Shown here: in pieces, positions 1 through 64,000 of the stretch
Layout of the letters: each line of letters begins with the position of its first letter
How positions within the stretch are numbered: position 1 is the first letter of the stretch
Sequence record: MK250027.1
Strand: one strand, 5' to 3'
Length of the DNA stretch: 64,000 nucleotides
Notes under the pieces: model-generated
The model's database searches: none
What the model was told of the DNA's origin: nothing
Seen by the model: only the letters and a program-made list of their open reading frames with translations
Made by a program: the position numbers and the translations under genes

Positions 1-154
1 ATTTGATAGTATTTTATAAGAATTTTATTGGGTTTTACTTAATTTTTCTCAATATTTTTGAAGTTTTATTAAAGTTATAAGAATTTTAATAAAACTTCAT
101 TTTTATTTTATATGTGTTTATACTAGATAAATAATAAAAATGATTTTTTAATAA

Positions 155-430
155 ATGGAACCAAAGAAACATACTTCACGTGATGGTGGTTTAGACGTAG
201 TAGATGTTAACGATACACCAGAGGACGTATATATGGATTCATTCTTAGAAGATGGCGATGACGGTTTTGTAGAGAATTTGGAACCAGATAAGATGCCAGC
301 AGAAGACTTAAGAATTGAAGCATTGAAGAGAGCTATAGATATTGCAAAACTTATGAGTAATGTTACTACACAGGATGTTATTAACATTGCGGCTAAAATT
401 GCTGATTATATCAGTAACACACAAATTTAA
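155..430 (+). CDS. Small acidic protein, paralog of 455..850
   Basis: Shares ELxIExLKxAxxIxKLMSNVTTxDxxxIAxxxAxxI with the next ORF; ends TAA. Confidence 0.8.
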   Translation: MEPKKHTSRDGGLDVVDVNDTPEDVYMDSFLEDGDDGFVENLEPDKMPAEDLRIEALKRAIDIAKLMSNVTTQDVINIAAKIADYISNTQI

Positions 431-454
431 AATATACATATTTAATATATAACA

Positions 455-850
455 ATGAATACAACAACATTAAAAGAAAGATTAGGTCTTGATGAAGACG
501 CTGTTTTCGAAGATGGAGCGGCAACTGCAACAGATGATGGTATGACTGATGAGGAACTTAAGATCGAATCTTTGAAGATCGCTACAAATATCGGTAAACT
601 TATGAGTAATGTAACAACAGAAGATATTGTTAGTATCGCCGAGACAGTTGCCAAGTTTATCAAAGGTGGCGAAGGCGCATCTCTTGAAACATCAAATGAT
701 AATTCTTCTGATGAAAGTTCAGATGATACTGAGGAAGAAGCAGAAGATTTCGATACAAATGATGAAGATACATCTGATAACGGTGGAGAAGAAACAGATG
801 AGACTATTTCTCCGGTTGCTGGTGAAGATGAAGAAGATTTTGAAGTTTAA
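455..850 (+). CDS. Small acidic protein with D/E-rich tail, paralog of 155..430
   Basis: Shared motif; ends TAA. Confidence 0.8.
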   Translation: MNTTTLKERLGLDEDAVFEDGAATATDDGMTDEELKIESLKIATNIGKLMSNVTTEDIVSIAETVAKFIKGGEGASLETSNDNSSDESSDDTEEEAEDFDTNDEDTSDNGGEETDETISPVAGEDEEDFEV

Positions 851-972
851 TCATAAAGGAATAACATTATTTAACGATTTTGTTATTCCTTATTTTTATA
901 ATTTAAGTAAACTATTTCATGTATTCTGTATATAATCTTTAAATTGTTTAATAAAAATAAAGAAATAAGTTT

Positions 973-1497
973 ATGACAGAAGTAAATGTGAATGGATCTA
1001 TTGATCTTAATTTGAACCGTGGTAAGAGAGTGAATAATGATAAACGTCCACGTATTAAGCGAGAGGAACGTAAGCCACGTGTTAAGACAGATGAAGAGTA
1101 TATTGCGCAGCTTGAAGCAGCGATGCAGAAAGCGGGCGGACGTTATGTAAAGTTTGATGATATTGATCATACAGAGGGATTGATGGTTGCTGGTGTGCAA
1201 TGTAAAAACGGTAATTATATGTTCGCCGTTATGAATCGTGATCGTAAGGTACAGCTTGTTGGTAATAATGAGCATTTCTCAGTTATTCGTGATGTTCCAG
1301 CAAGTCTTTATGTATTGGATTATGTATATCATCGTGACCCTGAGATTTTGCTGAATATTGCTGATGCAACATTTTATCAGGATGAGATTAAGTTGATCAC
1401 TAAGATGTATATCAAGGTTGCAAAGAAAGTTAATAAGGATAATAAGAAAAACACAAAGAAATCAAAGAAGAACACTAAGAAAAACACAAAGAAGTGA
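973..1497 (+). CDS. Hypothetical protein with Lys-rich C-terminus
   Basis: 174-aa ORF followed by a hairpin terminator. Confidence 0.8.
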   Translation: MTEVNVNGSIDLNLNRGKRVNNDKRPRIKREERKPRVKTDEEYIAQLEAAMQKAGGRYVKFDDIDHTEGLMVAGVQCKNGNYMFAVMNRDRKVQLVGNNEHFSVIRDVPASLYVLDYVYHRDPEILLNIADATFYQDEIKLITKMYIKVAKKVNKDNKKNTKKSKKNTKKNTKK

Positions 1498-1530
1498 TTA
1501 ATAGATTTAATTTAGTTTACTTCTAAATAT

Positions 1531-1568
1531 AAAGAGATATATTCTAATATAGAGTATATCTCTTTTTT
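1531..1568 (+). terminator. Rho-independent terminator
   Basis: aaagagatatattct/agagtatatctcttt inverted repeat plus T-run. Confidence 0.7.
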
Positions 1569-1625
1569 CATAAACTTAATTTTAATTTTAACATATAATA
1601 TTTAAAGTTATAATATTTTTAATAA

Positions 1626-2024
1626 ATGGAAAAATTAAATTCATTCAAGGAACTGTTTACATGGAATAAAGATGAACAACAAGATTTAGAATTTGAAAAT
1701 CTGAATCTTATAACTGCTGTTTATTCTGCACAACGAATTGATTTGATACGGAGTGAATTTAAACGAACATATAAAGAATTAACAGATTTATTAGATATAA
1801 GGAAATCAAATGAATCGCTGAAAACAAGGATTAATAATTTTAATTCAGAAGATTGGATACATAAAGTATATTCATTGATGAATGCGTCCGTAAAGAAATA
1901 TGATGATTTAATGTATGCGATAAATTTTCATAATATATTATTTCCTGATGAACCTGCATTAGGATTAGATGAAGATGAAATAAAAGTTATAAATCAAATA
2001 AAAGGAATAGAGTTTATTACATAA
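1626..2024 (+). CDS. Hypothetical protein
   Basis: 132-aa ORF followed by a hairpin at about 2029-2064. Confidence 0.7.
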   Translation: MEKLNSFKELFTWNKDEQQDLEFENLNLITAVYSAQRIDLIRSEFKRTYKELTDLLDIRKSNESLKTRINNFNSEDWIHKVYSLMNASVKKYDDLMYAINFHNILFPDEPALGLDEDEIKVINQIKGIEFIT

Positions 2025-2084
2025 TAAAAATGGGGATATAACAAATTGTATGTTATATCCCTTTACTTGTTAATAGTTATTTAA

Positions 2085-2336
2085 TCAAAAGATACAATGT
2101 AGTATTCCACCTATGCAGATTACCAATGTATATTTTAACATATCTTTGTGATTGCATACGTCACACTTTTCTGTTTGCATATGATGTACATAACAAGAGT
2201 GTACGATCATCGCTAAGATTGAAAATGTAAATCCAGTTAACAAAGAAATTAATAGCCATGCTATGAACATGATAGCATTCCCGTTATTTGTTTTTACATC
2301 ATTCCAAACTTCCTTAAGTATTTCCAATATGTACAA
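2085..2336 (-). CDS. Possible small membrane protein
   Basis: 83-aa ORF with hydrophobic stretches; start uncertain. Confidence 0.45.
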   Translation of the reverse strand: MYILEILKEVWNDVKTNNGNAIMFIAWLLISLLTGFTFSILAMIVHSCYVHHMQTEKCDVCNHKDMLKYTLVICIGGILHCIF

Positions 2337-2538
2337 GCCAAAAGTTATGAAGAACTATTTAACTGAATCAAATGTTAATCCCTTAAGGAAATTAACTAAA
2401 TTTAAAAAAGAATTTAACATATCAAATTATAAATAACTATTTTTAGTATGTTATTAGTAAAACATACCTATATATTTATTAAACTATTTTATTTTATAAT
2501 CATATAAACAATATGAAGTTAGATTAATTTTAAATAAA

Positions 2539-3075
2539 ATGAAAGAGCAAAGATATACAATAAAGGATGCAGAGGAAATGTCTTATAATGAAGATATTAT
2601 CTGTTTTTGGAAACCATACGGAATAAATGAAATAGGTCCACATGTATTGTGTCAGTGGTATAAGTCAATATTTAGTGATGATAAGAATACTTATTCTTGC
2701 ACTGAACAATATATGATGTATCAGAAAGCTATTTTGTTTGGCGATGATGAAATTGCAATGAAAATTCTTCAAGAAAAACGTCCAGATCAAATGAAGAAAT
2801 ACGGAAGACTTATTAAGAATTTCGATGAAAAAGTTTGGAATGAAAATAAGTTTATGATTGTATATAATGGTAATTATCTTAAGTTCACGCAAAATAAGAA
2901 ACTTAAGGATTATCTTAAATCTACAGGAAATTCTATATTGGTAGAAGCATCTCCATATGATGCTGTATGGGGAGTAAAAATGTCAATGGATAATGACGAT
3001 ATTTTATATCCAGAAAAGTGGAATGGACAGAATTTATTAGGATTTGCACTGATGCAAGTAAGAGATGATATTTAA
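2539..3075 (+). CDS. NADAR (YbiA-like) family hydrolase
   Basis: Motifs EQYMMYQKAILFGD, LVEASPYDAVWG, GQNLLGFALMQVR. Confidence 0.92.
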   Translation: MKEQRYTIKDAEEMSYNEDIICFWKPYGINEIGPHVLCQWYKSIFSDDKNTYSCTEQYMMYQKAILFGDDEIAMKILQEKRPDQMKKYGRLIKNFDEKVWNENKFMIVYNGNYLKFTQNKKLKDYLKSTGNSILVEASPYDAVWGVKMSMDNDDILYPEKWNGQNLLGFALMQVRDDI

Positions 3076-3094
3076 TATTTAATTTTATATAACT

Positions 3095-3610
3095 ATGAAT
3101 ATACAAGAGATTTTAGGAGAGATTAAGAAATTATCTGATGATGATATTGTAAAGTTTAATAAGGAGTTTTCCACTTTTTATAAGCCATTTAAGAAGAAGG
3201 AAGATGAGATTAAAAAAGAGCAGAAAAAGAAAGAAGATGAATTGAAGCTTGTTCGTGTAAAAGAAATAGGTGATAAAATTTGTGAACTATATGAAATAAA
3301 TGGATTTCCAGTTTCAAGTGTACATAAGTGTAATGATGCACCTTACTCTACATATGAAGATTATGGTGGATATGTATTGGATGACTGTGATATAGAACCA
3401 TATATTAAAAAAGTAGATGAGGAGACTGATAAAGAATTAGATAAATTATTTAACGATTTTTATAATAATATGTCTGATAAAGAATATCTTAATGAGAAAA
3501 AAGAAGCTGATGATTTATATCCAGGTGATACAATATTTAACTTCTATATGAAAGGTGGAACATTTAAAAAAGTAATGGACAATGAAGTGGAATCTGTTAT
3601 TACAGTTTAA
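3095..3610 (+). CDS. Hypothetical protein
   Basis: ORF in a tightly packed co-directional cluster. Confidence 0.7.
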   Translation: MNIQEILGEIKKLSDDDIVKFNKEFSTFYKPFKKKEDEIKKEQKKKEDELKLVRVKEIGDKICELYEINGFPVSSVHKCNDAPYSTYEDYGGYVLDDCDIEPYIKKVDEETDKELDKLFNDFYNNMSDKEYLNEKKEADDLYPGDTIFNFYMKGGTFKKVMDNEVESVITV

Positions 3611-3887
3611 GAATTATATAAAATATAAAACACCTTGGAAATATTGTCAATATAATAAACAACTATATAAAAATGATAAATTCCGAATAGAATATTTTTG
3701 GAGAAGAGAAAATCATTTTGCGATAGGTTTTTATTATGATGGAAATTTTCATACAGAAGTATGGTCTAATAATGAAAGTTGGTTTGTAAATAAAATATAT
3801 ATTAATTTTATATATGCATCATTTTTAATTGTTACAAAGAAAAAGTTATATTGTAAATATCCAGATGATTATTTTGATTTGAATTAA
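3582..3887 (+). CDS. Hypothetical protein
   Basis: Fills the cluster; start uncertain. Confidence 0.55.
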   Translation: MKWNLLLQFKNYIKYKTPWKYCQYNKQLYKNDKFRIEYFWRRENHFAIGFYYDGNFHTEVWSNNESWFVNKIYINFIYASFLIVTKKKLYCKYPDDYFDLN

Positions 3888-3889
3888 TT

Positions 3890-4090
3890 ATGAAATTATA
3901 TCAGATTTATACCAAAGGTAATTATTGTAGTGGTGGATTTAATGAATCTTTTGATGAACCTATGGATGGTCCAGCATATAAAACAATTTTCACTACATAT
4001 GAAAAAGCAAAAGAACATTTACCAGAAAAACATGGTGATAGATTTACAGGTTTTGCTGAGTATTATATAAAAGAAGTTGAAATAGAATGA
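3890..4090 (+). CDS. Hypothetical protein
   Basis: ATGA overlap with the next gene. Confidence 0.7.
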   Translation: MKLYQIYTKGNYCSGGFNESFDEPMDGPAYKTIFTTYEKAKEHLPEKHGDRFTGFAEYYIKEVEIE

Positions 4091-4455
4091 TTGATAATAC
4101 GAAAGAATATATTGTATGTGCTGCTTATCTACAAACTAGAAATACTAGTAATAGACAAAATATGATAGATAAGCAAGGTAAAGATCCAAAATCAATATAT
4201 TATGAACCACATAATCAAGTATTTGATATGAGATTGGGATTTAGACATCCTGATATTATATATCAATATGGTGATGAAATAAACAATAAAGAATCTGATG
4301 GTGGATTTATGACATCAAAAGGAAGATATGTAGGAAGAGTAGAAGCAATGAAAATAGCTTATGAATGTGGTCAAGTATCCAAGGAAAAAGCTATCAGGAA
4401 TGATAAGTATATAAAGAATGGATATTGGCCATTATATTCAGAAGATATTTATTAA
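4087..4455 (+). CDS. Conserved phage protein of unknown function
   Basis: IVCAA...GFRH...GFMTSKGRYVGRVEAMKIA..CGQ pattern I recognise from phage hypotheticals. Confidence 0.75.
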   Translation: MIDNTKEYIVCAAYLQTRNTSNRQNMIDKQGKDPKSIYYEPHNQVFDMRLGFRHPDIIYQYGDEINNKESDGGFMTSKGRYVGRVEAMKIAYECGQVSKEKAIRNDKYIKNGYWPLYSEDIY

Positions 4456-4467
4456 TTTTAATACAAT

Positions 4468-4722
4468 ATGAAAAAGAATAAAATTACTATTGAACTATCA
4501 AATTCTGAAATTAATAGATTAACTAATCTGTTATTTAAAGGTACTGCATATGATGAAACTTATTATGATAAACGAACATGCACATTGGATGAAAAATTCA
4601 GAGAGAATTTTTGTCAGATGCTTGTAGATGGTTCAGAAAAATATAAAGATAAAAATATTAAAGTAACAACCTTTAATGGTATATTAAAAGATGTAGATAA
4701 AGATTATTACTTGTTTAATTAA
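4468..4722 (+). CDS. Hypothetical protein
   Basis: Packed ORF. Confidence 0.65.
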   Translation: MKKNKITIELSNSEINRLTNLLFKGTAYDETYYDKRTCTLDEKFRENFCQMLVDGSEKYKDKNIKVTTFNGILKDVDKDYYLFN

Positions 4723-4725
4723 ATT

Positions 4726-5034
4726 ATGAGTATGACATTAGATGAAGCTATTAAGCATGCAGATGAAGTATCAGAAACATGTGATAATAGAGATTGTGGA
4801 TTAGAACATAAGCAACTTGCTAGTTGGTTGAGAGAACTTAAGGAATTAAGGAATAAACATATTCAAGATGAGTTAGAGAAAGATGCTACATTTTATGCAG
4901 ATAAAACTATTTACGAAGGGAGTATATATGGATTTCCATCAGGTGATGTTAGAGAGAAATATAATGCCGTAAAATGTGCATATAAAGAAGGATTCTGCGC
5001 ATGTTTAAATAAAAATATTAATACAAATGAGTGA
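4726..5034 (+). CDS. Hypothetical protein
   Basis: MTLDEAIKHA..CxxEHKQLAxWLRELKELR pattern common in phage hypotheticals. Confidence 0.7.
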   Translation: MSMTLDEAIKHADEVSETCDNRDCGLEHKQLASWLRELKELRNKHIQDELEKDATFYADKTIYEGSIYGFPSGDVREKYNAVKCAYKEGFCACLNKNINTNE

Positions 5035-5338
5035 GATAAGAAAAGGATGCTATATGCATACATCATATAATGGTCCATGTGATGATGAGGAAACATGGAT
5101 TTTCCCTGATGGATTTGAAGGTGTAGATGATGATACTTATTATGAAATTGAATATGATTATCATTCAGCAGCAGATCCTATGGATCAATCATGTACATAT
5201 CATGTAACATCTATTAAACCTGTTTCTATATTGATGAAGAATGCTTATGAAATTATTCAGAAATATAAATATATGCAAAATCATATAGATGAGTTTGAAA
5301 AGTGGTTAAGTGACAATTATGAAATTAAACGAATATGA
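5027..5338 (+). CDS. Hypothetical protein
   Basis: Overlapping packed ORF. Confidence 0.65.
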   Translation: MSEIRKGCYMHTSYNGPCDDEETWIFPDGFEGVDDDTYYEIEYDYHSAADPMDQSCTYHVTSIKPVSILMKNAYEIIQKYKYMQNHIDEFEKWLSDNYEIKRI

Positions 5339-5669
5339 ATTATGTAAAGCTTTCATTATGCCATGTTATTGGTATATCGAAGGTGAAGAACATGAAAAAT
5401 TTTATGTTGATGAACAAACATGTGATTGGTATAATTTCATAGAAAATGATGAGTTTAATAATAACGAAAAAGAAATACGTAAATGGTGGAAAATAATGTT
5501 ATATAAACCATCAAATATAGAAACAAAGGATCTTACAGAAGAACAATGTAAATGGTTGGTTAATGAGTGTTATCATGATATGATTAATATATATGATGAT
5601 AAAGAAGATGATACAGATTATGAAAAATATGAATGGGATTTTAAAAAACATTGTATAAAAAAAGATTAA
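5310..5669 (+). CDS. Hypothetical protein
   Basis: Packed ORF; start uncertain. Confidence 0.6.
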   Translation: MTIMKLNEYELCKAFIMPCYWYIEGEEHEKFYVDEQTCDWYNFIENDEFNNNEKEIRKWWKIMLYKPSNIETKDLTEEQCKWLVNECYHDMINIYDDKEDDTDYEKYEWDFKKHCIKKD

Positions 5670-5699
5670 AGATATTTTTCATATTTAAATTTTAATATG

Positions 5700-5707
5700 T
5701 AACTTTG
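5700..5707 (+). promoter_or_regulatory. Bacteroidota sigma-A -7 element (TAACTTTG)
   Basis: Matches TAnnTTTG about 25 bp upstream of ORF 5733. Confidence 0.5.
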
Positions 5708-5732
5708 AATTATAATTTTAATTTAATATTAT

Positions 5733-5963
5733 ATGAAATATCGTATTACAAAATCAGAAAAAGGTTATCGTGCTGAAATTGGTAAACATAATGCACGAAA
5801 TGGTGTATTAGAATATATATCCATTGAGAACGATAATAATTATTTGTGTAGTTGTGAAACTTATTATGAAACCGAGATTGATGCAATTGAAGCATGTAAG
5901 AAACATCATCATGAAAAGGGATATGATAAATTACCTAAAGTAGTAGATGAGTTTGAACTTTAA
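5733..5963 (+). CDS. Hypothetical protein
   Basis: ORF downstream of the promoter motif. Confidence 0.65.
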   Translation: MKYRITKSEKGYRAEIGKHNARNGVLEYISIENDNNYLCSCETYYETEIDAIEACKKHHHEKGYDKLPKVVDEFEL

Positions 5964-5974
5964 ATTTATATATT

Positions 5975-6364
5975 ATGTGGTTAGCAAGGGATAAAGGCTT
6001 CGAATCATGCGGTAATGGATTTATTCTTGGTGATGTTCATCTTTTTTCAAAGAAACCAAAACGTAAAATTAATAAAGATCGTAAGTGGGAGAAAGAACCA
6101 TCTATATGGGATGGACATTGTGCAAAGATGAAGCTTAAATCGGATGAATATCCTGATTTAAAATGGGAAGATGAACCATTAGAAGTTGATTTAGATATTA
6201 ATCATAATAGATGGGATTTAGATATTTGGAAATATTTAACTGCAATTGAGAATATAGCAGGATGTTATGAAAATCAATTTACTAATGATAATCAAGGTTT
6301 AAAAATCTGTAATGAAATATATAATAAAGTAAAAGAGTTAAAGCAATTATTAGTTTTAAAATAA
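5975..6364 (+). CDS. Hypothetical protein
   Basis: MWLARDK...LFSKKP...LKWEDEP pattern seen in Bacteroidota phage hypotheticals. Confidence 0.7.
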   Translation: MWLARDKGFESCGNGFILGDVHLFSKKPKRKINKDRKWEKEPSIWDGHCAKMKLKSDEYPDLKWEDEPLEVDLDINHNRWDLDIWKYLTAIENIAGCYENQFTNDNQGLKICNEIYNKVKELKQLLVLK

Positions 6365-6400
6365 GTTTAAGAATATCTTTCTTATTCCAATAAAAATATG

Positions 6401-6408
6401 TATCTTTG
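6401..6408 (+). promoter_or_regulatory. Bacteroidota sigma-A -7 element (TATCTTTG)
   Basis: TATGTATCTTTGTA motif recurring upstream of six accessory gene blocks. Confidence 0.7.
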
Positions 6409-6441
6409 TAATAGAGTTTAATAATAATTAAAAGATATATT

Positions 6442-6906
6442 ATGGATAAGAAAGATATTCTTTATAATTTAAAGAAGGTTAATAAGTATATTGATTATAA
6501 AATAGGCGATTGGGTAGAAACATGTAACATGCTTCCAGGTATTGTACAAGAAATTCATAATTATTATGATCCAAGAAAAAATATGCAATGCTTTGTAGAA
6601 GATGTTATTATTTATTATCCACATTATGCTATTGATAATCCAGATTATCATGGTGGTTCATCATGTTCAATTACAGGATGTGGCGTTCATCAGATTTCAC
6701 AGGAATATGCAAAGATATTATTTTCATTAGGTTATGATAAACTTGTTAATCTGTGGAATGATTATAAATTAAAGGATGATGAAATATCATGGGATGATTT
6801 TGTCAAGAAAGAATATGATAAACTTTCTGACAAAGAGAAATTAAATGGTATTATATTATTTAATATCGGTGAAGAATATTCACGAAAAATTAAAGATATA
6901 AAATAA
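6442..6906 (+). CDS. Hypothetical protein
   Basis: 154-aa ORF. Confidence 0.7.
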   Translation: MDKKDILYNLKKVNKYIDYKIGDWVETCNMLPGIVQEIHNYYDPRKNMQCFVEDVIIYYPHYAIDNPDYHGGSSCSITGCGVHQISQEYAKILFSLGYDKLVNLWNDYKLKDDEISWDDFVKKEYDKLSDKEKLNGIILFNIGEEYSRKIKDIK

Positions 6907-7323
6907 ATGAATGATAATAAGTCAAATATAACGGGATTATATTTTGAAGATAATATGGCTGTTTTTAATAAAGCTGTAGTTTATCCTAAAAATTATAATC
7001 CTAAAACAGATTCAAAATTCATGCATGATTTGGATTATACATCTGAATGGTGTGAACATTCTGAAGAGAGATTATTTTGGAATAATGATCTCATTGAGAA
7101 TCCATTTATAACAAATGAATTTTATTATGCAGAAATTAATCATCCTACAATGGGTAAAGCTATATATAGAAAACGAAAAAATGGTAAATATATATGGCAA
7201 TTTGAAAATGAAAAAGATGTAAAGGTATCTATGAGATCATCATTTGGAAGTCAATATAAAGATATGATTAATGATGGTTATATTGTAATTAAGAAGGGAC
7301 ATAATAAAATTACATCAAATTAA
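6907..7323 (+). CDS. Hypothetical protein
   Basis: Abuts the previous stop codon. Confidence 0.7.
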   Translation: MNDNKSNITGLYFEDNMAVFNKAVVYPKNYNPKTDSKFMHDLDYTSEWCEHSEERLFWNNDLIENPFITNEFYYAEINHPTMGKAIYRKRKNGKYIWQFENEKDVKVSMRSSFGSQYKDMINDGYIVIKKGHNKITSN

Positions 7324-7334
7324 AATTAAAGCGT

Positions 7335-7853
7335 ATGTATAAAGTAAAGCATATTCCAACAGGTTTGTATTATCAACCTGTTACATCATCAGGAACAAAT
7401 CTTGGGAAGAAAGGAAAAATATATGAAACATCTTCATCTTGTTTATCAGGCAGTGAAGATTATATTATTATTGATATTAAGAAAACATCTCCTATATATA
7501 GAGATTTTGCTGGTATTCTTGATATGAAATACGGTTTAAAAAAAGCTGGTGCCAAATTTGGATATGTATATTGTAAAATTCCTAAATCAGATTTTGAAAA
7601 AGAATATTTACCTGTTGATATAAATACATTAGAAAATATTATAAGTAAACAGAGAGAAAAATATATAGATAATGATATTGTTCAAACATGTTTAAATGAA
7701 ATTATTGAACAAATAACAGGTGAAAAAGTAAATGTAAAATCAAAAAATAATGTACCTAATATGGATGAACTTGTTAAATCTGTTAGGGAATTAAAAGTTT
7801 CAAAAGAAAGAACAGAAGGACTTTTTAAAAATTTACATAGTATGTTATCATGA
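7335..7853 (+). CDS. Hypothetical protein
   Basis: 172-aa ORF. Confidence 0.7.
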   Translation: MYKVKHIPTGLYYQPVTSSGTNLGKKGKIYETSSSCLSGSEDYIIIDIKKTSPIYRDFAGILDMKYGLKKAGAKFGYVYCKIPKSDFEKEYLPVDINTLENIISKQREKYIDNDIVQTCLNEIIEQITGEKVNVKSKNNVPNMDELVKSVRELKVSKERTEGLFKNLHSMLS

Positions 7854-8053
7854 AAATGTTTCAAGATGGTAATATGGATTATGATTATTATGAACATAAT
7901 AATCATTTTACTGATGAGGAAGAAGATGTGATGAAAGATTATGAATGGTCTATCATGAGTCATTTATCAAAAGATGAAATAAATGAAATAAATGATTATG
8001 AATATAGTCTTTTATCTAGACAAGCAGATGATGAATATGATAATTTTTATTAA
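7850..8053 (+). CDS. Small acidic hypothetical protein
   Basis: ATGA overlap; internal duplication DYEWS/DYEYS. Confidence 0.6.
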   Translation: MKMFQDGNMDYDYYEHNNHFTDEEEDVMKDYEWSIMSHLSKDEINEINDYEYSLLSRQADDEYDNFY

Positions 8054-8058
8054 ATAAT

Positions 8059-8095
8059 AAAAGAGAGTTAAGAAACGAATCTTAACTCTCTTTTT
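8059..8095. terminator. Bidirectional terminator between convergent genes
   Basis: aaaagagagttaaga/tcttaactctctttt. Confidence 0.8.
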
Positions 8096-8097
8096 CT

Positions 8098-10233
8098 TTA
8101 TTCATATGTTTTAATTTCTATTCCTAATTTATTGGCTTTTTTCATTTTACTAGATGTCGAACATAAATCATCAGTAAATAAAATTTTACATTCAGTCCAT
8201 ATAGTAGTTTCTTCATATTCAGGATGTTCTTTTAGAAACTCTTTTTTTGTATTAAATCCAAAAGATTTTGGAGAACCAGTCATAATAATTTTAATTTTTT
8301 CAGAATTTTCATTACTAGAATTACTATTTACTTTTGTTGTAATATCTATATTAAGTAAATTAACAACTTCCATAACTAAATTATATTCTTCACTATTTTT
8401 ATCTAATGCCCAGTTATATGCAATAGAACTAAATCCAAAGGTAGAATACTCTTCATTTCTAATAATTTTAGCACATAATGAAGATGCTCTATGTCCACAT
8501 GATTTAAAGCAAAAACTTAATATAATATCTTCTAATGTAATATGTTCTCTATATGTTTTTAAGTTATCTACAATATTTTTAATAGATTTACTTGTACCTA
8601 AATATTCTGTAATTAATTTTAATCTTTCATCTGACATTAAATATACAATATTACGTAAATCATGAATTTCATTATGAAGATTACTATCCCATAACATATT
8701 TGCAACAGCAGGTCCAATAGTGTTAATATTTAATGCCGTAGCAGAAGCTAAAAAATTATTTTTATTAAACTCATCATGAGATTTAAAAACTTTCATAAGA
8801 TGCATAGTTCCAGATGATTCAGTTACAACTTCTGTATCCTCAGGAATATTAATATTGTTTATTCCAGCAGGCTTAATAATTTCATAAACAAATGGAATAA
8901 TATCTCCTGCTAATGAAATTCTTACTTCTGAACCTATACCGCATTGTTTCTTTATAATGTAATTATAATTATGTAATGATGCTTTCTTTAATTCTTTACC
9001 ATCCAAGTATATAGGTTCAATAATAGCTTTAGGAAAATATTCTCCTGTTTTTTTTACATTCCATTCAATATCTATAATTTTTGTAGTGTTAATCATAGGA
9101 ATGAATTTCATAGCAACGCAATCAAGAGGTCTTTCTCTATCTTCATTATATAATCTTGATGATGCAGAAGGTTTGAATACAATACCATCTAACGCATATT
9201 TAGAATTTTCATTTCTGAATTTTTCATATTCATCATAGATATGTTTTAAATCATCTCCTGATATATATCCATTATATGTATGACATTGACAGAAATGTAA
9301 TTCAGGTAATTCGCCTATATATCCTAAATATGGTTGTAACATTTCATATGTAGGATCCGTAGGATTCATCCATGATAATTCTGTATATTTTTGTGTATCT
9401 TTATTATATATACGATAATCATAACATACGAAATGTAAATCATTATCTATCAATAAATTTTGATCAATATCAGTTACTTTCCGACCAAGAAGACCTGCAA
9501 CATATGATCTAGGATTTGTAAATTTATCAGCAAAATTTTCATTAAACACTGATATTGGTACCAATACTTCACCACGAATACATAAAATATCACCTGGTGT
9601 TAATATATTGTGACAACATTCATTTATTAATGTCCATGTATTAAGTTTAGGTAAAAACCAATGTTTAATATCTGTTCCATAATTACCGTCACCTCTTGTG
9701 GCACATGAAATTAATTCAACATTATTATTTTTATCTAGTGTAAATTCTGTACTAAATGAACATCCATCTAATTTAGGTGTTGTCTCATAGGAAGTCGTAT
9801 TATGTGATTTATTGATATACTTATTTAACTCGTCTGCAAAATATTGCCAATTTACATTATTTGTTTCTTTATTTTCCTTAATTTGTACTTTTGATAAAGA
9901 ACCCATTATAAAACTATGTTTAATAGTATAATTCACATGTTTAGATGTATTTTTACTGCCAATATAGTTTTTATTTTCTAATCCTACAAATGATTCTAGT
10001 TCATCAAACATAGAATCATTAAGTATTTCCCTTTGTGAATTATAATACGAATCCTTACATATACGAAGCAATTCCTTTATTTCATCAGTAGATAAATTAT
10101 TTTTAATATCATCTATATTACTGTTAAATAAATTTGATTGTATACTTATATACATATCAGATGGATCCATGCCTTTGAGTTCATATTGCTTTACTGCATA
10201 TAACTCATTTTTTAATGTTGTATAATTTGTCAT
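8098..10233 (-). CDS. ligA: NAD-dependent DNA ligase
   Basis: KLDG adenylation motif, TRGDG, LDGIVFK, OB-fold region (ASLHN), C-terminal BRCT-like segment; no TAG. Confidence 0.92.
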   Translation of the reverse strand: MTNYTTLKNELYAVKQYELKGMDPSDMYISIQSNLFNSNIDDIKNNLSTDEIKELLRICKDSYYNSQREILNDSMFDELESFVGLENKNYIGSKNTSKHVNYTIKHSFIMGSLSKVQIKENKETNNVNWQYFADELNKYINKSHNTTSYETTPKLDGCSFSTEFTLDKNNNVELISCATRGDGNYGTDIKHWFLPKLNTWTLINECCHNILTPGDILCIRGEVLVPISVFNENFADKFTNPRSYVAGLLGRKVTDIDQNLLIDNDLHFVCYDYRIYNKDTQKYTELSWMNPTDPTYEMLQPYLGYIGELPELHFCQCHTYNGYISGDDLKHIYDEYEKFRNENSKYALDGIVFKPSASSRLYNEDRERPLDCVAMKFIPMINTTKIIDIEWNVKKTGEYFPKAIIEPIYLDGKELKKASLHNYNYIIKKQCGIGSEVRISLAGDIIPFVYEIIKPAGINNINIPEDTEVVTESSGTMHLMKVFKSHDEFNKNNFLASATALNINTIGPAVANMLWDSNLHNEIHDLRNIVYLMSDERLKLITEYLGTSKSIKNIVDNLKTYREHITLEDIILSFCFKSCGHRASSLCAKIIRNEEYSTFGFSSIAYNWALDKNSEEYNLVMEVVNLLNIDITTKVNSNSSNENSEKIKIIMTGSPKSFGFNTKKEFLKEHPEYEETTIWTECKILFTDDLCSTSSKMKKANKLGIEIKTYE

Positions 10234-10316
10234 ATTCTATATATAGTTTATCTAATTATTTTATAAAATAATAAGAAAAAAGTCTCATTAAATTTTTTAT
10301 TTAGGAAATTAATATG

Positions 10317-10324
10317 TATCTTTG
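10317..10324 (+). promoter_or_regulatory. Bacteroidota sigma-A -7 element
   Basis: TATGTATCTTTGTATTGT followed by the AACAATTAAAAATATA leader. Confidence 0.75.
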
Positions 10325-10369
10325 TATTGTTAATAAACAAATAAGTTGAACAATTAAAAATATAAGATT

Positions 10370-10759
10370 ATGTTATCATATACAGATTTACAATCAGATG
10401 AGTTTCTTTCAAAAGCAATTAAGAAGGCATATTTAGAATCATTAGGTTCAGAAATTAAGGAAATGATTCAGACTATTGAATCACAATGTGCAAAGATTCA
10501 ACAGTTAGAAGGCAACCAGAAGGCACTTGAACAAGAAATAGAAGCTCGTGATGCACAACTTAATACTCCAGAACATAAGGTCGCACTTGCAATTAAGGAA
10601 ATGATGCATGCAGAAGCTTTAGGTACTGTTGTAACAGAAACACCTTCTATCGTACGTTCACAAGTTACAAAGCATCTTGCGATCGATATAGATACCTGTG
10701 GATATTATGAGGATGGAGCAAAGCGATATGATTCAGACGCAACTGTTGAATGGCGTTAA
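10370..10759 (+). CDS. Hypothetical coiled-coil protein
   Basis: 129-aa ORF with its own promoter and terminator (10776-10813). Confidence 0.75.
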   Translation: MLSYTDLQSDEFLSKAIKKAYLESLGSEIKEMIQTIESQCAKIQQLEGNQKALEQEIEARDAQLNTPEHKVALAIKEMMHAEALGTVVTETPSIVRSQVTKHLAIDIDTCGYYEDGAKRYDSDATVEWR

Positions 10760-10845
10760 ATATCTAAATTATATTAAGAGATAGATAATAAACAAACTTT
10801 ATCTATCTCTTTTACTATAATAATAAATGATATTGATCTATACAG

Positions 10846-11466
10846 ATGAAAGTTTATATAGATGTTTACTATTATACAGATAATAAAACTAGTAAAGAGT
10901 ATGCTCATACAGTAGCTGGTCTTTTTAATGATTATTCAGATTTGGATTTTGAAAAAGTAATAGTAACAAGAACAGATAATATAGCAGAATATGAACAGGG
11001 TAATTTTTATAAGAGAGAATTACCTCCTATTATTGATGTATTAAAAGAAATTAAAAAACAAGGATATATACTTGATACAATAATAGTTGATGGATATGTA
11101 NNNNNNNNNNNNNNNNNNNNNNNNNNNNNNNNNNNNNNNNNNNNGTCAAGACTAAAAGATTATTTATTGGATAATAATATAGATATACCTATTATTGGAA
11201 TTGCAAAGCATCCTTATAAATGGATGTATAAAGATACGTATTTTAAATATGATAACAATATAATAAAATATGAAACTTTTGATAAATCTTTGAAATTACC
11301 AAAGAAAAATATGTATATAACATTTTCTTTAGAATATAAAGATGATGTTAAATTACAAATAGTAAAGGAAATTTATGCAATGAAGAAAGTTCAACGTGAT
11401 GCTAAATTTAGTTTACTGTTTACAAAAATTGATCAAATAACAAAAGAGTATAAACATGATAGTTGA
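10846..11466 (+). CDS. nfi: Endonuclease V-like protein
   Basis: IDVYY, YEQGNFYKRELP, IIVDGYV, IIGIAK motifs; contains an N-run. Confidence 0.8.
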   Translation: MKVYIDVYYYTDNKTSKEYAHTVAGLFNDYSDLDFEKVIVTRTDNIAEYEQGNFYKRELPPIIDVLKEIKKQGYILDTIIVDGYVXXXXXXXXXXXXXXXSRLKDYLLDNNIDIPIIGIAKHPYKWMYKDTYFKYDNNIIKYETFDKSLKLPKKNMYITFSLEYKDDVKLQIVKEIYAMKKVQRDAKFSLLFTKIDQITKEYKHDS

Positions 11467-11920
11467 TTTTAAAACATTTATATATGCCGGTTTCTTTGTA
11501 TCAGATGATGATAAGTAGAAACTTGAAATTGCATTTTGTGAGAATGTAGAAAATGGTGCTTCATATCTACAAGATTGGAAAGTGTATATTGATCACNNNN
11601 NNNNNNNNNNNNNNNNNNNNNNNNNNNNNNNNNNNNNNNNNNNNNNTATCATTAATTATTTGAAGGATACTCCACCTGATACACATATGTATTTAACGGT
11701 AGATGGAATTGGTAGATATGAAAATGTATTTGCGTTTAGGATTAAGAAAACAGAAGTAGTATCTATGTTGATTAAGAATAAACAACCACATATTACATGT
11801 GTATTAAATCCTGATACAAATAAACCTGTTGATAGTAATAAGATTTGTAACTGGATTGATATTAATCCTATTAAGATAGATACAGTTTGTAAGATTTTTA
11901 ACAAGAAGAAAAAGAAATAA
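11456..11920 (+). CDS. 2H phosphoesterase (RNA-ligase/PDE-like); one in-frame TAG at 11516
   Basis: YAGFFV..., WKVYIDH[N-run], QPHITCV, KPVDSNKI.NW; N-terminus only obtained by reading TAG as Gln. Confidence 0.65.
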
Positions 11921-11922
11921 TT

Positions 11923-12645
11923 ATGAATACTTATGATTTTACAGATCCATTTGATTATGAAGAATATATGAAATTATTGAATAATTTCTTAGAACCATCA
12001 GTTAAAGAGAAAAATAATATTATATATAATTCTCATTTTACGCTACGACCTGTTGATACTGATACTTATAATAAGTTTAAGGAATATCTTGAATATGAAT
12101 ATGATAAGAATACTTGTTTTTTTATGCATATTTGTATTGATGGAAAAATTATAAATGATTCTGTTTATTTTTGTAGATTCGATTCTTATGATTATTTATA
12201 TTCAAAGATAAAGGATTATAATAAGAAGAAACATTATTTTGAATTTTTCACTAAATGTGATATAGCGTCATATACAAAAGAAGAAGTTGATAAGTATAAT
12301 GATGAATATGAGCGTTATCATTATAGAGGAAAAAAACGAAAGGTTGGTGAGAAATATTTAAAGAAAACAGATGTTATTGTTAATCTTAAATCAGGTAAAG
12401 AAGTATCGTTTATTGAAATACCTAAGTATAATAGAGGATATATTGTATATGAGAAATATTATTCACCAAATGGTGAATATAAAATTATTTCTTTAGAAAC
12501 AGGTAGAATAATTGAATATGATTATGGTGATAAAATTGAAACAGATAATCATGTAATATTTAAAGCGAAACGTAATGATTATAATGATCCTGTTAAAGCT
12601 ATAGTTCTAGATAAAAGTACAGGTGATTTTATTTATATTGATTAA
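11923..12645 (+). CDS. Hypothetical protein
   Basis: 240-aa ORF. Confidence 0.7.
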   Translation: MNTYDFTDPFDYEEYMKLLNNFLEPSVKEKNNIIYNSHFTLRPVDTDTYNKFKEYLEYEYDKNTCFFMHICIDGKIINDSVYFCRFDSYDYLYSKIKDYNKKKHYFEFFTKCDIASYTKEEVDKYNDEYERYHYRGKKRKVGEKYLKKTDVIVNLKSGKEVSFIEIPKYNRGYIVYEKYYSPNGEYKIISLETGRIIEYDYGDKIETDNHVIFKAKRNDYNDPVKAIVLDKSTGDFIYID

Positions 12646-12659
12646 ATTATAATAAAATT

Positions 12660-13148
12660 ATGTTAGTATTTCATGGTAGTTCACAACGAATAGATTATAT
12701 TGATATAGATAAATGTCATTTAGGTTGGCATTGCGGAAATATTTGTCAAGCAATAGATATTACAGATCCTAAAAGACATAATGATAAATTTGATTGGGAA
12801 ACTACATATATTTATGTATCTGATATATATCCAACACATGATAATACAATTTATATAGAAGATAAATTTAGATATTCTGATAATTTTTTAGATGATATTA
12901 TTACAGAACTATCAAATAAGTTAATATCAGAATTTCCTAATATATCATTAAATGATTTATATACATGTGAGTCTGAAAGAGATGTTAGAGACTTCTTACT
13001 TTATAATAATATAAAATATATTGCATATGAAAATTTAATAGAAAGTAGAGGATTNNNNNNNNNNNNNNNNNNNNNNGGTGAAATAGATAATGTACAAGAA
13101 TATACATTTTATGATTTTTTAATAATAAATTTAAATGCTAAAATTTAA
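12660..13148 (+). CDS. Hypothetical protein, possibly ADP-ribosyltransferase-like fold
   Basis: N-terminal VFHGS..GWHCG..QA and late IAYENxxE pattern; contains an N-run. Confidence 0.4.
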   Translation: MLVFHGSSQRIDYIDIDKCHLGWHCGNICQAIDITDPKRHNDKFDWETTYIYVSDIYPTHDNTIYIEDKFRYSDNFLDDIITELSNKLISEFPNISLNDLYTCESERDVRDFLLYNNIKYIAYENLIESRGXXXXXXXXGEIDNVQEYTFYDFLIINLNAKI

Positions 13149-13365
13149 GAAACAACATAAACATTTCTTTATAACTAAATATAAATCTATGTTTTGTATA
13201 GAAGATATTATAAAAATAGCTCGTTATGATGATAATTGTAGAGGAGGAAAAATATATAAAGCAAGATTAAATGGAATAAATGAAGATTATGAGTTTAATA
13301 TTGATCCAGATGATCAAGAACGATTAGTAAAATATATTAAGCAGTTAGGATATGATAAAATTTAA
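13135..13365 (+). CDS. Hypothetical protein
   Basis: Packed ORF. Confidence 0.6.
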   Translation: MLKFKKQHKHFFITKYKSMFCIEDIIKIARYDDNCRGGKIYKARLNGINEDYEFNIDPDDQERLVKYIKQLGYDKI

Positions 13366-14014
13366 TTTTGATAATAAAGGAGTTTCTATTAGTTCTAAAG
13401 ATATGAAGGAATTTCAGGAGAATGTAATGACAGTAGAAGATATTGTTAATAGACTTTTGAAGTTTTATTCAAAGGATAAGACATATATGGGTGAACAGAA
13501 ACAAATGCTTNNNNNNNNNNNNNNNNNNNNNNNNNNNNNNNNNNNNNNNNNNNNNNNNNNNNNNNNNNNNNNNNNNNNNNNNNNNNNNNNNNNAGCAGAT
13601 AATAAATTGCATAAACTTATTATGTGGCGTGATGATAACGGTCTTCATAATTTTGCAATGTGGCTTAAGAATGAAGATATGCTTGGTGGTAAGCTTGTAA
13701 AAATTTATCCAGAAGATGATGATATTTTTACAAAGAATCAAATGGAAGGTGCAATGTATCTTGCAGAAATTAATAAGATACCATATTTTGAAGGATGTGA
13801 TGAACATGCGGATAATTATGTATATCAAACAAAGTTGAAGGAACTTGATGATGAAATTGAAAATATCAAGAATCAACGAACATCTTGTAAGAACGAAATG
13901 AAATCTATTCAAGATAGATATGCTGAACTTCTTACATATTATGCAAAGATGAAAGTAAAGCAAGTTAAATTGCAAATTGAAAGAGAAACATTAGTTAATA
14001 AACATAAGAAGTAA
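13352..14014 (+). CDS. Hypothetical protein with C-terminal coiled coil
   Basis: ORF in frame across an N-run. Confidence 0.6.
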   Translation: MIKFNFDNKGVSISSKDMKEFQENVMTVEDIVNRLLKFYSKDKTYMGEQKQMLXXXXXXXXXXXXXXXXXXXXXXXXXXXXADNKLHKLIMWRDDNGLHNFAMWLKNEDMLGGKLVKIYPEDDDIFTKNQMEGAMYLAEINKIPYFEGCDEHADNYVYQTKLKELDDEIENIKNQRTSCKNEMKSIQDRYAELLTYYAKMKVKQVKLQIERETLVNKHKK

Positions 14015-14213
14015 TAGAANNNNNNNNNNNNNNNNNNNNNNNNNNNNNNNNNNNNNNNNNNNNNNNNNNNNNNNNNNNNNNNNNNNNNNNNNNNNNNNNN
14101 NNNNNNNNNNNNNNNNNNNNNNNNNNNNNNNNNNNNNNNNNNNNNNNNNNNNNNNNNNNNNNNNNNNNNNNNNNNNNNNNNNNNNNNNNNNNNNNNNNNN
14201 NNNNNNNNNNNNN

Positions 14214-14946
14214 NGTATTAACTATTATTCGTATTCCTAACAGAAGTAGAACAGAAGATAATCAAGATCCTGTATATACTACAATACCGGTTGGTATGAT
14301 GATAAAGGATAATATTTTTATTACAGCATATTATGGACAGAATAATGTTATATCAAATTTCATTAATTGGAGTAATCAGAAAAAGATTAATGATAGAATA
14401 GGATATAATCTTTATATAAGTATATTTCTTGAATCTAATTTTTGGTTTCTTAAATATCTTAAACAAATTCATATTCAGNNNNNNNNNNNNNNNNNNNNNN
14501 NNNNNNNNNNNNNNNNNNNNNNNNNNNNNNNNNNNNNNNNNNNNNNNNNNNNNNNNNNNNNNNNNNNNNNNNNNNNNNNNNNNNNNNNNNNNNNNNNNNN
14601 NNNNNNNNNNNNNNNNNNNNNNNNNNNNNNNNNNNNNNNNNNNNNNNNNNNNNNNNNNNNNNNNNNNNNNNNNNNNNNNNNNNNNNNNNNNNNNNNNNNN
14701 NNNNNNNNNNNNNNNNNNNNNNNNNNNNNNNNNNNNNNNNNNNNNNNNNNNNNNNNNNNNNNNNNNNNNNNNNNNNNNNNNNNNNNNNNNNNNNNNNNNN
14801 NNNNNNNAGCAGCACTTATTCCAGGATTTTATGGAATGAATTTAAATAATGGAATAGAAACATGGGCATATGGATTTCCTTTTGCTGTTTGTTTAACAGG
14901 AATATGTGCAGGAATATCTTATTTTTTATGTAAACTATTTAAGTAA
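14214..14946 (+). CDS. corA: CorA-family Mg2+/divalent cation transporter (partial; start and middle in N-runs)
   Basis: TIIRIP...YTTIPVGMMIKDNIFIT before the gap and PGFYGMN plus a TM helix after it, in the same frame. Confidence 0.75.
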
Positions 14947-14960
14947 ATATAAATATAAAT

Positions 14961-15161
14961 ATGAGTATATGTTTTAGAAATATAGATAAATGTAAATATT
15001 CAAAAGAAGAAATAAAACTTCGTATTATTGAAAATCTTATAGAAAATAGGTTTAAAAATTACAGTAATAAAGAGTTGAAAGATTCTATGTATGGTACTAA
15101 TAATGTTTACCCAAGATTTAATGAAATTTATAATTGGATTTGTGAATATGTATTTGAATAA
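14961..15161 (+). CDS. Hypothetical protein
   Basis: 66-aa ORF. Confidence 0.5.
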   Translation: MSICFRNIDKCKYSKEEIKLRIIENLIENRFKNYSNKELKDSMYGTNNVYPRFNEIYNWICEYVFE

Positions 15162-15165
15162 TGAT

Positions 15166-15366
15166 ATGATACGATTTAAAAATAAAGATAATAATATAAA
15201 ACATGAATTAACAAATGAAGAGATAAATCTTAAAATTCATGAATTAGTATTAAAAACTATTACTGCAAAAAGAACTTATCTTTCTGATATATGTACAGAT
15301 ATGTCAAAAGAAGATGGATATTATAAAAAAATGGTATCTATTATAAAAGAACATATACATGATTAA
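15166..15366 (+). CDS. Hypothetical protein
   Basis: Short ORF following the previous stop. Confidence 0.45.
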   Translation: MIRFKNKDNNIKHELTNEEINLKIHELVLKTITAKRTYLSDICTDMSKEDGYYKKMVSIIKEHIHD

Positions 15367-15647
15367 GTTATTATATAAATTAAAAATAAACAAAATATTA
15401 AAATAAAAGATAATATTTAAATAATAAAATTAAATAAATAAAAGTATGTTGATTGGTTCATGTGTATTATCTNNNNNNNNNNNNNNNNNNNNNNNNNNNN
15501 NNNNNNNNNNNNNNNNNNNNNNNNNNNNNNNNNNNNNNNNNNNNNNNNNNNNNNNNNNNNNNNNNNNNNNNNNTATCGTCTATATTATTATTGGACGAAA
15601 GAGTGTAAAAGTTAATTATTAATTCACATTTAAATAATAATAGAAAA

Positions 15648-16133
15648 ATGGAAAATAATAAACAAGAGGTTAATGAGATTATTGAGAAGTATGATATTCT
15701 TATCAAAAATGCAATGAAGGCGCGTGAGAAAGAAAAACTTAATACTTATAAGTTGGTTAAGGCTCGTCTTCTTGAGTATAAAACAGGTGATAAGGATAAA
15801 AATGATAATTATCCAGTATTGGATGAAAAATCTGAAATGCAGATTCTTAATAAGATGGTAAAGGAACTTCAAGGTGATATTGAGATTCGACAGAAAACAA
15901 ATAGTCATTTGGATGAAGTTGAAGAATTTACACATCAGATGAACTATATTAAGGATNNNNNNNNNNNNNNNNNNNNNNNNNNNNNNNNNNNTTCAGTAAT
16001 TGATAAGTATATTTCTGATAATGGAAATTATTCTCAAAAAGAAATGGGTAAGGTTATCGGTTTTGTTCGTTCATCATTTAAAGCAGTTGATGGTGGAATG
16101 GTAGCAAAACTTGTTAAATCAAAGATGTCTTAA
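15648..16133 (+). CDS. GatB/YqeY domain protein
   Basis: AMKAREKEKL..., KEMGKVIG, VDGGMVAKLVK typical of YqeY. Confidence 0.8.
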   Translation: MENNKQEVNEIIEKYDILIKNAMKAREKEKLNTYKLVKARLLEYKTGDKDKNDNYPVLDEKSEMQILNKMVKELQGDIEIRQKTNSHLDEVEEFTHQMNYIKDXXXXXXXXXXXXSVIDKYISDNGNYSQKEMGKVIGFVRSSFKAVDGGMVAKLVKSKMS

Positions 16134-16153
16134 ATAATAACTAAATAAATTAT

Positions 16154-16194
16154 AAAGTGGGTATATTCATGTATATGAAATATATCCACTTTTT
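16154..16194 (+). terminator. Terminator at the boundary between TAG-free and TAG-recoded blocks
   Basis: aaagtgggtatatt/aatatatccacttt. Confidence 0.7.
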
Positions 16195-16239
16195 CTATAT
16201 TTAATAAAATAAATATTAAAAATATGTATATAATAAAGA

Positions 16240-16977
16240 ATGACTAGATCTGAATTTATTGAATGGTTAAAATCAGAAATAACAATGAGTAATACTATAA
16301 ATATTTCTTTATCGGACCGTGAATATGAAAGACTTGTAGATAGAGAACTAAGAATGGTTTATGAATTGGATAATGATAGCGTGCGTTATGATAAATATAT
16401 AATCCCACGAGATGTATTTTATTCTCAAGAATTTAGGAAAACTAGAACTATAAAATTTCCTGATTGCGTTTTATCTGTAGTTAAATTGGAAGAGATGAAA
16501 AGGAGAAATTATATGTATGGTGTGAACGACCCAGATCTATCATGGAACCGTATGTTTTAGACAGATATGTGGATGGGTCCGTAGATGGCGATGGACACTG
16601 TGATGTTTAGGACTATATAGTGGTCTAATTGGGATTAGTTAAAATAGTTTAATTTAGTTGATATAAAGCATAAGTGGAATAGACTTACACATTAGTTATT
16701 TGTGATGGGACATGATCCATATAATGATGTTTATTGTGAAGTAGCTGTAAAGGTAGATGAACAGGAATTATTTGAAGATCCTTGGGTAAGACAATGGATT
16801 GCAGCTAAATGTAAGTTATAGGTTGTGAAAAAATTAGGAACATTTACAGTGACTGCAATTGGAGGTGTAACTGTAAATACAGGAACATATTCAGAAGAAG
16901 CAAATAATGATATAAATGATTGTAAAGAATATTGGACTAATTTACGTCAAGCAGATTTTTTCGAAACAGGTTGGTAA
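16240..16977 (+). CDS. T4 gp13-like neck protein (TAG=Gln)
   Basis: Open to TAA 16975 when TAG is read through; C-terminal KLGTF..IGGVTVN...EEA resembles gp13. Confidence 0.6.
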
Positions 16978-17104
16978 TTAAAGAATTGGTTATTAATAAG
17001 TTAAGATATGTTAATAGAGAATGTAATATTTTGTAATTTATGAATATTGCATTCTCTATTTTTATAAAATAAATAATGTAAAATTAAGAATAATTTTAGT
17101 TAAT

Positions 17105-18904
17105 ATGGGATATAAAAGATATAGTGAAAATACATTTACAGTTGATAATAGTGGTGCTACATCAGGAACTTTAAAAAAAACTTCTGGAAAATATATATAT
17201 TTTGGTATAGCTAAACCAAAAGGAAGCAATACTTTTAGGAATTTAGATTAGTCAGATTTGGATAAAGGTATATAGAGTGATACATCTGGTTGTTCTGCAA
17301 CAATAACATATACATCTAGCAAATCAAATGTTGGACTAATAAATTATACATTATCATAGAATACATCTGGAGCAGATAGAACTATTATATTTAAATATAA
17401 TAATATAGATTTATTTTATATATTATAGAAATATAGTGGTGATAATTTAATATATGAAACTGGTAATATATATGTATGCGTAATTCCGAGCATATCTAAC
17501 TCTCCAGATAAAATATATTTATTTGTTGATCTCAATAATTATAGGCCTACACAAGCACAATTGGATTCAAATAATTATAAAACAATGTCCGGTACAAAGG
17601 GTTTTAATACAACATATTCTGGAAGTGGTTTAATGTTATATTTTTCCAATGTAACTTTACCTGAAAATAAAACAATAAAAGAATTAAAAGATGATGGGAT
17701 ATTAACAGTAGTTAGAGAAAATATTTCATTTACTTCAAATTCTCAGTATAATAAGTAGATACCATATCATATGGAAAAAGTAAATACACCAAGTGCATTA
17801 AATGGTTATTATGATTTTACTGATGAATCAAAAAAAAGTAATGCATTTGATAAAGAATATTCAATGTATAATGCTGCAGGAGGTGTGTATGGTAGTATAA
17901 GATTTAATATATTTAATAGTCATTATTATTATGGTATATATAAATTAAATATAAATGATTATTTTATTTATATAATAAAATTTAATACTTCAAAAACAAG
18001 TGGAATTATTGATAATATAGGCGTTATTGGTGATTATAAATATGGTATATCTTAGACATCTGGTGGTGCTTGGTATACTATTCTGTCTGGTGATATATTA
18101 TGGTATTATTCAAATAATATAACAATAAAAAATATAAATACATCTATTAAAACATTAATATCCAATGGAATATTAGAACCAGTTGAGTCTACAAATACAT
18201 AGTTAAATAATTCAAATTATATATTATATAAAGTTCCTTATAGTTATAATGGAGCAGTAGATAGCGCTGTTACAAGTGTTTCATTTAATGATGATATTTA
18301 TATATATGAAAATTCATCAGAAATAACACAAGATTCTGTAAAATGTATTACAATGGTAAATTTTAGTAATTTATCTACATCATATCATATGGGAATATAT
18401 AAATATAATGCGAACAATGATAAAGTAAAATATACTATATCTTTATATAGTATAGAAGCCTCATCTATTACAAGTGAAACAGGGTATAAATAGTATATAT
18501 TTAATATGGAAAATAATGCATGGACTGATTTTACAGAAACTAGTTCAACATCAAAATATATGAATTTACAATTTAAAAAAGAACCATCAAGTTCAACATG
18601 TTCATATTTACTATGGGAAAAATCTAATACATTATTATATGATAGTTTTAAACCAGAAACGATAAGTAATTTAAAAACAAAATATAATTTAAAATCAAAA
18701 AGTAATGCAGAAGATATAAATCATTTATATGGTCAATATGTATTGAATGTAACAGGTGATACAATATGTAAAAAAGGCAAATCAAGCAGATATACTTGGA
18801 ATGCAACATTAACTAATTATATATTTGAATTAAAAGATGGAGAAACTGAATTTAAAAAGAAATCAAACATAACATTAGTTGGTGCATTTACAATAGAAGT
18901 TTAA
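17105..18904 (+). CDS. Putative virion/tail-associated protein with a BACON-like domain (TAG=Gln)
   Basis: Joins three track ORFs in one frame; SDTSGCSAT...NTSGADRTIIFKYNN..LF.IIQ. Confidence 0.7.
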
Positions 18905-19025
18905 TAATTATTTTAATTCGTTATTCAAATCTAATTTTGCGTAACGAATTTTTTATTTATGTATATTAATACATAGGATTTTATATATTTGTATAGATAC
19001 TGAAATAATAAATTTCAATATTTTT

Positions 19026-19718
19026 ATGACAACATATAAAAAATATACATCATCAATAACTGCAAATATTTCTTCATCTGCTCATACAAATGAAGAATTT
19101 AAATGGTATGTAGGTTCTTCAACATAGTCTACTGTTTATTTTGGAATGGAAGATAATGATAATAACTTTACAGGTAAATTATCAAATTCATCATATACAT
19201 TATCATCAGATGTATCCGGATGTTCTGCAACAGTATCAAATATAGATTCAACAAAAACTGCAGGAATAATATATTTAAATATACCAGCAAATACAAGTAC
19301 AACTAACAGAACAATCGTATTTAAATATAATACAGTTTCATTATTTACAATAATATAGTCAGGTAGCACAACTTCTGTAACTACTATAATATTTAGTATT
19401 GGTGGTTTTTAGGGAAATAATAAAGTTATAATTCACTGGAGTGGAACTAATTTTTCATCAGATGGAACTACTGTAAGTTGTAGAATTAATGATAGTACGC
19501 CGAATTCAGATGGTTCATATAATGCACGATTTACTATAACTATACCGTCTGGATATGGACAATCATATGCAACATGTGATGGTGGATATGTATATAAAGG
19601 ACATAAGTATTCTTTAGTTGAACCATGTACACCATCATCATATGGTAATTATAGATTTAAATGTAATACTACAGAAGTTACTTATACAGATCGTATGGTG
19701 GGTACTATAACTACGTAA
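19026..19718 (+). CDS. Putative virion protein with a paralogous BACON-like domain (TAG=Gln)
   Basis: SDVSGCSAT...NTSTTNRTIVFKYNTVSLFTIIQ. Confidence 0.7.
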
Positions 19719-19777
19719 AGTGAGATATTGTATTTTCTAATTGAGTGTAGATATAAAAATTATTTTTTAATATTTTT

Positions 19778-20584
19778 ATGTCAACATATAATAAATATGG
19801 TTATGAAAATCCAACATTTATAGGATATACAAATTAGACAAATTCTATTATTAAAACAGATGATGGAAAATAGGTTTATTTAGGATTTGAAGATATTGAT
19901 AAATTATTTAAAGGAAAAAATAATATATCTGATGAAATTTAGTTATATGACAATGATTATTCAGATAAAGTAAATGGATTAACGGTAACTGCATATCCTT
20001 CAGATAATACAAATACTGGTTCTGATTTAAGATATACTTCAACATCTTATAAACATAAGTATCAAGTTGCATATAAAGGTATAAAATTATTTTAGCTTGA
20101 TATTAGAGAAAATAATATAATATTATTTGAAATAACTGTTAACTTTTTAATAGAAACACGATTGTTAGACGATACATCTGATAATTATGATGTATATGTT
20201 TCTACAGTCTCTCTTACATTATCATAGTTATTACCATTTAAATTAAATGTTTGTGTTAATTTAGTATATGATTCAACATTAGATGATGGTTCAATTGATT
20301 TAACTGAATGTATAGAAGGTTATGATTGGTATTTTGATGTAAATACTACTGTTGGAAAAGCAATGAATAACAATAATAATCGACCTAATATAATATTAAA
20401 TAAAGGTAATGGTCAATATGGGTTTCATAGTATAGAATTTTTAGATAGTACTAGTAATGATTATCGATTTGTTGGACCAGGTTCTACTAATAACCATACA
20501 AATGAGTATGCAGAAATAATATATGAAAATAAAATATATAGATGTAGTAATGTTAATTTTTCTCCTAATGATATGATATATTAA
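19778..20584 (+). CDS. Putative virion protein (TAG=Gln)
   Basis: Continuous frame with TAGs only; ends TAA. Confidence 0.7.
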
Positions 20585-20635
20585 ATATAAATTATCATGA
20601 ATAAATAATAAAAAGTTATTTTTGATATTATTTAT

Positions 20636-21049
20636 ATGAAAAGACATTCTATTCCATTAAATATACTTGATGAATACGCAAAAACAATTTCATCAAAATA
20701 GGTAAAAATGCTTTATGAATCAAAATGCAATAAGAAATNNNNNNNNNNNNNNNNNNNNNATATGAAATATCAAAATGATAAAAGTTATTCTATATATTTA
20801 AATGATTTCACTCTTGATGAAGCACATTCATCAGTAGACAAAGCATTAGTACGTTATGTAAATAAATATAAACTTCAATTCAACAAGGTATCAGATGGAG
20901 TTTACTTCTATACACCACTTGAAGAGAATTATATTTCTTTACTTAAAAATCTTGTTCAAGATGGATTTGACATTGATCTCTTAAAGGAAAATGTAGATTC
21001 ACAAAAAGCAACAGTTTATTTAGAAAAATTAAAGTTAAATAAGAAATGA
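20636..21049 (+). CDS. Hypothetical late protein (TAG=Gln)
   Basis: Upstream ATG in frame through one TAG; contains an N-run. Confidence 0.6.
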
Positions 21050-21753
21050 TTAAGATAAGAAGACGTAAACCTATTTTCGAGGACGATTAGAATACACAGC
21101 AATAGCAACAACCTGCAACAAATACTTAGCAACCAGCTACATAGGCGCCAGCTGCACAACCATAGTAGAATACAACTGCTCCATAGCAACCAACAAATAA
21201 TCAACAACCTAATCAAACGCAAGATTAGAATAATAATCAACAACAATAGGATTAGAATAATCAACAACAATAGCAACAACCAAATCCTAATGCATAGAAA
21301 GTATAGGATACATTGAAACAAATGGAGAATACATGGTGGATGATTTCTGTTAACCTTCCTGATGAAATTCAAAAAAATATTCCTGATTTTAAACAAGGTA
21401 ATCAACAAGCAGATCCGGCAATTAAAGCATGGAATGATTTCAAACAAAATCCATCAGAAGATACATTTAAAAATTTCTTAAATGGATTTAAATCATTTGG
21501 CGGATTATCTGGTGATTAGAATGCTAATAATAATCAACAACCATAGCAGAATAATGGAACAACAACTCAATAGCAACCTGCTAATAATACACAGCAACCT
21601 AATCAACAACCATAGCAGAATGTTAATGCAGGATTAAAAGCCGCATATTCATTCAGAAAGAATTTAATGGAAAATTTAGCTATTGCAAAATAGAAACAAT
21701 ATTATAATACAGTTTGTGAAGATTATTTTGATAAAAATGAATTTACATTATAA
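21046..21753 (+). CDS. Gln/Asn-rich low-complexity protein (TAG=Gln)
   Basis: TAG interspersed with CAA/CAG in poly-Q tracts; ATGA overlap with the previous gene. Confidence 0.85.
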
Positions 21754-21758
21754 TTATT

Positions 21759-22520
21759 ATGAAGAAATATAAATATGTTTACAACACAAAAACTGGACAT
21801 TTTATAAAGAAACTTAATGAGGATGATTCAAATGTAAAAACCGATACAAATCAAGATAATAATAACTCTAATAATTCAACGGATAGTAAAGATGATGCTT
21901 CTACTGGAAATACATCTTTTAAATCTGTTGAGTCTGATGAAACAATTCAAGACCTTACTGCGAAAGCATAGGAAAATGAAAATAAGTTTCAACAAGACTT
22001 AAATACGCAATAGAAATTATTAGACGCAGCCAAAGCTACTGCATCAAATAAAACACCAGCAGGACCATATGATCCTGTTATGACAGATTAGAATGTTTTG
22101 AATATCATGAAGAAAATAAATGATATGACAAAACAACATGCAATAGATTAGGCAAATTTTCAGGATTAGAAATTAGCTTAGCTTTAGAAATTATCACAAA
22201 CAAATGAATCATATTATAAAATTCCAGAGAAATATAAATGGTTGAATGAATCAAATATTCACACAGCGAAAATCTATATGGGTAATCTTATTAAACCTGA
22301 AGAAGATGCTCCATTAAAAGGCATGGCTGATTTTAAGCGAGCGTTTAAAGATACTGACTTACTTTATGGAAAAGATAAGAACGGATACTTCGTTGTTTGT
22401 GTGGATTAGGAAGATTTTAATACTTTATATGACACTCTTGAAGAAAATTCTTATGTTAGAGACGAAATAATTGATACAGTTATGCCTTAGTTATTTGACA
22501 GACATGAAATGATCCAATAA
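21759..22520 (+). CDS. Hypothetical late protein, possible internal head protein (TAG=Gln)
   Basis: Open to TAA 22518; KKLNED and WLNES motifs. Confidence 0.75.
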
Positions 22521-22544
22521 AAATAATTACATTAATATAAATTT

Positions 22545-23324
22545 ATGCAATATATAAGAACCACAGAAGATTTAGATCAAGATTTAATTTTATATGGAAC
22601 ATATCTGTTATATAATCCAACGACAAATGTAACAAAGTTAAGAGTTTCAGAAAAACCTATATATATAGGATTAGATGATTTCGTTGAAGTATTAAATAGT
22701 CTTAAGAAGATTGCATCTGATTTAAAAATAGTTCCTAATGAATATCCTGTATATCAATATATTCGTAGTAACAAATATAATGGTTCGACATGGAATATTG
22801 TTGCAGGTGTGGTTAATTCAGAGTTTAAAAAGATTGCAGATAAAGAATACTCAATGATTCCTAATATATAGAAGTTAATTCTTCCTAATAAGGAATATAT
22901 TGATTTCCCACATTTTGCCGCTGTTTTCAATGGTCTCATTAATAAGCATGGTGACCTTTGTGGATATTGTGGTGATATTGTTCAGTTCGCAAAAGATATA
23001 AAAGAAAATCCAATGGTTGAATTTCCATCTGGACATTTTGGAATCGAAGATTTAAGAACAGATATTGACGCTTATAATATATTTAAGATGAATAATAGCG
23101 ATACGATAAATTCATTTAAATCTTATTATGAAAATATGTCTGATAAGAAACGATTTTCATTATTTTTAGAAGATCATCCAAATATACTTGATAGCTTTAA
23201 TAATTCAACCGATAATTTTTATCTTAATATATTAAAGCAAACAACAGATAAAGATTTAACAGATGAACATATAAAATTAGCATGTTAGAAAATGCAATTA
23301 TATTTAGAAAATAATAAAGGTTGA
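22545..23324 (+). CDS. Hypothetical protein (TAG=Gln)
   Basis: Joins track ORFs; DFPHFAAVFNG...GDLCGYCGD...EDLRTDID motif. Confidence 0.7.
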
Positions 23325-23349
23325 GAATAAACAAAATTCTCAACCTTTT
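23316..23349. terminator. Bidirectional terminator
   Basis: aaaggttgagaat/attctcaacctttt between convergent genes. Confidence 0.8.
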
Positions 23350-23355
23350 CTTTTA

Positions 23356-24003
23356 TTATAAGCTTTCTATATATTTCTTTATTCCTTCTACATGAATATC
23401 AATTATAGTATTCCTGCCTTCGTTACTCAATAGCCAGGAAGCATCTTCCTTGTTGTCCATAAACATATTCTCTGTTAAACATGCTGGACAATTTGTTTTA
23501 CTTAATACATAGTAATTTGCTTCTTGATCAGGATCACCATCTGAATAATCAGGTCGAAGTTTCTTTCCTAATGGTGTTAGTTTTTCTTCTGCTACTTTAT
23601 ATAATGCAGTTGCTAATTTATCACCTTCTGTTTGACCTTTACTTGTATATACAGACCATCCTTGTGCTTTATACCACTCACCATTTCCAGCTGCATTTAC
23701 ATGAATAGAAATAAAAATAGCTTTATTTCCAGATTTCTTTTCTTCTGCATATTTTGCATTAGCACGTTGAACGCGAAGACTTAAATCATGAGACTGACTT
23801 GTAATCTCTTCAACTTCAGGATGAACAATATAGCATCTATAACCTTCAGAAATTAATTTATTATAAACTTCATATCCTATTGCGCGAACATATGCATATT
23901 CTTTTAATTTAGTCTATGCATTATCAAACACCGGACTGGATTTGCCAGGTGTATTTTGTCCGTGACCCATATCAAGCATTACTAAAACTTTACTCTTTTC
24001 CAT
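23356..24003 (-). CDS. N-acetylmuramoyl-L-alanine amidase (Amidase_3), putative endolysin; single in-frame TAG at codon 30
   Basis: LDMGHG..PGKSSP, RVQRAN, ISIHVNA, LTENMF; missing from the ORF track. Confidence 0.9.
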
Positions 24004-24005
24004 AA

Positions 24006-25469
24006 TCAATAACTTTTATCATATAATTTAAATGTATCTACTGCTAATTCTTTCAAACAATTATTACTTAAACATACTCCATCATTTCCAGCCGTAGGCG
24101 CTAAGAAATTCTTCCATTTGTCTGAAATACTCTTATTTACCTTAATTGTTTTCCTATTGCGTTTACCTTGTTTAATTTCATCTTTACATCTCTATAAAGT
24201 AGAATTAAGATTATCATATATTTTTTGAATATCTTCCTTATCCAATATATAAACGATATAATCAATATTACTAGTTCCTATATATCTTGGAAATAATACA
24301 TATTTTATATTATCATCTGATAATATATCCATTCCGCCTTTACGAGATATAGGAATTCTGAAATTATCTTCACTTGTACTCTTACGTTCAACAACAGCAA
24401 GCTCAAATTTTGCAGGATAATTTGGAACATTTGTTCTATTAGCAATATAAAAATCTCTACTACCAATACGCCTAGATGGTTCTCTTAATGATGCATACCC
24501 AAATTTATTTTTTAATACACCCTATATTCTCTATTTTAAATGAGAAGACGGATTATTATGCCCATAATCATATCTATCTTCATTAAGTGATTTCTTCACG
24601 CTAACTGCAATGGATTCAATTAAAGATTTATATAGTTCTTTTTTATTATTCATATTTTCAGTTAACTATAATTTTGATAACATATTTATTATTCGTTTAT
24701 CAATGACAGCATACTAATCTATATCATCTACCATATCTGCATTTTCTATAATAGCTTTAAAAAATTCGTTGTTAACCTTATTATACATATAAAATGGAAC
24801 ATTATCTATATAACATGTACTTGTATTAAACAATACATATTTAAATTGCTTAATTAACTATTTAAATAATTCAACCAAACATTTTTCGTTTTCAAACTAA
24901 CATTGTCTAATATAAACATTATTTGCTAATTGACTTAATCCCTAATTTACAATCTAAGGAAAATTCTAAACAAATTTTAAAGTTAATTTATCATCTGTAC
25001 TAGTTATCTATCTTTTATTTGATGTCTATATAACAAATCTTTTTCTTTTATCTTTTAATTCAAATATGATCTTATCTGTTATCATATCATATTCATTAAA
25101 CAACATATTAGCAAATGGTATCGCACATGCATCATCATCTACAATTATATCATTATTTTCATACTATGCAGGATAAACCTATATGTAATTCAAATGTGTA
25201 AATGAATCATTAAAACTGAATAAGCATGACAACATATTATATGTATACGGTAATATATCACCTTCACGTGTTTTATACTAACCTGAACAATGCTAAGGTT
25301 CATCATCTAATATTAATAAATAATGATCCTATACAACAGGAAACTAATATCTTTCTGTACCTAATTTCTTTATTAGTAACTATCCTATTTCTATAGGTAC
25401 TGTTGTTCTCATTATAGAATTTGTTAATTCAATATTATTACCAAAATCTATGTCATTAAATAAACCCAT
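24006..25469 (-). CDS. Hypothetical late protein (TAG=Gln), possible internal start at 24653
   Basis: 488 codons with only TAG interruptions; internal MNNKKELYKSLIESIAVSVKKSLNE. Confidence 0.7.
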
Positions 25470-25500
25470 TAAATATAAAATAACTATTTATTGTATTTAT

Positions 25501-25842
25501 TTAAAATGGTAATTCTTCACTAGGATCTTGCTGATAGAATGGAAGACAATTATTTCCGTAATGTTTCTTGAAATACTTTTTCTGAATCTTTTTTTCTTCA
25601 CGTGATTGTCTCATTGATTCCCTCGATACTGTGAAACTTGGACAATTTTCACAAATACCATACATATATTCATGTCTCTCGTTCTCTATATCATCATATG
25701 TTCTATTAGTAAAATGAGGTTGACGAGCACAATGGAACCATGAAATAAACATAGGATATGGATCATCAGTTACCATATCATCATAAGATTTATCATGCGT
25801 ACACTGACACATACAATATTTCTTTCTTAATCTACTTTTCAT
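25501..25842 (-). CDS. Cys-rich hypothetical protein
   Basis: 113-aa ORF. Confidence 0.65.
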   Translation of the reverse strand: MKSRLRKKYCMCQCTHDKSYDDMVTDDPYPMFISWFHCARQPHFTNRTYDDIENERHEYMYGICENCPSFTVSRESMRQSREEKKIQKKYFKKHYGNNCLPFYQQDPSEELPF

Positions 25843-25957
25843 ATTTGTTAAAATTAAAATATTATTATATAGTTTATATAATAATGTATAACTAATGTTT
25901 ACTAAACTTTATTTTTATAATTAAATACAATAATTATAAAATATTTTATTTATAGTT

Positions 25958-27094
25958 ATGACAGATATAGAATGTTTAGAATTTTATAATAAAAATATTA
26001 AATACAAACGATTTCATAAGAATTATTTAATTAAGATATATCCTGAATTTATGAAATATATACAAAATAGATTTTCGAATTTATCTGGTGATGAATCAGT
26101 TAAAGAATTAATATATAGAATAAAATATAAATTAGTAGAAAAACCTAAATGTCCTATTTGTGGTAAATTACTTAAATTTATTAATATTAAAAATAAATAC
26201 CAAACATTTTGTTCAAGAAAATGTCAATTTTCTGATGAAGGACAATAGATACAATCTCAACTTAGATTTAATACAAAATTAAAGCGCTATGGAAATGGCA
26301 CGTTCACAAATAGTGATAAAGCAAAGANNNNNNNNNNNNNNNNNNNNNNAGTTACAAATGTCGGAGCTGTAAAAGAAGTAAGAGATAAAGTAAAAGAAAC
26401 ATGTTTAAAGAAATTTGGTGTAGATAATCCCATTAAAAATAAAAATATAAAAGATAAAGTTAAGCAAACATGTTTAATGAAATTTGGTAGTGAAACGCCA
26501 TTTGAATCAAATGATATATAGAAGAAAGTAAAACAAACATGTATAGAAAAGTATGGTGTAAAAAATATAATGCAACTTGAAGAAACGAAAGAAAAAATTA
26601 AGCAAACATGTTTAATGAAATATGGTGTAGAATATCCTATGCAATATAAAGATATAATGTTAAAATCTTTTAAAACATGCTGGCAATTAAAAAAAGGAAA
26701 TAGAAGNNNNNNNNNNNNNNNNNNNNNNNNNNNNNNNNNNNNTACATTTATAGATAAAGATACAAAAAGACAATATTATTCAGAATTATATCCCTTCCAT
26801 TGTGACTTTTATTTACCAAAATATGATCTATATATAGAATATAATGGAACATGGACACATGGGAAACATCCATATAACAAAGATAATGAAGATGATATAG
26901 AATTACTCAATAAATGGAAAATTAAAGCAGAAAATAGTACATTTTATAAAAATGCAATTAAAAATTGGACTGTTAGAGATCCATTAAAAAGGCAAACAGC
27001 AAAATATAATAATTTAAATTATTTAGAAATATTTTATAATGATGATTATAAAACATATATATCTAATTATATAAATAGAATAAATGCTAAATAA
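25958..27094 (+). CDS. Putative free-standing homing endonuclease (Zn finger, TCxxKYG repeats, PD-(D/E)XK-like C-terminus; TAG=Gln)
   Basis: CPICG..FCSRKC; repeated KQTCLxKYGV; YPFHCDFYLPKYDLYIEYNGTWTHG; two N-runs. Confidence 0.7.
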
Positions 27095-27103
27095 TTTAAT
27101 TAT

Positions 27104-29266
27104 ATGGCAAGACGAAGTTCAACTATTAGAGATATTAGGGCAAACGCATTAGATAAGTAGTCAGAAAGTGTAAAAATGTCAACTGTCTATACAACTGCAA
27201 AAATTAATTAGATATTAGACGATATAAAGAAAGGTAAAAAACCAGATCTCAACCCATTTTATCATGGTAAAAAAGATTTGAGAGATTCAGGAATTACTTT
27301 TGAACGAACAGAAGAGGAAGATGAAGAATATAAAAAATGTGCAATGAATTGTATATATTTTGTTTCTAAATATGTGAAGTTTAGAAACGATAAAGGATTT
27401 ACATTAGTTAAATTAAGAGATTATCAAGAAGATGTTCTTCATCTTTTTTCTGATGAAATATGGGATGAGTCTTTACAAGATGTCCGTATGAAAAACCGTA
27501 GGGTAATCCTCCTGTAGGCACGTCAAACGGCTAAATCCACAACTTGTGTTGCGTATTTTGTGTGGTATTTGATTTTCCATGCAGACCGTAACTTGATGAT
27601 CACAGCTAATAAAGAATCAACAACTAAAGAGATCCTTAAAAAATGTATGGATGTATTCAAAGCATTGCCATATTTCTTAAAACCTGGTATTGAAGAATAT
27701 AGTAAAACCACATTAAGAACTGAAAATGGTTGTTCGCTTCGCGCAGTTGCAACTACAGGTGATTCAGCAACAGGTGATTCAATAAATATTTTACTCATAG
27801 ATGAATGTGCGTTGATATCACAAAATATAATTAAAGAATTCTGGGGTTCTGTATATCCAACTATGTCAAATTTCCAATAGTCTTAGATTATAGTGTTGTC
27901 AACACCACGTGGAAGAACAGGACTTTATTATGAGTTATGGGAAGGTGCGTAGAACGGAAAGAATGGATTTGTATCTAAACGTGTGGACTGGTGGCAAGTA
28001 CCTGGACGTGATGAGAAATGGAAATAGGATTAGATTTCTGTATTCGGACAGGACCTTTGGGAACGTGAGTTTGAATTATCGTTTGATACTAATGAGTCAA
28101 GACTTCTTTCTAAAACAGCGTTAGAAAAAATAGATCATATAAAGAGAAAATTTGAACATGTAGATATATATGGTGTTCCTAAGAGAGTGTCTGATAAGAT
28201 ATATTGGGATCCTGAATTTCATCCTGATTAGTTAACATATGAAGATAAGATATAGAGACGATTTGTATGTATAATTGATACGGCAGAAGGTAAAGAAGCT
28301 GGTGAATATGGTAAGGAAGACGCGGATTATAATGTCATGAATATATTTGAAATGAAATTATTAGATCCTGAAACCATATTGAAGAATCGATTAGGTTATA
28401 AAGCGGTTACATATATGAATTGTATATGTTTAGAATAGGTAGGTATTTATATTGATAATAATTTTGATGAAGAAGCGTGTGCAGAAGCAGCGCAACATAT
28501 AGCATTTGACGTATTCAGTAACGGTGGTGGTTATCAAGGTGAAATTGATAACATGAGAATATTGTTTGAGAAAAATTTCAATGGTAAGAATTTTTTAAAG
28601 ACATTTGCAAAGCATGATTAGTATTATGAAACCATTATATAGGGATTCTTAACAACAGGTGGAAATCACGGTAAGAAATATTTCTGCGAGTTAGGTTCCA
28701 AACTTATAGATTTAGGATAGATTATAGTTAAGTAGGATCATGAAATTCCCGTTATGTCAACAGTTGAATAGTTGAAATCATTTGGTAAAGTTAAGAATAG
28801 TTATGCAGGTTTATCAATGCATGATGATATTGCAGTTACAGTATTATTTGCGAGTAGATTTTTTGATGATGATGCTAATTTTGAATGGTTAGATGAATGG
28901 TTTAGTCAACTTCCTAATTATAATTATTCAACGATGGAAGAGAGAAATAAAGTTAATACTATATTGAATTATCTTCAAATATATGAATATACGAATGAAG
29001 ATGATGATTAGGAATCATAGAATTATGCAGAATTATCTAATATTGCTACTTCAGGATTTGGACAGATTACACAACAGGCATAGGGAACTTATGGTTCATT
29101 GATGCATGGACAAAATACATCAAATCCTTATTAGAATATGAATAATAATTATCCTATGATGAATGGTAATAATTATTATCAGTAGAATAACATGCAACCA
29201 CAATATTCTGGTACATATTCAAGTCTTAGAAATAATATTACAAATTCTAGATTTATTCGCAGATAA
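27104..29266 (+). CDS. terL: Terminase large subunit, T4 gp17-like (TAG=Gln)
   Basis: LLQARQTAKSTT, LLIDECA, IIVLSTPRG, IIDTAEG, HDDIA motifs colinear only with TAG read-through. Confidence 0.9.
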
Positions 29267-29296
29267 AAATAAATAATTAAAATACATTTATTTTTA

Positions 29297-30811
29297 ATGG
29301 ATAGAAAATTATATAAACTATTAGTAGAAGGAATATCTTAGTCATTGAAGGAAAGTTTGTTTGATGATGAGACTGATGAACTTTTGAATAATGGTGATAA
29401 TTATGATAATGTTAGTTTAATGGATGATGAGTTAAAGGAACTTATATTAAATTCATTATGTACAATAGATGATTACCATATTGTAAAATCAGATGAAAAT
29501 GATGGTTTACCAATGATTAAATAGGATCCTGAAAATACATTAAGATATTATATCGCTCCATATAGAACATATAAAACTGAAGGACTTGGACCAAGGAAGA
29601 GAAAACGATATACGTTAAATTATTTTTACAGATATATATTAACATTTGATAATAATGGTGGAATGACATTAGATATAACAAAATTTGGAGATAAACCAAA
29701 CTTTATTATTAATCTTCCATTATATAAATTTATTTGTAAAACACCATATACAATAAATGAGATAAAGCATCATTATCCATATAATGAATATAAAGAATAC
29801 GCAGAACATCAATGGGAAAAGATTTGGATATTTGAAGGAACACCGTATGGAAGTCAAAAACATATACCTAATAGTTTTGTTAAGAATTTTCCAGAAATTA
29901 TATCTCCTACTTTTTCTGATGAATTTAAAGATGATATGAATCCATCCACCAAATCTGTTATATCTAGGAATTGGTTTAAATCAGATGAAATGTTTTTATT
30001 ATTCATTAAAAAGTTAGTTAATAATCAGGCATGTATTGCAGATGAAAATTTCTTTGTTTATAATTAGAATACTATAGATGAAAGAGAAAAAGAAATTTTA
30101 TCTGGTGATTAGGATAAACAAATAGCTAATGAAAATGATGAAAAATTAAATTTCAGTAGGGATGTACTCGGCGAAAAATATTATCAAAAATTCTAGCAAA
30201 TTTAGCAATATTTTTAGCAAAATAATACAAAATTTTACTTAAAAACTATAAATACTTTAAGAACATGTAAAATTTGTTTAAAAGATACAATTCTTAATTT
30301 AAGAAAAGAAAACGGTTTTATATTTGATGATATTGATAATGTAGAAGAACCAAATAGAATAGAACCATTCTTCGAAAAACAACTTTTATATAAAATGTTT
30401 TATATAATGAAATCATAGAAACTAAATGATTGGAAAGTCGATTAGACATATGATGATTGTATTCATGGTGTTGCTAAATCATTTAATTTCTATACAACAA
30501 CCACAAGTTATTATGATTTAAATTCATTACCTATAAAGTTTGATAGTGATGATGCAATATATAAATTATATTATGTAATAGGTAAGGCAATAGCAGACAG
30601 TAAATCTATATATGATATTGGTTTAAAAGAATTTGAAAAATATTATTATAAAGATGATATAACATTAGGTCCAACAGAAGTATTAAGATCTTAGGATATA
30701 GAGAAAGCGAATAATACATCTTTTGATATACATAATTTTGATTATACATATTTAACAAATTAGTTAAAAACTATTATTGATAAAACATGTAAAAAATATA
30801 AACTAAAGTAA
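29297..30811 (+). CDS. Hypothetical late protein, possible internal head protein (TAG=Gln)
   Basis: Continuous frame; N-terminus MDRKLYKLLVEGISQSLKESLF. Confidence 0.75.
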
Positions 30812-30822
30812 TTTAATAAATT

Positions 30823-31416
30823 ATGAGGATAACTACATTAGAACAATTAAAAGAATATACCACATATACATATTTTAAAAATAATGATCCTGAATATACA
30901 AAAAAGAAAAAGGTATATATATGTCAACCTGTTAATTATATAGATGAAGGTTTGAAACATATGGATATATGGTCTGGATATATTTTCTATAAGACTAATG
31001 CAAATTCTCGTAAAGTCGGTTTTTATGGATTTATGTTAGATATTGATAATGATCCTACATATAAAAAGAAAACGAAAGGTCAACCTGAATATATGCGAAA
31101 ATTATCACCTATGTGGTATGTTAATAAAACTTTATATAAAACACAAAGTGAAGAAAATGTTAAGTTGTTTCCAGATTTAAAATTAGAAGAAAATTTTTTA
31201 ATCGAGAAAAATAAAGCTATATTTACATTAAAGAAAGAAGCAGAACAATATATAAAGGATATTAAAAACAACATTATTAAATTACCTGAGGTTGAACATA
31301 TAGTTACGATGAAAACATGGTATAAAGATAAAGACGGTAATAAGATAGAAGAAACTTCTGTAAAACATTTGCCAAGCGGTAGAACTGATGTAACAAGAAA
31401 AATAGTTAAAGAATAA
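30823..31416 (+). CDS. Hypothetical protein
   Basis: 197-aa ORF with no TAG; terminator at 31424-31456. Confidence 0.7.
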   Translation: MRITTLEQLKEYTTYTYFKNNDPEYTKKKKVYICQPVNYIDEGLKHMDIWSGYIFYKTNANSRKVGFYGFMLDIDNDPTYKKKTKGQPEYMRKLSPMWYVNKTLYKTQSEENVKLFPDLKLEENFLIEKNKAIFTLKKEAEQYIKDIKNNIIKLPEVEHIVTMKTWYKDKDGNKIEETSVKHLPSGRTDVTRKIVKE

Positions 31417-31503
31417 TATAAATAAAAGTCTTCATATTAGTTTATGAAGACTTTTTCTTTTTTATGACTATATAAATGTTAATTAACTATAATTTAATAA
31501 TAG

Positions 31504-32658
31504 ATGAATACAGAAAATAAATTTAATTATGTTCTCGTTGGTGGAACATACAATGATAATAAAGGTAAAGAATCTGGAGTTGTAAATAAATTATATCATG
31601 CATTAGGAACATTTAATGCAAAAATGTATAATGGTGGTAATTACTATGATTTAGTCGGAGAAGCATTATCCGCCATTTCAGAAACAGATCTTATTATATG
31701 GATGGCAGATGTTGATAACAAAAAAGAGAAAGTGTATCCAAAGAAAAATACCGGTTCTGTTTTGATTTGTTCAAAAGTTATTCGTGATGATTATACTTAT
31801 AAGGATGCAATAGCACGTATATTCAAAATGCATGGTAATGCCGTCATTGCAATTACAAAGGATAATGAAACAAATATGTTTGTATTTGAATTTTGGGACG
31901 CATTAGCAAACTGTTGGTATAGAGGAAGTGATATTGAAAAACTTGCATTAACTATATATCGTTTTTATATATTCAGTAGAGGTAGTATTCGCAGACAAAC
32001 ATATAGAGATAAATCATTAGTTTCATATAATGATGGAAGACCAGATGATTTGAATGATTTCATTAAGTTAAACAATGGATTAGCAGATTTTATTCAAACT
32101 TCATGCGGAGATAGGTTTTTTGGGAATTTGTCCACAAGATGTCAGAAGTTATTTCCATCAGAACGAAAAGGTAAATTTATTTATGTAAGTCCAAGAAACG
32201 TAGATAAGAATAGATTAACACCATCTGATTTTGTATTGTTTGATACTGATGATTATTCTTATTATGCAGTAGACGAAAAAATGAAACCTTCTGTTGATTC
32301 TCCTGTACAAGCAGAATTATATAAGGAATTTCCGACAATTAATTATATGATTCATGGACATGCATTTGTACATGTAATGAAAGATATAGATGAAGCAAAT
32401 ATACCAGTTGTAAGTACAGAGAACTATTTTCCATGTGGTGATCTCAGGGAATTGTCAGAAGTAAAGAAATTAATGAAGTTCATTATATATGATGAATGTC
32501 ATAAGAACTATGGTATCATTAATCTTAAAGGACATGGTTTTTTAATGTTCAGTCAGACTTTTGAACAAATGCAATATATGATTAATGATATACATTCATT
32601 TGTTATGAATGATGGTAATAGATTATTTAATTTAAAGCTAATTGATTATGGGATTTAA
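31504..32658 (+). CDS. Class II aldolase/adducin-like protein
   Basis: GNLS, YVSPRNVDK, KPSVDS..Q..LY, MIHGH, NLKGHG. Confidence 0.7.
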   Translation: MNTENKFNYVLVGGTYNDNKGKESGVVNKLYHALGTFNAKMYNGGNYYDLVGEALSAISETDLIIWMADVDNKKEKVYPKKNTGSVLICSKVIRDDYTYKDAIARIFKMHGNAVIAITKDNETNMFVFEFWDALANCWYRGSDIEKLALTIYRFYIFSRGSIRRQTYRDKSLVSYNDGRPDDLNDFIKLNNGLADFIQTSCGDRFFGNLSTRCQKLFPSERKGKFIYVSPRNVDKNRLTPSDFVLFDTDDYSYYAVDEKMKPSVDSPVQAELYKEFPTINYMIHGHAFVHVMKDIDEANIPVVSTENYFPCGDLRELSEVKKLMKFIIYDECHKNYGIINLKGHGFLMFSQTFEQMQYMINDIHSFVMNDGNRLFNLKLIDYGI

Positions 32659-33331
32659 TATTAAATCATTGTTTGTTGTAGAAGAAGATACTGCAAATAA
32701 AGATAAAGTTGAAATTAAGCAGGATAAAGTAGAACCTACTGTAAAAAAGCAAGAAGTAAAAGTAGAACAACCAGTAAAAACTGACGGTACTAATACAAAT
32801 GATGAATCAAAATCTCCTACTGATGAAGTGAACCATGAATTCCTTGATAAACTTTGCAATTATTTGGAAACATGTAAAATTGAAGGTGGCGATTATATGC
32901 AATTGAAGAAAGCAGCAAATAGTGAGGGTATGCAATGTATTCCCGATGAATCGGTTAGGTTCCAAGCTGCATTTGCAACACTTAAGAGTGTAAATCCTAA
33001 CCTTACAAAGGATATTATTCTTTCTTCTATTGATACTTATATTAATGAGATGAATAAGCAACGAGATATTGCTATTGATCAAGTTGAAAAGAAACGTAAG
33101 ATTAATGTAGGAGACAAGTCTAAAGCTATTGCAGATAAACAAAAACAAATTGCAGATCTTCAAAATGAAATTGTTAAGTTATCTACCGAGGTATCAACAA
33201 TGAAAGAAGAAGTTGATAAAGCAGATGAAGAATGTAATAGAAATGCACGAGAATTTACGAATGCTGTTAATATTATTGTTAACGCATTGGAATCAGATAA
33301 GAAAAAGATTTCAGAAAAATTAGTAGGTTAA
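32642..33331 (+). CDS. Coiled-coil protein, first gene of the ABC/OmpA operon
   Basis: Disordered N-terminus, helical core, long heptad C-terminus. Confidence 0.8.
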   Translation: MIMGFNIKSLFVVEEDTANKDKVEIKQDKVEPTVKKQEVKVEQPVKTDGTNTNDESKSPTDEVNHEFLDKLCNYLETCKIEGGDYMQLKKAANSEGMQCIPDESVRFQAAFATLKSVNPNLTKDIILSSIDTYINEMNKQRDIAIDQVEKKRKINVGDKSKAIADKQKQIADLQNEIVKLSTEVSTMKEEVDKADEECNRNAREFTNAVNIIVNALESDKKKISEKLVG

Positions 33332-33339
33332 ATTAATAT

Positions 33340-33522
33340 ATGAAAGTAATAATTAAGAATTATGATTCTACAAAAGCAAATGATATTGTAATTCCTGTTG
33401 AAAATAATATGGATAAACATGTAGACTTTTCTAGCGGTTATGTAGTATTATCAGATGGAAATAATGTTAAGAAAGTTTATATTGATTTTAACAAATATCC
33501 TGAAGTAGAATTAGATTTATAA
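33340..33522 (+). CDS. Small hypothetical protein
   Basis: 60-aa ORF inside the operon. Confidence 0.55.
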   Translation: MKVIIKNYDSTKANDIVIPVENNMDKHVDFSSGYVVLSDGNNVKKVYIDFNKYPEVELDL

Positions 33523-33543
33523 TATATAAAAATATTTTAAAGT

Positions 33544-34611
33544 ATGTCAGATTATAGTACAACAGATGTTATTAATGTTGCGAAGAATAAAGTATCACAA
33601 TGGGAGAAACCTGGTGGTACAACAGGTATGATTGTATTGGGTGTTGCCGTTGGTGCTATTGCAATTAATATTACACCTATTATGAATTTTATTGCGGCTG
33701 CTTGTGCAAGTACACTTAGTGCAATTGGAATGGCTGCTGCTCTTTTCCTTGTATTATATTGTTTGTTTGACCCACGTATTCGTAATATAGGTTCAACTAT
33801 CTATTTTATGATTATGAGGAAGATTGAAGGACTTCTCGTAGATTATGATCCTATTTCTATTGTGAAAAGAAAGATTGCAGAGATGAATAAGAAAATTCAG
33901 GAGATTACTGATAATATGGGTAAACTTCGTGGATTGATTGATAAATCAGAGAAACGTATTCAGGAAAAGAGAAAACAATGTGATCATGATTTTCAAATGC
34001 TTAATAAGTATAAGCAAACAGGAAAGATGCAAGATGCTGCTGTTTATGAAAGACAAGTAGCAAGACTTACAGAAGTAATTAAGAATTCTGAAGCGAGACT
34101 TACTCAATCAAAGCAGTGGTATGAGATTATGGGCAAACTTAAGCATCAGGCAGACCTTACAGTTCTTGATGCAACAAATGAGATTAATGAACGCGTAGAA
34201 GAATGGGAAATGATTAAGGCACAACACAAGGCATTCACTTCTATTGTCGGTATTATCAACGGTAAGGATGATCAATTCAGTTTGTTTACTCGTGCAATGG
34301 ATCATATGGCAGATGATATTTCTCAGAAGCTTGGTGAGATGTCATTTATTATTGAGGAAACTGGAGGTTTGATGTCAAAGATTGATATGGATAATCTTGT
34401 GATGTCTGATAAAGCAAATGCTCTTCTTGCTCAATATAATGCAGGTGGTTTGGATGCAGTTCTACTTGGTAGTTTTGCAAATCAACCAATTGAACATCAA
34501 CCATCAGAAACTGTAGAATTTAAGGAAGTAGAATATGCAAAAACTAATAGTAATGCAAGTTCTATTACAAATAATAAACAACAAACGCTTAGTCAACCTA
34601 ATTGGTTCTAA
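33544..34611 (+). CDS. Membrane-anchored PspA/IM30-like coiled-coil protein
   Basis: Two N-terminal hydrophobic helices then a long amphipathic coiled coil; PspA-likeness is inferred. Confidence 0.6.
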   Translation: MSDYSTTDVINVAKNKVSQWEKPGGTTGMIVLGVAVGAIAINITPIMNFIAAACASTLSAIGMAAALFLVLYCLFDPRIRNIGSTIYFMIMRKIEGLLVDYDPISIVKRKIAEMNKKIQEITDNMGKLRGLIDKSEKRIQEKRKQCDHDFQMLNKYKQTGKMQDAAVYERQVARLTEVIKNSEARLTQSKQWYEIMGKLKHQADLTVLDATNEINERVEEWEMIKAQHKAFTSIVGIINGKDDQFSLFTRAMDHMADDISQKLGEMSFIIEETGGLMSKIDMDNLVMSDKANALLAQYNAGGLDAVLLGSFANQPIEHQPSETVEFKEVEYAKTNSNASSITNNKQQTLSQPNWF

Positions 34612-34659
34612 GAATTATTTTATCATTCATTTCATTAATTATATTTTTTATTTAATCTT

Positions 34660-34698
34660 AGTGAACTATATGGATTTATTTCTATAGTTCACTTTTTT
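34660..34698 (+). terminator. Terminator
   Basis: agtgaactata/tatagttcact plus T-run. Confidence 0.7.
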
Positions 34699-34715
34699 AT
34701 TTAATATTTTATGTG

Positions 34716-34723
34716 TATCTTTG
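34716..34723 (+). promoter_or_regulatory. Bacteroidota sigma-A -7 element
   Basis: TGTGTATCTTTGTATTGT. Confidence 0.7.
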
Positions 34724-34760
34724 TATTGTAAATTATTTAACTAATTAAAATAGAAAAATT

Positions 34761-35102
34761 ATGTTAAAGGTCGTAGATACATCATATTATATAATTAATA
34801 ATAAAGAAAAGAAAGAATTCTTTATATATTATGATATAAACCATAAAATAGATTGTAATATGTCATTATGGGATATTATGTTTGATTTAAATATTGAAAA
34901 TGTAAATGAAGATAATAAAGATTTTCTTTTACAAGAATTCTTTAAAAAGAATTGGACACGATTCTTTATGATTAAATCTATTCCTTATGATACTATGGTA
35001 AATGTATTACCATGGGATAGTATTTTAAATATGGTAAATCAAATTGCGCAAACAATAGTTAAATATGAAGATTTAAAAGCTATTCCATCAAACAATAAGT
35101 AG
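34761..35102 (+). CDS. Hypothetical protein
   Basis: 113-aa ORF. Confidence 0.6.
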   Translation: MLKVVDTSYYIINNKEKKEFFIYYDINHKIDCNMSLWDIMFDLNIENVNEDNKDFLLQEFFKKNWTRFFMIKSIPYDTMVNVLPWDSILNMVNQIAQTIVKYEDLKAIPSNNK

Positions 35103-35171
35103 TTTTTAAAATAAAAGAATAATAGAAATAAACAAATTAATTTAATAACTTTAATAAAAGATTAAAAAATT

Positions 35172-36755
35172 ATGGCAAATGTAGTTTTGCGACCTTGGGT
35201 AAAGGTTGTAGGAGTTATTGCGGTAGTTGCCGCTATTATGTTTGGTGCATCGAAATTCTTCGGTGGTAATAGTGATGATAAGTCATCTTCTAATAGTGGA
35301 GGATTGTTCAGTAACATTTTCTCTGGTAGTGATGATAACGTTATTACTATTGGTACAAATACATATGCAGGATTCCTTCCATTTATGTATTTGAATAATG
35401 GTCTTAATCCTAATGAGGATTGCCCTATTTACAAGGAATATGGTATTAAGTTGAAGATTGTCGTACAAGATGATTTTGCTGCAGGTCGAGCCGCATTTAA
35501 GAACGGCGATATTGATATTATTTATTGTACTGCAGATGCTCTTCCTGTTGAAATGAGCGAAGGTTCTGATATGAATGATACAAAATTCTTCAATATTTCT
35601 AACTGGTCACGAGGTGCTGATGCCATTGTAGTTAATAAAGGAATTCAGAATGTAAGCGGACTTATTGGTAAGGTTGTTTGTTGTTCACAGGGTACAGCAT
35701 CTCATACACTTTTGTTGAATACACTTGAGACAAATGGTATTGGAACAGATAAAGTAAACATGAGTAATTCTGTTGATCCAAATAAGGTTAATGTGAAGGT
35801 TGTAGATAGTGGCTTGGATGCAGCAAGTGCATTCCGTGCAGGTTCATGTGATGCAGCAGTTGTATTCTCTCCAGATGATCAGGATTTGGTTGCAACTGTT
35901 AAGGGAGCGCATGTATTGATTTCTACAACACAAGCATCAAATATTATTTGTGATGGTTTGATTGCAAAGCAGAGTTATCTTGATTCTAATAAGGAAAATA
36001 TAAAGAAACTTATTTCTGCATTGTTGTGGGCAAATAATCTTATGAATACTGATAGTAAAGCTGTAGCAACAGCAGCAAAGGCATTTGCAACTGCATATAA
36101 TACAGATGAGAATTTCGCTATTAATGGTTCAAAGAATATTCATTATGTCACATTGGGTGATGCTCAGAATTTCTTTGGGTTGAATAGCTCATATACAGGT
36201 GTAAAGGGAGATGAATTGTATTCAAAGATGGCTCGTACATATGAGTCTCTTGGACTTTGTAAGCATCCACTTGCATGGAGGAAAGTATCTTATTCTGATA
36301 TTATTGAGAGTATTGCATCTGAGCCTGATAAGGTAAAGGGCGATCAGTCTGCAGAAGCAGGTCCAAAGTTTAATGAAACATCTATATCAGATGCAGAAAC
36401 GAAGACAGCAATTTCAGACAAGAAGGTAACTATTGAATATGGTGTAAATAGTGATATTCTTGATAACGCAGCACAGAGTATTATTGATAAGGAATTTGCT
36501 GGTATTGCAAAACAGTTTGCAGGTTCAAAGATTCGAATTATTGGTAATACGGATAATACAGGTAATTATGCATATAATGTAGATTTGTCTCGTAGACGTG
36601 CACAGTCTGTTGCTAATTATCTTGTAAAAGAATATGGATTTGATAAGAATCGTTTCATTATTATTGGTAATGGTCCAAAGCGTGCTGTTACAGATGGTGT
36701 AGTAGGAGATAATAAGTCATATCGTTCTACTGATTTTCAGTTGATTTCAGAGTAA
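35172..36755 (+). CDS. ABC substrate-binding protein (NMT1/SsuA-like) fused to a C-terminal OmpA-like peptidoglycan-binding domain
   Basis: N-terminal TM; WSRGADAIVV, GTASHTLL, DAAVVFSPD; IIGNTD...NVDLSRRRAQSVANYL...IGNG. Confidence 0.85.
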   Translation: MANVVLRPWVKVVGVIAVVAAIMFGASKFFGGNSDDKSSSNSGGLFSNIFSGSDDNVITIGTNTYAGFLPFMYLNNGLNPNEDCPIYKEYGIKLKIVVQDDFAAGRAAFKNGDIDIIYCTADALPVEMSEGSDMNDTKFFNISNWSRGADAIVVNKGIQNVSGLIGKVVCCSQGTASHTLLLNTLETNGIGTDKVNMSNSVDPNKVNVKVVDSGLDAASAFRAGSCDAAVVFSPDDQDLVATVKGAHVLISTTQASNIICDGLIAKQSYLDSNKENIKKLISALLWANNLMNTDSKAVATAAKAFATAYNTDENFAINGSKNIHYVTLGDAQNFFGLNSSYTGVKGDELYSKMARTYESLGLCKHPLAWRKVSYSDIIESIASEPDKVKGDQSAEAGPKFNETSISDAETKTAISDKKVTIEYGVNSDILDNAAQSIIDKEFAGIAKQFAGSKIRIIGNTDNTGNYAYNVDLSRRRAQSVANYLVKEYGFDKNRFIIIGNGPKRAVTDGVVGDNKSYRSTDFQLISE

Positions 36756-36773
36756 TTAAAATAAATTATAAAC

Positions 36774-36823
36774 ATGCGGTTTATAGAAAATAATTTTTAT
36801 TAAATTCTATAAACCGCATTTTT
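36774..36823 (+). terminator. Terminator-like hairpin
   Basis: atgcggtttataga/tctataaaccgcat plus T-run. Confidence 0.7.
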
Positions 36824-36827
36824 AATT

Positions 36828-37325
36828 ATGAAATATAAGCATGAATTAATAGGTAAGAAAGTATTAATTATATGTGATTGTGATGGTATAAGTATTCATC
36901 GAATATATTGTGCATATATATTGGGTGAAGTTATTGATTATAATCCTATTACAAATGAAATAAGTATTAGGATAATTAATAATGATATGAATTACTATAG
37001 AATGTACAAATTATTTTATAGTAAATTAGGAACACGTACATATTTTGAATTTAAACTTAATACATATGATCCTTTTGATCATAAATACTGTTCAGATAAT
37101 CGTTTAGGATATATAGATCCAAGGGACTATAATGATTTATGGTGGTATGAAGCATATTCAGGTAATGAAGCAATATCATTATTAAAAAATAACCTATTAG
37201 AAACAAAAGATAAACCTGTATATAATTATTGTTATCTATCTACTGATTGTTATGGTAGTTTTAAATCTAAAAAAGAATATTTAACATATCTTTTAAATGA
37301 ATTAAGTAATGAAAATACAGAATGA
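36828..37325 (+). CDS. Paralog family X, copy 1
   Basis: MKYKHELIGKKVLIIC...YCAYILG...DPF. Confidence 0.75.
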   Translation: MKYKHELIGKKVLIICDCDGISIHRIYCAYILGEVIDYNPITNEISIRIINNDMNYYRMYKLFYSKLGTRTYFEFKLNTYDPFDHKYCSDNRLGYIDPRDYNDLWWYEAYSGNEAISLLKNNLLETKDKPVYNYCYLSTDCYGSFKSKKEYLTYLLNELSNENTE

Positions 37326-37749
37326 TTTAATAGGTAAAAAAGTACTAATTATTCATACATATGTTAGTAAATTCTTTAGGAGTTATTGTACATACCATAT
37401 AGCAACAATTAAATATTATTATCCATCAGGTAATTTTATTATTGTAGAATGTCCGAATATTAATCGCACAAGATTTACATTAATAGATCATGATGATCCA
37501 TTTATAAATAAAGATTATTCAGATAAAAAATTGGCAATGAATTTTTCAACTAATGATGGATGGTATTATGTATTTACAAATGAATATTCAATCAAGCAAT
37601 TAAAATATAATTTAATACATTATAAGAATAAACGTTCATTCAATAGTTGTAGAATGATAGTTTCTACGGGGCGTTTAATGACAACAAAAGAACGAAAAAA
37701 CTGTTTTGAAACATTATTAAGTAAAATACAAGATGAAATATCGAAATGA
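37309..37749 (+). CDS. Paralog family X, copy 2
   Basis: MKIQNDLIGKKVLII...YCTY...DDPF. Confidence 0.75.
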   Translation: MKIQNDLIGKKVLIIHTYVSKFFRSYCTYHIATIKYYYPSGNFIIVECPNINRTRFTLIDHDDPFINKDYSDKKLAMNFSTNDGWYYVFTNEYSIKQLKYNLIHYKNKRSFNSCRMIVSTGRLMTTKERKNCFETLLSKIQDEISK

Positions 37750-38191
37750 TTTAATAGATAAGAAAGTATTAATTATATGTAATAGTTCTGGTCCTAACAA
37801 CTGGAATCATTATTGTAGTTATGTTGTTGGGAAAGTAATAAGTTATAATCCATCTATTAATTCTATAATGATTGAATATGGTGATAAAACACGAAACTAT
37901 TTTTCTTTAATTGATTATAATGATCCATTTAAGAAACATAATGATAGTTATAATAGAGGACTATATAAACGATTAGCATATAAAATACCATTGAATAGAT
38001 ATTCAGAAAGTTGGTGGTATGATGTCTTTTCATTACAATCTGCAGAAAAATTATTAAATCATAATATTAAACATTCACGAGAAAAATATGTATATGGTGA
38101 ATGTATATTATCAAAAGTATGTTATAATCATATAAGTAAAAAGAATTTTTTTGAATTATTATTAAAAGAATTAAAAGATGAATCTAATTAA
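37733..38191 (+). CDS. Paralog family X, copy 3
   Basis: MKYRNDLIDKKVLIIC...YCSYVVG...NDPF. Confidence 0.75.
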   Translation: MKYRNDLIDKKVLIICNSSGPNNWNHYCSYVVGKVISYNPSINSIMIEYGDKTRNYFSLIDYNDPFKKHNDSYNRGLYKRLAYKIPLNRYSESWWYDVFSLQSAEKLLNHNIKHSREKYVYGECILSKVCYNHISKKNFFELLLKELKDESN

Positions 38192-39011
38192 ACGTTTATT
38201 TAAATTTGGAGGAACTTCTGATTTTGGTACGTTAACAAATGTAATTATTAGTATCATAGGTGCTGTTATTATCATTATGGGATGGCATTTCATTTCTGCA
38301 TATGATATTGTATCTAGTAATATTCTTCCAGATCCATTTAAGGTAATTGGTAGTATTCCTACACTTATTACTGAAAATCATTTGTTTGCAAATATTTGGT
38401 ATACAGTGAAACTAAATCTTTCATGTTATGTATATGCAATTTTGCTGTCATTTCCAATAGGATTTTTTATAGCATTATATCCTATTAATAATATACTATT
38501 TGGAAAATATATTAATTCTGTAAGATTTATTCCATTGCCTTCTATTACAGGAATTTTCTTAGCAATATTTGGACTTACATTTGGAATGAAAGTATGGTTT
38601 CTTACTGTTGCAATTATGATTTACATTATTCCTTCTGTTGTTAATAAGGTAAATGATTTACAAAATCCTGCTAATGAAAAAGATAATGTATATCTTCAGA
38701 CCGCACAAACAATGGGTATGTCTGCATGGCAGAAGTTCAGATATGTATATTTCCCTTATGTAACAGGTGGTGTAGTTGATTCTTGTATTGATTTGCTTGC
38801 AATTAGTTATAGTTATGTAGTTATTGCAGAAATGATTTATAAGGATGGAACTATAAGTGGTATGGGTGCATTGATTAATACGATGGTAAGACAATCACAA
38901 ATGTCTTCCGCATATGCATTGTTATTCTTAATTATTATTATTGGTTGCGTACAGGATTTCTTGTTTAAGAAAGGTGCAAGACTATTATTTCCTTACAAAT
39001 ATAAAAATTAA
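38178..39011 (+). CDS. ABC transporter permease (SsuC/NitT-like)
   Basis: LPDPFKV, multiple TMs, EAA loop YLQTAQTMGMSAWQKFRYVYFP. Confidence 0.9.
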   Translation: MNLIKRLFKFGGTSDFGTLTNVIISIIGAVIIIMGWHFISAYDIVSSNILPDPFKVIGSIPTLITENHLFANIWYTVKLNLSCYVYAILLSFPIGFFIALYPINNILFGKYINSVRFIPLPSITGIFLAIFGLTFGMKVWFLTVAIMIYIIPSVVNKVNDLQNPANEKDNVYLQTAQTMGMSAWQKFRYVYFPYVTGGVVDSCIDLLAISYSYVVIAEMIYKDGTISGMGALINTMVRQSQMSSAYALLFLIIIIGCVQDFLFKKGARLLFPYKYKN

Positions 39012-39019
39012 TAAAGATT

Positions 39020-40009
39020 ATGAGTGATTTTAAAACATTATTTGGACAAAATAATCAAGAGGATAAGAAAACACCTATCCTGTTAGAACAAGAAAAAAAT
39101 ATTAATTCATCTACAAATGATTCCAGTATTCCTGATGTAAGTAATAATGTAGATAAGTCAAATACACCAGATGTAAGTTTACCTAATAATCAGAAAAAAG
39201 ATCGGGGTGATGGTAAAATAGATGTTGTTAATTTTAAAAATTTAACACAAATATTTAATAAAGGTAAGAAAAATGAATATAAATTATTTGAAAATTTCTC
39301 TTTGAATATAAATGATATTCCGAATGATTTTCAATCCGTGAGTATTATGGGCACATCTGGCTGTGGAAAAAGCAGATTAGTACGTCTTTTATGTGGATTG
39401 GATGACGTTCAATCTGGAAGTGTTTCTGTATATGGTAAATCATTATCAGAATTTGGTAATATTCCTATGGTATTTCAAAATCATAGTAATAGTAATTATC
39501 CTTGGATGAAAATTATAGATAATGTAATGTTACCAATGATTATTAGAGGATTTTCTAAAAAAGATGCGTATGAGAAAGCATTACAATTGATTAAGTTAGT
39601 TGGACTTGAAGGAAAAGAAAACGATTATCCAAATATGCTAAGTGGCGGACAAAATCAACGTATAGCAATTAGTAAATGTCTTGCTTCGAATTCTCAAATT
39701 ATTGTATTAGATGAAGCAACTGGCGCATTAGATATAAAAATGAAAAAAGAGATTCAAAATATTATTTTAAAAATATTATATGATTCAAACGTAGATCCTA
39801 CTATTATTAATATTACTCATAGTATTGAAGAGGCTCTATATATAAGTAATAAAATTTTTATATTAAAAGCTAACCCTTGCGGTATTGTTAAAGTTATGAA
39901 TATTCATTATCCAAATGAAGAAAATATGCACCGAGATGAATGGATTTTTCAAACAGAAGAGTATAAAAAATATTATTTAGAATTATCAAAAACATTATCT
40001 AATATTTAA
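39020..40009 (+). CDS. ABC transporter ATPase (SsuB/TauB-like)
   Basis: Walker A GTSGCGKS, Q-loop VFQ, LSGGQNQR, LDEATGALD, ITH. Confidence 0.92.
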   Translation: MSDFKTLFGQNNQEDKKTPILLEQEKNINSSTNDSSIPDVSNNVDKSNTPDVSLPNNQKKDRGDGKIDVVNFKNLTQIFNKGKKNEYKLFENFSLNINDIPNDFQSVSIMGTSGCGKSRLVRLLCGLDDVQSGSVSVYGKSLSEFGNIPMVFQNHSNSNYPWMKIIDNVMLPMIIRGFSKKDAYEKALQLIKLVGLEGKENDYPNMLSGGQNQRIAISKCLASNSQIIVLDEATGALDIKMKKEIQNIILKILYDSNVDPTIINITHSIEEALYISNKIFILKANPCGIVKVMNIHYPNEENMHRDEWIFQTEEYKKYYLELSKTLSNI

Positions 40010-40052
40010 ATAGATAAATATAATGGATTCATAATTATTTATGAATTTATAT

Positions 40053-40090
40053 TTTGCAAAGTTGAGCATATTACTAAATTTAGTAATATG
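40053..40090 (+). terminator. Terminator between the ATPase and the endonuclease
   Basis: gagcatattactaaa/tttagtaatatgctc plus T-run. Confidence 0.75.
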
Positions 40091-40139
40091 CTCTTTTATT
40101 TTATAGATAAATATAATGCAAAATATAAATTAAATAATT

Positions 40140-41303
40140 ATGAGAAATATTACACATGATGAATTTATCACATGTGCTAGATCTATACACGGTGATAAAT
40201 ATGATTATTCATAGACAAAGTTTATTAATAAATCTACGTTAATTAAGGTATCTGATAATATACATGGTATTTTTGAAATTCTTCCATTTAAACATTTATT
40301 ATACGATGGATATAATAAAAATTATTTAAATAGTTATGCGAATGAATACAAAAAACATTTTATAGAAGTATGAGTTCATAATAATAAATATGATTATTCA
40401 AAAACAGTATATATACATTCATAAACAAAAATGTTAATAACATGTCCTATACATGGTGATTTTTATCAATTACCAATGTCACATATACATGGTAAAGGTT
40501 GTAGTAAATGTGGTGATTTATCTACAGCTTATAAACAAGCATATACAACTGAAGAATTTATTAATAAATCAAAATAGATACATGGTAATAAATATGATTA
40601 TTCTAATGTACATTATATAAGTAACAAATATAAGGTTATTATAGGATGTCCTATACATGGTAATTTTTTATAGTCTCCTGATAAACATTTAAATGGTTGT
40701 GGTTGTAGAAAATGTGCTGATATTTATACAGCAAATGTACGTAGAAAAACTACAGAATGGTTTATTACTAAAGCAATACAAATACATGGTATGAGATATG
40801 ATTATAGTAAAGTAAATTATACTGGTATTTGGAATAAAATAAAAATAATTTGTAATGAACATGGGACTTTCTTTTAGTCTCCTCGAAAGCATTTATTAGG
40901 TCATGGTTGTCCAAAATGTGTTTTATATAAATTAGAAAATACAATATCATTATTACTTGATAACAATAATATTAAATATAATAAAAATTATAAAGAATTT
41001 AAATGGTTAATAAATGATATTAATCATTCATTAGAATTAGATTTCTATATACCTGAATATAATATTGCTATAGAATGTTAGGGTAAATAGCATTTTGAAC
41101 CAGTTGAAAAATTTGGAGGAAATGAAGCATATCAAATATAGGTTAAAAATGATTAGATAAAATAGACATTATGTAAATAGCATAATATAAAATTATGTTA
41201 TTTTTGTGACAAATATAACTATATAAATAATTATAAATTAGGATATTTAACATATAAAACAGAAAATTTATTAGAATATATACGATTTCATTTATTGGTT
41301 TAA
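40140..41303 (+). pseudogene. Decaying homing-endonuclease-like gene (DUF723-like Zn repeats plus PD-(D/E)XK domain), TAG=Gln; true stops at 40371 (TGA) and 40422 (TAA)
   Basis: Repeats IHGxKYDYS...CPIHGxFxQ.P..H..G.GC.KC; LDFYIPEYNIAIEC[TAG]GK[TAG]HF; 10 in-frame TAG. Confidence 0.8.
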
Positions 41304-41308
41304 TATAC

Positions 41309-41656
41309 ATTTCAATAGCCCGATCACTTGCATGTGATTCAAAATTACTTATGTTAGATGAATATTCGTCAGGTCTTGATTATTTCACTAAATTTGAATT
41401 ACAAGATCTTCTATTAAGTATTTTTAATAATAGAGATGTAGATAGAACATTCTTGATGGTTACTCATGATATTTCAGAGGCTGTATATCTTTCAAATCGT
41501 ATTTATATATTGGAACCAAATCCATGTAGAATCAAGGATGTAATTGATATTAAATTCAGTCAACCAAGAACACAAGCTATTCGTGAAACAGATGAATTTA
41601 AAAATTATCAAGCTAAAGTTCTTAAAGCATTAAATGAAACAATTAATAATAAGTAA
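41309..41656 (+). pseudogene. Orphan C-terminal half of a second ABC ATPase (ATG at 41351 gives 101 aa)
   Basis: ISIARSLACDSKLLMLDEYSSGLD...VTHD colinear with 39020 from just after its LSGGQNQR; no Walker A. Confidence 0.85.
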
Positions 41657-41667
41657 TTTTAAAAATT

Positions 41668-42003
41668 ATGACAAAACATATTATAACATTTGGTGATCTT
41701 AATTCTGGAGATCATATTTTTAGATATAGAATTGTTAAAGACAAAGCTAAATTAGAAACATTAGTAGTACAAGATATTAAAATTACAAATGATAAAGCTA
41801 TAATAATTATAAAAGATTCATCCATAATTTATACTTTTGATAAAGAACGAACATATATTATGGGCGGTAATAATGATGATTGGAGTAGTTCTGTCATTGT
41901 CTCCGATTATGAATTAGTGGAATTCATTAAAACTGTTATTAATATAACAAAACAACCACTTATAAGACAACATGTTAATTTAATAAATTTTATATCAGAT
42001 TGA
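41668..42003 (+). CDS. Hypothetical protein
   Basis: 111-aa ORF; terminator at 42009-42048. Confidence 0.65.
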   Translation: MTKHIITFGDLNSGDHIFRYRIVKDKAKLETLVVQDIKITNDKAIIIIKDSSIIYTFDKERTYIMGGNNDDWSSSVIVSDYELVEFIKTVINITKQPLIRQHVNLINFISD

Positions 42004-42061
42004 AATATAAAAAGGTGAGATAATATACTAAACTATCTCACCTTTTTTCTTTATATATAAT

Positions 42062-42514
42062 ATGAAAATATTAAATGATATAGTTAATAAAAAAGTATTA
42101 ATAATATATAAATGTAATGGTCCTGCTGGATGGCATAGAGATTATTGTGGTTATAAAATTGGGAAAATAGTAGAATATAATATTGAAAATAATACTATTA
42201 ATATTGAAGATAAAAAGAAAAATATAAAAACATATAAAATTATAGATAAAAAAGATCCATTTAATTTAAATTTAATACAAAATAATGATAATAGATTCGC
42301 ATATTATCATATTTCAAAATATAGGCAAATACGTGAATGGGAAAATGTTTTTATATATAATGATGCATTAACTATTTTAAAAAATAGTATTAAACAATCA
42401 CATTCACAATATGTATATAAACTATTTTGTTTATCTTCATTTTCATATGGTAAAAAAACAAAGAAAAGGTTTTTAAGAGATTTATTAAAGGAATTAGAAG
42501 AAAATTATCAATAA
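42062..42514 (+). CDS. Paralog family X, copy 4
   Basis: MKILNDIVNKKVLII...YCGYKIG...KDPF. Confidence 0.75.
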   Translation: MKILNDIVNKKVLIIYKCNGPAGWHRDYCGYKIGKIVEYNIENNTINIEDKKKNIKTYKIIDKKDPFNLNLIQNNDNRFAYYHISKYRQIREWENVFIYNDALTILKNSIKQSHSQYVYKLFCLSSFSYGKKTKKRFLRDLLKELEENYQ

Positions 42515-42539
42515 TATTTTTTGTTTAAAATAAAATGTG

Positions 42540-42547
42540 TATCTTTG
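42540..42547 (+). promoter_or_regulatory. Bacteroidota sigma-A -7 element
   Basis: TGTGTATCTTTGTATTGT plus AACAATTAAAAATATA leader. Confidence 0.75.
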
Positions 42548-42588
42548 TATTGTTAATAAAATAATGAACAATTAAAAATATAAACAAT

Positions 42589-42915
42589 ATGAAAGCAAAT
42601 TTTGTAACGGTTATCAAGAAGAGAGCAATCAAGAATGTACCAGCATTTCAAGATTTCTCAATGAAACAGATTAAGGTTATTAGTAATTCACCTAATTATC
42701 CAAATTCTGTAACTTTGTCTATGGACATTTATTGTGATAATGTTGATGGTTATATTTTTAATAATGCATCTACAAATGAACAATATGCATTGACATCTGT
42801 TCAACTTAGTGACGCATTACGTAAGATGATTAGTAATAAAAAGTGTTATAAGCCTAACAGTAAGGAAGATTTACTTAGACTTACATTTGATACTATTGAA
42901 TCTTTTAAATTTTAA
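42589..42915 (+). CDS. Hypothetical protein
   Basis: 108-aa ORF behind the promoter. Confidence 0.7.
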   Translation: MKANFVTVIKKRAIKNVPAFQDFSMKQIKVISNSPNYPNSVTLSMDIYCDNVDGYIFNNASTNEQYALTSVQLSDALRKMISNKKCYKPNSKEDLLRLTFDTIESFKF

Positions 42916-42925
42916 TTAATTTAAA

Positions 42926-42956
42926 TGTAGACAATAATACATTATTAATATATAAT
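42926..42956 (+). promoter_or_regulatory. Sigma70-like promoter TAGACA-N17-TATAAT
   Basis: TGTAGACAAT motif with exact 17-bp spacing, recurring at 43014 and 47125. Confidence 0.65.
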
Positions 42957-43013
42957 ATATATAAATTATTTGATTAAACAAATTAATGAAAAATTAAAAA
43001 TAATTTATTAAAA

Positions 43014-43044
43014 TGTAGACAATATCAAATAAATAACATATAAA
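43014..43044 (+). promoter_or_regulatory. Sigma70-like promoter TAGACA-N17-TATAAA upstream of the tRNA
   Basis: Second copy of the motif. Confidence 0.65.
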
Positions 43045-43164
43045 TAATATAATAATTAAAAACAAACGCTTATTTGATTTTCGTAGCGTTATGGATAAGT
43101 TGATAGAATTCAGAAATTCCTTTTAAGACGAATACACATGGAATGGTCCATTGGTGGAATTGGT

Positions 43165-43473
43165 AAAGTGTTTGCCTGCATTAATTTGTAGAATCCATCA
43201 AATTCAGTATCAGTTAGGATTAAATTTTAAATATTAGTAGTTGCTATTGACGAAAATATTGACAATAATTAATTTATTGTTACCTGAGGAATAAGTGTTT
43301 ATTTAATAAACAACGAAGAAGCTGACTAAGAAAACCTAAGGTCTTCATAAGAAGATAGCTTGGTAATACTGAGCCAAGATAATTTTTAATTATAAGGTGC
43401 AGAGACTATACGGTGGGAACTAATAGCAAGTTAAGATATAGTCCAAACTTTATAGAAATATAAAGAGTTTTTG
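43165..43473 (+). ncRNA. Group I intron in the tRNA D-loop (309 nt, no ORF)
   Basis: 5' exon ends in U and intron ends in G; P1 GGU-AAA/UUU-GCC; P10 AGACAC/GUGUUU; GCAGAGACUA and AAGAUAUAGUCC core elements. Confidence 0.85.
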
Positions 43474-43488
43474 AGACACGAGGGACTT

Positions 43489-43836
43489 AAAAAATTTGAG
43501 TGCTCTATTGAGAAATCATAGAAGTAGAATCTCCCTAACGAAACGGAAGCCTAATTATTGGTGACAATAATGGTGGTGACGAACTCACTAAGTTGTTATA
43601 GAACGTTAATCTATATTAAATGTAAATTGAAGTGTTACAGCATAAATAGCGAAGAGACTATAGAGGAGATACCTAAGTTAAAGTACACGAAGAATAATCA
43701 ATTAGATTATCACTATATATGAAGAGTATATAGTTTTATAATAAGGAATGCGCATTACTTTAATATGGTAGTAAAATAGTCCAGACTACAACATCTTAAT
43801 AATTAAGATGGCTTGTATTAAAGCAAGAGTAGTAAG
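43489..43836 (+). ncRNA. Group I intron in the anticodon (U^AA; 348 nt, no ORF)
   Basis: P1 ACUU/GAGU with U.G at the splice site; GAAGAGACUA and AAUAGUCC core; terminal G; same site as the cyanobacterial trnL intron. Confidence 0.85.
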
Positions 43837-43893
43837 AAAATCCCTTGGGCAGAAATGCCCGTGCCGGTTCGAATCCGGCATGGACCACATATA

Positions 43894-43933
43894 AAAGTCT
43901 GATAATCAATAGGTTAGATTATCAGACTTTTAT
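43894..43933 (+). terminator. Terminator after the tRNA
   Basis: aaaagtctgataatc/gattatcagactttt. Confidence 0.8.
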
Positions 43934-43972
43934 TTTTATATAGTATATAAAGTATAATTAATATTTTTAATA

Positions 43973-45109
43973 ATGATTACAATTACAGAACAATATATAA
44001 AAGAGTACCAAAAGAAATTAGATGATATTTCTAAATCATTTGATTTAGAGAAACAACATATTATAGTTGAAGAATTATCAATTAAAGTTTCTGCACCAGA
44101 TTTTTGGGATGATTTTGAAAGTGCGACATCAATCACAAAAGAACTTAATACAGCAAAAGAAAAGATAGATGATGTTGAACATATGAAAATGCTTATTGAT
44201 GAGTTATCAACTGCATTAATGTATTATAAGGAATTTGAAGGTAAAGATGAAGAAGAATATGTAAATCTAGCGAATTCTGAATTAATTAGTGAATTCAGTA
44301 AATTTGAGGATAAGTATAGATTTGTTGATCCTACAGATTCATTAGGAGCTGTATTAGACATTAATGCAGGTGCAGGAGGAACAGAAGCAAATGATTGGGC
44401 AAATATGTTATTCCGTATGTATGAGATGTGGGCAAAATCAAATAATTATAAGTTTAATGTTTTATATTATTCAGAAGGGGATAAAGTAGGTATTAAAAAT
44501 GTATCTATTGAAATTACTGGTAATAATGCGTATGGAACATTAAAAGGTGAAACCGGTGTTCATAGAATGGTAAGGGTTTCACCATATAATGCACAAGGTA
44601 AACGTATGACTAGTTTTGCTGCAGTTTCTGTTGTGCCTTTAGTAGATAATTCTATCAAGGTTGAAATTGACGATTCTAAATTAACAATAGATACATTTAG
44701 ATCTTCTGGTGCTGGTGGTCAAAATGTAAATAAGGTAGAATCTGGTGTACGTGTAAATTATATGTATACAGATCCAGATACAGGTGAAACAGAAAAAATT
44801 CAAGTTGCAAATACAGAAACAAGAGATCAACCAAAGAATAAAGAAAGAGCAATGCAAATTCTTAAATCTATTCTTTATAAGAAAGCATTGGATAAACAAT
44901 TAGCTAAGAAAAAAGAAATAGAAGATGCAAAACTTAAAAATGAATGGGGTGCACAAATTAGATCTTATGTATTTGATGATAAGCGAGTAAAAGATCATCG
45001 TACAGGTTATCAAACAACTGATGTTGATTCTGTTATGAATGGAAATATAAATGGTTTTATAGAATCATATAATAATTGGATTATTGAGCAAGAAAATAAT
45101 AGACTTTAA
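43973..45109 (+). CDS. prfB: Peptide chain release factor 2
   Basis: GAGGTEANDW, VRVSPY (SPF-type anticodon motif), GAGGQNVNK, WGAQIRSYV; single uninterrupted ORF. Confidence 0.93.
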   Translation: MITITEQYIKEYQKKLDDISKSFDLEKQHIIVEELSIKVSAPDFWDDFESATSITKELNTAKEKIDDVEHMKMLIDELSTALMYYKEFEGKDEEEYVNLANSELISEFSKFEDKYRFVDPTDSLGAVLDINAGAGGTEANDWANMLFRMYEMWAKSNNYKFNVLYYSEGDKVGIKNVSIEITGNNAYGTLKGETGVHRMVRVSPYNAQGKRMTSFAAVSVVPLVDNSIKVEIDDSKLTIDTFRSSGAGGQNVNKVESGVRVNYMYTDPDTGETEKIQVANTETRDQPKNKERAMQILKSILYKKALDKQLAKKKEIEDAKLKNEWGAQIRSYVFDDKRVKDHRTGYQTTDVDSVMNGNINGFIESYNNWIIEQENNRL

Positions 45110-45166
45110 TTAAATATTTTCTTATAAATAATTAATGAAATATTTTCCTATATAAAATAAATTATG

Positions 45167-45174
45167 TATCTTTG
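45167..45174 (+). promoter_or_regulatory. Bacteroidota sigma-A -7 element
   Basis: TATGTATCTTTGTATTGT plus AACAATTAAAAATATA leader. Confidence 0.75.
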
Positions 45175-45221
45175 TATTGTTGATAATTAAATTAGTATAA
45201 ACAATTAAAAATATAAAGGTT

Positions 45222-45443
45222 ATGAAAGTACGTATAGGAAGAGACGAAAAGTTCATTGAACTTGGTAAGTATGACGATATAACAATTATAGATGATGCTG
45301 GTACAGAGTATCGCATTGAAGCAAATGATCCTTGTTATCAAGGTAAGGGTATAAAAGTTTATGATATTGATGGGTGCATTCTTGTAAAACCATCTACATC
45401 AAATCTTGTACAAATTTTCTCAACATCAAAGATTGAGTTGTAA
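45222..45443 (+). CDS. Hypothetical protein
   Basis: 73-aa ORF behind the promoter. Confidence 0.7.
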   Translation: MKVRIGRDEKFIELGKYDDITIIDDAGTEYRIEANDPCYQGKGIKVYDIDGCILVKPSTSNLVQIFSTSKIEL

Positions 45444-45498
45444 TATCTATAATTGTTTTATATGTTAATATGAAAATTTTAACTATAAAATATATTAT

Positions 45499-46026
45499 AT
45501 GGGTTGTCACACATGGGTTTATAAGCGAATCAGTTCGATGTCTAAAGATGAAATAAACAGAGAAATTGATTGTGTTATTAACGAACGTAAACAGCGTTTT
45601 TACATGTCTTCTAATGAAGATGAGTATGCAAATAGAATGGTAAAACTTACTAAAGATAGTTCTGTTGCACCAATGTCTTATGCAGATGCTATTAAACGTT
45701 ATAAAGAAGCAAGAGAAGAAACACAACTTATTATAGATAAGTTAACACTTGCTAAGCAAACAGGTGATTTATCTGTAATAACATATAAAAATGGATTTGA
45801 TACATCAGAAGATGATACATATCTTTTCTTATGTACAAATACTCCATTTAGATGTTATGAATATACAGATAAACAATTTACAAATAAAGATGAATTGATT
45901 TCATATATACATTCTGTTGATCCAAAAAAAATTGAAGTTTATAATAATGATAAATCATTAGATGAACAGATATATGATTTCTTTAAACTTCATGGTGACA
46001 ATAATTTATTATTTGAATTCGGTTAA
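45499..46026 (+). CDS. Hypothetical protein
   Basis: MGCHTWVY start; 175 aa. Confidence 0.75.
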   Translation: MGCHTWVYKRISSMSKDEINREIDCVINERKQRFYMSSNEDEYANRMVKLTKDSSVAPMSYADAIKRYKEAREETQLIIDKLTLAKQTGDLSVITYKNGFDTSEDDTYLFLCTNTPFRCYEYTDKQFTNKDELISYIHSVDPKKIEVYNNDKSLDEQIYDFFKLHGDNNLLFEFG

Positions 46027-46028
46027 AA

Positions 46029-46493
46029 ATGAGAACAAATAAGTTAAATGAATGTGTACTACCAATGATGTATACAAACATGGATTTAGAAATTGATTCT
46101 TATTCATTGTTATGTTGTTTAGATGAAATTGGATTTACATATCCGCCCTATCCTAATTCAACTGAATATTTGAATATTGGTGAATCACGGAACCTTAGAG
46201 AATTTAATGAAACTAATAAACATGTATTCTATCACATGATTTATGATTTTATTAAATGGACATATGGAATATCTGTAAGTTTCTGGGAATCTAAATCAAT
46301 ATCATATAATGAAAGAGGAACAATTGAAAAAGTTGATATTGAAGGTATGGATGAAACATCAGATATATATGGTATTATTACAAATATGGTATTTGATGAT
46401 TTAAATACTGCATATAAAACTGTTGCACATATGATTGTTTCTGATTTAAATTGGAGACATAAGCAAAAGAAAGAATTTTCTAAGGTTAAATAA
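46029..46493 (+). CDS. Hypothetical protein
   Basis: 154-aa packed ORF. Confidence 0.7.
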   Translation: MRTNKLNECVLPMMYTNMDLEIDSYSLLCCLDEIGFTYPPYPNSTEYLNIGESRNLREFNETNKHVFYHMIYDFIKWTYGISVSFWESKSISYNERGTIEKVDIEGMDETSDIYGIITNMVFDDLNTAYKTVAHMIVSDLNWRHKQKKEFSKVK

Positions 46494-46554
46494 GACTTTT
46501 TTAATAAACAAATATATACATAATAATTAATAATATTTTAAATTCTATTTAAAT

Positions 46555-47115
46555 ATGGGATTGTTTGATTTTCTTAATAAGAATAAGTCAGAGGATGTAA
46601 GTACATTGTTTACTGACGAAAATAAAGGAAGTTGTGCTTCTGCAGCTGATGCATATAAGAAGTCTCGTTATGGAATTCTTAAGACTGATAAAATGATGCT
46701 TGAGGAATTTTTCACGGATGTTAAGCTTCTTGTAGAACAGAAAAATATGGAGCGAAGCTATTGTGGAATGGTTCAAATCGGGGATGATATTATTAAGTAT
46801 CTTCCTAAGATTAAGGATCGTCTTGGACGTCAGCTCGGTTATAAAGTAATTGTGTTGGATGATAATACAGTTATTACTAATAATGTATCAAATACAAAAG
46901 ATACAATTAAGAGTGGACATACGTATCTCCTTCTTATTTGGGATAAGTTGTCTGTAGAGGAAGTTGCAGAATATAATGCTACACATCCAGTAAATGATGA
47001 TTCAGATGATACATCAACTGTTGATTCATTGAAGCAAGATGAAGATACAAAGAAAGTTGAAACATCTGATACTTCAAAGAAAAACACAAAGTAGAAGAAA
47101 CTTAATAAAAAATAA
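46555..47115 (+). CDS. Hypothetical protein (ends TAG 47094 in code 11, TAA 47115 in code 15)
   Basis: 179-186 aa. Confidence 0.75.
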
Positions 47116-47124
47116 TTATCAATT

Positions 47125-47155
47125 TGTAGACAATTTGTTTATTAAGTAATATAAA
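47125..47155 (+). promoter_or_regulatory. Sigma70-like promoter TAGACA-N17-TATAAA
   Basis: Third copy of the tRNA-type promoter. Confidence 0.6.
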
Positions 47156-47161
47156 TATTAA

Positions 47162-47390
47162 GATAGAGAAAATGGTGATAGTAATTATACATTTGATGCT
47201 TTTATAATTAACCATTTAATTTGTGTATAATTACTTTTCTTGTAAATATTTGGTTCGGTTAATTAACGAATATTTACAAACAAAGAAGAAAGAAGTAAAA
47301 TGTTTTAGAAGAGAAACATTTTACAAATGGAAAAGGAAAGATAGATATGAGGTGAAAAGTCGTTGTGATAACGGTTTTTCACCATTTTTA
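47162..47390 (+). ncRNA. Candidate structured ncRNA (four hairpins)
   Basis: Hairpins at about 47169-47217, 47240-47279, 47295-47324 and 47351-47383 (last has a T-tail); no ORF; tRNA-type promoter upstream. Confidence 0.5.
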
Positions 47391-47425
47391 TTTTTATAAT
47401 ATTTTCATAATTTAAAAATTATATG

Positions 47426-47433
47426 TATCTTTG
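47426..47433 (+). promoter_or_regulatory. Bacteroidota sigma-A -7 element
   Basis: TATGTATCTTTGTATT. Confidence 0.7.
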
Positions 47434-47462
47434 TATTATAATAATTTAAATATAGAACTATT

Positions 47463-49055
47463 ATGAAATATTTGGTTAATTGGATTGAAAAAGAAATGCA
47501 TCCAGATCAGCATATAAGTTCTAAGTCAACATCTTCAGAATATTTTTACTTCTATGGTAAAAAGGTTCGACTATCTGATCACTTAAATGGTGAACATAAA
47601 GATAATGATTTGGAAATTATATGTGTGCATGATTTATTCGGTAAGAATAAACAATACATTGTAAAAGAGGGTTCATCTCCTTCTATCATGTCTGTTCCTG
47701 ATGTAAAGACTTTAAAAATTGTATTATCTACTTTTTTATTTCAATATAAAAATAGTTATGATAATATACGAATAAAAAATGCTATTACAGAAAGTACACA
47801 AAAAAGTAATTTTGATGTATGCATTGATAAACTCAAAAATGGTGGAATTCTAAATTCTTCTGATATTGGTTCTATTAACGTATATATGAATACTATTTGT
47901 AAACAATGGGGAAGTATGAAAGAAGATCTTCGATTAACAATGTTACATCTGTTTAATTCTGGTAAATCTGTTGATGAAGTTAAAAATATCATTAATGTTG
48001 AATTTCCTGTTAATAATGCAAATAATTGGCAAAATGAAAATATTCAAGATAACATAAACAAAGTATATCAATATATGCCATATGATTATAAAATAGATGA
48101 ACATATTATTTGTCAGAAATCATTATCAGTAAAGAAAATAGAAGATAGTTATAAGAATCTTCTTGTTGAATATGAAAATTATAGACAGCAAACAATAGAG
48201 AAATTGTGTCAGCAAGATAAAGACAGATATGTTAATATCTTTGGTTCATTACTTGTAAAAAATACAGATGGACGTTATTCTAAGTTATCTATAGCACAGA
48301 GAAAGAAATTTAGAGAACTTGCATACAACAAAGTCCCTTATGATATATGTCTTAACGTATTTAATCATACATTTAAGATAAAGAAAAATAAAAGATTCTT
48401 ACCAGAACCTACAGAGCTTGGTAATGTGGTAAATAAATTTTTAAAACTATACAACATTGGTATTGTAAAATATCCAGACGAAGAAGATTTTGATAATATA
48501 TATTCTTCTAACTTTGAAACTAATATTACTACTGTAGAAAGTAATAATGTAGACGAAGTAGAAACTAATAATGTAGACGAAGTAGAAACTAATGATAATA
48601 ATGTTAATGTAGAAGAGATAATCAATTATGATAATGATATAATTCATTTTATTCATGATACTGATAAAGTTATAAAGGAATCTTATGAATATGCAAATGC
48701 AGAATTTTTGAATATTATTGATATTCATGAAATGTTTGATAATAATCAGATTAATATTCTTGATGAAGTAATTAAGAAGATTAATGATACAGATAAGTAT
48801 ACATCATTTGAAACTCGTCGTATCACTGATGTATTTGCAAAGCATTATTCTGATATATGGGATAAGTTAACATGGGGTCAAAAAGAACTTTGTTCAACTA
48901 TTATTACGGAAGAACGAATGAATCTTAATGAAACAGATTTTATTATCAATAAGATATTTGATAAAACATCATTTAATTGGCCTGTAACAGAGCAATGTCG
49001 CAAGGATATTAAAATGTATTGTCAACGTATAAAAGAGAGCCGTATGGCTGCTTAA
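47463..49055 (+). CDS. Hypothetical protein
   Basis: 530-aa ORF with no TAG; 24-bp tandem duplication (NNVDEVET) near 48544-48591. Confidence 0.8.
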   Translation: MKYLVNWIEKEMHPDQHISSKSTSSEYFYFYGKKVRLSDHLNGEHKDNDLEIICVHDLFGKNKQYIVKEGSSPSIMSVPDVKTLKIVLSTFLFQYKNSYDNIRIKNAITESTQKSNFDVCIDKLKNGGILNSSDIGSINVYMNTICKQWGSMKEDLRLTMLHLFNSGKSVDEVKNIINVEFPVNNANNWQNENIQDNINKVYQYMPYDYKIDEHIICQKSLSVKKIEDSYKNLLVEYENYRQQTIEKLCQQDKDRYVNIFGSLLVKNTDGRYSKLSIAQRKKFRELAYNKVPYDICLNVFNHTFKIKKNKRFLPEPTELGNVVNKFLKLYNIGIVKYPDEEDFDNIYSSNFETNITTVESNNVDEVETNNVDEVETNDNNVNVEEIINYDNDIIHFIHDTDKVIKESYEYANAEFLNIIDIHEMFDNNQINILDEVIKKINDTDKYTSFETRRITDVFAKHYSDIWDKLTWGQKELCSTIITEERMNLNETDFIINKIFDKTSFNWPVTEQCRKDIKMYCQRIKESRMAA

Positions 49056-49061
49056 AATAAC

Positions 49062-49105
49062 AAATAGGATAGATTACTAATTAATAGTATATCTATCCTA
49101 TTTTA
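49062..49105. terminator. Bidirectional terminator
   Basis: aaataggatagat/atctatcctattt between convergent genes. Confidence 0.75.
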
Positions 49106-49108
49106 TTT

Positions 49109-52100
49109 TTATATTGCATATCCATTATTACCTTTTGATTTATTATCAGACTATGCTTCTTGTTTCGCTTGCCATGCTCGCGCTTTAGCATTATCGTCAA
49201 CGTCAACAAAGTTCTAGCCATTAGAAACTAAATATGTATTTCTATTTCCTTGGTTAATTTTTGTCATTGTCATATGTTTATGTTTAGGAATATCTGGTAT
49301 ATTATCTTGCATCTTCATATGTTGTCTATGTCTATTCCTTAACTCATCATATGTAGATTCTATTACATCTGCTAATGAAACAAGTTGCTATATATTTGTA
49401 TCCTTTAATTCATCAGTATTTATGGATGTTAATGCTTTAATCTTATTAAATAATTGTTTATCTTTTTCCTATGATATTTTAACCATTTTCATTTCTGGAT
49501 TATAACTAGGATTTTCAATTATATTATCAAATATCATAGATGTTGGAACACTTGTACTTGTATTTAATGAAGGCATCTTCATATTAGAAGTGTCATAACT
49601 ATTATTATAATGATTGTTTACCATTGGAATATTATTAGTTGAACTATTTAAAATAGGTTGTGTCATTTGCATATCTATTTTACTTTCGTTCAATAATGGT
49701 TCAGTCATTACCATATTCTATTGATAATCATTATATACAGGTTGTGTCATTACCATTGATAAACTACTGTCAATTATTTCTGGTGAAAACATTTTCATAT
49801 CAGGTATTGAAGTATTATCAATAGGTTTAGACATAACCATATTTGATAAAGATGTATCATTTATTAATTCAGTCATTACCATATTTGATAAAGATGAACT
49901 ATCTGTTAATTCAGTAAATTTCATATCAGCTGTAGATACATTCATATCTAAATATGTCATATCCATATCTGCTAATGAAATATCTTCATTAGGTTTAACC
50001 ATAATCATATCAGGTAATGATGTATTCAATTCTGGATATGTCATTTTCATATCAGCGGTTGAAACATTCATATCTAAATATGTCATATCCATATCGCCTA
50101 ATGATGTACTTGTATTTAAATATGTCATATCCATATCAGGTAATGATATACTTGCATTAAGATATGTCATATCCATATCTGCTGTAGATACATTCTATTT
50201 TATTGAAGTCATTGTCATATCTCCTAATGATGTACTTGTATTAAGATATGCCATATCCATCTATATTTTTGATGTACTAATATCCATTGGTGTCATCTTC
50301 ATCTAACCATTCGAAGCACCTGTAATTTCAACTTCAAACATCTGATTAGTAAATTTAGTATCATCTCCTTTATTTGGTATCATATCCATCTTTGTTTTAG
50401 TAAGATACATATCCATTTCTACCATTTGATTATGTGCTTGTGGTATATCATCACCTTCCAATGGTTGTAAATTATGATGTTCCTTACTAACATTCTATGG
50501 ATTTGGAATTAAATTCATCTTATTCTTTACTGCATCCTATGGAACAGAAATAAAATTCATACCATTATGTGAACTATCAATATTGATACCAATGAAATTC
50601 ATGTCGACTTTACTTGTATCAAAATATGTAGAATCTTTTTTCATATTCATTTTAGTATGTTCAAGATTCATTTCAGGTTTTACATATGTCATAGAATTAT
50701 GTGAACTGTCTAACTAAGGTTTAACATATGTCATAGAATTATGAGATGTATCTATATTTAATTCTACATATGTCATATCTGATTTAGATATATCCATTTC
50801 CGGCTTAACATATGTCATAGAATTATGTTCTGTATTCATATCGGGTGAAACATAATTCATATCAGTATGATCTAAATTCATCTTAGGTTTAACATAATTC
50901 ATATCTGCATGATCAAGATTCATTTCTGGTTCAACATAATTCTAATCATGTTTATCCAAATTCATATCAGGTGAAACATAATTCTAATCAGGTTTATCCA
51001 AATTCATTTCTGGTTTAATATAATCCTAATCTGGTTTATCTAAATTAAATTCAGGAACAACATATGTCATATTATCATGGTCTAGATTCATTTCTGGTTC
51101 AACATAATTCTAATCTGGTTTATCCAAATTCATATATGGTTTAATATAATTCATAAGATTATGATCAAGATTCATATCTGGGCGAACATAATTCTGTTGA
51201 AATTTATCAAGATTCATTTCTGGTTTTATATAATCCTAATCAGGTTTATCTAAATTAAATTCTGGGATAACATATGTCTAATCTGGTTTATCTAAATTCA
51301 TTTCAGGTTCAACATATGTCATATCATTATGATTCAAGTTAAACTCTGGTGATATATAATCATACTATGGTTTATCAAGATTCATATCTAATTCTTGATA
51401 ATTCTATTTAATCTTATCTAAATTTTCATTAGGTCTAATATAATTATGTTGAATTTTATCAAGATTCATATTAATACATGGATCTATCAAGATAAAACTT
51501 GCATCATCGCCTGTTATTTTTATATTAGGATCTAATTGAGCAGCAGATGTATCTATAATTCCTGGATCAACTATATTATAATATGCATCACTTCCAACTA
51601 CATATGTATTATGTAACATATATTGTATCATTACTTTGATACGATTTTTCATTTGTTCCTATGCTTTTATAACATCAGGTCCATATAATAATTGTTCATG
51701 ATCATAAATATAAGATTCTTCATTAGGTCGTTGTAAATCATTATAGAATGTATCTCTATCAGGATTTGCGGAATCTCTTACTAATACAGGTCTAGAATGA
51801 ATAACTTTCTTAAGATATTTCTTCAAATCTTTCCAAGACTATATAGAATATAAACTATCTCGTACATTTGCCATATGCCATGTATTATCTGGAAGCTGGG
51901 GTCCATATACATCTGCCATACCGTATAATCTATCATAATCAGAATTATCACCAACTTTATGCGTTATTTCTTTATCAAAATACGCAGTATATTCAGATGG
52001 TGTCATGAACATTCTTCTCATCCATCTTGTTCTGAAATTTGCATGATTATCAAAATCAGTTGATGTATAAGAACCTCTTTCTGTAATAGAATCAAAATCA

Positions 52101-53206
52101 GAAATCCAATTAACTGCGTTTTCAGAAGTTGTACTCTTTTTAGAATTATCATCCTAATTTGGATCTAATGTATCTATTTTCTTCATCAAACCATTAGAGT
52201 AATAAGTCTTTACATTCTTAACACTTATAGTTATCTTTGTCTCCGCGTCCTTATGTTCATCATATGCAGTAGCGTATTCATTATCCCATATAGATTCTAT
52301 ATCAAACTCACATGGTCCACATTCCAATGCATATATAGGAAAATTATTCTAATCAACACTATATACTGCAACTTTATCACCTGTAGATTTATCTAACTTA
52401 TATCCTGTCTATAATATACGTCTATCAAATACATATATAATCATTTTGAAATATCTGTATATATCAGGTAATATCCATCTTTGCCATACATCATCATATG
52501 CTGCTTTCCTATACATCTCCAATAATGTTCTGATTTTCAAATCAACACCTTCGTAACATTCCAATGTAATCTTTGCATCTTTTAAACGAACACCCTTTGT
52601 AGCATCAAATGATGTAAGTTTCTCTAAACCGGATATTTTCTTAAATAAATAAGGCATACTTCTTTGAATCTCATACAAACCTTTAACGAATGTTTTTATA
52701 TAAGAAGCTCTCGCATCTTCATTTCTATTCATTAAATAATTATATGTATTATAATGTTCCTGATTACTCCAATTCTCTGTTCTATCAAAATTCAAAAAAT
52801 TAAGGTTAAGCAACCCCATTGGATATTGATCATAATCTTCATAATAGATATTATTGAAAAGACTTGTTTTTTGTTGATTTTTTATTGTTTCTGTATCCAA
52901 AACAGAACATCCCCAATCACCAAACTCAACTTTGAACATAAGTCTTGTCGGATCTTCAAAACCACTACTGAATATTTCCGAATTCATTTCAGTACCGTAT
53001 TCATTTCCCATATGAAATCTTTTCATAATTTCATTCTGTTCCATGAATCTTCCTGATGGTAATGGCCATGTTTCACTATTGGTTACTTTCTCCTCTAATT
53101 CATTTGTCTTTGTATCACCAGTAAGTAATGAATTAAAACCACTTAGGAAATTATATGCTGAATTTGTTCCTTTAACTATATTTTTAACTGCACTAAATAA
53201 ACTCAT
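49109..53206 (-). CDS. Large virion-type protein with 14-aa tandem repeats, 1365 aa (TAG=Gln)
   Basis: Six track ORFs lie in one frame, separated only by TAG; ends TAA 49109. Confidence 0.8.
49560..50300 (-). repeat. Coding 42-bp tandem repeat, tract B (SLxDMxMTYLxxxx)
   Basis: 14-aa period, e.g. SLPDMDMTYLNTST / SLGDMDMTYLDMNV / SLADMDMTYLDMNV. Confidence 0.8.
50640..51480 (-). repeat. Coding 42-bp tandem repeat, tract A (EMNLDKPDQNYVxP)
   Basis: About 19 degenerate units read directly. Confidence 0.85.
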
Positions 53207-53221
53207 AATTTAAATATCATT

Positions 53222-54772
53222 TTATTTTACTGGTGTAATGAATGGTGTCTTATTAGGATGATTTGGTGTATCTACCAATATCAATTTACTTTCATTTCTT
53301 GTTACCGGTGAATACATATCCAATTTATAATTATCACCAATTTCATATTCGTTTTCATATAATCTTATATTACACATCTATAAATTATTTCCTATGTTTT
53401 CAATAGTAAATTCATTTATAGAAAAGTCAAATATATTCCAATCAATAGTTTTATCAGTCTTAAGCACATCTCCTATAACTTTATCGTCTATTTCCTTTGG
53501 TGAACTTATAACTATTCTTGTTTTATCTGGTGATATGTCTAACATTATATAAGACCATATATCAAACTCAAAATTAACAGGTATATGTTTAGATTTATTA
53601 CCGATCTATATTTGTAATTCATTCTATCTTATAAGAACGTCAAACTATATTTTATTATCTTCATCATATCCTCTGATTAATTTATAAATATTAGTCTTAT
53701 AAATTTTAAGAAACTATGAATTCTCATACCATTTTGTTAATTTTTTATTTGCTTTAGTCATATCAGATGATTTAATAGCTATACCTAATGAGTCAACACA
53801 TTCATCTAACTCAACAACGATACCATTAACTTTTATTAATGAGCCTCTTGTTATTGTTATATTATCACCTAATTCCAACTATAATGTTGTCGATACTCTG
53901 AAATACCAATAATTAGAATCTTTTGAATAATATACCAATCGAATAACCTAACTATCTAATATATAGCTTGCAAGATTAACCCAACATGAATATATAAGAT
54001 GATTTCTTTCTGAATTAATTTCATATATTAAATCATCATGATATGTAATATTCTTTGTTGCAATAGAAAAATCATAATATGCATTAGATATAAGATTTCC
54101 ATTAGAACCAAATATTTGATTTGAAATAATAGATTCTATATCACAGTCTTTCTAAGGATCAACATATGTAGTATTATTATAAGATGTTTCAATAGGTGCA
54201 TCAACATCTGCAACTTCTTGTGATATTGTATCTCCAAACAATTCTTCCTATGATGTTGTAAGTTCTTCTACAGAATCTCGGAATTCCTATGTTTCTTGTC
54301 TGGAAGCAGATGGACTATATTTAGATAATATGACTTTATAATATGTTGGAAGTGCTGCTATTGTATAAATTAATTCAGAAGACTATACTTCAAACAATTT
54401 GTGATATATCTATACATAAACAATATCTCCTTTCTACGGCATTGTATTTACACCAAACATACTTTGCCATTCCTATATTGTTATATTAATTTCCAATGGC
54501 TAAACATAATTTAACCCATAAAGATCTATAGTATATTCACCAGGATTATAATCAGCGTTAGAAACAATAACTTTAATAGTTTTAGGACATTCCAATCCAA
54601 CCTATGTTAATGTATATTCCTATAAAACAACATCTTCAGAATTGATAACAGGTGTTGCTCTTGCCCACAAACAGTCAGTTCCAACAGTCTCTGTTGCTGA
54701 CTGTTGGATCTCCTTAACTGTTTCATATGCTGATTTTATAATCTCATTAATATCAATTCCTAAACCTGCCAT
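53222..54772 (-). CDS. T4 gp14-like neck protein with a C-terminal extension (TAG=Gln)
   Basis: EDVVLQEYTL, FGVNTMPQKGDIVYV..LFEV..YKVILSKY resemble gp14; continuous frame. Confidence 0.6.
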
Positions 54773-56469
54773 TAGTTATTTAATGTTTCATTTATTTTTG
54801 TTTCTATCTATGATATTTCATCGCATATCTTAGATAAATCATCTATTTGTGATTTTATATTATCCCTTGTATTTTTTAATATATTAACTTGATAAGAACT
54901 CATTTGTTTTGTATTTGAATAATCTTTCTTAAATGTTGCAATATTAACCTAAATTTTCCCATATGATATTAATGAAGATTTTAAAACTTTTGAATATACA
55001 CCATATAATGTCATTAAAATTTTAAATTTATCTCTATCTATTCTTATAACTTTCTTTATCTCAGAACATAATACCTAACCGGTTTTTGTATATGCTTGTA
55101 ACTATGGTAATATTTTCTTTAAATCTTCATTAAAATTTGAAACACCTATCATAGATCTATTCTTTGCAATTAATGCTTTATATCTCTTTATATTGTTTTC
55201 TGCTATTTTATTACAATATTCATCATCACCATATAAATCGTTATAATCATACTCTGATAATTTAACACCATAATTAAAATATCTATTCTAATCGCCATTC
55301 GCATATGGTTTATATTTACCAAATAAATCTTTTACCCATTTATATGTCTATCTATTATCAAATGCTTCCCTCTAATCATTCTTACGTTTATTAAAACCAT
55401 TTTCTGTTTTATAATCATTATAACTTTTTACTGTTGAATCCGGTAATGTATAATGTTTATCATTAGTTGATCTATATGTAGATACAACAGAACCATTAAA
55501 ATCCTTATGGACTTCTTCTGGATAATAAATTATTACATAATCATTTAAAGAGGAACCCCAACCTGTACACTTTGATAAATTACTTGCTTTTGATGTTACA
55601 GCACCAACAGTTTTTAATTTCATTTTACCATTATGCTAATTTAAATAAAGATACTTATCAACAAAATCAATACCTACTAAATCTCGTTTATCTCCAATAA
55701 ATGACATACGTGCAATAGTAGGAAATTTTAATTCAGTGCCATCATTTAAAGGCATGGCTAATGTATTTACAATAAGATTATCTTTCTTAACAGCATTTTC
55801 TATTCTATCTTTAGATATATCATCATTCAAGTACCAACGTCTACCTGTTGTCGCAGTAACTAAAGGATTATCATTATCTATTGCAAATAGTTTTAATGTA
55901 TTATTACAGCTTACAACTAATATTTCTCCTTCTTCATTAAACCAAAAACAAAGGTTATCTTTAGATGCTTTATTTACTTTTTCTTTAAGATTTTTATCTT
56001 TTTTAATTTCCTATAATGTATATTTTTCAAAATGTTCATCAGTAAGATTAAATAAATCCATTCTATATTTTGTGAAATAACCATATGTGGCATCAGAAAA
56101 TGCAATGCACGGAATCAACTATGGATCTGGTTTTATAAATAGTTTTGTTGTATAATTTACATATTGGTTAAACAATTCCATATATTTTTTATGTAAAGCA
56201 CGTTTATCATCATCTGAAACTATACCATCACCTTTATAATAAACACTATCTTTAACTTTATTATTCCATGAATTAAATGTATTCTCTATAATAGATTTTA
56301 ATTCGTTATAATACTATTTTGCTTTATAATACATTGTACCTGGATAATACATCTTATAATAAATAAACATTCCTCCTTTATCATTTAGAATATCATTAAC
56401 TAATATATCAGACTGAAGTTTCTCGGTAAGATATTTTTCTGTTATATATTTCTTTAAACTAAATTGCAT
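54772..56469 (-). CDS. Hypothetical late protein (TAG=Gln)
   Basis: 566 codons with TAG-only interruptions; TAATG overlap with the next gene. Confidence 0.75.
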
Positions 56470-56565
56470 AATAATCCTATTTAATATTCTATTTTAATTA
56501 TTTATTTTGATAATTTGATATATTGCGAAATAAATAATAAAACCAATATTTTTATTAATACGGAT

Positions 56566-59187
56566 ATGGGTAGTTTAAATTAGAATAGTATAGCAGATCA
56601 ATATAAAAATCCTTTAAAAAAATACGGTATAGATATATCGAATGAGAATTTGGATGATGTTATTTCAAAAATGACATCATTAACTGACTCATCTTTATAC
56701 TCATAGCAAAACAGTCCATTATATGGTGTATTTAAAAATGTGCTTGATACTTCTGCAAAGCAAGCTGATGCATTTGAACCGGGTGGATCAATAAATGATG
56801 AAATTACTAGTTACCGAGCATGGGATCCTAGACTTCATAGAGTGGACGGATTTGTATCTAGGTCTGCGACAAGCGATGATCACCCAACAGTTGTTCCTTT
56901 CGCTTCAGAAACAGCAGCAGGAGCATTTTATGATATGGTATTTACAATAGAAAAAGGTATCGGTGACAAAATGTCTGAAACTACTGTATATAAAGAAGGA
57001 ACAAATACTAAAGATTCAAATGACAATGAAAAAACATCATCAGATAATACGTTTTATACAGTAGATAAAAATAGTGGTGAAACTATTACAGATGTAAATA
57101 AATCAACAAAAAATTTTTATTTACCTAATAAAACAGGTAGTAATGGAGTAAATGCAGACACAATAAAAAGTTAGATTTTAAATGACGGAGATTCTTATGG
57201 TGTGGCTTCTATTGTTAATCCGTATACATTAACAAAATTATGTGGAGGCCTTGTAAAAGTCAAAGGAAATAATGATGAAAAAGGTAATAATGCAATAGAA
57301 GTAGAAAATCACATGTATGATATTAGAGATTCCCGAAGATTTTATGGTAATGTAATTGAAGGTGAAAATAATACAGATTTTTTAACCGTTACAAATCCTA
57401 CGACGACTAATATAATAACATGGAGCAATTAGGATAGATGGGGACGAACACCATATTATTTTTAGGATTTTGTTTTTTGTAAATATTGGAATATTATACC
57501 TAATAACCGTTTAATAACATTAAGAAAGTATCATGCACCTGTATATGATAATCTTCAATTTTCAAATATGTTTGATAACAAAAAAACACATCCGTTTGCA
57601 CCTATTGCTACAGTTGTAACATACTTTGGAGATGATACTGGCAATACATTATCATCATTATTTGGTTTTACCGCCGGTACAAAATGGAGAGAATTAAAAT
57701 CAGATGTACATGATGTCCAAGGAGATTCTGGTTCAGATCCACATGCAGTTATTGATAACATGTTCACAGGCGGTGGCGGATTTTCTACCGGTGAATCTAA
57801 TATAATGCAACAAGTTATTGGTGGTGCAAATATGCTTACTGGTAAAATGTTTTCATTAGGTAAATTTGTCGGATTATTAAGTCCAAATGGATATAACATG
57901 GGTAAGGATTAGGCAGTATTTGATAAAATCTCATAGGCGAATGTGGATCCATCAGAACAAATATATGCAAATAAAATTAAAGGTCCTGTTAATAGAATTG
58001 AAACAACTAAAGCAAGAGATGCCGGTATTGTATTTGATTAGAAATTTAGTTTAACTTGTCAATATGTAGCAAGACCTATTGGTGGTGTTAATACAAAAGC
58101 AGCAATGCTTGATATATTATCAAACTGCATGGAAATGGCATCTGCTGATGCAGTATTTTGGGGTGGTGGATATAGATTTAATATTAAGCCTCACATGTAT
58201 CCATTTAAAAATACAGCATTTAAAAATAGAATAATGGATGATTTATATGCAGGTCGTATATTTGGTAAAGATGGAGCATTATCACATACAGTAGAAGGTA
58301 TAAAATCATTTGGTACAGATGCATCCGGTAATTTCTCTTGGAGTGAAATCGGTAAACATTTAAGTGAATATCTTGGTGAGACTTTAGGTGCATTAGGTGA
58401 AATGTTCAATACATTACAGAATATGGTTTTTGGTTCAGGCGGTAGTTCAATTGGAGACTGGTTAAAAGGTAAAGGAAATGATATTGGAGGCGATAGTAGC
58501 ACAGCTGGTGATAATGGGGCGAAAAAACTTAATAGCTTAGGTAAAAATCTTAATATGATGTGGCGATCAAAAGTTATCCAATCATCAACAATGCCATCCA
58601 TTACCGGTATGCGTGCATTATTAACAGGTGAAGCAGTTGGAAACTGGCATTTAACAGTAGGTAATCCTCTAAATCCTATTATGGTAATTGGTAATCTTAT
58701 CTGTACAGATATGAAAGTAGAAGTCGGAGAAGAATTAGGTCCTGATGATTTTCCAACAGAATTAAAAGTTGTATATACGTTAGAACATGGTATGCCACGT
58801 GATAAATCTGGTATACAATCTATGTTTAATAGGGGTGGTGGTCGTATATATTAGTTACCTGACTGGATTAGAGCATCTTCTGATTATGAAACAAAAGTTG
58901 ATAACTATACTGGTGGAAGTAACTTCTATCAACCTTCATATATGAGTTCGTCAAAACTTATGGCAATATCTGGTGCTCATGGATACTAGACCTTTAAATA
59001 TGATAAAGGTAAAACACCTGATATAAATGCACATACATCAAATGTTGTTATAGCTAAATTCACACCGCCTGATGTAGATGCAGCTATCAGTAATATAGTT
59101 GATAAATCTTCATCATTCTTTGGTTCTAATAATTCATCTAGAGCATGGATTAGAGGTACAACAGCTACAAGAAAACTTATGAATTAA
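56566..59187 (+). CDS. Putative baseplate/tail-tube-initiator-like structural protein (TAG=Gln)
   Basis: Four track ORFs join in one frame; WHLTVGNPLNPIMVIGNLICTDMKV..GPDDFPTELKV; directly upstream of the gp53-like gene. Confidence 0.6.
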
Positions 59188-59192
59188 TTAAA

Positions 59193-59927
59193 ATGTTTGT
59201 ATATACAATAGATAAAAAACCAGAAATTACAGATTCAAAAGGAAATACGATTGTTGATTTTATTAAACCATTATTTAATAATGAATCAACTGGTGTTGCA
59301 GATTATCAGATTATGCGTGTAGATGCTGAAAAATACCAAATGCGTCCAGATCTCATATCAATGGCAATGTATGGTGATATTGATGAAGCAGAATATATAT
59401 TAAAATTCTCTGGTATATCAAATCCTTTTTCATTAGATAAAGATGATATATTAAAAATTCCTAATGATTAGGAAGTATATGGTATGATGGCGGTTAATTC
59501 ACCAGATGAAGATACCACAAATACTGTAGATACTGCAGCTGAAATACGTCATAATTTTAAATATTATGATCCTGAATTGAATCCATATAATAAAGATGGT
59601 CAATCATATAGAGATTTAGAAAATAAGAAAATACCATCTGGAATTATTGATAAAGGTAAAATTGTCAATAAAACAGGTAATATCATGGTACCATATATAT
59701 CAGAAGATGGACGAACTGCAGTTACTATCCGAAATGGTAAAGTATATTTTGGTGAAGATAGTGGTTTAAATATAGCATCATCTGAAAAAATATCACAGGT
59801 CGCGAACATTACATCAACCATATAGAATGCAATAAATAATACAATGACAAAATTATCAGATTCAAACTGTTTATATAATGGTTCGAACTTAGCAGATTTT
59901 GTAAGAACAAATTTTAATAATAACTGA
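59193..59927 (+). CDS. T4 gp53-like baseplate wedge protein (LysM-like; TAG=Gln)
   Basis: MRPDLISMAMYGD..EYILKFSGISNPFSL..DDILKIP. Confidence 0.7.
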
Positions 59928-59934
59928 TTGAAAT

Positions 59935-62900
59935 ATGAATACAAAATATCCTTTAAATGGTAGACTGGCAACATTAGCAGATTTGGTACATGAATACGGT
60001 CCAAATTCTGGATGGCCTAGTAATAAAACATATGATCTTTTAACATTAAATGCAGATGACACATAGCCATTTTAGACTTTAATTTTTAAATCTACATTAG
60101 ATTCTAATAATAAATTTTAGGCGGAAATACCATATGAAATTGTATATTTTGATGATGTATATTCTAAAAATCAAAAAGATAATAATGGGAAAAATATGAG
60201 GCTTATATAGAGAAATGACAGCTCTGTATTTTATAATAATGAAGAATATACTACTTATGGTTAGTTAAGTCCATCATCATATATAATTGCAAATATTGTT
60301 TCAAATCCTACTAAAATTAAAAATGGTTATTTTGGATTCAAATTTATTGGCGCTAATATAGATAAGCAATCACTCAATTATTAGCAATATTATTATAATT
60401 ATAAGACATCTGATGGAGAAGCTACTGTTATGTATGCGCTTAGAAATATATTATATATATTAAAAAAGTCAAGTAAGACGAACGATAATTAGAAAAAACA
60501 TTTTATTAATAGTATTTTTTCAGATTATACTGAATTAAAAAATTCAGACTATTATAAGAATGAGGAAAATAAACCTATAATGGTAGATGTTCTAAAAGAT
60601 ATATTAGATAATACAGATAAAGAATTTTCATCATGGCAATTAGATACAGATGCATATAAATATTTAGGTGATGCTATATGGACTTCAAAACATATATATT
60701 ATAAAAATTATACAAGTGAAAAAGATAGTACAAAAAATGAATATGAACAAAATATTGTAAAAAAAGCTCGAGCTGCTAAATATTTTACTAATGCCATTGT
60801 TAAATTCAATAATTTAAATAATACTATATATACTATATTAGGTATTAATACTACAAAAAATAACTATTATTCATATAATAGTATGTTGGATGATTCATTA
60901 TATAGGAGATTATTATATTTTTTTGACTTATTTTTAAATTCATAGCGTTTTTTTATAAGTTTTGTAACATCATTTAGATTTTCAAAAATTTCGAATTATT
61001 CATATTTATAGAAAGATCCAGTTTTAAGGTGTGATTTGGGTGTAATGCAGTTATATGAATATATTATAATATAGAATGCTGTACATGATTGGCAAACAGC
61101 ATTGCCCGCTGGTGAAATAACATATAATACATCTATAAATATTATTATACAATATAAAGTAAAATATAAAAATTTAACGCAACTTAGTAATATAATAACA
61201 ACAACATTAGGACCTATTACATTTGATGATATTAGAAAATATAGAACACCTACTGTTAAAGATACAAATGGAAATAATGTTGAAAATGATATATGGTATG
61301 CATTAAAGACATACCCAAAGAATAGTAGTACGTTACCTAATGAAATAAATCCTAATTTACATGGTAATTCTATTACACCAGGATTATATAGTACAAATAC
61401 TATTCTATATGGAACATCGTTTTTCCCAGCTTTACCTCATAAAGATTTTGAAAATAATAATGATTATAATATTAGTAAAGTAAATTATTCATTAGGACTA
61501 TTAAGATGGCCCGTTGGTGAAAACTTAACATTGTTATCATTAGATGATGTAAAGAATTCAATGAATAATCCTAATTTCATTAGTCCTATAACAAATCAAA
61601 AAAACTATGCAGATACAAGTGACGAAACATTATTTGGTGAAAATGATCCTAATGATATTATTAAAAAAAGTGGCATTGCTCCATTTGGTGTATTACGTAT
61701 ACATACTTCATTAGATACATCAGACGAAAATAAATATGGTTCATCTATCTATTTTGATATAAAATTATATAGATGTAAAAATTATTATTATATATCTACG
61801 GAGAATGCTGATAGTGACGATGCAAATGTTTATGCATATTTTATGCCAAAGTATACAGATACAACGCCTTATATATCATTACCAATAATTAAATTAAAAA
61901 ATGATGAAGACAATAGTATAAATAATATTATCACCGAATTAGATAAAAAATTTAAGGATGGATATATTTACTCAATACCATCTCATACAATTATTACATA
62001 TTTTACAATTCAAAGTGGAACTGCAAAAACAATAATATATGCATCTGGTAGAACTGATACTCAAAATAATCTCGGTTCTGATACATATACAAATAAAAAT
62101 TAGATTACGTTCTATTATTATGTAGAAGATAGCAATGAATGGGTACAAGTAACTGGCGATTATATAAATATTAATTCAAATCCATCTGGAAATAATATAA
62201 GTAAACAATATGAAATAACTTTTAATTTATCACAAAATTATCATCAATATTGGCGATTTACATTAAATAATATAAATTAGTATTATTATTTTAGATGTAA
62301 TTATTATGATAAACCAAAAGATAACACATCATTTATAAATATGACTATACATCATCTTTTTGTATCTGATGAGTCTTTAATATAGGGAATGATAGAATAT
62401 CAATTAGGTATGAGAAACCAACAGGATAAATCTACAAATCAAATATCATTAAAATATGCAGTATATAATACAATTACTGATATTAGAAATGATAATGAAA
62501 AACCTAATGATAAGTCATCATTATCAATTATAGAACATGCAATTAATAACGCTGAACAATAGAATGTTATTATATGTATTGATAAAATAATATACATAGA
62601 ACCTATTGCTTTTAAATCAACAGAACGATATGTATCAGAAAAATTTTATGGAAATATATATAGTCCGTTCCATGTAGCATATGAAACAAAATCATTTGAT
62701 GGTATCTCAGCGTTTAATATACAAAAACAAATATATGGATATAATTTTAATTCATGTGCATTATTTGATAAAACTTCAGACTCGCGTGTAAAAATAGAAA
62801 AACTATATAAAAAAGAAAGTGTAAATGTATATTTAGCATTTGAACCTATTTATATAATTAATAATGGTAATACATTTAAAGACAATAATGCAAAAGATGA

Positions 62901-63987
62901 AGATATTATAAATGAGTATTCTACTTATTTTAATACATGTTCAATAACAAATATAAAATTAAGCAATAATGGTACAGAACAAACTATTAACAAGAATTCT
63001 GGTAATTCAAACAATAATTTTATTAAAAGTATATTTTCTAAATCTGTATATATTGACGCAACATCAATATGTATAAGTGTTACAAGTAATAAAACAGAAC
63101 CAATTTCTTCACTTATATATGATACAACCGATGGTTTAATAAACACCTATTTGTTCGATTTTGATATAAAATATTACAAATATAAAAATAATACAGAGAA
63201 ATTTGAAGAAACAAATAGTGTAAATGTAACAAATAAAATATAGTTAATGTAGCTAAATAATACATTAAGAAATATATAGTTGAATGGTGATGAGTAGTAT
63301 TTAATAAATATTGTTCTTAAAAAATTCAAGGAAAGATTAAAACATTTTACTATAACTGTTGTATCTAATATGGATGGATTAGAAGGTGTATGTAAAATAA
63401 AAATTAACGATCTTCCACAAGATTATGAAGAAGACACATTAAAGAAGTTTGTTGATGACGCTGTTTATTATACAAATACATTACAAGTTCCAAAAGGAAC
63501 TAAAATAGAAATAGAAATTATGTATGATTGGGATAATTAGGATGTATTTACATATAATGGATTATCAATAAATAATAGTGAACAGCATGATAAAACAGAA
63601 AATAATATTATATATACAGTAACTGATACTACAATAATACGATTAAATATAAGTTATAAGAATAATCAATCAGGTGGTACAGGAAATCAAATAAATTTAA
63701 ACAATTATGCAATTTAGATAAATTTTTAGAAAAATGGAGATAATGTTAAACCTGTATTATCAATATCGCCTGCTAATTCAACTATAGATATATATTATGC
63801 TACATATACAGATAAAAATAATCCAATAACATCATTAAACGGTGAAAATTCAATACGTTATAATGCAAACTAGGGAATACGTGAATATTCTTCTAATATA
63901 GGTATTTCTGCTACATTATATTATAATGGTCATTTTAAAAGTGGTGATAGCAATGCAACATATCGTTTTTATGAGTTTTCTGAGTAA
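59935..63987 (+). CDS. Large (1350 aa) putative tail/baseplate-associated protein (TAG=Gln)
   Basis: Single frame to TAA 63985 with TAG-only interruptions; N/Y/I/T-rich beta-type composition. Confidence 0.75.
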
Positions 63988-64000
63988 AATTAAATATATA

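What the first reader, a model, noticed from the sequence alone, without database searches (positions are those of the whole stretch)
16240..63987. TAG is Gln, but only in blocks: a sharply partitioned dual genetic code
Under code 15, genes at 16240-30811 and 49109-63987 become long intact ORFs (terminase, neck, baseplate, amidase). TAG sits at Gln positions in motifs (terminase LL[TAG]ARQ; endonuclease EC[TAG]GK[TAG]HF). Long accessory genes (ligase 711 aa, SBP 527 aa, RF2 378 aa, 530-aa ORF) have no TAG. The boundaries at about 16.2 and 49.1 kb coincide with terminators, and the one at 30.8 kb falls at a gene junction. TAG-to-Gln recoding of late genes is established for Lak and some crAss-like phages; this window shows the partition especially cleanly.
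Basis: partly seen in the sequence, partly recalled or inferred. Interest (0 to 1): 0.7.

Follow-up and report, generated by a model that had tools for sequence, protein, structure and literature searches.

The report
Lak megaphage TAG-to-glutamine recoded genes
This window is a piece of the published Prevotella megaphage Lak-B8, in which packaging, tail, lysis and homing-endonuclease genes read the stop codon TAG as glutamine while neighbouring genes avoid TAG altogether; the pattern is real but already described for this same genome.

Summary
With TAG read as sense, 16240-30811 and 49109-63987 become 20 long ORFs holding 194 in-frame TAGs. The blocks at 1-16239 and 30812-49108 hold none, apart from one endonuclease island and a few TAGs at ORF ends. 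TAG means Gln on three lines of evidence. Four TAG columns of the endonuclease are Q in 85-106 of 116 homologs. The commonest change at TAG between Lak clades is to CAA or CAG. The parent genome carries a Gln-like tRNA with a CUA anticodon.

The window is 100% identical to Prevotella phage Lak-B8 (MK250027, 248001-312000). Devoto et al. 2019 already reported code 15, TAG-free regions over 5 kb, TAG use in structural genes, the CTA suppressor and RF2 for these genomes. It is therefore already known.

- The TAG-free genes hardly use TAG as a stop either, so this is one code plus codon avoidance, not two codes.
- Across the whole genome the pattern is a gene-level mosaic, and this window is one of its cleanest parts.
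- The quoted endonuclease motif lies inside the "TAG-free" block.
- The quoted terminase site is not a conserved Gln.

One addition: the two gene classes carry different upstream promoter-like motifs, one T4-late-like and one of Bacteroidetes type.

The parts
1..16239 (.). TAG-free block A: 28 ORFs of 80 aa or more, including the NAD-dependent DNA ligase (8098-10233, minus strand) and a NADAR-domain gene (2539-3075). It contains 938 masked N letters between 11101 and 15991.
   Evidence: No internal in-frame TAG in 4589 codons, against 65.9 expected at the TAG-using genes' rate. Pfam and NCBIfam hits.
16154..16192 (+). Terminator-like hairpin followed by a T run, at the boundary between block A and block B.
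   Evidence: Minimum free energy -16.6 kcal/mol, z -5.4, 0 of 200 shuffles fold as well. Sequence.
16208..16216 (+). Late-type upstream motif (AATAAATAT), 32 nt before the first TAG-using gene. Further copies start at 17068, 20600 and 29268 (+) and at 56506 (-).
   Evidence: Genome-wide the motif precedes 57 of 99 TAG-using genes and 12 of 132 TAG-free genes.
16240..30811 (.). TAG-using block B: 14 ORFs with 107 in-frame TAG. It includes the Amidase_3 gene (23356-24009, minus strand, 1 TAG) and two ORFs after the terminase.
27104..29266 (+). Terminase large subunit, 720 aa, 21 in-frame TAG.
   Evidence: Terminase_6N E 3e-11 and phrog_5989 E 9e-47. TAG column 445 is Q in 79 of 87 homologs.
30823..40009 (+). 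TAG-free block C1: 197-aa ORF, aldolase-II-like gene, SBP-OmpA fusion, ABC permease-like and ATPase genes, and tandem paralogs.
   Evidence: No internal TAG in 2878 codons. The Lak-C1 orthologs are also TAG-free. Pfam hits.
40431..41303 (+). HNH/DUF723 homing endonuclease with 9 in-frame TAG, an island inside the TAG-free block. A terminator-like hairpin (40064-40093) and a late-type motif (40383) lie upstream.
   Evidence: phrog_559 E 1e-53. TAG columns 81, 149, 217 and 220 are Q in 102, 102, 85 and 106 of 116 homologs. The megablast match to Lak-A and Lak-C starts only after this gene. Motif and hairpin.
41351..49055 (+). TAG-free block C2, including RF2 and the 530-aa ORF.
   Evidence: No internal TAG in 1893 codons.
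43145..43888 (+). Intron-bearing class-II tRNA-like gene directly upstream of RF2. Its anticodon is unresolved.
   Evidence: ARAGORN -i. Rfam Intron_gpI at 40.5 bits, E 1e-8, below the gathering score of 50. Acceptor stem and variable hairpin covary with Lak-C1.
43973..45109 (+). Peptide chain release factor 2: single ORF without a frameshift, SPY in place of SPF, GGQ at residue 248, no TAG.
   Evidence: TIGR00020 at 402 bits, above the cut-off. Alignment to E. coli RF2. Motifs. It is the only class-I release-factor gene in the genome.
49062..49103 (.). Bidirectional terminator-like hairpin between convergent genes, at the boundary between block C and block D.
   Evidence: -18.7 kcal/mol on the plus strand and -20.1 on the minus strand, z -6.1 and -7.4.
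49109..63987 (.). TAG-using block D: 6 long ORFs (1365, 516 and 565 aa on the minus strand; 890, 260 and 1350 aa on the plus strand) with 87 in-frame TAG. Weak head-closure and tail-sheath matches.
   Evidence: Orthologs in Lak-A1 and Lak-C1 keep many of the TAG positions.
47426..47433 (+). Early-type upstream motif TATCTTTG, which fits the Bacteroidetes -7 element TAnnTTTG. Further copies start at 6401, 10317, 34716 and 42540, each 37-53 nt before a TAG-free gene.
   Evidence: Genome-wide the motif precedes 0 of 99 TAG-using genes and 22 of 132 TAG-free genes.

Best explanation
The window is part of the virulent Prevotella megaphage Lak-B8, which reads TAG as glutamine (code 15).

Shown here:
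- A bimodal set of genes. One class carries TAG at about 10-30 per 1000 codons: terminase, tail and head-related genes, the lysis amidase and a homing endonuclease. The other class has none.
- TAG stands where Gln stands in homologs.
- The genome encodes a tRNA with a CUA anticodon and the acceptor-stem features of its own tRNA-Gln genes. It encodes one release factor, an RF2, which reads UAA and UGA but not UAG. It encodes no GlnRS.
- The TAG-free state is conserved between Lak clades.
- The two classes sit behind different promoter-like motifs.

Inferred:
- TAG-free genes, RF2 among them, can be translated by the unmodified host machinery from the start of infection.
- The suppressor tRNA, charged by the host GlnRS, then competes with host RF1 at UAG, while phage RF2 keeps termination at UAA and UGA.
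- Only then can TAG-containing proteins be completed.
- TAG-using genes are also transcribed late, from T4-late-like ATAAATA promoters. TAG would then be a second, translational lock on late functions.
For: Identity: 100% over window 26743-31500, 31400-40100, 40000-49100 and 49109-63987 to MK250027, with a constant offset of 248000.

TAG statistics. Genome-wide, 68 of 177 genes of 300 codons or more have zero TAG, against 7.65 expected under a uniform rate.

Gln identity:
- Endonuclease TAG columns are Q in 85-106 of 116 homologs. Q is enriched 11-fold, and Q is the best BLOSUM fit at 2.09 against 1.0 for E.
- In the terminase, Q is enriched 4.8-fold at TAG columns, and column 445 is Q in 79 of 87 homologs.
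- Against Lak-A1 and Lak-C1 orthologs, window TAG aligns with TAG 79 times, CAA 15, CAG 13 and AAA 11. In reverse it aligns with CAA 33 times and CAG 7. It never aligns with TGG, TAT, TAC or TTG (Lak-C1 alone).

Translation parts:
- tRNA(CUA) at MK250027 415017-415089 has U1-A72, G2-C71 and G3-C70. Among the 12 phage tRNAs whose sequences were read, only the two tRNA-Gln share this.
- RF2 is confirmed and is the only class-I release factor. No GlnRS or GluRS catalytic domain is encoded.

Selection against TAG: 0 of 74 aligned Gln codons in TAG-free genes are TAG in Lak-C1, against 20 of 73 in TAG-using genes.

Promoter split: the late-type motif precedes 57 of 99 TAG-using and 12 of 132 TAG-free genes (p 8e-16). 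TATCTTTG precedes 0 of 99 and 22 of 132 (p 3e-6). A gp55-like late sigma factor is present at E 6e-10.

Literature: Devoto 2019 (PMC6784885), Crisci 2021 (PMC8346664) and the Borges 2021 preprint (10.1101/2021.08.26.457843) state the same model.
Against: - No peptide evidence exists for Lak phages. Proteomic proof of code 15 comes from crAss-like phages only (PMC9523058).
- Timing is wholly inferred. Devoto et al. found both gene classes expressed in every sample. The Borges preprint notes that in Lak the DNA-replication genes are mostly recoded too, so 'TAG = late' is not a clean rule.
- The 30.8 kb boundary lies between two same-strand genes 11 nt apart with no hairpin, so class and transcription unit need not coincide.
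- 12 of 132 TAG-free genes have the late-type motif, and 42 of 99 TAG-using genes lack it in the scored window.
- Overall sequence similarity does not single out tRNA-Gln as the suppressor's nearest relative: 0.68 to Gln-CTG and also 0.68 to Glu-TTC.
- At distant terminase columns E fits as well as Q (0.77 against 0.76).
- The CUA-tRNA locus was not found by blastn in Lak-B1, B3, B6 and B9.
Confidence: 0.88

Rival explanations
1. The partition is historical, not regulatory. TAG-free genes would be recent acquisitions from standard-code bacteria (RF2, ligase, ABC transporter, aldolase) that have not yet accumulated CAG-to-TAG changes.
For: Several long TAG-free genes look bacterial. After TAG, the +4 base resembles that after CAG (A in 43% and 51%), as expected if TAG arises from CAG.
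Against: TAG-free status is conserved across the Lak-B/Lak-C split: 0 of 74 aligned Gln codons became TAG, against 20 of 73 in TAG-using genes at similar divergence. Most TAG-free ORFs are small phage-only genes with no Pfam family. The 22 genes behind the TATCTTTG motif hold 0 TAG in 5478 codons.
Confidence: 0.07
2. TAG is decoded mainly by the tRNA with anticodon UUA through U-G wobble, with phage RF2 outcompeting it at UAA. Crisci et al. report this tRNA in 51 of 51 Lak genomes. The CUA tRNA would be an accessory.
For: A UUA-anticodon tRNA lies at MK250027 346509-346581. Crisci 2021 reports it in 51 of 51 Lak genomes, against 38 of 51 for the CUA tRNA. The CUA-tRNA locus was not found in 4 of 9 Lak-B genomes, which still use TAG. 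RF2 is the only release factor encoded.
Against: TAA is the main stop, ending 56 of 69 window ORFs, so an efficient ochre suppressor would be costly. Its acceptor stem (G1-C72) is not Gln-like. No in-frame TAA use has been reported. The missing blastn matches may reflect divergence or introns, not absence.
Confidence: 0.08
3. TAG encodes a residue other than Gln, such as Glu, Lys or pyrrolysine. ARAGORN labels the CUA tRNA 'Pyl'.
For: At distant terminase columns E is as frequent as Q. ARAGORN's label appears.
Against: Four strongly conserved Q columns in the endonuclease are TAG. TAG exchanges mostly with CAA and CAG, and CAA is two mutations away from TAG. The residue profile at TAG columns matches that at genuine CAA/CAG columns. 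ARAGORN gives the 'Pyl' label to any CUA anticodon.
Confidence: 0.03
4. The in-frame TAGs are pseudogene decay or an assembly artefact.
For: None beyond the fragmented ORFs under table 11.
Against: There are 194 in-frame TAGs and no TAA or TGA in about 9,600 codons. Seventy-nine TAG-to-TAG matches were counted over the two ortholog comparisons with Lak-A1 and Lak-C1. The same sequence occurs in several independently curated complete genomes.
Confidence: 0.01

Closest known systems
Lak megaphages of Prevotella (Devoto et al. 2019, Nat Microbiol, PMC6784885; Crisci et al. 2021, PMC8346664)
   Same: It is this genome: 100% nucleotide identity to Lak-B8 MK250027, positions 248001-312000. Those papers report code 15, TAG-free regions over 5 kb, TAG use in structural-gene regions, the CTA suppressor tRNA, a universal TTA-anticodon tRNA, RF2, and tRNAs with 'enigmatic introns'.
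   Different: Nothing in kind. Added here for this stretch:
- per-gene TAG counts;
- evidence that TAG-free genes also avoid TAG as a stop;
- the test for conserved TAG avoidance;
- the recoded endonuclease island;
- the split between the two promoter-like motifs, which the held Lak papers do not mention.
TAG-recoded crAss-like phages (Ivanova 2014; Peters et al. 2022, PMC9523058) and the eight recoded gut phage clades of Borges et al. (preprint 10.1101/2021.08.26.457843)
   Same: TAG is read as Gln in a phage whose host uses the standard code. Recoding is concentrated in structural and lysis genes. They carry suppressor tRNAs, and some carry RF2. The model is a translational gate on late genes.
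   Different: Peptide proof exists for crAss-like phages, not for Lak. According to the preprint, Lak also recodes most replication genes, and here the pattern is a fine gene-level mosaic.
'Code change module' of TGA-recoded Jade phages (Borges et al.)
   Same: A release factor encoded in standard-compatible code sits next to recoded late genes. In this window RF2 sits in a TAG-free block, directly downstream of a tRNA-like gene.
   Different: Here the CUA tRNA lies about 120 kb away, no aminoacyl-tRNA synthetase is encoded, and the anticodon of the adjacent intron-bearing tRNA-like gene is unresolved.
T4 late transcription (late promoter TATAAATA read by gp55 with gp33 and gp45; cited from general knowledge)
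   Same: An ATAAATA-core motif peaks 31-40 nt before the start codons of TAG-using genes. A gp55-family gene is present (phrog_234, E 6e-10). The terminase is T4-type.
   Different: No transcription start has been mapped. gp33 and clamp dependence were not examined. The gp55-like gene itself holds 3 in-frame TAG.

Membership tests
Prevotella phage Lak-B8 (Lak megaphage clade) | Nucleotide identity and collinearity with the published complete genome | tested here: met
   100% identity with a constant offset of 248000 over four stretches covering 26.7-64 kb. Stretch 16240-27100 maps with the same length.
Genetic code 15 (TAG = Gln) stop-codon-recoded phage | Conserved genes are intact only if TAG is sense; TAA and TGA remain stops | tested here: met
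   Terminase, amidase, endonuclease and 17 other ORFs. Code 4 does not repair them.
Genetic code 15 (TAG = Gln) stop-codon-recoded phage | TAG aligns with Gln in homologs from other genomes | tested here: met
   distant homologs; codon exchange with CAA and CAG between Lak clades.
Genetic code 15 (TAG = Gln) stop-codon-recoded phage | Suppressor tRNA with a CUA anticodon in the genome | tested here: met
   None in the window. One at MK250027 415017-415089 with a Gln-like acceptor stem. The locus is conserved in Lak-A and Lak-C.
Genetic code 15 (TAG = Gln) stop-codon-recoded phage | Release-factor complement that spares UAG (RF2 present, no RF1) | tested here: met
   prfB scores above its cut-off. 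There is a single RF-1-domain gene in the whole record. The codon specificity of the SPY variant was not tested.
Genetic code 15 (TAG = Gln) stop-codon-recoded phage | Gln found at TAG positions in peptides | not testable with these tools
   No proteomic data were available here. The published proof is for crAss-like phages only.
Temporal (early/late) code partition model of Borges et al. | TAG-free genes are expressed before TAG-using genes | not testable with these tools
   Only indirect support: different promoter-like motifs for the two classes. Devoto et al. saw both classes expressed in all samples.
T4-type late transcription system | gp55-family sigma factor and a TATAAATA-like element at about -10 of late genes | tested here: inconclusive
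   phrog_234 match at E 6e-10. The motif is enriched with a position peak at -40 to -31 from the start codon. No transcription starts are known, and gp33 was not sought.

The most novel reading that the evidence does not exclude
Late functions in Lak phages may be under a coupled double lock. TAG-using genes sit behind a T4-late-like ATAAATA promoter. The gp55-like late sigma gene itself carries three in-frame TAGs behind the same motif. Amber suppression would then have to come before, and license, late transcription as well as late translation. The TAG-free genes behind host-type TATCTTTG promoters would be the only ones readable by the naive host. A recoded homing endonuclease with its own late-type motif would show that mobile genes adopt both signals.
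Probability: 0.3. Interest if true: 0.5.

Novelty: already known. Interest (0 to 1): 0.15.

Why it matters
Stop-codon recoding in phages of standard-code hosts is a striking case of a virus changing the cell's genetic code within one infection. Lak phages are the largest and best-known example. For this window nothing new in kind is shown: the organism, the code, the patchy TAG use, the suppressor tRNAs and RF2 are all published.

What this check is useful for:
- It confirms Gln by independent tests.
- It replaces the 'two codes' picture with one code plus selected TAG avoidance.
- It shows that the TAG classes follow two distinct promoter-like motifs. This makes the untested early/late hypothesis testable on existing metatranscriptomes by mapping transcription starts.

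Tried and rejected
- No whole genome is held for the window. The rest of MK250027 was therefore read in ten pieces outside the window.
- ARAGORN with default settings finds no tRNA in the window. Rfam at gathering score finds nothing.
- The consensus terminator scan missed the 16.2 and 49.1 kb hairpins, because their loops or G+C content fall outside its rules. Folding showed them. Sigma-70 consensus hits were no more frequent than in shuffles and were ignored.
- Pfam and PHROGs gave no family for most ORFs of the TAG-using blocks, so 'baseplate' could not be checked.
These proteins were not sent to any other tool afterwards, and no structure prediction was attempted on recoded proteins.
- Overall similarity of the CUA tRNA to other phage tRNAs does not discriminate its isotype. 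Only the acceptor-stem features do.
- The RF2 homolog search returned only Lak RF2s, so how common SPY is among bacterial RF2s is unknown.
- phrog_12791 gave no match.
- The position of the first TAG within genes looked uniform on inspection. The +4 context of sense TAG is only mildly A-rich. Neither was pursued.
- I tried to place the splice sites and anticodon of the intron-bearing tRNA-like gene by hand and from covariation. They could not be settled.
- Code 4 (TGA = W) was tried and does not open the fragmented genes.

Full report
**What the sequence is.** The window has 26% G+C and eleven N runs. Megablast against the phage collection gives 100% identity to Prevotella phage Lak-B8 (MK250027). 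The offset is a constant 248000 for window 26743-31500, 31400-40100, 40000-49100 and 49109-63987. Lak-B7 is nearly identical. Lak-A and Lak-C are about 80-88% identical where they align. The window is therefore MK250027 248001-312000, one of the 15 curated Lak megaphage genomes of Devoto et al. 2019, from baboon faeces.

**The N runs (tested first, as asked).**
- Window 16240-27100, which holds the three runs inside the finding, maps to 264240-275100 of the record, exactly the same length.
- At each run the only frame open with TAG as sense is the same coordinate frame on both sides.
- The runs therefore behave as length-preserving masks, and the ORFs 20636-21049 and 25958-27094 continue in frame.
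- I did not read the masked letters in any copy, so a stop hidden under an N cannot be excluded.
- Block 11.1-16.0 kb holds 859 masked letters, and its TAG count covers the visible part only.

**The observation.**
- Stop-to-stop ORFs of 150 aa or more add up to 10,400 aa under table 11, 18,536 aa with TAG as sense and 14,233 aa with TGA as sense. The TGA gain is scattered and does not repair the fragmented genes.
- With TAG as sense, 16240-30811 gives 14 ORFs with 107 in-frame TAGs and 49109-63987 gives 6 ORFs with 87. All end in TAA or TGA.
- In-frame TAG per 1000 codons is 0.7, 23.0, 2.2 and 17.6 in the four blocks. Off-frame TAG is 17.5-20.5 everywhere, so base composition is not the cause.
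- At the TAG-using genes' rate, the three TAG-free stretches should hold 66, 41 and 27 TAGs. They hold none internally.
- Confirmed genes: terminase large subunit (27104-29263, 21 TAG), Amidase_3 (23356-24006, minus strand, 1 TAG inside the domain), RF2 (43973-45106), LigA (8098-10230, minus strand), an SBP-OmpA fusion (35172-36752), an ABC ATPase, an aldolase-II-like gene, and an HNH/DUF723 homing endonuclease (40431-41300, 9 TAG).
- Head-closure and tail-sheath assignments in block D are weak. 'Baseplate' is unverified.

**Boundaries.**
- There are strong hairpins followed by T runs at 16154-16192 and at 49062-49103. The second is bidirectional and lies between convergent genes.
- The 30.8 kb boundary is an 11-nt spacer with no structure. 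The next hairpin is at 31424-31455, after the first TAG-free gene.
- That 197-aa gene is also TAG-free in Lak-A1 and Lak-C1. The class change really does fall at a gene junction.

**Which residue TAG encodes.** To avoid circularity I aligned with X at TAG.
1. *Endonuclease.* Against 116 homologs below 70% identity, TAG columns 81, 149, 217 and 220 are Q in 102, 102, 85 and 106. Q is enriched 11-fold, and Q is the best BLOSUM fit.
2. *Terminase.* Against 87 full-length homologs, Q is the most enriched residue at 4.8-fold. Column 445 is Q in 79 of 87. The pooled profile matches that of genuine CAA/CAG columns. E fits about as well as Q on BLOSUM.
3. *Orthologs in Lak-A1 and Lak-C1.* At well-aligned columns, window TAG faces TAG 79 times, CAA 15, CAG 13 and AAA 11. 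Ortholog TAG faces window CAA 33 times and CAG 7. It never faces TGG, TAT, TAC or TTG (Lak-C1 alone). CAA is two mutations from TAG, so this is conservation of the amino acid, not mutational nearness.
4. *tRNAs.* The window has no tRNA by default ARAGORN. The rest of the genome has 33. One has anticodon CUA (MK250027 415017-415089), with U1-A72, G2-C71 and G3-C70. Among the 12 phage tRNAs whose sequences I read, only the two tRNA-Gln share these pairs.
5. *Other translation genes.* The genome has one class-I release factor, the RF2 in this window, and no GlnRS or GluRS. The suppressor must be charged by the host enzyme.

**One code, not two.** In the TAG-free blocks TAG is hardly used as a stop either. 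In the window only 34761-35114 and 46555-47115 could end in TAG. Genome-wide only 7 of 349 TAG-free ORFs could, each with TAA or TGA within 12 codons. Window stops are 56 TAA and 13 TGA. The TAG-free genes read identically under codes 11 and 15.

The avoidance is maintained. Between Lak-B8 and Lak-C1, 0 of 74 aligned Gln codons in TAG-free genes are TAG in the other genome, against 20 of 73 in TAG-using genes. This argues against the idea that TAG-free genes are merely recent imports.

**How typical the window is.** Across the 552-kb genome I called 531 ORFs of 80 aa or more.
- TAG use is bimodal: 68 of 177 genes of 300 codons or more have none, against 7.65 expected. Most of the others have 10-30 per 1000.
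- The classes are clustered but finely interleaved. Among genes of 200 codons or more there are 103 runs against 142 expected (z -4.65). Over all ORFs there are 151 runs.
- The window holds the longest TAG-free run of the genome and is cleaner than average, but it has its own exception, the endonuclease island. That gene follows a terminator-like hairpin (40064-40093). The megablast matches to Lak-A and Lak-C begin only after it, which suggests it is an insertion in Lak-B.

I compared the 100 nt upstream of genes that have at least 50 nt of spacer.
- [ATG]ATAAATA[AT] at -55 to -25 precedes 57 of 99 TAG-using genes and 12 of 132 TAG-free genes of 150 codons or more (Fisher p 8e-16; shuffles give 6-8). 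Its position peaks sharply at -40 to -31.
- TATCTTTG at -80 to -30 precedes 0 of 99 TAG-using and 22 of 132 TAG-free genes (p 3e-6; shuffles give 0.2). It sits within a longer conserved TGTATCTTTGTA, with a T-rich element about 20 nt upstream. Those 22 genes hold 0 TAG in 5478 codons.
- From general knowledge, TATCTTTG fits the Bacteroidetes -7 element TAnnTTTG, and ATAAATA resembles the T4 late promoter TATAAATA.
- In the window the late-type motif precedes 16240, 17105, 20636, 29297, the endonuclease 40431, and 56469 on the minus strand. The early-type motif precedes 6442, 10370, 34761, 42589 and 47463.
- The genome encodes a gp55-family late sigma factor (phrog_234, E 6e-10) at 405195-405581. 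It has three in-frame TAGs and a late-type motif at -35.
- The Lak papers I read or searched do not discuss Lak promoters.
- This supports the early/late reading only indirectly. No transcription starts are known.

**Comparison with the literature.**
- Devoto et al. [quoted passage not shown] They mark regions over 5 kb without TAG, report a CTA-anticodon suppressor among several suppressor types, and report RF2 in all genomes.
- Crisci et al. 2021 align terminases to infer Q. They report the CUA tRNA in 38 of 51 Lak genomes and a UUA tRNA in 51 of 51.
- Borges et al. propose the temporal code-switch model. They note that Lak also recodes most replication genes.
- Peters et al. 2022 give peptide proof for crAss-like phages only.
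- The finding is therefore already known, down to the genome.

**Verdict.** The mechanism as far as it is shown: code 15 through a Gln-like CUA tRNA, an RF2-only release-factor complement, selected TAG avoidance in one gene class, and two promoter-like motif classes. The timing and the gating role are inferred. Interest is low because it is published. The promoter split and the TAG-bearing late sigma gene are small additions that can be tested.

Noticed in passing
window 43145-43888 (+), just upstream of RF2: An intron-bearing class-II tRNA-like gene. Rfam Intron_gpI matches 43291-43465 at 40.5 bits (E 1e-8, below the gathering score of 50). The acceptor stem (GGTCCAT/ATGGACC against GGCGAGG/CCTCGCT) and the variable hairpin covary between Lak-B8 and Lak-C1, so the gene is under selection. 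The D stem is poor, and the splice sites and anticodon could not be settled. A terminator-like hairpin follows at about 43893-43933. It probably corresponds to the 'enigmatic introns' of Devoto et al.
   Followed up: partly
genome-wide in MK250027; window 16208, 17068, 20600, 29268, 40383 (+), 56506 (-); and 6401, 10317, 34716, 42540, 47426 (+): Two upstream motifs divide along with TAG use. An ATAAATA-core motif (T4-late-like) precedes TAG-using genes. TGTATCTTTGTA (Bacteroidetes -7 type) precedes TAG-free genes only.
   Followed up: yes
window 43973-45109: The phage RF2 has SPY where RF2s have the SPF stop-codon-recognition tripeptide; 116 of the 120 Lak RF2s retrieved share SPY. It has an 8-residue insertion after GGQ relative to E. 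coli RF2. It is a single ORF without the programmed frameshift common in bacterial prfB.
   Followed up: partly
MK250027 405195-405581 (L018): A gp55-family late sigma factor homolog (phrog_234, E 6e-10) with three in-frame TAG codons and a TATAAATAA motif 35 nt upstream.
   Followed up: partly
MK250027 346509-346581 (L010:34509-34581): A tRNA with anticodon UUA, complementary to the main stop codon TAA. Its acceptor stem is not Gln-like. Crisci et al. report it as universal in Lak phages, with no sign of TAA recoding.
   Followed up: no
L012:3380-3530 against the phage collection: The CUA-tRNA locus is found by blastn in Lak-B2, B4, B5, B7, B8, A1, A2 and C1 but not in Lak-B1, B3, B6 or B9, although those genomes share the TAG-rich genes.
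   Followed up: no
window 34761-35114 and 46555-47115: The only two ORFs in the TAG-free blocks that could end in TAG. Each has a TAA 3 or 6 codons further on, which would limit any read-through extension once TAG is suppressed.
   Followed up: partly
window 40000-41312: The recoded HNH/DUF723 endonuclease and its upstream spacer are not covered by the megablast matches to Lak-A and Lak-C, which begin at 41312 or later. This suggests a mobile insertion in the Lak-B lineage. One paralog (37% identity, 9 TAG) lies at MK250027 400176-401300. Close database homologs are 389 aa long against 290 aa here.
   Followed up: partly
window 35172-40009: A phage-borne ABC-transporter-like cluster: a substrate-binding domain of NMT1/SsuA type fused to an OmpA peptidoglycan-binding domain, a weak permease-like match (below the Pfam cut-off) and an ATPase. 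All are TAG-free.
   Followed up: no
window 36828-38191 and 42062-42514: Four paralogous small ORFs of 146-165 aa, three of them in tandem, match a single ORF in Lak-C1. This looks like a lineage-specific tandem expansion.
   Followed up: no
window 2539-3075: A NADAR-domain protein (Pfam E 2e-51), from a family of ADP-ribose-processing enzymes, in the TAG-free block.
   Followed up: no
genome-wide in MK250027: The base after a sense TAG is A in 43% and T in 27% of cases, like that after CAG. The base after true stops is T in 56%.
   Followed up: partly

What the first reader, a model, noticed from the sequence alone, without database searches (positions are those of the whole stretch)
32642..40009. 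Complete envelope module: coiled-coil protein, PspA-like membrane protein, peptidoglycan-anchored SBP and ABC permease/ATPase
The phage carries a full NitT/Ssu-type ABC importer whose binding protein is both membrane-anchored and fused to an OmpA-like PG-binding domain. It is preceded by two long coiled-coil proteins, one with two TM helices, and a class II aldolase-like gene lies just upstream. All are TAG-free, so they can be expressed early. The architecture looks more like an envelope-sensing or membrane-remodelling system (superinfection exclusion, or membrane protection during a long latent period) than simple nutrient uptake. I know of no functional description.
Basis: partly seen in the sequence, partly recalled or inferred. 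Interest (0 to 1): 0.75.

Follow-up and report, generated by a model that had tools for sequence, protein, structure and literature searches.

The report
Phage copy of PspA-linked ABC operon
This Lak megaphage carries a five-gene envelope operon, also found in many other phages and in Bacteroidota chromosomes, that pairs a cell-wall-tethered ABC importer with a membrane-anchored PspA-like protein; the operon type has been noted in silico before, but nobody has tested what it does.

Summary
The window is Prevotella phage Lak-B8. Window 32648-40009 encodes a coiled-coil protein, a two-TM PspA/IM30-like protein, a TM-anchored NMT1/SsuA-type binding protein fused to an OmpA-like peptidoglycan-binding domain, a permease and an ATPase. 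None has an in-frame TAG.

The aldolase-like gene upstream is also Lak-only.

The five core genes are syntenic in at least 80 phage loci, including Bacillus phage G and a 735-kb phage. They keep the same order in at least 41 genome or MAG loci, mostly Bacteroidota, including chromosomes of two isolates.

PspA kinship is remote but rests on several independent lines. The second coiled-coil protein has no known relative.

The operon type was already described computationally in bacteria (Ravi et al. 2024) and in huge phages (Yuan and Chen, preprint 2026). No function has been tested.

My best reading is a membrane-maintenance module coupled to solute import, expressed independently of the phage's TAG recoding.

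In Lak-B the original ATPase was replaced by a divergent copy next to a homing-endonuclease gene, leaving a remnant.

The parts
31424..31455 (+). Terminator-like hairpin (13-bp stem, T-run) after the preceding gene; probable upstream limit of the transcription unit
31504..32658 (+). 384-aa protein whose C-terminal half is class II aldolase-like. Found only in the Lak-A/B lineage. Overlaps the next gene by 11 nt, so probably co-transcribed, but not part of the conserved core
   Evidence: dN/dS 0.11
32648..33331 (+). Core gene 1: cytoplasmic partner protein. It has an N-terminal F..FVEE motif, a disordered acidic linker, a small three-helix domain and a single helix of about 100 residues. No known family
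   Evidence: present in 71 of 83 phage loci and most genome loci
33340..33522 (+). 60-aa ORF, Lak-only, function unknown
33544..34611 (+). Core gene 2: PspA/IM30-like (ESCRT-III superfamily) protein anchored by a two-TM hairpin. The cytoplasmic part has a helical hairpin at 103-231, then two more helices and a conserved aromatic motif at the C-terminal end
   Evidence: dN/dS 0.06
34761..35102 (+). 113-aa ORF, Lak-only, ends in TAG, function unknown
35172..36755 (+). Core gene 3: N-terminal TM anchor or signal, Gly/Ser-rich linker, NMT1/SsuA-type solute-binding domain, linker, and an OmpA-like peptidoglycan-binding domain with the NTD...LSxxRA motif conserved
   Evidence: (phrog_25518, full length, 2e-49)
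36828..38191 (+). Three overlapping tandem paralogues (165, 146 and 152 aa), found only in the Lak-A/B lineage (one copy in Lak-A, three in Lak-B), inserted between the binding-protein and permease genes. No family match
   Evidence: dN/dS 0.50
38178..39011 (+). Core gene 4: type I ABC importer permease (BPD_transp_1-like; EAA-type loop QTAQTMGMSAWQKFRYVYFP)
   Evidence: dN/dS 0.07
39020..40009 (+). Core gene 5: ABC ATPase with all nucleotide-binding motifs and a low-complexity N-terminal extension of about 65 aa. It is a replacement copy, only 41% identical to the Lak-A ATPase
40064..40093 (+). Terminator-like hairpin (13-bp stem, T-run); probable end of the transcription unit
40431..41303 (+). 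Homing-endonuclease-like ORF: repeated HG.F.Q.P..H..G.GC.KC motifs and a Vsr/PD-(D/E)XK-like C-terminus. Readable only with TAG read as a sense codon (9 TAG)
41309..41656 (+). Remnant of the original ATPase gene: its C-terminal third, 94% identical to residues 203-313 of the Lak-A ATPase

Best explanation
The locus is a phage-borne copy of a conserved bacterial five-gene envelope operon.

Parts:
- Three genes make a type I ABC importer of the NitT/TauT (sulfonate, taurine, nitrate) kind.
- Its binding protein is held to the inner membrane by an N-terminal helix and to peptidoglycan by a C-terminal OmpA-like domain.
- The other two genes encode a PspA/IM30-like (ESCRT-III superfamily) protein, fixed in the membrane by a two-helix hairpin, and a cytoplasmic coiled-coil partner of no known family.

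Shown here: the domain identities, the intact ATPase motifs, the synteny in phages and bacteria, purifying selection, and the absence of TAG.

Inferred mechanism:
1. The genes are translated by the unmodified host machinery, independently of the phage's TAG recoding.
2. The tethered transporter takes up a small polar solute.
3. The PspA-like protein coats the inner leaflet around it and keeps the membrane sealed and energised.
4. The partner protein links or regulates the two.
5. The net effect is to keep the Prevotella envelope competent through the long megaphage infection.
For: Identity of the parts.

PspA kinship:
- The family profile has Vipp1 as its best PDB sequence hit, E 8.6e-4, aligned from helix 1.
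- The AF2 model has a hairpin plus two helices.
- Foldseek's best hits are Vipp1 and archaeal CdvB2.
- The Bacillus phage G orthologue lies in ESM Atlas clusters where 15-36% of members carry Pfam PspA_IM30, score 0.96-0.98.
- The Lak type is homologous to that type: hhalign probability 95, E 4e-8.

Functional linkage:
- The five genes are adjacent in 80+ phage loci in two fixed orders.
- They keep the Lak order in 41+ genome or MAG loci, including the chromosomes of Niastella vici and Lacihabitans with housekeeping flanks.

Selection:
- dN/dS is 0.06-0.27 between Lak-A and Lak-B.
- A full ATPase was kept after the original was destroyed.

TAG-free unit bracketed by terminator-like hairpins.

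The same reading is proposed on comparative grounds in PMC11237479 and in the 2026 preprint.
Against: - No experiment exists on any member.
- Neither Pfam nor NCBIfam PspA models hit the Lak protein directly.
- The Bacteroidota/Lak-type profile alone does not find Vipp1 in the PDB sequences.
- VIA-align scores BAR domains as high as PspA (Z 12 against 10.8), so the fold evidence alone is ambiguous.
- The ligand is unknown.
- About 31 related phages that are at least 91% complete have no ABC ATPase at all, so ATP-driven import may not be the essential activity.
- Expression timing is inferred only.
- The complex prediction for the two coiled-coil proteins gave no verdict.
Confidence: 0.5

Rival explanations
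1. Plain auxiliary nutrient importer. The phage boosts uptake of one small solute (a sulfonate, nitrate, bicarbonate, vitamin precursor or osmolyte). The two helical proteins are only assembly or regulatory accessories of the transporter.
For: - The type I importer is complete, with intact motifs.
- Polar residues of the binding domain are invariant from Lak to phage G.
- The nearest solved relatives are TauA, SsuA and a nitrate/alkanesulfonate binder.
- In one marine phage the module sits next to PnuC and a NadR-like gene.
Against: - The importer is linked to a PspA-like protein and its partner in more than 140 loci. This is not seen for ordinary importers of this family.
- The binding protein carries a peptidoglycan tether.
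- One phage subgroup keeps the permease, binding protein and both helical proteins but has no ATPase.
Confidence: 0.2
2. Protection against competitors or host suicide. The module blocks DNA entry by other phages by changing the membrane-to-wall interface. Alternatively it repairs the membrane damage caused by abortive-infection effectors or premature holin action.
For: - PspA family proteins limit proton leakage from damaged membranes (general knowledge; cited).
- The genes are TAG-free, so they can be made without recoding.
- The module is common in large phages.
Against: - The same operon sits in ordinary chromosomal contexts in Bacteroidota, so its primary role is cellular, not anti-phage.
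- The PADLOC defence library was not searched, and no known defence or counter-defence genes stand out among the neighbours.
- No direct evidence.
Confidence: 0.12
3. Force- or state-transducing machine. The wall-tethered binding protein and the ABC core report or drive changes in the distance between membrane and peptidoglycan. They control polymerisation of the PspA-like protein, and the ABC ATPase plays the energy role that Vps4-like AAA+ ATPases play for ESCRT-III.
For: - An AAA+ ATPase follows the operon in only 6 genome loci and in no phage locus.
- A related operon with TM-Snf7 and an AAA+ ATPase is on record.
- Short terminal motifs are conserved on both helical proteins.
Against: - Type I importers are not known to act as mechanotransducers.
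- The ATPase-less phage subgroup argues against an essential ABC engine.
- No interaction was predicted (the job gave no verdict).
Confidence: 0.1
4. Passenger DNA captured from a host, with no role in infection.
For: The core genes have higher G+C (0.26-0.36) than the Lak-only genes around them (0.18-0.25), which is compatible with foreign origin.
Against: - Strong purifying selection.
- The unit is retained across Lak-A, Lak-B, Lak-C and more distant megaphages.
- The ATPase was replaced rather than lost.
Confidence: 0.03

Closest known systems
Bacterial operons with TM-anchored PspA/Snf7, ABC ATPase, permease and a PBPb+OmpA binding protein (Ravi et al. 2024, PMC11237479; example OGG56892.1, Candidatus Handelsmanbacteria)
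   Same: A membrane-anchored ESCRT-III-superfamily protein sits in one operon with an ABC permease, an ABC ATPase and a binding protein fused to an OmpA domain.
   Different: That example has a soluble PspA and a two-domain AAA+ ATPase, and its gene order differs. The phage has neither. It has instead an unrelated coiled-coil partner. Neither system has been tested experimentally.
Phage-encoded PspA next to complete ABC systems in huge phages (Yuan and Chen, bioRxiv 10.64898/2026.10.24.761521)
   Same: PspA-like genes in large phages had a complete ABC system beside them in 15 cases, read as membrane-stress mitigation.
   Different: The preprint's main text mentions neither an OmpA fusion nor a peptidoglycan-binding domain on the binding protein. 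In the parts I read it does not describe the fifth conserved protein, the cellular Bacteroidota counterpart, the two gene orders or the Lak locus; its supplements were not read.
Classical PspA/Vipp1/LiaH (IM30 family)
   Same: Helical hairpin plus further helices, and remote sequence and structure similarity.
   Different: There is no N-terminal amphipathic helix; the protein is fixed by TM helices. No PspBC, PspF or LiaI partners. Pfam and NCBIfam models do not reach the Lak protein.
SsuABC / TauABC / NrtABCD importers (NitT/TauT family)
   Same: The binding-protein fold family, permease family and ATPase family all match.
   Different: All scores are far below the curated cut-offs. The binding protein is doubly tethered. 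The substrate is unknown.
Pal, MotB, YiaD and other OmpA-like peptidoglycan anchors
   Same: The C-terminal domain carries the conserved Asp and Arg motif of peptidoglycan-binding OmpA-like domains.
   Different: Here the domain is fused to a solute-binding protein, not to a lipoprotein, stator or porin.

Membership tests
PspA/IM30/Vipp1 (ESCRT-III superfamily) | Match to the family's curated sequence models (Pfam PF04012, NCBIfam TIGR02977) | tested here: not met
   No Pfam hit is on record for the Lak-A orthologue or for a phage-G-type member. TIGR02977 hits none of 27 family members and does not hit the orthologous gene in four phage records.
PspA/IM30/Vipp1 (ESCRT-III superfamily) | Homology to recognised family members through profiles or intermediates | tested here: met
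   The family profile's best PDB hit is Vipp1 at E 8.6e-4, with further Vipp1 and PspA entries. Phage G gp247 lies in Atlas clusters with PF04012 in 15-36% of members. Lak type against phage-G type gives hhalign probability 95, E 4e-8.
PspA/IM30/Vipp1 (ESCRT-III superfamily) | Long helical hairpin (helices 1 and 2/3) followed by helices 4 and 5 | tested here: met
   The AF2 model has helices at 103-159, 162-231, 244-280 and 289-312. The hairpin has pLDDT of about 90.
PspA/IM30/Vipp1 (ESCRT-III superfamily) | Structural match that stands above other helical folds | tested here: inconclusive
   Foldseek ranks Vipp1 and CdvB2 first, but at E 0.01-0.1. VIA-align gives PspA 4whe Z 10.8 and Vipp1 about 10, while BAR domains score 11-12.
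PspA/IM30/Vipp1 (ESCRT-III superfamily) | N-terminal amphipathic helix for peripheral membrane binding | tested here: not met
   It is replaced by two TM helices in the Lak/Bacteroidota type and one in the phage-G type.
PspA/IM30/Vipp1 (ESCRT-III superfamily) | Polymerisation into rings or rods on membranes | not testable with these tools
   Needs purified protein and electron microscopy.
NitT/TauT-type type I ABC importer | Binding protein of the NMT1/SsuA fold family | tested here: met
   SsuA_fam 8e-19. Pfam NMT1_2 and NMT1 on orthologues. TauA and SsuA among the PDB hits.
NitT/TauT-type type I ABC importer | BPD_transp_1 permease with an EAA loop | tested here: met
   SaoP 5e-19, TauC 2e-8. 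The loop can be read. PF00528 is on the orthologues, though not on record for the Lak-A copy.
NitT/TauT-type type I ABC importer | ATPase with Walker A, Q-loop, signature, Walker B and H-loop | tested here: met
   GTSGCGKS, MVFQN, LSGGQ, IIVLDE and ITHS can be read. TauB 1e-39, NtrCD 4e-38.
NitT/TauT-type type I ABC importer | Known substrate class | not testable with these tools
   All scores are far below the equivalog cut-offs. A ligand screen is needed.
OmpA-like peptidoglycan-binding domain (PF00691) | Domain match with the conserved Asp and Arg of the NTD...LSxxRA motif | tested here: met
   YiaD 2e-16, Pal 4e-10. PF00691. Invariant G458, N459, L472, S473, R476, A477 across all nine aligned sequences, with T460 and D461 invariant in the six-sequence alignment A4.
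TM-PspA/Snf7 + AAA+ + ABC + PBPb-OmpA operon (Ravi et al. 2024) | TM-anchored ESCRT-III-like gene in one operon with an ABC permease, an ATPase and a binding protein fused to OmpA | tested here: met
TM-PspA/Snf7 + AAA+ + ABC + PBPb-OmpA operon (Ravi et al. 2024) | Associated classical AAA+ ATPase | tested here: not met
   A 642-aa AAA+ gene follows the operon in 6 genome loci. It is absent from all 83 phage loci within 8 kb.
TM-PspA/Snf7 + AAA+ + ABC + PBPb-OmpA operon (Ravi et al. 2024) | Second, soluble PspA | tested here: not met
   The soluble partner shows no relation to PspA or to the TM protein (hhalign probability 1-8) and has no PDB fold match.

The most novel reading that the evidence does not exclude
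The wall-tethered 'importer' is not mainly a nutrient pump. It would be the sensing or driving half of a two-part membrane-remodelling machine. The binding protein, stretched between membrane and peptidoglycan, would report envelope strain. The ABC core and the coiled-coil partner would then control where and when the ESCRT-III-like protein polymerises. Megaphages would have taken this machine over to reshape or hold together the host membrane during infection.
Probability: 0.12. Interest if true: 0.85.

Novelty: new member of a known kind. Interest (0 to 1): 0.5.

Why it matters
The module joins three things rarely seen together: an ESCRT-III-type membrane protein, an ABC transporter and a peptidoglycan anchor. 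It is kept under selection in phages of 75 to 735 kb that infect both Gram-positive and Gram-negative hosts, and in many Bacteroidota chromosomes. Nobody has tested it.

It offers a direct way to ask what phage-encoded PspA is for, and how PspA-type proteins work without an AAA+ partner. Bacillus phage G, which carries the module and has a cultured host on record (Bacillus megaterium), could serve as a test system.

The survey here also fixes the true core (five genes, not the aldolase-like gene) and adds a fifth, unnamed protein family that is found with the other four in most loci.

Tried and rejected
- The search for homologous proteins on the TM protein returned only Lak relatives of 88-90% identity with no Pfam label, so it was uninformative.
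A six-sequence alignment worked.
- No whole genome is held for the window.
- NCBIfam TIGR02977 found no PspA at the orthologous gene in four phage records.
- hhalign against the single E. coli PspA sequence gave only short, weak alignments that are collinear with PspA. I could not assemble a proper PspA alignment with the tools.
- The Bacteroidota/Lak-type profile alone found no Vipp1 among PDB sequences.
- The partner protein had no PDB sequence or fold match and no relation to the TM protein or PspA. Only unnamed Bacteroidota and viral Atlas clusters match it.
- Complex prediction on the cytoplasmic parts of the two helical proteins gave no verdict, neither for nor against.
- No RNA run holds the locus, so read laying was not used and expression is untested.
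- A search for further conserved neighbours in the genome loci gave only lineage-level synteny and antisense shadow ORFs.
- The Lak-only genes have no homologues in the genome loci.
- The sigma-70 promoter scan found fewer sites than in shuffled sequence. It does not cover Bacteroidota promoters, so I did not use it.

Full report
**Source and observation**

The window is Prevotella phage Lak-B8. Window 32000-40500 equals MK250027.1 positions 280000-288500 at 100% identity. G+C is about 26%. Many genes are open only if TAG is read as a sense codon.

- a coiled-coil protein at 32648-33331;
- a two-TM coiled-coil protein at 33544-34611;
- a 527-aa binding protein at 35172-36755, with an N-terminal hydrophobic anchor, an SsuA/NMT1-type domain and a C-terminal OmpA-like domain;
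- a permease at 38178-39011;
- an ATPase at 39020-40009 with every nucleotide-binding motif.

From 30823 to 40009 there is no in-frame TAG in 2,932 codons. The terminase gene has 21 in 720, the next gene 11 in 504, and the downstream endonuclease gene 9 in 290. Terminator-like hairpins at 31424-31455 and 40064-40093 bracket the unit.

**The conserved core**

The binding protein matches phrog_25518 over its full length. By tblastn it also occurs in a 735-kb uncultured phage, in Bacillus phage G (gp249 and gp250) and in a gut phage contig.

A pattern scan of IMG/VR with an alignment of these returned 80 loci. Iterated profiles built from the window's proteins, run on all ORFs of 83 phage loci, found:
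- the binding protein in 82 loci;
- the TM coiled-coil protein in 82;
- the permease in 79;
- the soluble coiled-coil protein in 71;
- the ATPase in 48.

These genes are always adjacent and on the same strand, in one of two orders. Lak and other very large phages have partner, TM protein, binding protein, permease, ATPase. Phage G and about 60 gut, marine and other phages of 75-200 kb have permease, (ATPase), partner, TM protein, binding protein.

The aldolase-like gene, the 197-aa gene before it, the two small ORFs and the paralogues occur only in the six Lak-A/B-lineage loci, not in the more distant Lak-like megaphages. They are not core.

**The same operon in bacteria**

A scan of one genome per prokaryotic species found 102 relatives of the binding protein. 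Among the 80 loci kept, 41 show all five genes in the Lak order; most of the rest are cut by contig ends.

Many are large contigs of Bacteroidota, mainly Saprospiraceae, Chitinophagales and Cytophagales. There are also Ignavibacteriota and a few others.

In the isolates Lacihabitans sp. LS3-19 and Niastella vici DJ57 the operon lies among housekeeping genes. A 642-aa AAA+ ATPase follows it in Lacihabitans and five other genome loci, but in none of the phage loci.

In a tree of the binding protein, the phage-G-type phages form one clade (100/100), far from the rest. The Lak-type phages group with two Chitinophagaceae sequences (one from the isolate Niastella vici, one from a MAG) (99/87), beside a large, mostly Bacteroidota clade (99/94). 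The root is unknown, so the direction of transfer is not shown.

Several 'Bacteroidales' and one 'Mycoplasmatota' MAG contigs fall inside the Lak clade. They are probably phage contigs binned into MAGs.

**What the two helical proteins are**

For the TM protein:
- A profile of 27 family members has cyanobacterial Vipp1 as its best hit among PDB sequences (E 8.6e-4). The alignment starts at helix 1, and several more Vipp1 and PspA entries appear among coiled-coil noise.
- The AF2 model (mean pLDDT 66, but about 90 over residues 103-231) shows a long hairpin followed by two helices.
- Foldseek ranks Vipp1 and archaeal CdvB2 first, at weak E-values.
- VIA-align gives PspA Z 10.8 and Vipp1 about 10, but BAR domains score 11-12. 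Shape alone therefore does not decide.
- The phage G orthologue (gp247) falls in ESM Atlas clusters in which 15-36% of members carry Pfam PspA_IM30, score 0.96-0.98, with 96 of 100 hits sharing that label.
- The Lak/Bacteroidota type is homologous to the phage-G type: independent HMM hits down to 2e-11, and hhalign probability 95, E 4e-8.
- Curated PspA models do not reach the Lak protein itself.

I conclude that it is a divergent, TM-anchored member of the PspA/IM30 superfamily, with about 85% confidence. The family keeps an aromatic motif at the very C-terminus after a disordered linker.

The soluble partner has a conserved N-terminal F..FVEE motif, an acidic disordered stretch, a small three-helix domain and one helix of about 100 residues. 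It has no PDB match and no relation to PspA or the TM protein. It matches only unnamed Bacteroidota and viral clusters.

**Selection and turnover**

Between Lak-B and Lak-A, dN/dS is 0.06 for the TM protein, 0.07 for the permease, 0.15 for the binding protein and 0.27 for the partner.

The ATPase is only 41% identical between the two, while its neighbour the permease is 94% identical. Downstream of the Lak-B ATPase lies a TAG-recoded homing-endonuclease-like gene (40431-41303). After it comes the C-terminal third of an ATPase that is 94% identical to the Lak-A ATPase (41309-41653). The original gene was therefore destroyed, and a divergent but complete ATPase took its place. This argues that an ATPase is needed in Lak.

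In contrast, five phage-G-type phages of 135-150 kb that are at least 91% complete have no ABC ATPase anywhere. About 31 loci of that type lack it between the permease and partner genes.

**Prior knowledge**

- Ravi et al. [quoted passage not shown] They suggested a link between membrane remodelling and solute transport.
- Yuan and Chen (bioRxiv, October 2026) found 189 pspA genes in huge phages, 15 of them next to complete ABC systems. They proposed that phage PspA stabilises the membrane during infection.
- I found no experimental study.

**Mechanism**

Shown: the parts, their linkage, selection on them and their freedom from TAG.

Inferred:
1. The binding protein spans from the inner membrane to peptidoglycan and serves a type I importer for a small polar solute.
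2. The PspA-like protein sits in the same membrane with its helical domain in the cytoplasm.
3. The partner binds one or both.

I judge the most likely role to be keeping the host membrane sealed and energised, together with solute uptake, during the long Lak infection (0.5). Plain nutrient import (0.2), exclusion or counter-defence (0.12) and a strain-sensing or force-driven remodelling machine (0.1) remain open.

**Verdict**

However, the operon type is already on record from comparative genomics. The Lak locus is a new member of a known but untested kind.

Noticed in passing
window 40431-41656: A TAG-recoded homing-endonuclease-like gene sits between the present ATPase and a remnant (the C-terminal third) of the original ATPase. 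The remnant is 94% identical to the Lak-A ATPase. This looks like an endonuclease-associated gene replacement in Lak-B.
   Followed up: yes
window 36828-38191 and 42062-42514: A Lak-only family of 146-165-aa proteins, all starting MK..N(D/E)LI.KKVLII. Lak-B has three tandem overlapping copies inside the operon plus a fourth downstream; Lak-A has one. No family match; dN/dS 0.5.
   Followed up: partly
L045-L083 (for example L046, L051, L054, L055, L063): A subgroup of phage-G-type gut phages of about 135-150 kb keeps the permease, partner, PspA-like protein and binding protein but has no ABC ATPase in the locus. Five near-complete genomes have none anywhere.
   Followed up: partly
L171 13296-15224 (Lacihabitans); also L121, L126, L129, L130, L145: A 642-aa AAA+ ATPase directly follows the operon in six genome loci and in no phage locus.
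   Followed up: partly
L087 9601-12132: In a 166-kb marine phage contig the module is followed by a PnuC-type nicotinamide riboside transporter and a NadR-like gene. This is a possible hint of a link to cofactor salvage.
   Followed up: no
window 33544-34611 (C-terminus) and 32648-33331 (N-terminus); alignments A5, A3: Short conserved terminal motifs are separated from the folded parts by disordered linkers: Y-x-x-(L/F)-F at the end of the PspA-like protein, and F..FVEE at the start of the partner. They look like docking peptides.
   Followed up: no
window 30823-42915: The five core genes have G+C of 0.26-0.36. The Lak-only genes between and around them have 0.18-0.25.
   Followed up: no
L001 7824-11029; L093 3474-6197; L094 6697-9425: The binding-protein gene is duplicated in tandem in Bacillus phage G (gp249, gp250) and in two Lak-like contigs. 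In those contigs the first copy is shorter (about 378 aa).
   Followed up: no
L091-L109, L164: Contigs filed under Bacteroidales, Prevotella, Paludibacteraceae and even Mycoplasmatota MAGs carry the module at 46-71% identity and fall inside the Lak phage clade. They are probably megaphage contigs binned into bacterial MAGs.
   Followed up: partly
window 43973-45109: A TAG-free release-factor gene (PCRF and RF-1 domains on the Lak-A orthologue) lies about 4 kb downstream of the operon. It is relevant to the phage's stop-codon recoding.
   Followed up: no

What the first reader, a model, noticed from the sequence alone, without database searches (positions are those of the whole stretch)
39660..41656. 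Gene-end replacement: an endonuclease element appears to have brought a new 3' half of the ABC ATPase
The order is: intact ATPase, terminator, endonuclease, then an orphan ATPase C-half. The orphan starts 5 bp after the endonuclease stop, exactly at the residue following the ABC signature (IAISKCLASNSQIIVLDE versus ISIARSLACDSKLLMLDE). No second N-half and no intron core are visible. The simplest model is that a unit of [replacement 3' half + terminator + endonuclease] inserted at the conserved LSGGQxQR site, restored the gene with a cleavage-resistant allele and displaced the original end. The orphan is still an open 101-aa frame, so it might act as a dominant-negative or regulatory partner.
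Basis: partly seen in the sequence, partly recalled or inferred. Interest (0 to 1): 0.8.

Follow-up and report, generated by a model that had tools for sequence, protein, structure and literature searches.

The report
Endonuclease cassette replaced megaphage ATPase gene
In a Lak megaphage of gut Prevotella, a mobile unit made of a foreign ABC-transporter ATPase domain, a terminator and a homing endonuclease has overwritten most of the phage's own ATPase gene and left its tail as an orphan, showing in a phage a self-rescuing selfish element otherwise known from fungal mitochondria.

Summary
The window is Prevotella phage Lak-B, which reads TAG as glutamine. It holds an intact ABC ATPase (39020-40009), a terminator hairpin (40064-40093), an endonuclease gene (40140-41303) and an orphan ATPase C-terminal third (41309-41656).

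Relatives without the endonuclease carry one ATPase. Its C-part matches the orphan, but its N-part does not match 39200-39660. The imported unit is the whole nucleotide-binding domain plus terminator plus endonuclease (about 39199-41311). It replaced 430-550 bp of the native gene and kept only the resident N-terminal linker.

Three pairs of nearly identical backbones (about 88%, 97% and 98.7% identity in the flanks) differ only by this unit. The right junction is always inside the LSGG codons. The left junction moves to wherever homology begins. The unit is far less diverged than the backbones that carry it. These patterns are the footprint of homing. The endonuclease has zinc-ribbon repeats and a Vsr-like nuclease domain. 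It is intact in relatives and decaying in Lak-B.

The orphan's low dN/dS mostly predates invasion, so nothing shows that it functions. I rate this a new variant of a known kind and moderately interesting.

The parts
38178..39011 (+). ABC permease gene of the resident backbone. It serves as the left homology arm.
   Evidence: NCBIfam SaoP/TauC-type permease. Collinear with all Lak relatives, with or without the cassette, at 85-99% nt identity.
39020..39198 (+). Resident 5' end of the ATPase gene: the start codon and a low-complexity N-terminal linker, about 59 codons. It is fused in frame to the imported domain.
   Evidence: Homologous to the linker of the element-free relative L017/P0125. Homology ends at 39198.
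39199..40009 (+). Imported ('B-type') ABC nucleotide-binding domain, from the KKDRGDG motif to the stop codon. With the resident linker it forms the intact 329-aa ATPase (39020-40009).
   Evidence: About 40% aa identity to native Lak ATPases, but 60-68% to other huge-phage ATPases and 55-58% to Bacteroidales ATPases. It groups with P0008 and L011-type phage proteins in both half-trees. dN/dS is 0.03-0.11.
40010..40139 (+). Cassette intergenic region. It holds a terminator hairpin at 40064-40093, flanked by an exact 16-nt direct repeat (40010-40025 and 40103-40118).
   Evidence: Column identity is 95% among six cassette copies.
40140..41303 (+). Free-standing homing-endonuclease gene with four zinc-ribbon (DUF723) modules and a Vsr-like nuclease domain. 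It is decaying here: TGA at 40371-40373 and TAA at 40422-40424 leave an ORF at 40431-41303. It has 10 in-frame TAG=Gln codons.
   Evidence: Translations. Pfam DUF723 on the intact 389-aa orthologues. PHROG 559, 681 and 9084, annotated as endonuclease families. AlphaFold model pLDDT 84.8; residues 265-388 match Vsr at Z 10.5 and I-Bth0305I at Z 10.1.
41304..41311 (+). Right junction of the cassette. In relatives the native sequence resumes 6 nt after the endonuclease stop, inside LSGG|MLQR. Lak-B has lost about 13 more nt here.
   Evidence: Alignments.
41309..41656 (+). Orphan: the displaced native C-terminal third of the resident ATPase (Walker B, D-loop, H-loop, C-terminal helices). The ORF is 41351-41656, 101 aa.
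   Evidence: About 90% or more aa identity to the C-part of element-free Lak ATPases. It nests among native alleles of its own backbone lineage in the C-half tree.

Best explanation
The stretch 39199-41311 is a mobile gene-replacement cassette that circulates among Lak megaphages. It consists of a complete foreign ABC nucleotide-binding domain, a terminator and a free-standing homing endonuclease with DUF723 zinc ribbons and a Vsr-like nuclease domain.

**Proposed mechanism**
1. During co-infection the endonuclease cuts the native ATPase gene of cassette-free genomes at or within a few nucleotides of the LSGG signature codons. The endonuclease can only be translated once TAG is read as Gln.
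2. The right end of the break pairs directly with the orphan of the donor, which is homologous up to the break.
3. The left end finds no DNA homology in the foreign domain. It is resected 430-550 bp, until it reaches the N-terminal linker or the permease gene.
4. Gap repair copies the cassette. The native N-part is destroyed, the native C-part stays behind as an orphan, and the transporter stays functional because the cassette supplies a whole domain fused in frame to the resident start.
5. The foreign allele differs at 17 of 36 positions across the presumed target, so it is presumably immune.
6. The first junction probably arose by one-sided illegitimate break repair in a Lak-A/C-like genome.
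7. Once a lineage carries the cassette, the endonuclease decays, as in Lak-B.

**Shown:** the anatomy, the presence/absence pairs, the junction pattern, the phylogenetic incongruence, the nuclease fold, and purifying selection on the domain and the endonuclease.

**Inferred:** cleavage at that site, immunity of the foreign allele, late timing of expression, and the founding event.
For: **1. Three occupied/empty pairs on near-identical backbones**
- L015 vs Lak-A1: flanks 98.7% and 98.3% identical. A 2,134-bp cassette replaces 433 bp.
- L099 vs L102: flanks 97.1% and 96.9%. 2,234 bp replaces 539 bp.
- Lak-B vs L017: flanks 87-89%. 2,113 bp replaces 460 bp.

**2. One constant junction, one variable junction**
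- The right junction has the same sequence in L015, L098, L099 and L007, one base different in L010, and is shortened by a further deletion in Lak-B. It lies after GG of the second Gly codon of LSGG.
- The left junction varies with backbone homology: codon about 52 in L015, about 59 in Lak-B, about 10 in L099.
- In L099 the first 14 nt or so past the junction are donor-type, which is a short co-conversion tract.

**3. Incongruent divergence**
- L099 vs the others: permease dS 1.9-3.3 and orphan dS 1.5-3.9.
- The imported domain has dS 0.10-0.21 against L007, L015 and L098, and the endonuclease dS 0.27-0.33.
- Endonuclease dS is 0.11-0.33 in all pairs, with dN/dS 0.13-0.28.

**4. Trees**
- Orphans nest with native alleles of their own backbone.
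- Intact genes form one clade among other huge-phage ATPases.

**5. Nuclease identity**
- Fold matches and family hits.

**6. Decay in Lak-B**
- Two stops in the window. Lak-B variants in IMG/VR have a 203-nt deletion between internal repeats.

**7. Precedent**
- Co-conversion, resection to distant homology and one-sided illegitimate repair are documented for T4 homing (PMC2988022).
Against: - No cleavage assay exists, so the target site and the immunity of the foreign allele are inferred.
- One founding event followed by ordinary homologous recombination, or positive selection for the foreign ATPase, would give the same constant-right, variable-left junction pattern.
- No donor carrying the foreign ATPase plus endonuclease without an orphan was found.
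- The imported domain falls into two sublineages ({Lak-B, L010} vs {L007, L015, L098, L099}, dS about 0.7-1.0), while the endonuclease does not. The cassette is therefore itself mosaic and its history is more complex than one simple sweep.
- The endonuclease in this window is damaged, so here the element is at best a relic.
Confidence: 0.8

Rival explanations
1. Passive cassette. The unit arose once by illegitimate recombination and has since spread among Lak lineages by ordinary homologous recombination, perhaps because the foreign ATPase is advantageous. The endonuclease is only a passenger.
For: The junction pattern alone cannot separate driven from passive spread. Lak genomes are clearly mosaic: the imported domain has two sublineages that are unlinked to endonuclease divergence. 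The imported domain is under strong purifying selection (dN/dS 0.03-0.11).
Against: The endonuclease is intact or nearly so in most of the cassette lineages sampled: full-length in L007/L008, L098 and L099/L100, with a frameshift only in the last few codons in L015. Its dN/dS is 0.13-0.28, so its function is maintained. It sits exactly at the one invariant junction, inside a highly conserved motif, which is typical of homing sites. The cassette is much younger than three different backbones that carry it.
Confidence: 0.12
2. Ancestral tandem ATPases. Lak ancestors carried two complete ATPase genes. Lak-A/C lost the first, and Lak-B lost the N-part of the second.
For: Both ATPase types are widespread in huge gut phages.
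Against: No genome with two complete copies was found. Backbones 97-98.7% identical differ by presence or absence of the unit. The intact gene shares its first 10-59 codons with the native gene of the same backbone, so it is a chimera at the same locus. Cassette divergence is far below backbone divergence.
Confidence: 0.03
3. Functional orphan (an add-on to the main model). The 100-119-aa C-terminal fragment is expressed and kept by selection, for example as a modulator of the transporter.
For: The ORF is open in every cassette-bearing lineage examined: Lak-B, L001-3, L007/8, L010, L015, L098 and L099/100. Pairwise dN/dS is 0.04-0.11.
Against: Orphan divergence tracks the backbone, not the cassette, so most of it accrued while the sequence was part of a working gene. 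Against the nearest native allele, the synonymous:nonsynonymous count is 37:15. The permease gives 113:31, which is not distinguishable. The only two differences between Lak-B and its close variant are nonsynonymous, and one lies next to the H-loop His. The fragment lacks Walker A, the Q-loop and the signature motif. In the Glomus atp6 and cox2 hybrids the displaced native end is not transcribed (PMC3630166). No RNA data were available.
Confidence: 0.1
4. Split or spliced gene. The endonuclease sits in an intron, an intein or a 'fractured gene', and the N-part joins the orphan at RNA or protein level.
For: The endonuclease fold family (Vsr-like, EDxHD) is known from introns and from fractured genes with split inteins (PMC3239194, PMC2677866).
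Against: The upstream ATPase is complete, with its own stop and a terminator. No intron model matches. The native N-part is absent. The orphan begins out of frame with the endonuclease and has no intein motifs.
Confidence: 0.01

Closest known systems
Mobile endonuclease ORF ('mORF') gene hybrids of fungal mitochondria: Allomyces macrogynus atp6; Glomus atp6, atp9, cox2, nad3 (PMC3630166, citing Paquin et al. 1994)
   Same: An endonuclease ORF is inserted in a protein gene. It brings a foreign, diverged copy of the gene part that it would otherwise disrupt. The hybrid gene stays intact. The native C-terminal end is displaced downstream of the endonuclease, and that end is the part that resembles close relatives.
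   Different: Here the host is a 550-kb phage and the gene is an auxiliary ABC importer ATPase. The imported piece is a whole domain reaching upstream of the break, with deletion of the native N-part, not just the 3' end. A terminator separates the gene from the endonuclease. The endonuclease is Vsr-like with DUF723 modules, not LAGLIDADG or GIY-YIG. Its translation needs TAG=Gln.
Intronless homing of free-standing phage endonucleases (T4 seg and mob genes), including one-sided illegitimate break repair (PMC2988022)
   Same: A free-standing endonuclease gene lies beside the gene it targets. Flanking sequence is co-converted. Resection must reach homology that flanks the endonuclease. Microhomology junctions form when one side lacks homology. 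Defunct copies occur after fixation.
   Different: In T4-type cases the flanks are homologous alleles and no gene remnant is left. Here the co-converted flank is a xenologous domain (about 40% aa identity), so part of the gene is replaced and an orphan is left. Cleavage has not been tested here.
I-Bth0305I / EDxHD family of Vsr-like homing endonucleases (PMC3239194), and DUF723/CapR-type zinc-finger repeat DNA-binding modules of phage endonucleases (PMC10448857)
   Same: The C-terminal nuclease domain superposes on I-Bth0305I (Z 10.1, rmsd 2.6 A over 92 of 97 residues) and on Vsr (Z 10.5). The N-terminal part is made of repeated zinc-ribbon modules. Recombination between these repeats makes deletions, as reported for ICP1 endonucleases.
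   Different: No significant sequence match to any solved structure. Here the DUF723 repeats are joined to a Vsr-like domain and not to T5orf172. The gene is free-standing and not intron-borne. The correspondence of the catalytic motif was not verified residue by residue.
Genes-in-pieces created by endonuclease insertion (Aeh1 nrdA, cited in PMC2988022) and fractured genes with split inteins (PMC2677866)
   Same: A free-standing endonuclease gene lies between two pieces that are homologous to one gene.
   Different: In those cases both pieces are needed and together make the protein. Here the upstream gene is complete by itself and the downstream piece is redundant.

Membership tests
Free-standing homing endonuclease element (intronless homing) | Encodes a nuclease of a recognised homing-endonuclease fold | tested here: met
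   Residues 265-388 of the model match Vsr (1cw0_A, Z 10.5) and the I-Bth0305I catalytic domain (3r3p_A, Z 10.1). PHROG 559, 681 and 9084. Relatives carry Pfam PF04480.
Free-standing homing endonuclease element (intronless homing) | Present or absent at the same site in otherwise near-identical genomes | tested here: met
   L015 vs Lak-A1 (98.7% flanks), L099 vs L102 (97%), Lak-B vs L017 (87-89%).
Free-standing homing endonuclease element (intronless homing) | Element history is incongruent with the host backbone (horizontal spread), with co-conversion of flanks | tested here: met
   For L099, cassette dS is 0.10-0.33 against backbone dS 1.9-3.3. The left crossover point varies, and a 14-nt donor tract lies to the right of the junction.
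Free-standing homing endonuclease element (intronless homing) | Site-specific cleavage of the element-free allele, with resistance of the element-bearing allele | not testable with these tools
   Inferred only. The invariant junction lies in the LSGG codons, and the foreign allele differs at 17 of 36 positions there.
Free-standing homing endonuclease element (intronless homing) | Not embedded in an intron or intein | tested here: met
   No Rfam intron hit in 38900-42100. The gene has its own ATG after a terminator.
Fungal-mitochondrial mORF gene hybrid (Allomyces atp6 type) | The endonuclease ORF carries a foreign copy of the gene end, and the native end is displaced downstream | tested here: met
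   The intact C-part is foreign. The orphan matches element-free relatives.
Fungal-mitochondrial mORF gene hybrid (Allomyces atp6 type) | The resident gene core upstream of the insertion point is kept and fused to the imported end | tested here: not met
   Only the N-terminal linker (10-59 codons) is resident. The native Walker A to signature region (430-550 bp) is deleted and replaced.
Fungal-mitochondrial mORF gene hybrid (Allomyces atp6 type) | LAGLIDADG or GIY-YIG endonuclease in an organelle genome | tested here: not met
   Vsr-like/DUF723 endonuclease in a phage genome.
EDxHD (I-Bth0305I) homing endonuclease family | Vsr-like catalytic domain with the composite E, D, H, D catalytic residues | tested here: inconclusive
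   The fold matches. D303 is invariant and E314, H320 and D340 are nearly invariant in 30 homologues. Residue-by-residue equivalence to the EDxHD motif was not checked, and there is no significant sequence hit to the PDB.
ABC importer ATPase, NitT/TauT (SsuB/TauB-like) | Walker A, Q-loop, LSGGQ signature, Walker B and H-loop in one chain, encoded with a cognate permease and binding protein | tested here: met
   Met for 39020-40009. NCBIfam SaoA, TauB and NtrCD models match at E 1e-38 to 1e-45, though below each model's curated cut-off. Permease and SsuA-like binding protein genes lie upstream. The orphan has only Walker B, the D-loop and the H-loop, so it is not a complete ATPase.
Fractured gene / split-intein locus | Two gene halves, both required, flanking a free-standing endonuclease, with split-intein motifs | tested here: not met
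   The upstream gene is complete. No intein-like sequence lies at either junction.

The most novel reading that the evidence does not exclude
The orphan is not junk. The 100-119-aa Walker-B/H-loop fragment would be translated and kept by selection in cassette-bearing Lak phages, for instance as a partner or brake of the imported ATPase dimer. The cassette would then create a new small protein each time it homes.
Probability: 0.1. Interest if true: 0.75.

Novelty: new variant of a known kind. Interest (0 to 1): 0.55.

Why it matters
It is a natural 'cut and rescue' selfish element caught in the act in the largest known gut phages. The endonuclease appears to target the catalytic signature of an auxiliary transporter gene, and it carries its own diverged, presumably uncuttable replacement domain.

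The three occupied/empty backbone pairs make the element's homing directly testable, because they predict where the endonuclease cuts. They also give a clean example of how homing endonucleases can move whole xenologous protein domains between phage lineages and leave orphan gene fragments that annotators would misread.

It extends the fungal-mitochondrial 'gene hybrid' phenomenon to phages and to the Vsr-like/DUF723 endonuclease family. It also shows an endonuclease rich in recoded TAG sitting inside an otherwise TAG-free gene block. This fits the published idea that recoding delays endonuclease production until late in infection.

Tried and rejected
- **Table 11 reading of 40010-41310.** It gives only short ORFs. 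I rejected it in favour of TAG=Gln. This code is shown by the genome itself: TAG-rich long ORFs and an RF2 gene. It is also published for Lak phages (PMC8297831; bioRxiv 10.1101/2021.08.26.457843).
- **Whole genome of the window.** Not held.
- **Search for the original donor (foreign ATPase plus endonuclease, no orphan).** Among the 80 best IMG/VR endonuclease loci, only Lak-B copies lie next to an ABC ATPase. The protein search found no endonuclease between 49% and 88% identity. The contig of the closest outgroup ATPase, P0008, ends 250 nt after the gene and shows no endonuclease.
- **Orphan dN/dS as evidence of function.** Values are 0.04-0.11. I rejected this as evidence after seeing that orphan divergence follows the backbone rather than the cassette. 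The synonymous:nonsynonymous counts against the nearest native alleles also do not differ from those of the permease.
- **Tandem-duplicate and differential-loss model.** Rejected; see the rival explanations.
- **Intron or ribozyme.** No hit in 38900-42100.
- **Sequence search of the endonuclease against solved structures.** Nothing significant. The Foldseek E-values for the whole model were weak. The domain-level second look gave clear Z-scores.
- **Expression evidence.** Only assembled contigs of DNA runs were on offer, and no RNA holder was found. They merely confirm cassette-bearing relatives in pig-gut metagenomes.
- **The 16-nt direct repeat around the terminator as a target-site duplication.** Left open. 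It is conserved in all cassettes. A similar motif follows the ATPase of an unrelated phage contig, so it may be a promoter-like signal.
Full report
**What is in the window**

The window is 100% identical, over the ATPase protein, to Prevotella phages Lak-B4, B5, B7 and B8. Lak phages read TAG as glutamine (PMC8297831; bioRxiv 10.1101/2021.08.26.457843). The window shows this itself. Long ORFs appear in 16.2-30.8 kb and 49.1-64 kb only when TAG=Gln. An RF2 gene lies at 43973-45109.

The finding sits in an ABC importer operon:
- an SsuA-like binding protein fused to an OmpA domain (35172-36755);
- three small paralogous ORFs;
- a permease (38178-39011);
- an ATPase (39020-40009).

After the ATPase stop come four further features:
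- a 13-bp terminator hairpin (40064-40093);
- an endonuclease gene (40140-41303) that is readable only with TAG=Gln;
- five bases later, a frame homologous to the last third of an ABC ATPase (41309-41656);
- within that frame, an ORF of 101 aa (41351-41656).

The orphan and the intact C-part are 38% identical.

**Relatives without the endonuclease**

Lak-A1, Lak-A2 and Lak-C1 have one ATPase and no endonuclease.
- Their C-part is about 90% or more identical in protein to the Lak-B orphan.
- Their whole nucleotide-binding domain is only about 40% identical to the intact Lak-B gene.
- DNA homology between Lak-B and Lak-A/C stops at about 39069 and resumes at 41312.

A closer element-free relative, L017, has the Lak-B-type N-terminal linker. 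It places the left break at 39198.

The unit 39199-41311 (2,113 bp) therefore replaced 460 bp of native gene. It brought a complete foreign domain, not a 3' half. Only the resident start and low-complexity linker were kept, fused in frame.

**The unit is polymorphic on near-identical backbones**

| Occupied locus | Empty locus | Flank identity | Cassette size | Native DNA replaced |
|---|---|---|---|---|
| L015 | Lak-A1 | 98.7% and 98.3% | 2,134 bp | 433 bp |
| L099 | L102 | 97.1% and 96.9% | 2,234 bp | 539 bp |
| Lak-B | L017 | 87-89% | 2,113 bp | 460 bp |

Further carriers are L007/L008 (contigs of 525 and 306 kb), L010, L098, L100 and pig-gut contigs.

**Junctions**

The right junction has the same sequence in L015, L098, L099 and L007, and L010 differs by one base. 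The endonuclease stop is followed by six bases, and then native sequence resumes after GG of the second glycine codon of LSGG. Lak-B has lost about 13 more bases there, including the MLQR ATG that starts a 117-119-aa ORF in the other copies.

The left junction differs with the backbone:
- after TTTDG (codon about 52) in L015, L007 and L098;
- at codon about 59 in Lak-B;
- at codon about 10 in L099, whose own linker is unrelated, so the Lak-A-like linker came in with the cassette.

In L099 the first 14 bases or so to the right of the junction are donor-type and the rest is recipient-type. The residual bases encode the Met of LSGGMLQR, which was seen only in the Lak-A/C alleles among those compared. 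This points to a founding event in a Lak-A/C-like genome.

**Divergence and trees**

Values below are Nei-Gojobori estimates.

| Comparison | dS | dN/dS |
|---|---|---|
| Permease, L099 vs the others | 1.9-3.3 | - |
| Orphan, L099 vs the others | 1.5-3.9 | - |
| Imported domain, L099 vs L007, L015, L098 | 0.10-0.21 | - |
| Endonuclease, L099 vs the others | 0.27-0.33 | - |
| Endonuclease, all pairs | 0.11-0.33 | 0.13-0.28 |
| Imported domain, all pairs | - | 0.03-0.11 |

The imported domain falls into two sublineages, {Lak-B, L010} and {L007, L015, L098, L099}, separated by dS of about 0.7-1.0. The cassette is therefore mosaic itself.

In protein trees, all intact genes form one clade beside P0008 and other huge-phage ATPases. 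The orphans nest among native alleles of their own backbone: L099 with P0129; Lak-B, L007 and L010 with L017; L015 and L098 with Lak-A/C. Huge phages outside the Lak group have the same operon with a foreign-type ATPase and neither endonuclease nor orphan.

**The endonuclease**

- Intact orthologues are 389 aa and carry Pfam DUF723.
- PHROGs 559, 681 and 9084 are endonuclease families.
- The wider family is very large in huge phages and giant viruses. Some members carry the Vsr-type PF04480 domain.
- An AlphaFold model (pLDDT 84.8) shows four zinc-ribbon modules and a C-terminal domain.
- That domain superposes on Vsr (Z 10.5, rmsd 2.9 A over 102 residues) and on the homing endonuclease I-Bth0305I (Z 10.1, rmsd 2.6 A over 92 of 97 residues).
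- DUF723-type zinc-finger repeats are described as DNA-binding modules of phage homing endonucleases, and recombination between them produces deletions (PMC10448857).

In this window the gene has a TGA (40371) and a TAA (40422). Lak-B variants from IMG/VR share the TAA, lack the TGA and have a 203-nt out-of-frame deletion between internal repeats. The gene is decaying in the Lak-B lineage.

The endonuclease has 10 TAG codons inside a 30.8-49 kb block that otherwise has almost none. It can therefore be made only after the code switch. A similar case and reasoning are published for an intron endonuclease in Agate phages (bioRxiv 10.1101/2021.08.26.457843).

**Is the orphan functional?**

The ORF is open in all carriers and pairwise dN/dS is 0.04-0.11. 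However, orphan divergence follows the backbone, so most of it accrued before invasion.
- Against the nearest native allele, the synonymous:nonsynonymous counts sum to 37:15. The permease gives 113:31.
- This is compatible either with constraint or with a short residence time.
- The only two differences between Lak-B and its close variant are nonsynonymous.

I treat the orphan as a young remnant and put the probability that it functions at about 0.1.

**Mechanism**

The best reading is homing with asymmetric repair.
1. A cut is made at or near the LSGG codons of the native allele.
2. The right end pairs with the donor's orphan.
3. The left end is resected through the non-homologous native N-part until it meets the linker or the permease.
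4. Gap repair then copies the cassette.

Co-conversion, long resection to homology and one-sided illegitimate repair at microhomologies are all established for T4 homing (PMC2988022).

The rivals are:
- passive spread by general recombination or by selection for the foreign ATPase (0.12);
- ancestral tandem genes (0.03);
- a split or spliced gene (0.01).

**Comparison with what is known**

The closest match is the fungal-mitochondrial 'gene hybrid'. There, a mobile endonuclease ORF carries a foreign C-terminus and displaces the native one, as in Allomyces atp6 and Glomus atp6, atp9, cox2 and nad3 (PMC3630166). This case differs in several ways:
- the host is a phage;
- the endonuclease belongs to a different family;
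- a whole domain is imported and the native N-part is deleted;
- a terminator lies between the gene and the endonuclease;
- translation is gated by TAG.

Limited searches of the paper library found no description of this in Lak or other phages.

**Limits**

- There is no biochemical or expression evidence.
- The donor is unknown.
- Tree and dS estimates come from short genes in a recombining population.
- Saturated dS values above 1.5 are only qualitative.

Noticed in passing
window 43145-43888 (+): ARAGORN with introns allowed finds a tRNA gene with a long variable arm. It calls it Leu(GAG), 95 nt when mature, split by a 649-nt intron in the anticodon loop. Rfam's group I intron model matches 43291-43465 at 40.5 bits (gathering score 50), E = 1.4e-8. 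Default ARAGORN found no tRNA in the window. The gene lies about 85 nt upstream of the RF2 gene. The splice site, and so the anticodon, is uncertain. In Lak-A1 and L015 this stretch is replaced by a 267-aa ORF that contains TAG codons.
   Followed up: partly
window 1-64000; HE at 40140-41303: ORFs with in-frame TAG cluster in 16.2-30.8 kb and 49.1-64 kb. The blocks 1-16.1 kb and 30.8-49 kb are almost TAG-free. The endonuclease (10 TAG) is the exception inside the second TAG-free block, which also holds the RF2 gene (43973-45109).
   Followed up: partly
window 36828-38191 and 42062-42514: A family of small paralogous ORFs (146-165 aa, starting MKY.N.LIGKKVLII) has three tandem copies between the binding-protein and permease genes and one more downstream. 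Copy number differs between Lak lineages: one in Lak-A/C and L017, two in L098 and L009, three in Lak-B and L007. The two copies scanned (36828-37325 and 42062-42514) have no match in the family libraries tried, PHROGs and NCBIfam respectively.
   Followed up: partly
window 35172-36755: The transporter's SsuA/NMT1-like substrate-binding protein is fused to a C-terminal OmpA-like peptidoglycan-binding domain. The same fusion occurs in other huge gut phages (L011-L013).
   Followed up: no
window 40010-40025 and 40103-40118: An exact 16-nt direct repeat (ATAGATAAATATAATG) brackets the terminator hairpin between the ATPase and the endonuclease. It is conserved in all cassette copies. A similar motif follows the ATPase of the unrelated phage contig L101. 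It could be a promoter-like signal or a footprint of how the terminator module was acquired.
   Followed up: partly
L017:10590-10640 vs window 39640-39690: The element-free Lak-B-like relative L017 spells its LSGGQ codons (AGTGGCGGACAA) exactly like the imported allele and unlike Lak-A/C (TCTGGTGGTATG). This may be a naturally resistant target site or a small conversion patch.
   Followed up: no
window 14001-15000: A 1-kb stretch has only 11% G+C, the lowest in the window. It overlaps a 216-aa ORF (14296-14946). No tandem array was reported inside 14001-15000.
   Followed up: no
L099:1387-2337: The L099 cassette copy lacks ten codons (TNLKKERGDG) at the left junction. This is consistent with deletion or crossover between two GATGGT(AAA) microhomologies that flank them in other copies.
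   Followed up: partly

Follow-up and report, generated by a model that had tools for sequence, protein, structure and literature searches.

The group I intron of cyanobacterial and plastid tRNA-Leu(UAA) genes lies between U34 and A35 of the anticodon loop (PMC4033280); this intron, of subgroup IC3, is ORF-less and builds its P1 on the anticodon-loop CUU. Small self-splicing group I introns with short P1 helices also sit in the anticodon loop of tRNA-Ile, tRNA-Arg and tRNA-fMet genes of proteobacteria and cyanobacteria. Archaeal tRNA genes can hold several introns at non-canonical positions, including the D-loop and T-loop, with very short internal exons between them, but those introns are short, of the bulge-helix-bulge type, and removed by a protein endonuclease. 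In phages, group I introns interrupt protein genes, such as nrdD of Fnu1, dnaE of phage G, the tape-measure gene of Staphylococcus phage 6ec and the primase gene of crAss-like phages, and most of these carry or adjoin endonuclease genes; a survey of crAss-like phages reports group I introns in core protein genes, including primase, but not in tRNAs. For the Lak phages, 'enigmatic' tRNA introns were reported with tRNAscan in eukaryote mode (Devoto et al. 2019, PMC6784885). The Lak papers list only short anticodon-loop inserts, in tRNA-Tyr, Phe, Gly and Thr (the example shown is 93 nt) with only tRNA-Tyr listed for Lak-B, and mention neither tRNA-Leu nor group I.

Here we analysed a 64,000-nt stretch of record MK250027.1 (the window), which is Prevotella phage Lak-B, and in which a tRNA-Leu(UAA) gene is split by two group I introns, one at the classic anticodon site and one in the D-loop; their splicing is inferred from sequence comparison. 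Our literature searches found no report of a group I intron in a tRNA D-loop or of two group I introns in one tRNA gene, although papers outside the collection searched cannot be excluded. Intron 2 shares with the cyanobacterial and plastid intron the gene, the insertion point, the lack of an ORF and the use of the anticodon-loop CUU for P1; its host is a phage, it has long P5, P6, P8 and P9 extensions, and the Rfam model that covers those introns does not match it; on present evidence the resemblance is one of site and not of demonstrated descent. Intron 1, not intron 2, carries motifs recalling IC3 introns, which is a lead only. With the archaeal genes the locus shares more than one intron per tRNA gene, non-canonical positions and a very short internal exon, whereas the Lak introns are 280-350 nt long and of ribozyme type, with P1, P10, a P3-P7 pseudoknot and a terminal G.

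A tRNA-Leu(UAA) gene in three exons

The stretch 43100-43950 is 99.8-100% identical to nine Lak-B genomes and 92% identical to Lak-C1. Lak phages are about 540-550 kb and 26% G+C and read TAG as glutamine (PMC6784885); the long ORFs of the window hold 202 in-frame TAG codons. The three exons (Table 1) join into an 86-nt class II molecule called tRNA-Leu(taa) by ARAGORN, with a 7-bp acceptor stem, a 3-bp D stem, G18G19, anticodon UAA, a long variable arm, a TTCGAAT T-loop and discriminator A. The intact gene was missed by ARAGORN, by Rfam at gathering thresholds and by the Rfam tRNA model run over the whole Lak-B4 genome. Both inserts follow a U and end in G, and the longest stop-free runs within them are 63 and 55 codons even when TAG is read as sense, so neither contains an endonuclease ORF of its own. 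All the sequence statements of the preliminary description hold, namely the three exons, the two insertion points, the P1 and P10 elements sharing the 15-nt exon without overlap, the absence of ORFs, the failure of tRNA scanners, the prevalence of TTA and the neighbouring RF2 gene.

Table 1 Features of the tRNA-Leu(UAA) locus (positions in the window)
Feature	Position (strand)	Description	Support
Upstream anchor	43050-43132 (+)	Conserved sequence shared by the three haplotypes	89-100% identical in 53 RF2-anchored loci, whatever lies downstream
Exon 1	43145-43164 (+)	20 nt; acceptor 5' strand, U8-G9, D-stem 5' strand, D-loop up to GGU	ARAGORN call on joined exons; intronless alleles
Intron 1	43165-43473 (+)	309 nt, D-loop, no ORF	Rfam Intron_gpI match, below the gathering score, over 43291-43465; absent from syntenic intronless alleles
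Intron 1 P1	43162-43176 (+)	GGU^AAA (43162-43167) with UUUGCC (43171-43176); U43164.G43174 wobble at the 5' splice site	Read directly from the sequence
Intron 1 P10 guide	43168-43173 (+)	GUGUUU, pairs with exon 2 AGACAC (43474-43479)	Six standard pairs; G43168A in 6 alleles removes only the terminal pair
Intron 1 P3 5' strand, J3/4, P4 5' strand	43194-43209 (+)	P3 UCCAUC (43194-43199) with GGUGGG (43412-43417); J3/4 AAA (43200-43202); P4 UUCAGUA (43203-43209) with UACUGAG (43367-43373)	P3 variants keep pairing; P4 covaries in the subfamily
Intron 1 P4a and peripheral domain	43210-43325 (+)	UCAGU (43210-43214) with GCUGA (43321-43325), closing the 106-nt domain 43215-43320	Stem strands conserved in relatives in Fnu1 nrdD, phage G dnaE and an Enterocloster phage
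Intron 1 P5, P4 3' strand, P6/P6a	43334-43398 (+)	P5 hairpin 43334-43364; P4 3' strand 43367-43373; P6/P6a 43373-43398	Motifs GAAAACCUAAGG and CUGAGCCAAG shared with the Rfam consensus
Intron 1 catalytic core	43404-43473 (+)	P7 GACUAUA (43404-43410) with UAUAGUC (43437-43443); P3 3' strand 43412-43417; P8 43418-43432; P9.0 and P9 with GAAA loop 43445-43470; terminal G 43473	P7-P3-P8-P7' order gives the group I pseudoknot
Exon 2	43474-43488 (+)	15 nt; end of D-loop, D-stem 3' strand, G26, anticodon-stem 5' strand, C32 U33 U34; P10 of intron 1 at 43474-43479, P1 of intron 2 at 43485-43488	ARAGORN call; intronless alleles; continuous string in contig L112
Intron 2	43489-43836 (+)	348 nt, U34^A35, no ORF; P1 ACUU^AAA/UUUGAGU 43485-43491/43495-43501; P2 43504-43522; P3 43530-43534/43665-43669; weak P4 43544-43545/43580-43581; P5 43549-43577 with GUGA loop; P6 43592-43596/43637-43641; P7 43656-43661/43776-43781; P8 43670-43770; P9.0 43786-43789/43829-43832; P9 43792-43810; P9.1 43812-43827; terminal G 43836	Compensatory changes in 13-member alignment; in-silico splicing of relatives
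Exon 3	43837-43887 (+)	51 nt; A35 A36, rest of anticodon arm, long variable arm, T arm, acceptor 3' strand, discriminator A; no encoded CCA	ARAGORN call
Terminator-like hairpin	43891-43940 (+)	17-bp hairpin (43891-43933) followed by a U run, between the tRNA gene and RF2	Fold energy -20.3 kcal/mol, z -7.45
RF2 gene	43973-45109 (+)	Release factor 2, anchor for collecting alleles	Pfam PCRF 3.4e-48, RF-1 1.7e-30

Using RF2 as an anchor, the same interval was collected from IMG/VR, JGI/ENA metagenomes and Logan assemblies. Many Lak genomes carry an uninterrupted tRNA-Leu(taa) at the same place behind the same upstream sequence (for example positions 1568-1654 of contig L006), in which the D-loop reads GGAATAGGTAGACAC and the anticodon loop CTTAAAA; these are exactly the sequences obtained by joining the exons of the window at GGT^AGACAC and CTT^AAAA. 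A tRNA-Leu gene of an unrelated gut phage (contig L112) holds the continuous string GGTGGAATTGGTAGACACGAGGGACTT, which is letter for letter the end of exon 1 plus all of exon 2. The split structure itself is identical or near-identical in the nine curated Lak-B genomes, Lak-C1, IMG/VR contigs, ENA assemblies and Logan assemblies from many samples, with at least 19 distinct alleles from independent metagenomes; an assembly artefact or chimera, for which no evidence was found, is thus extremely improbable.

Architecture and relatives of the two introns

In a 901-nt search, the Rfam Intron_gpI model (RF00028) matched intron 1 at 40.5 bits (E 1e-8), against a gathering score of 50, and the match was lost to the speed filters when 21 kb or 64 kb was scanned; a search of the whole Lak-C1 and Lak-A2 records likewise returned nothing even though Lak-C1 holds intron 1, so that search is uninformative. 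By hand, a complete helix set including P2 could be drawn for intron 1, with the U.G wobble in P1, an internal guide that also forms P10, the P3/P7 pseudoknot and the terminal G. The alignment of Rfam itself places P3 and P4 at 43319-43329 with P4 deleted; this was rejected in favour of 43194-43209, which gives a canonical AAA J3/4 and a covarying P4. Plain minimum-free-energy folds of the introns did not recover the long-range helices. The core of intron 1 has relatives at 72-84% identity in many phages: in Fusobacterium phage Fnu1 the relative splits nrdD next to a GIY-YIG gene, and in Bacillus phage G it splits a dnaE-like gene next to a homing endonuclease gene. The motif CTGACTAAGARANYCTAMGGTC was found in at least 114 IMG/VR contigs. 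Both P4 strands could be located in 36 subfamily members, reading ACGGTA/TACCGT, ACAGTA/TACTGT, TCGGTA/TACCGA or, in Lak, TCAGTA/TACTGA; two columns change in step, and the three variable inner pairs stay standard in 35 of the 36. None of 110 other IMG/VR members is followed by a T-arm within 1.5 kb, so that, among the members sampled, the tRNA location is peculiar to Lak.

Intron 2 was not matched by RF00028, even when searched alone at E up to 10. This reflects the reach of the model for this family, because the same model also misses the family member that splits the primase gene of crAss-like phage cr116_1, and removing that member (positions 2510-3072 of the cr116_1 sequence, L003) fuses the two annotated primase fragments in frame into 342 aa. 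A core pattern found the family in about 20 further IMG/VR contigs. In 12 of these gut phage contigs, cutting at the predicted sites gives a tRNA-Leu(taa) by ARAGORN, split at the same U^AA site, and all 12 have an uninterrupted D-loop; one member sits at the same 34/35 position of a tRNA-Lys(UUU) gene, read by eye (contig L103), and four sit in primase genes at AAACTT^AAAATTTACC. A brute-force search for a split tRNA around the intron-2-like element of Lak-A2 gave no clean tRNA. RNAalifold on 13 family members recovered P2, P5 with a GUGA loop, P7, P8, P9.0, P9 and P9.1, with compensatory changes in 23 of 60 consensus pairs, located in P2, P5, P8, P9.0, P9 and P9.1. P3 (UCUCC/GGAGA) is invariant and crosses P7, giving the group I pseudoknot, whereas P4 is poorly defined in Lak-B; a UAACG/CGUUA helix was considered and dropped because Lak-C1 breaks it. 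Intron 2 is therefore a member of a common and, as far as we could find, undescribed family of phage tRNA-Leu(UAA) introns at the classic site, and is not special to this gene.

Taken together, the interpretation in the preliminary description is partly supported: its anatomical reading, a tRNA-Leu(UAA) gene split by two group I introns, is borne out by intronless syntenic alleles, covariation and relatives that split protein genes, whereas its statement that the introns are self-splicing goes beyond the data. The comparisons establish the exon and intron boundaries, the group I architecture, the homology to real introns and the conservation, while self-splicing, catalysis and splice order are inferred. 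The explanation that we favour, with good though not full confidence, is that this is the functional tRNA-Leu(UAA) gene of Lak-B/C-type megaphages, interrupted by two unrelated ORF-less group I introns. In this view, a precursor of roughly 740 nt would be transcribed and end at the terminator-like hairpin; each intron would fold on its own, intron 1 pairing its guide UUUGCC with the D-loop GGU and GUGUUU with AGACAC, and intron 2 pairing GAGU with the anticodon-loop ACUU; each would leave by the usual two guanosine-started transesterifications; and the 86-nt product would read UUA/UUG, the main Leu codons of this 26% G+C genome. The introns would best be read as selfish elements tolerated because they splice, intron 2 having come from a family circulating among tRNA-Leu(UAA) genes of gut Bacteroidota phages and intron 1 from a large subfamily that otherwise sits in phage protein genes, the two being inherited together in Lak phages as one cassette.

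Alternatively, intron 1 or both introns may no longer self-splice, leaving a pseudogene, or may need a phage or host factor for processing. The Rfam score of intron 1 below the gathering threshold, its P1 with only three exon pairs, the 116-nt insertion between its P4 and P5 and the weak P4 of intron 2 could point in this direction, and no RNA evidence for splicing is at hand: at least 12 runs labelled RNA, from about six studies, hold part of the locus, with shares of 0.15-0.21 of 1801 nt and 0.58-0.67 of 436 nt. An initial reading of these shares as excised intron 1 accumulating in RNA was rejected, because a count of shared 31-mers over 42600-44400 showed that Lak-C1-like two-intron alleles share 0.16-0.19 and 0.58-0.66 of the same words, and the shares cannot separate precursor RNA, excised intron and carried-over DNA. 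However, the 19 distinct alleles keep every core helix, P1, P10, the U.G pair and the terminal G; nine of the 16 variable sites of intron 1 lie in the peripheral domain, and the changes in P3 (C43195U, G43417A) and P8 (C43420U) keep pairing. The exons keep a perfect cloverleaf in diverged alleles and the haplotype is common. In addition, the only other tRNA-Leu found in Lak-B4 has anticodon AAG, so that the split gene is the only candidate phage decoder of UUA/UUG found, while TTA makes up 59% of Leu codons and 4.2% of all codons in the long ORFs of the window. A dead or protein-dependent intron is therefore considered unlikely.

If the introns are active, a D-loop intron here and a T-loop intron in the sister allele described below would show that the ribozyme can use other tRNA loops as P1 and P10 partners, where it would have to compete with tRNA folding. 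Two ribozymes separated by a 15-nt exon offer a compact natural system for studying splice order and exon definition. In practical terms, because tRNA scanners miss these genes, tRNA counts for Lak and crAss-like phages are too low, and the decoder of the commonest Leu codon appeared to be missing.

Three haplotypes between the upstream anchor and RF2

Of 58 loci classified, 53 had the upstream anchor. Among these, 26 carry the two-intron gene and no ORF before RF2; 17 carry an intronless tRNA-Leu followed by a 258-267-aa zinc-finger ORF of unknown function, for which Pfam, PHROGs and NCBIfam gave only zinc fingers; and 10 carry a tRNA-Leu with a 280-nt insert in the T-loop (GGGT^...G^TCGAG; positions 676-955 of contig L170, in the allele at 609-975), followed about 140 nt downstream by a free-standing 471-476-aa GIY-YIG/NUMOD3 homing endonuclease gene. 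Three truncated contigs look the same as the last group. Cutting L170 at 675/956 gives the same tRNA as the intronless allele. The T-loop insert has no Rfam match, but its relatives split the tape-measure gene of Staphylococcus phage 6ec next to an HNH gene and what appears to be a protein-coding gene of Lak-A1, and between L170 and Lak-A1, P3, P4, P7 and P8 all change in step; it is therefore a third group I intron, with a P7.1-like hairpin. No allele with only intron 1 or only intron 2, which would show each intron behaving on its own, was found among the 53 anchored loci. Identical RF2 proteins occur with different haplotypes, so the cassettes are exchanged among close relatives, and this context points to selfish-element dynamics. 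The three exchangeable haplotypes, one with an endonuclease gene next to an ORF-less intron, allow a direct test of how introns and homing endonucleases spread in uncultured gut phages.

The functions proposed in the preliminary description, that double splicing could time translation or shield the tRNA from anticodon nucleases and DNA-targeting defences, have no support beyond the circumstance that the gene sits next to RF2 in a recoded phage (TAG=Gln) that needs UUA decoding. Closely related Lak genomes with the same RF2 do without both introns, introns are removed before the tRNA acts so that the mature tRNA is as exposed as any other, and no defence or nuclease link was found; such a role is thus regarded as very doubtful.

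It is possible, although only tentatively so, that the introns persist because they break or replace the recognition sites of free-standing endonucleases competing for this locus, namely the GIY-YIG enzyme of the T-loop haplotype and perhaps the zinc-finger ORF of the intronless haplotype, in which case the two-intron cassette would be a resistant allele rather than a neutral passenger. On the one hand, the three mutually exclusive haplotypes between the same anchors, together with the identical RF2 proteins found with different haplotypes, imply frequent cassette exchange, and the layout of the T-loop haplotype resembles collaborative homing in the cyanophage psbA gene, in which an ORF-less intron acts with a neighbouring free-standing endonuclease gene. 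On the other hand, no cleavage site is known, the zinc-finger ORF has no nuclease match, the two-intron haplotype has no endonuclease gene of its own, and the pattern could equally come from ordinary recombination among co-infecting Lak strains. A broader version of this hypothesis, likewise speculative, is that the tRNA-Leu(UAA)-RF2 interval is an arena in which group I introns have colonised all three loops of one tRNA and are kept because they split or replace the target sites of competing endonucleases; the two-intron allele would then be a doubly protected version of an essential phage tRNA gene, and both non-anticodon introns would be active ribozymes, showing that group I introns can splice from within the D- and T-loops of a tRNA.

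The tRNA body of the two-intron alleles is at least as close to tRNA-Leu genes of unrelated, intron-bearing phages (73/86, 70/86) as to the intronless Lak allele (65/86), which fits co-conversion and is a further point for the endonuclease-contest hypothesis. Lak-B and Lak-C1 alleles differ at five of seven acceptor pairs, yet both keep full pairing. Together these observations fit acquisition with flanking exon sequence under continued selection for a working tRNA.

Sister haplotypes of the tRNA-Leu(UAA)–RF2 interval

A sister Lak allele was found in which the tRNA-Leu(UAA) gene is interrupted in the T-loop, after T54, by a 280-nt group I-like intron, and in which a free-standing GIY-YIG/NUMOD3 homing endonuclease gene lies between the tRNA gene and RF2. 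This arrangement was resolved on L170, a Logan contig from SRR24925847, and was also present in the loci L183-L186, L188, L190, L195, L199 and L204. By contrast, the intronless haplotypes (L166, L162 and 15 other loci) carry a 258-267-aa ORF, read with TAG=Gln, between tRNA-Leu and RF2; it has N-terminal C2HC/C2H2 zinc fingers and no other recognisable domain. Some Lak variants, represented by the loci L170 and L200, additionally have a resolvase-family gene inserted just after RF2, which is another sign that the interval is a hotspot for mobile DNA.

Other hosts of the intron 2 family

Elements of the family to which intron 2 (the anticodon-loop intron) belongs were encountered in several other gene contexts. 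In L103 (IMGVR_UViG_3300045988_175094), the same intron family interrupts a tRNA-Lys(UUU) gene between positions 34 and 35, with the upstream exon ending in ...ACACTT^ and the 3' exon starting with ^TTAATGTAT... In L003 (crAss-like phage cr116_1), the annotated "DNA primase" and "DNA primase/helicase" CDS are two halves of one gene, split by an intron-2-family element at AAACTT^AAAATTTACC; removal of the element gives a continuous 342-aa frame, and the site mimics the tRNA-Leu anticodon loop. The contigs L113, L114 and L120 also carry an element of the family in a primase gene at this site. In L002 (Lak-A2) and L102 (IMGVR_UViG_3300045988_166570), an intron-2-family element sits inside a tRNA-like gene that lacks a D arm. 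Joining at AAG^...^TTATTAAAA gives a 5-bp stem with the loop AUUAAAA (UAA); however, the splice site would then follow a G rather than a U. Some family members, namely the introns of the phage contigs L112, L105 and L116, carry a nested tRNA-like element inside the intron, in the P9 region (GGCGGAATTGGTATAC...GGGTTCGAGCCCC), for which ARAGORN reports an odd "tRNA-??? (gacg)".

Other features of the window and of Lak-B4

In the A+T-rich spacer upstream of the tRNA gene, the 13-mer AATGTAGACAATA occurs twice and may represent a promoter-type motif. Further oversized tRNA-like genes were detected in the Lak-B4 genome (MK250023.1), comprising two weak Rfam tRNA matches of 115 and 127 nt and an ARAGORN tRNA-Ser(gct) with a predicted 141-nt intron; these are probably the "enigmatic" Lak tRNA introns. 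Eleven runs of N, 938 bases in all, lie within one part of the window and were left as they are, and none of them is near the split tRNA-Leu(UAA) gene. The G+C content drops to 15% in 14001-16000, largely because of the masked stretches.

Positions of the additional features at sister loci, in related introns, in the window and in Lak-B4
Sequence	Position	Feature
L170 (Logan SRR24925847 contig)	609-2511	tRNA-Leu(UAA) gene with T-loop insert, and GIY-YIG/NUMOD3 gene
L166	1795-2598	Zinc-finger ORF of the intronless haplotype
L162	1750-2526	Zinc-finger ORF of the intronless haplotype
L170	3799-4398	Resolvase-family gene just after RF2
L200	3815-4414	Resolvase-family gene just after RF2
L002 (Lak-A2)	1390-1890	Intron-2-family element in a tRNA-like gene without a D arm
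L102 (IMGVR_UViG_3300045988_166570)		Intron-2-family element in a tRNA-like gene without a D arm
L103 (IMGVR_UViG_3300045988_175094)		Intron-2-family element in tRNA-Lys(UUU)
L105	intron positions 437-530	Nested tRNA-like element (example)
L003 (crAss-like phage cr116_1)	2510-3072	Intron-2-family element in the primase gene
Window	42923-42935	13-mer, first copy
Window	43012-43024	13-mer, second copy
Window	11101-26742	Runs of N
MK250023.1 (Lak-B4)	425513-425627	Weak Rfam tRNA match
MK250023.1 (Lak-B4)	425635-425761	Weak Rfam tRNA match
MK250023.1 (Lak-B4)	130755-130970	ARAGORN tRNA-Ser(gct) with predicted intron
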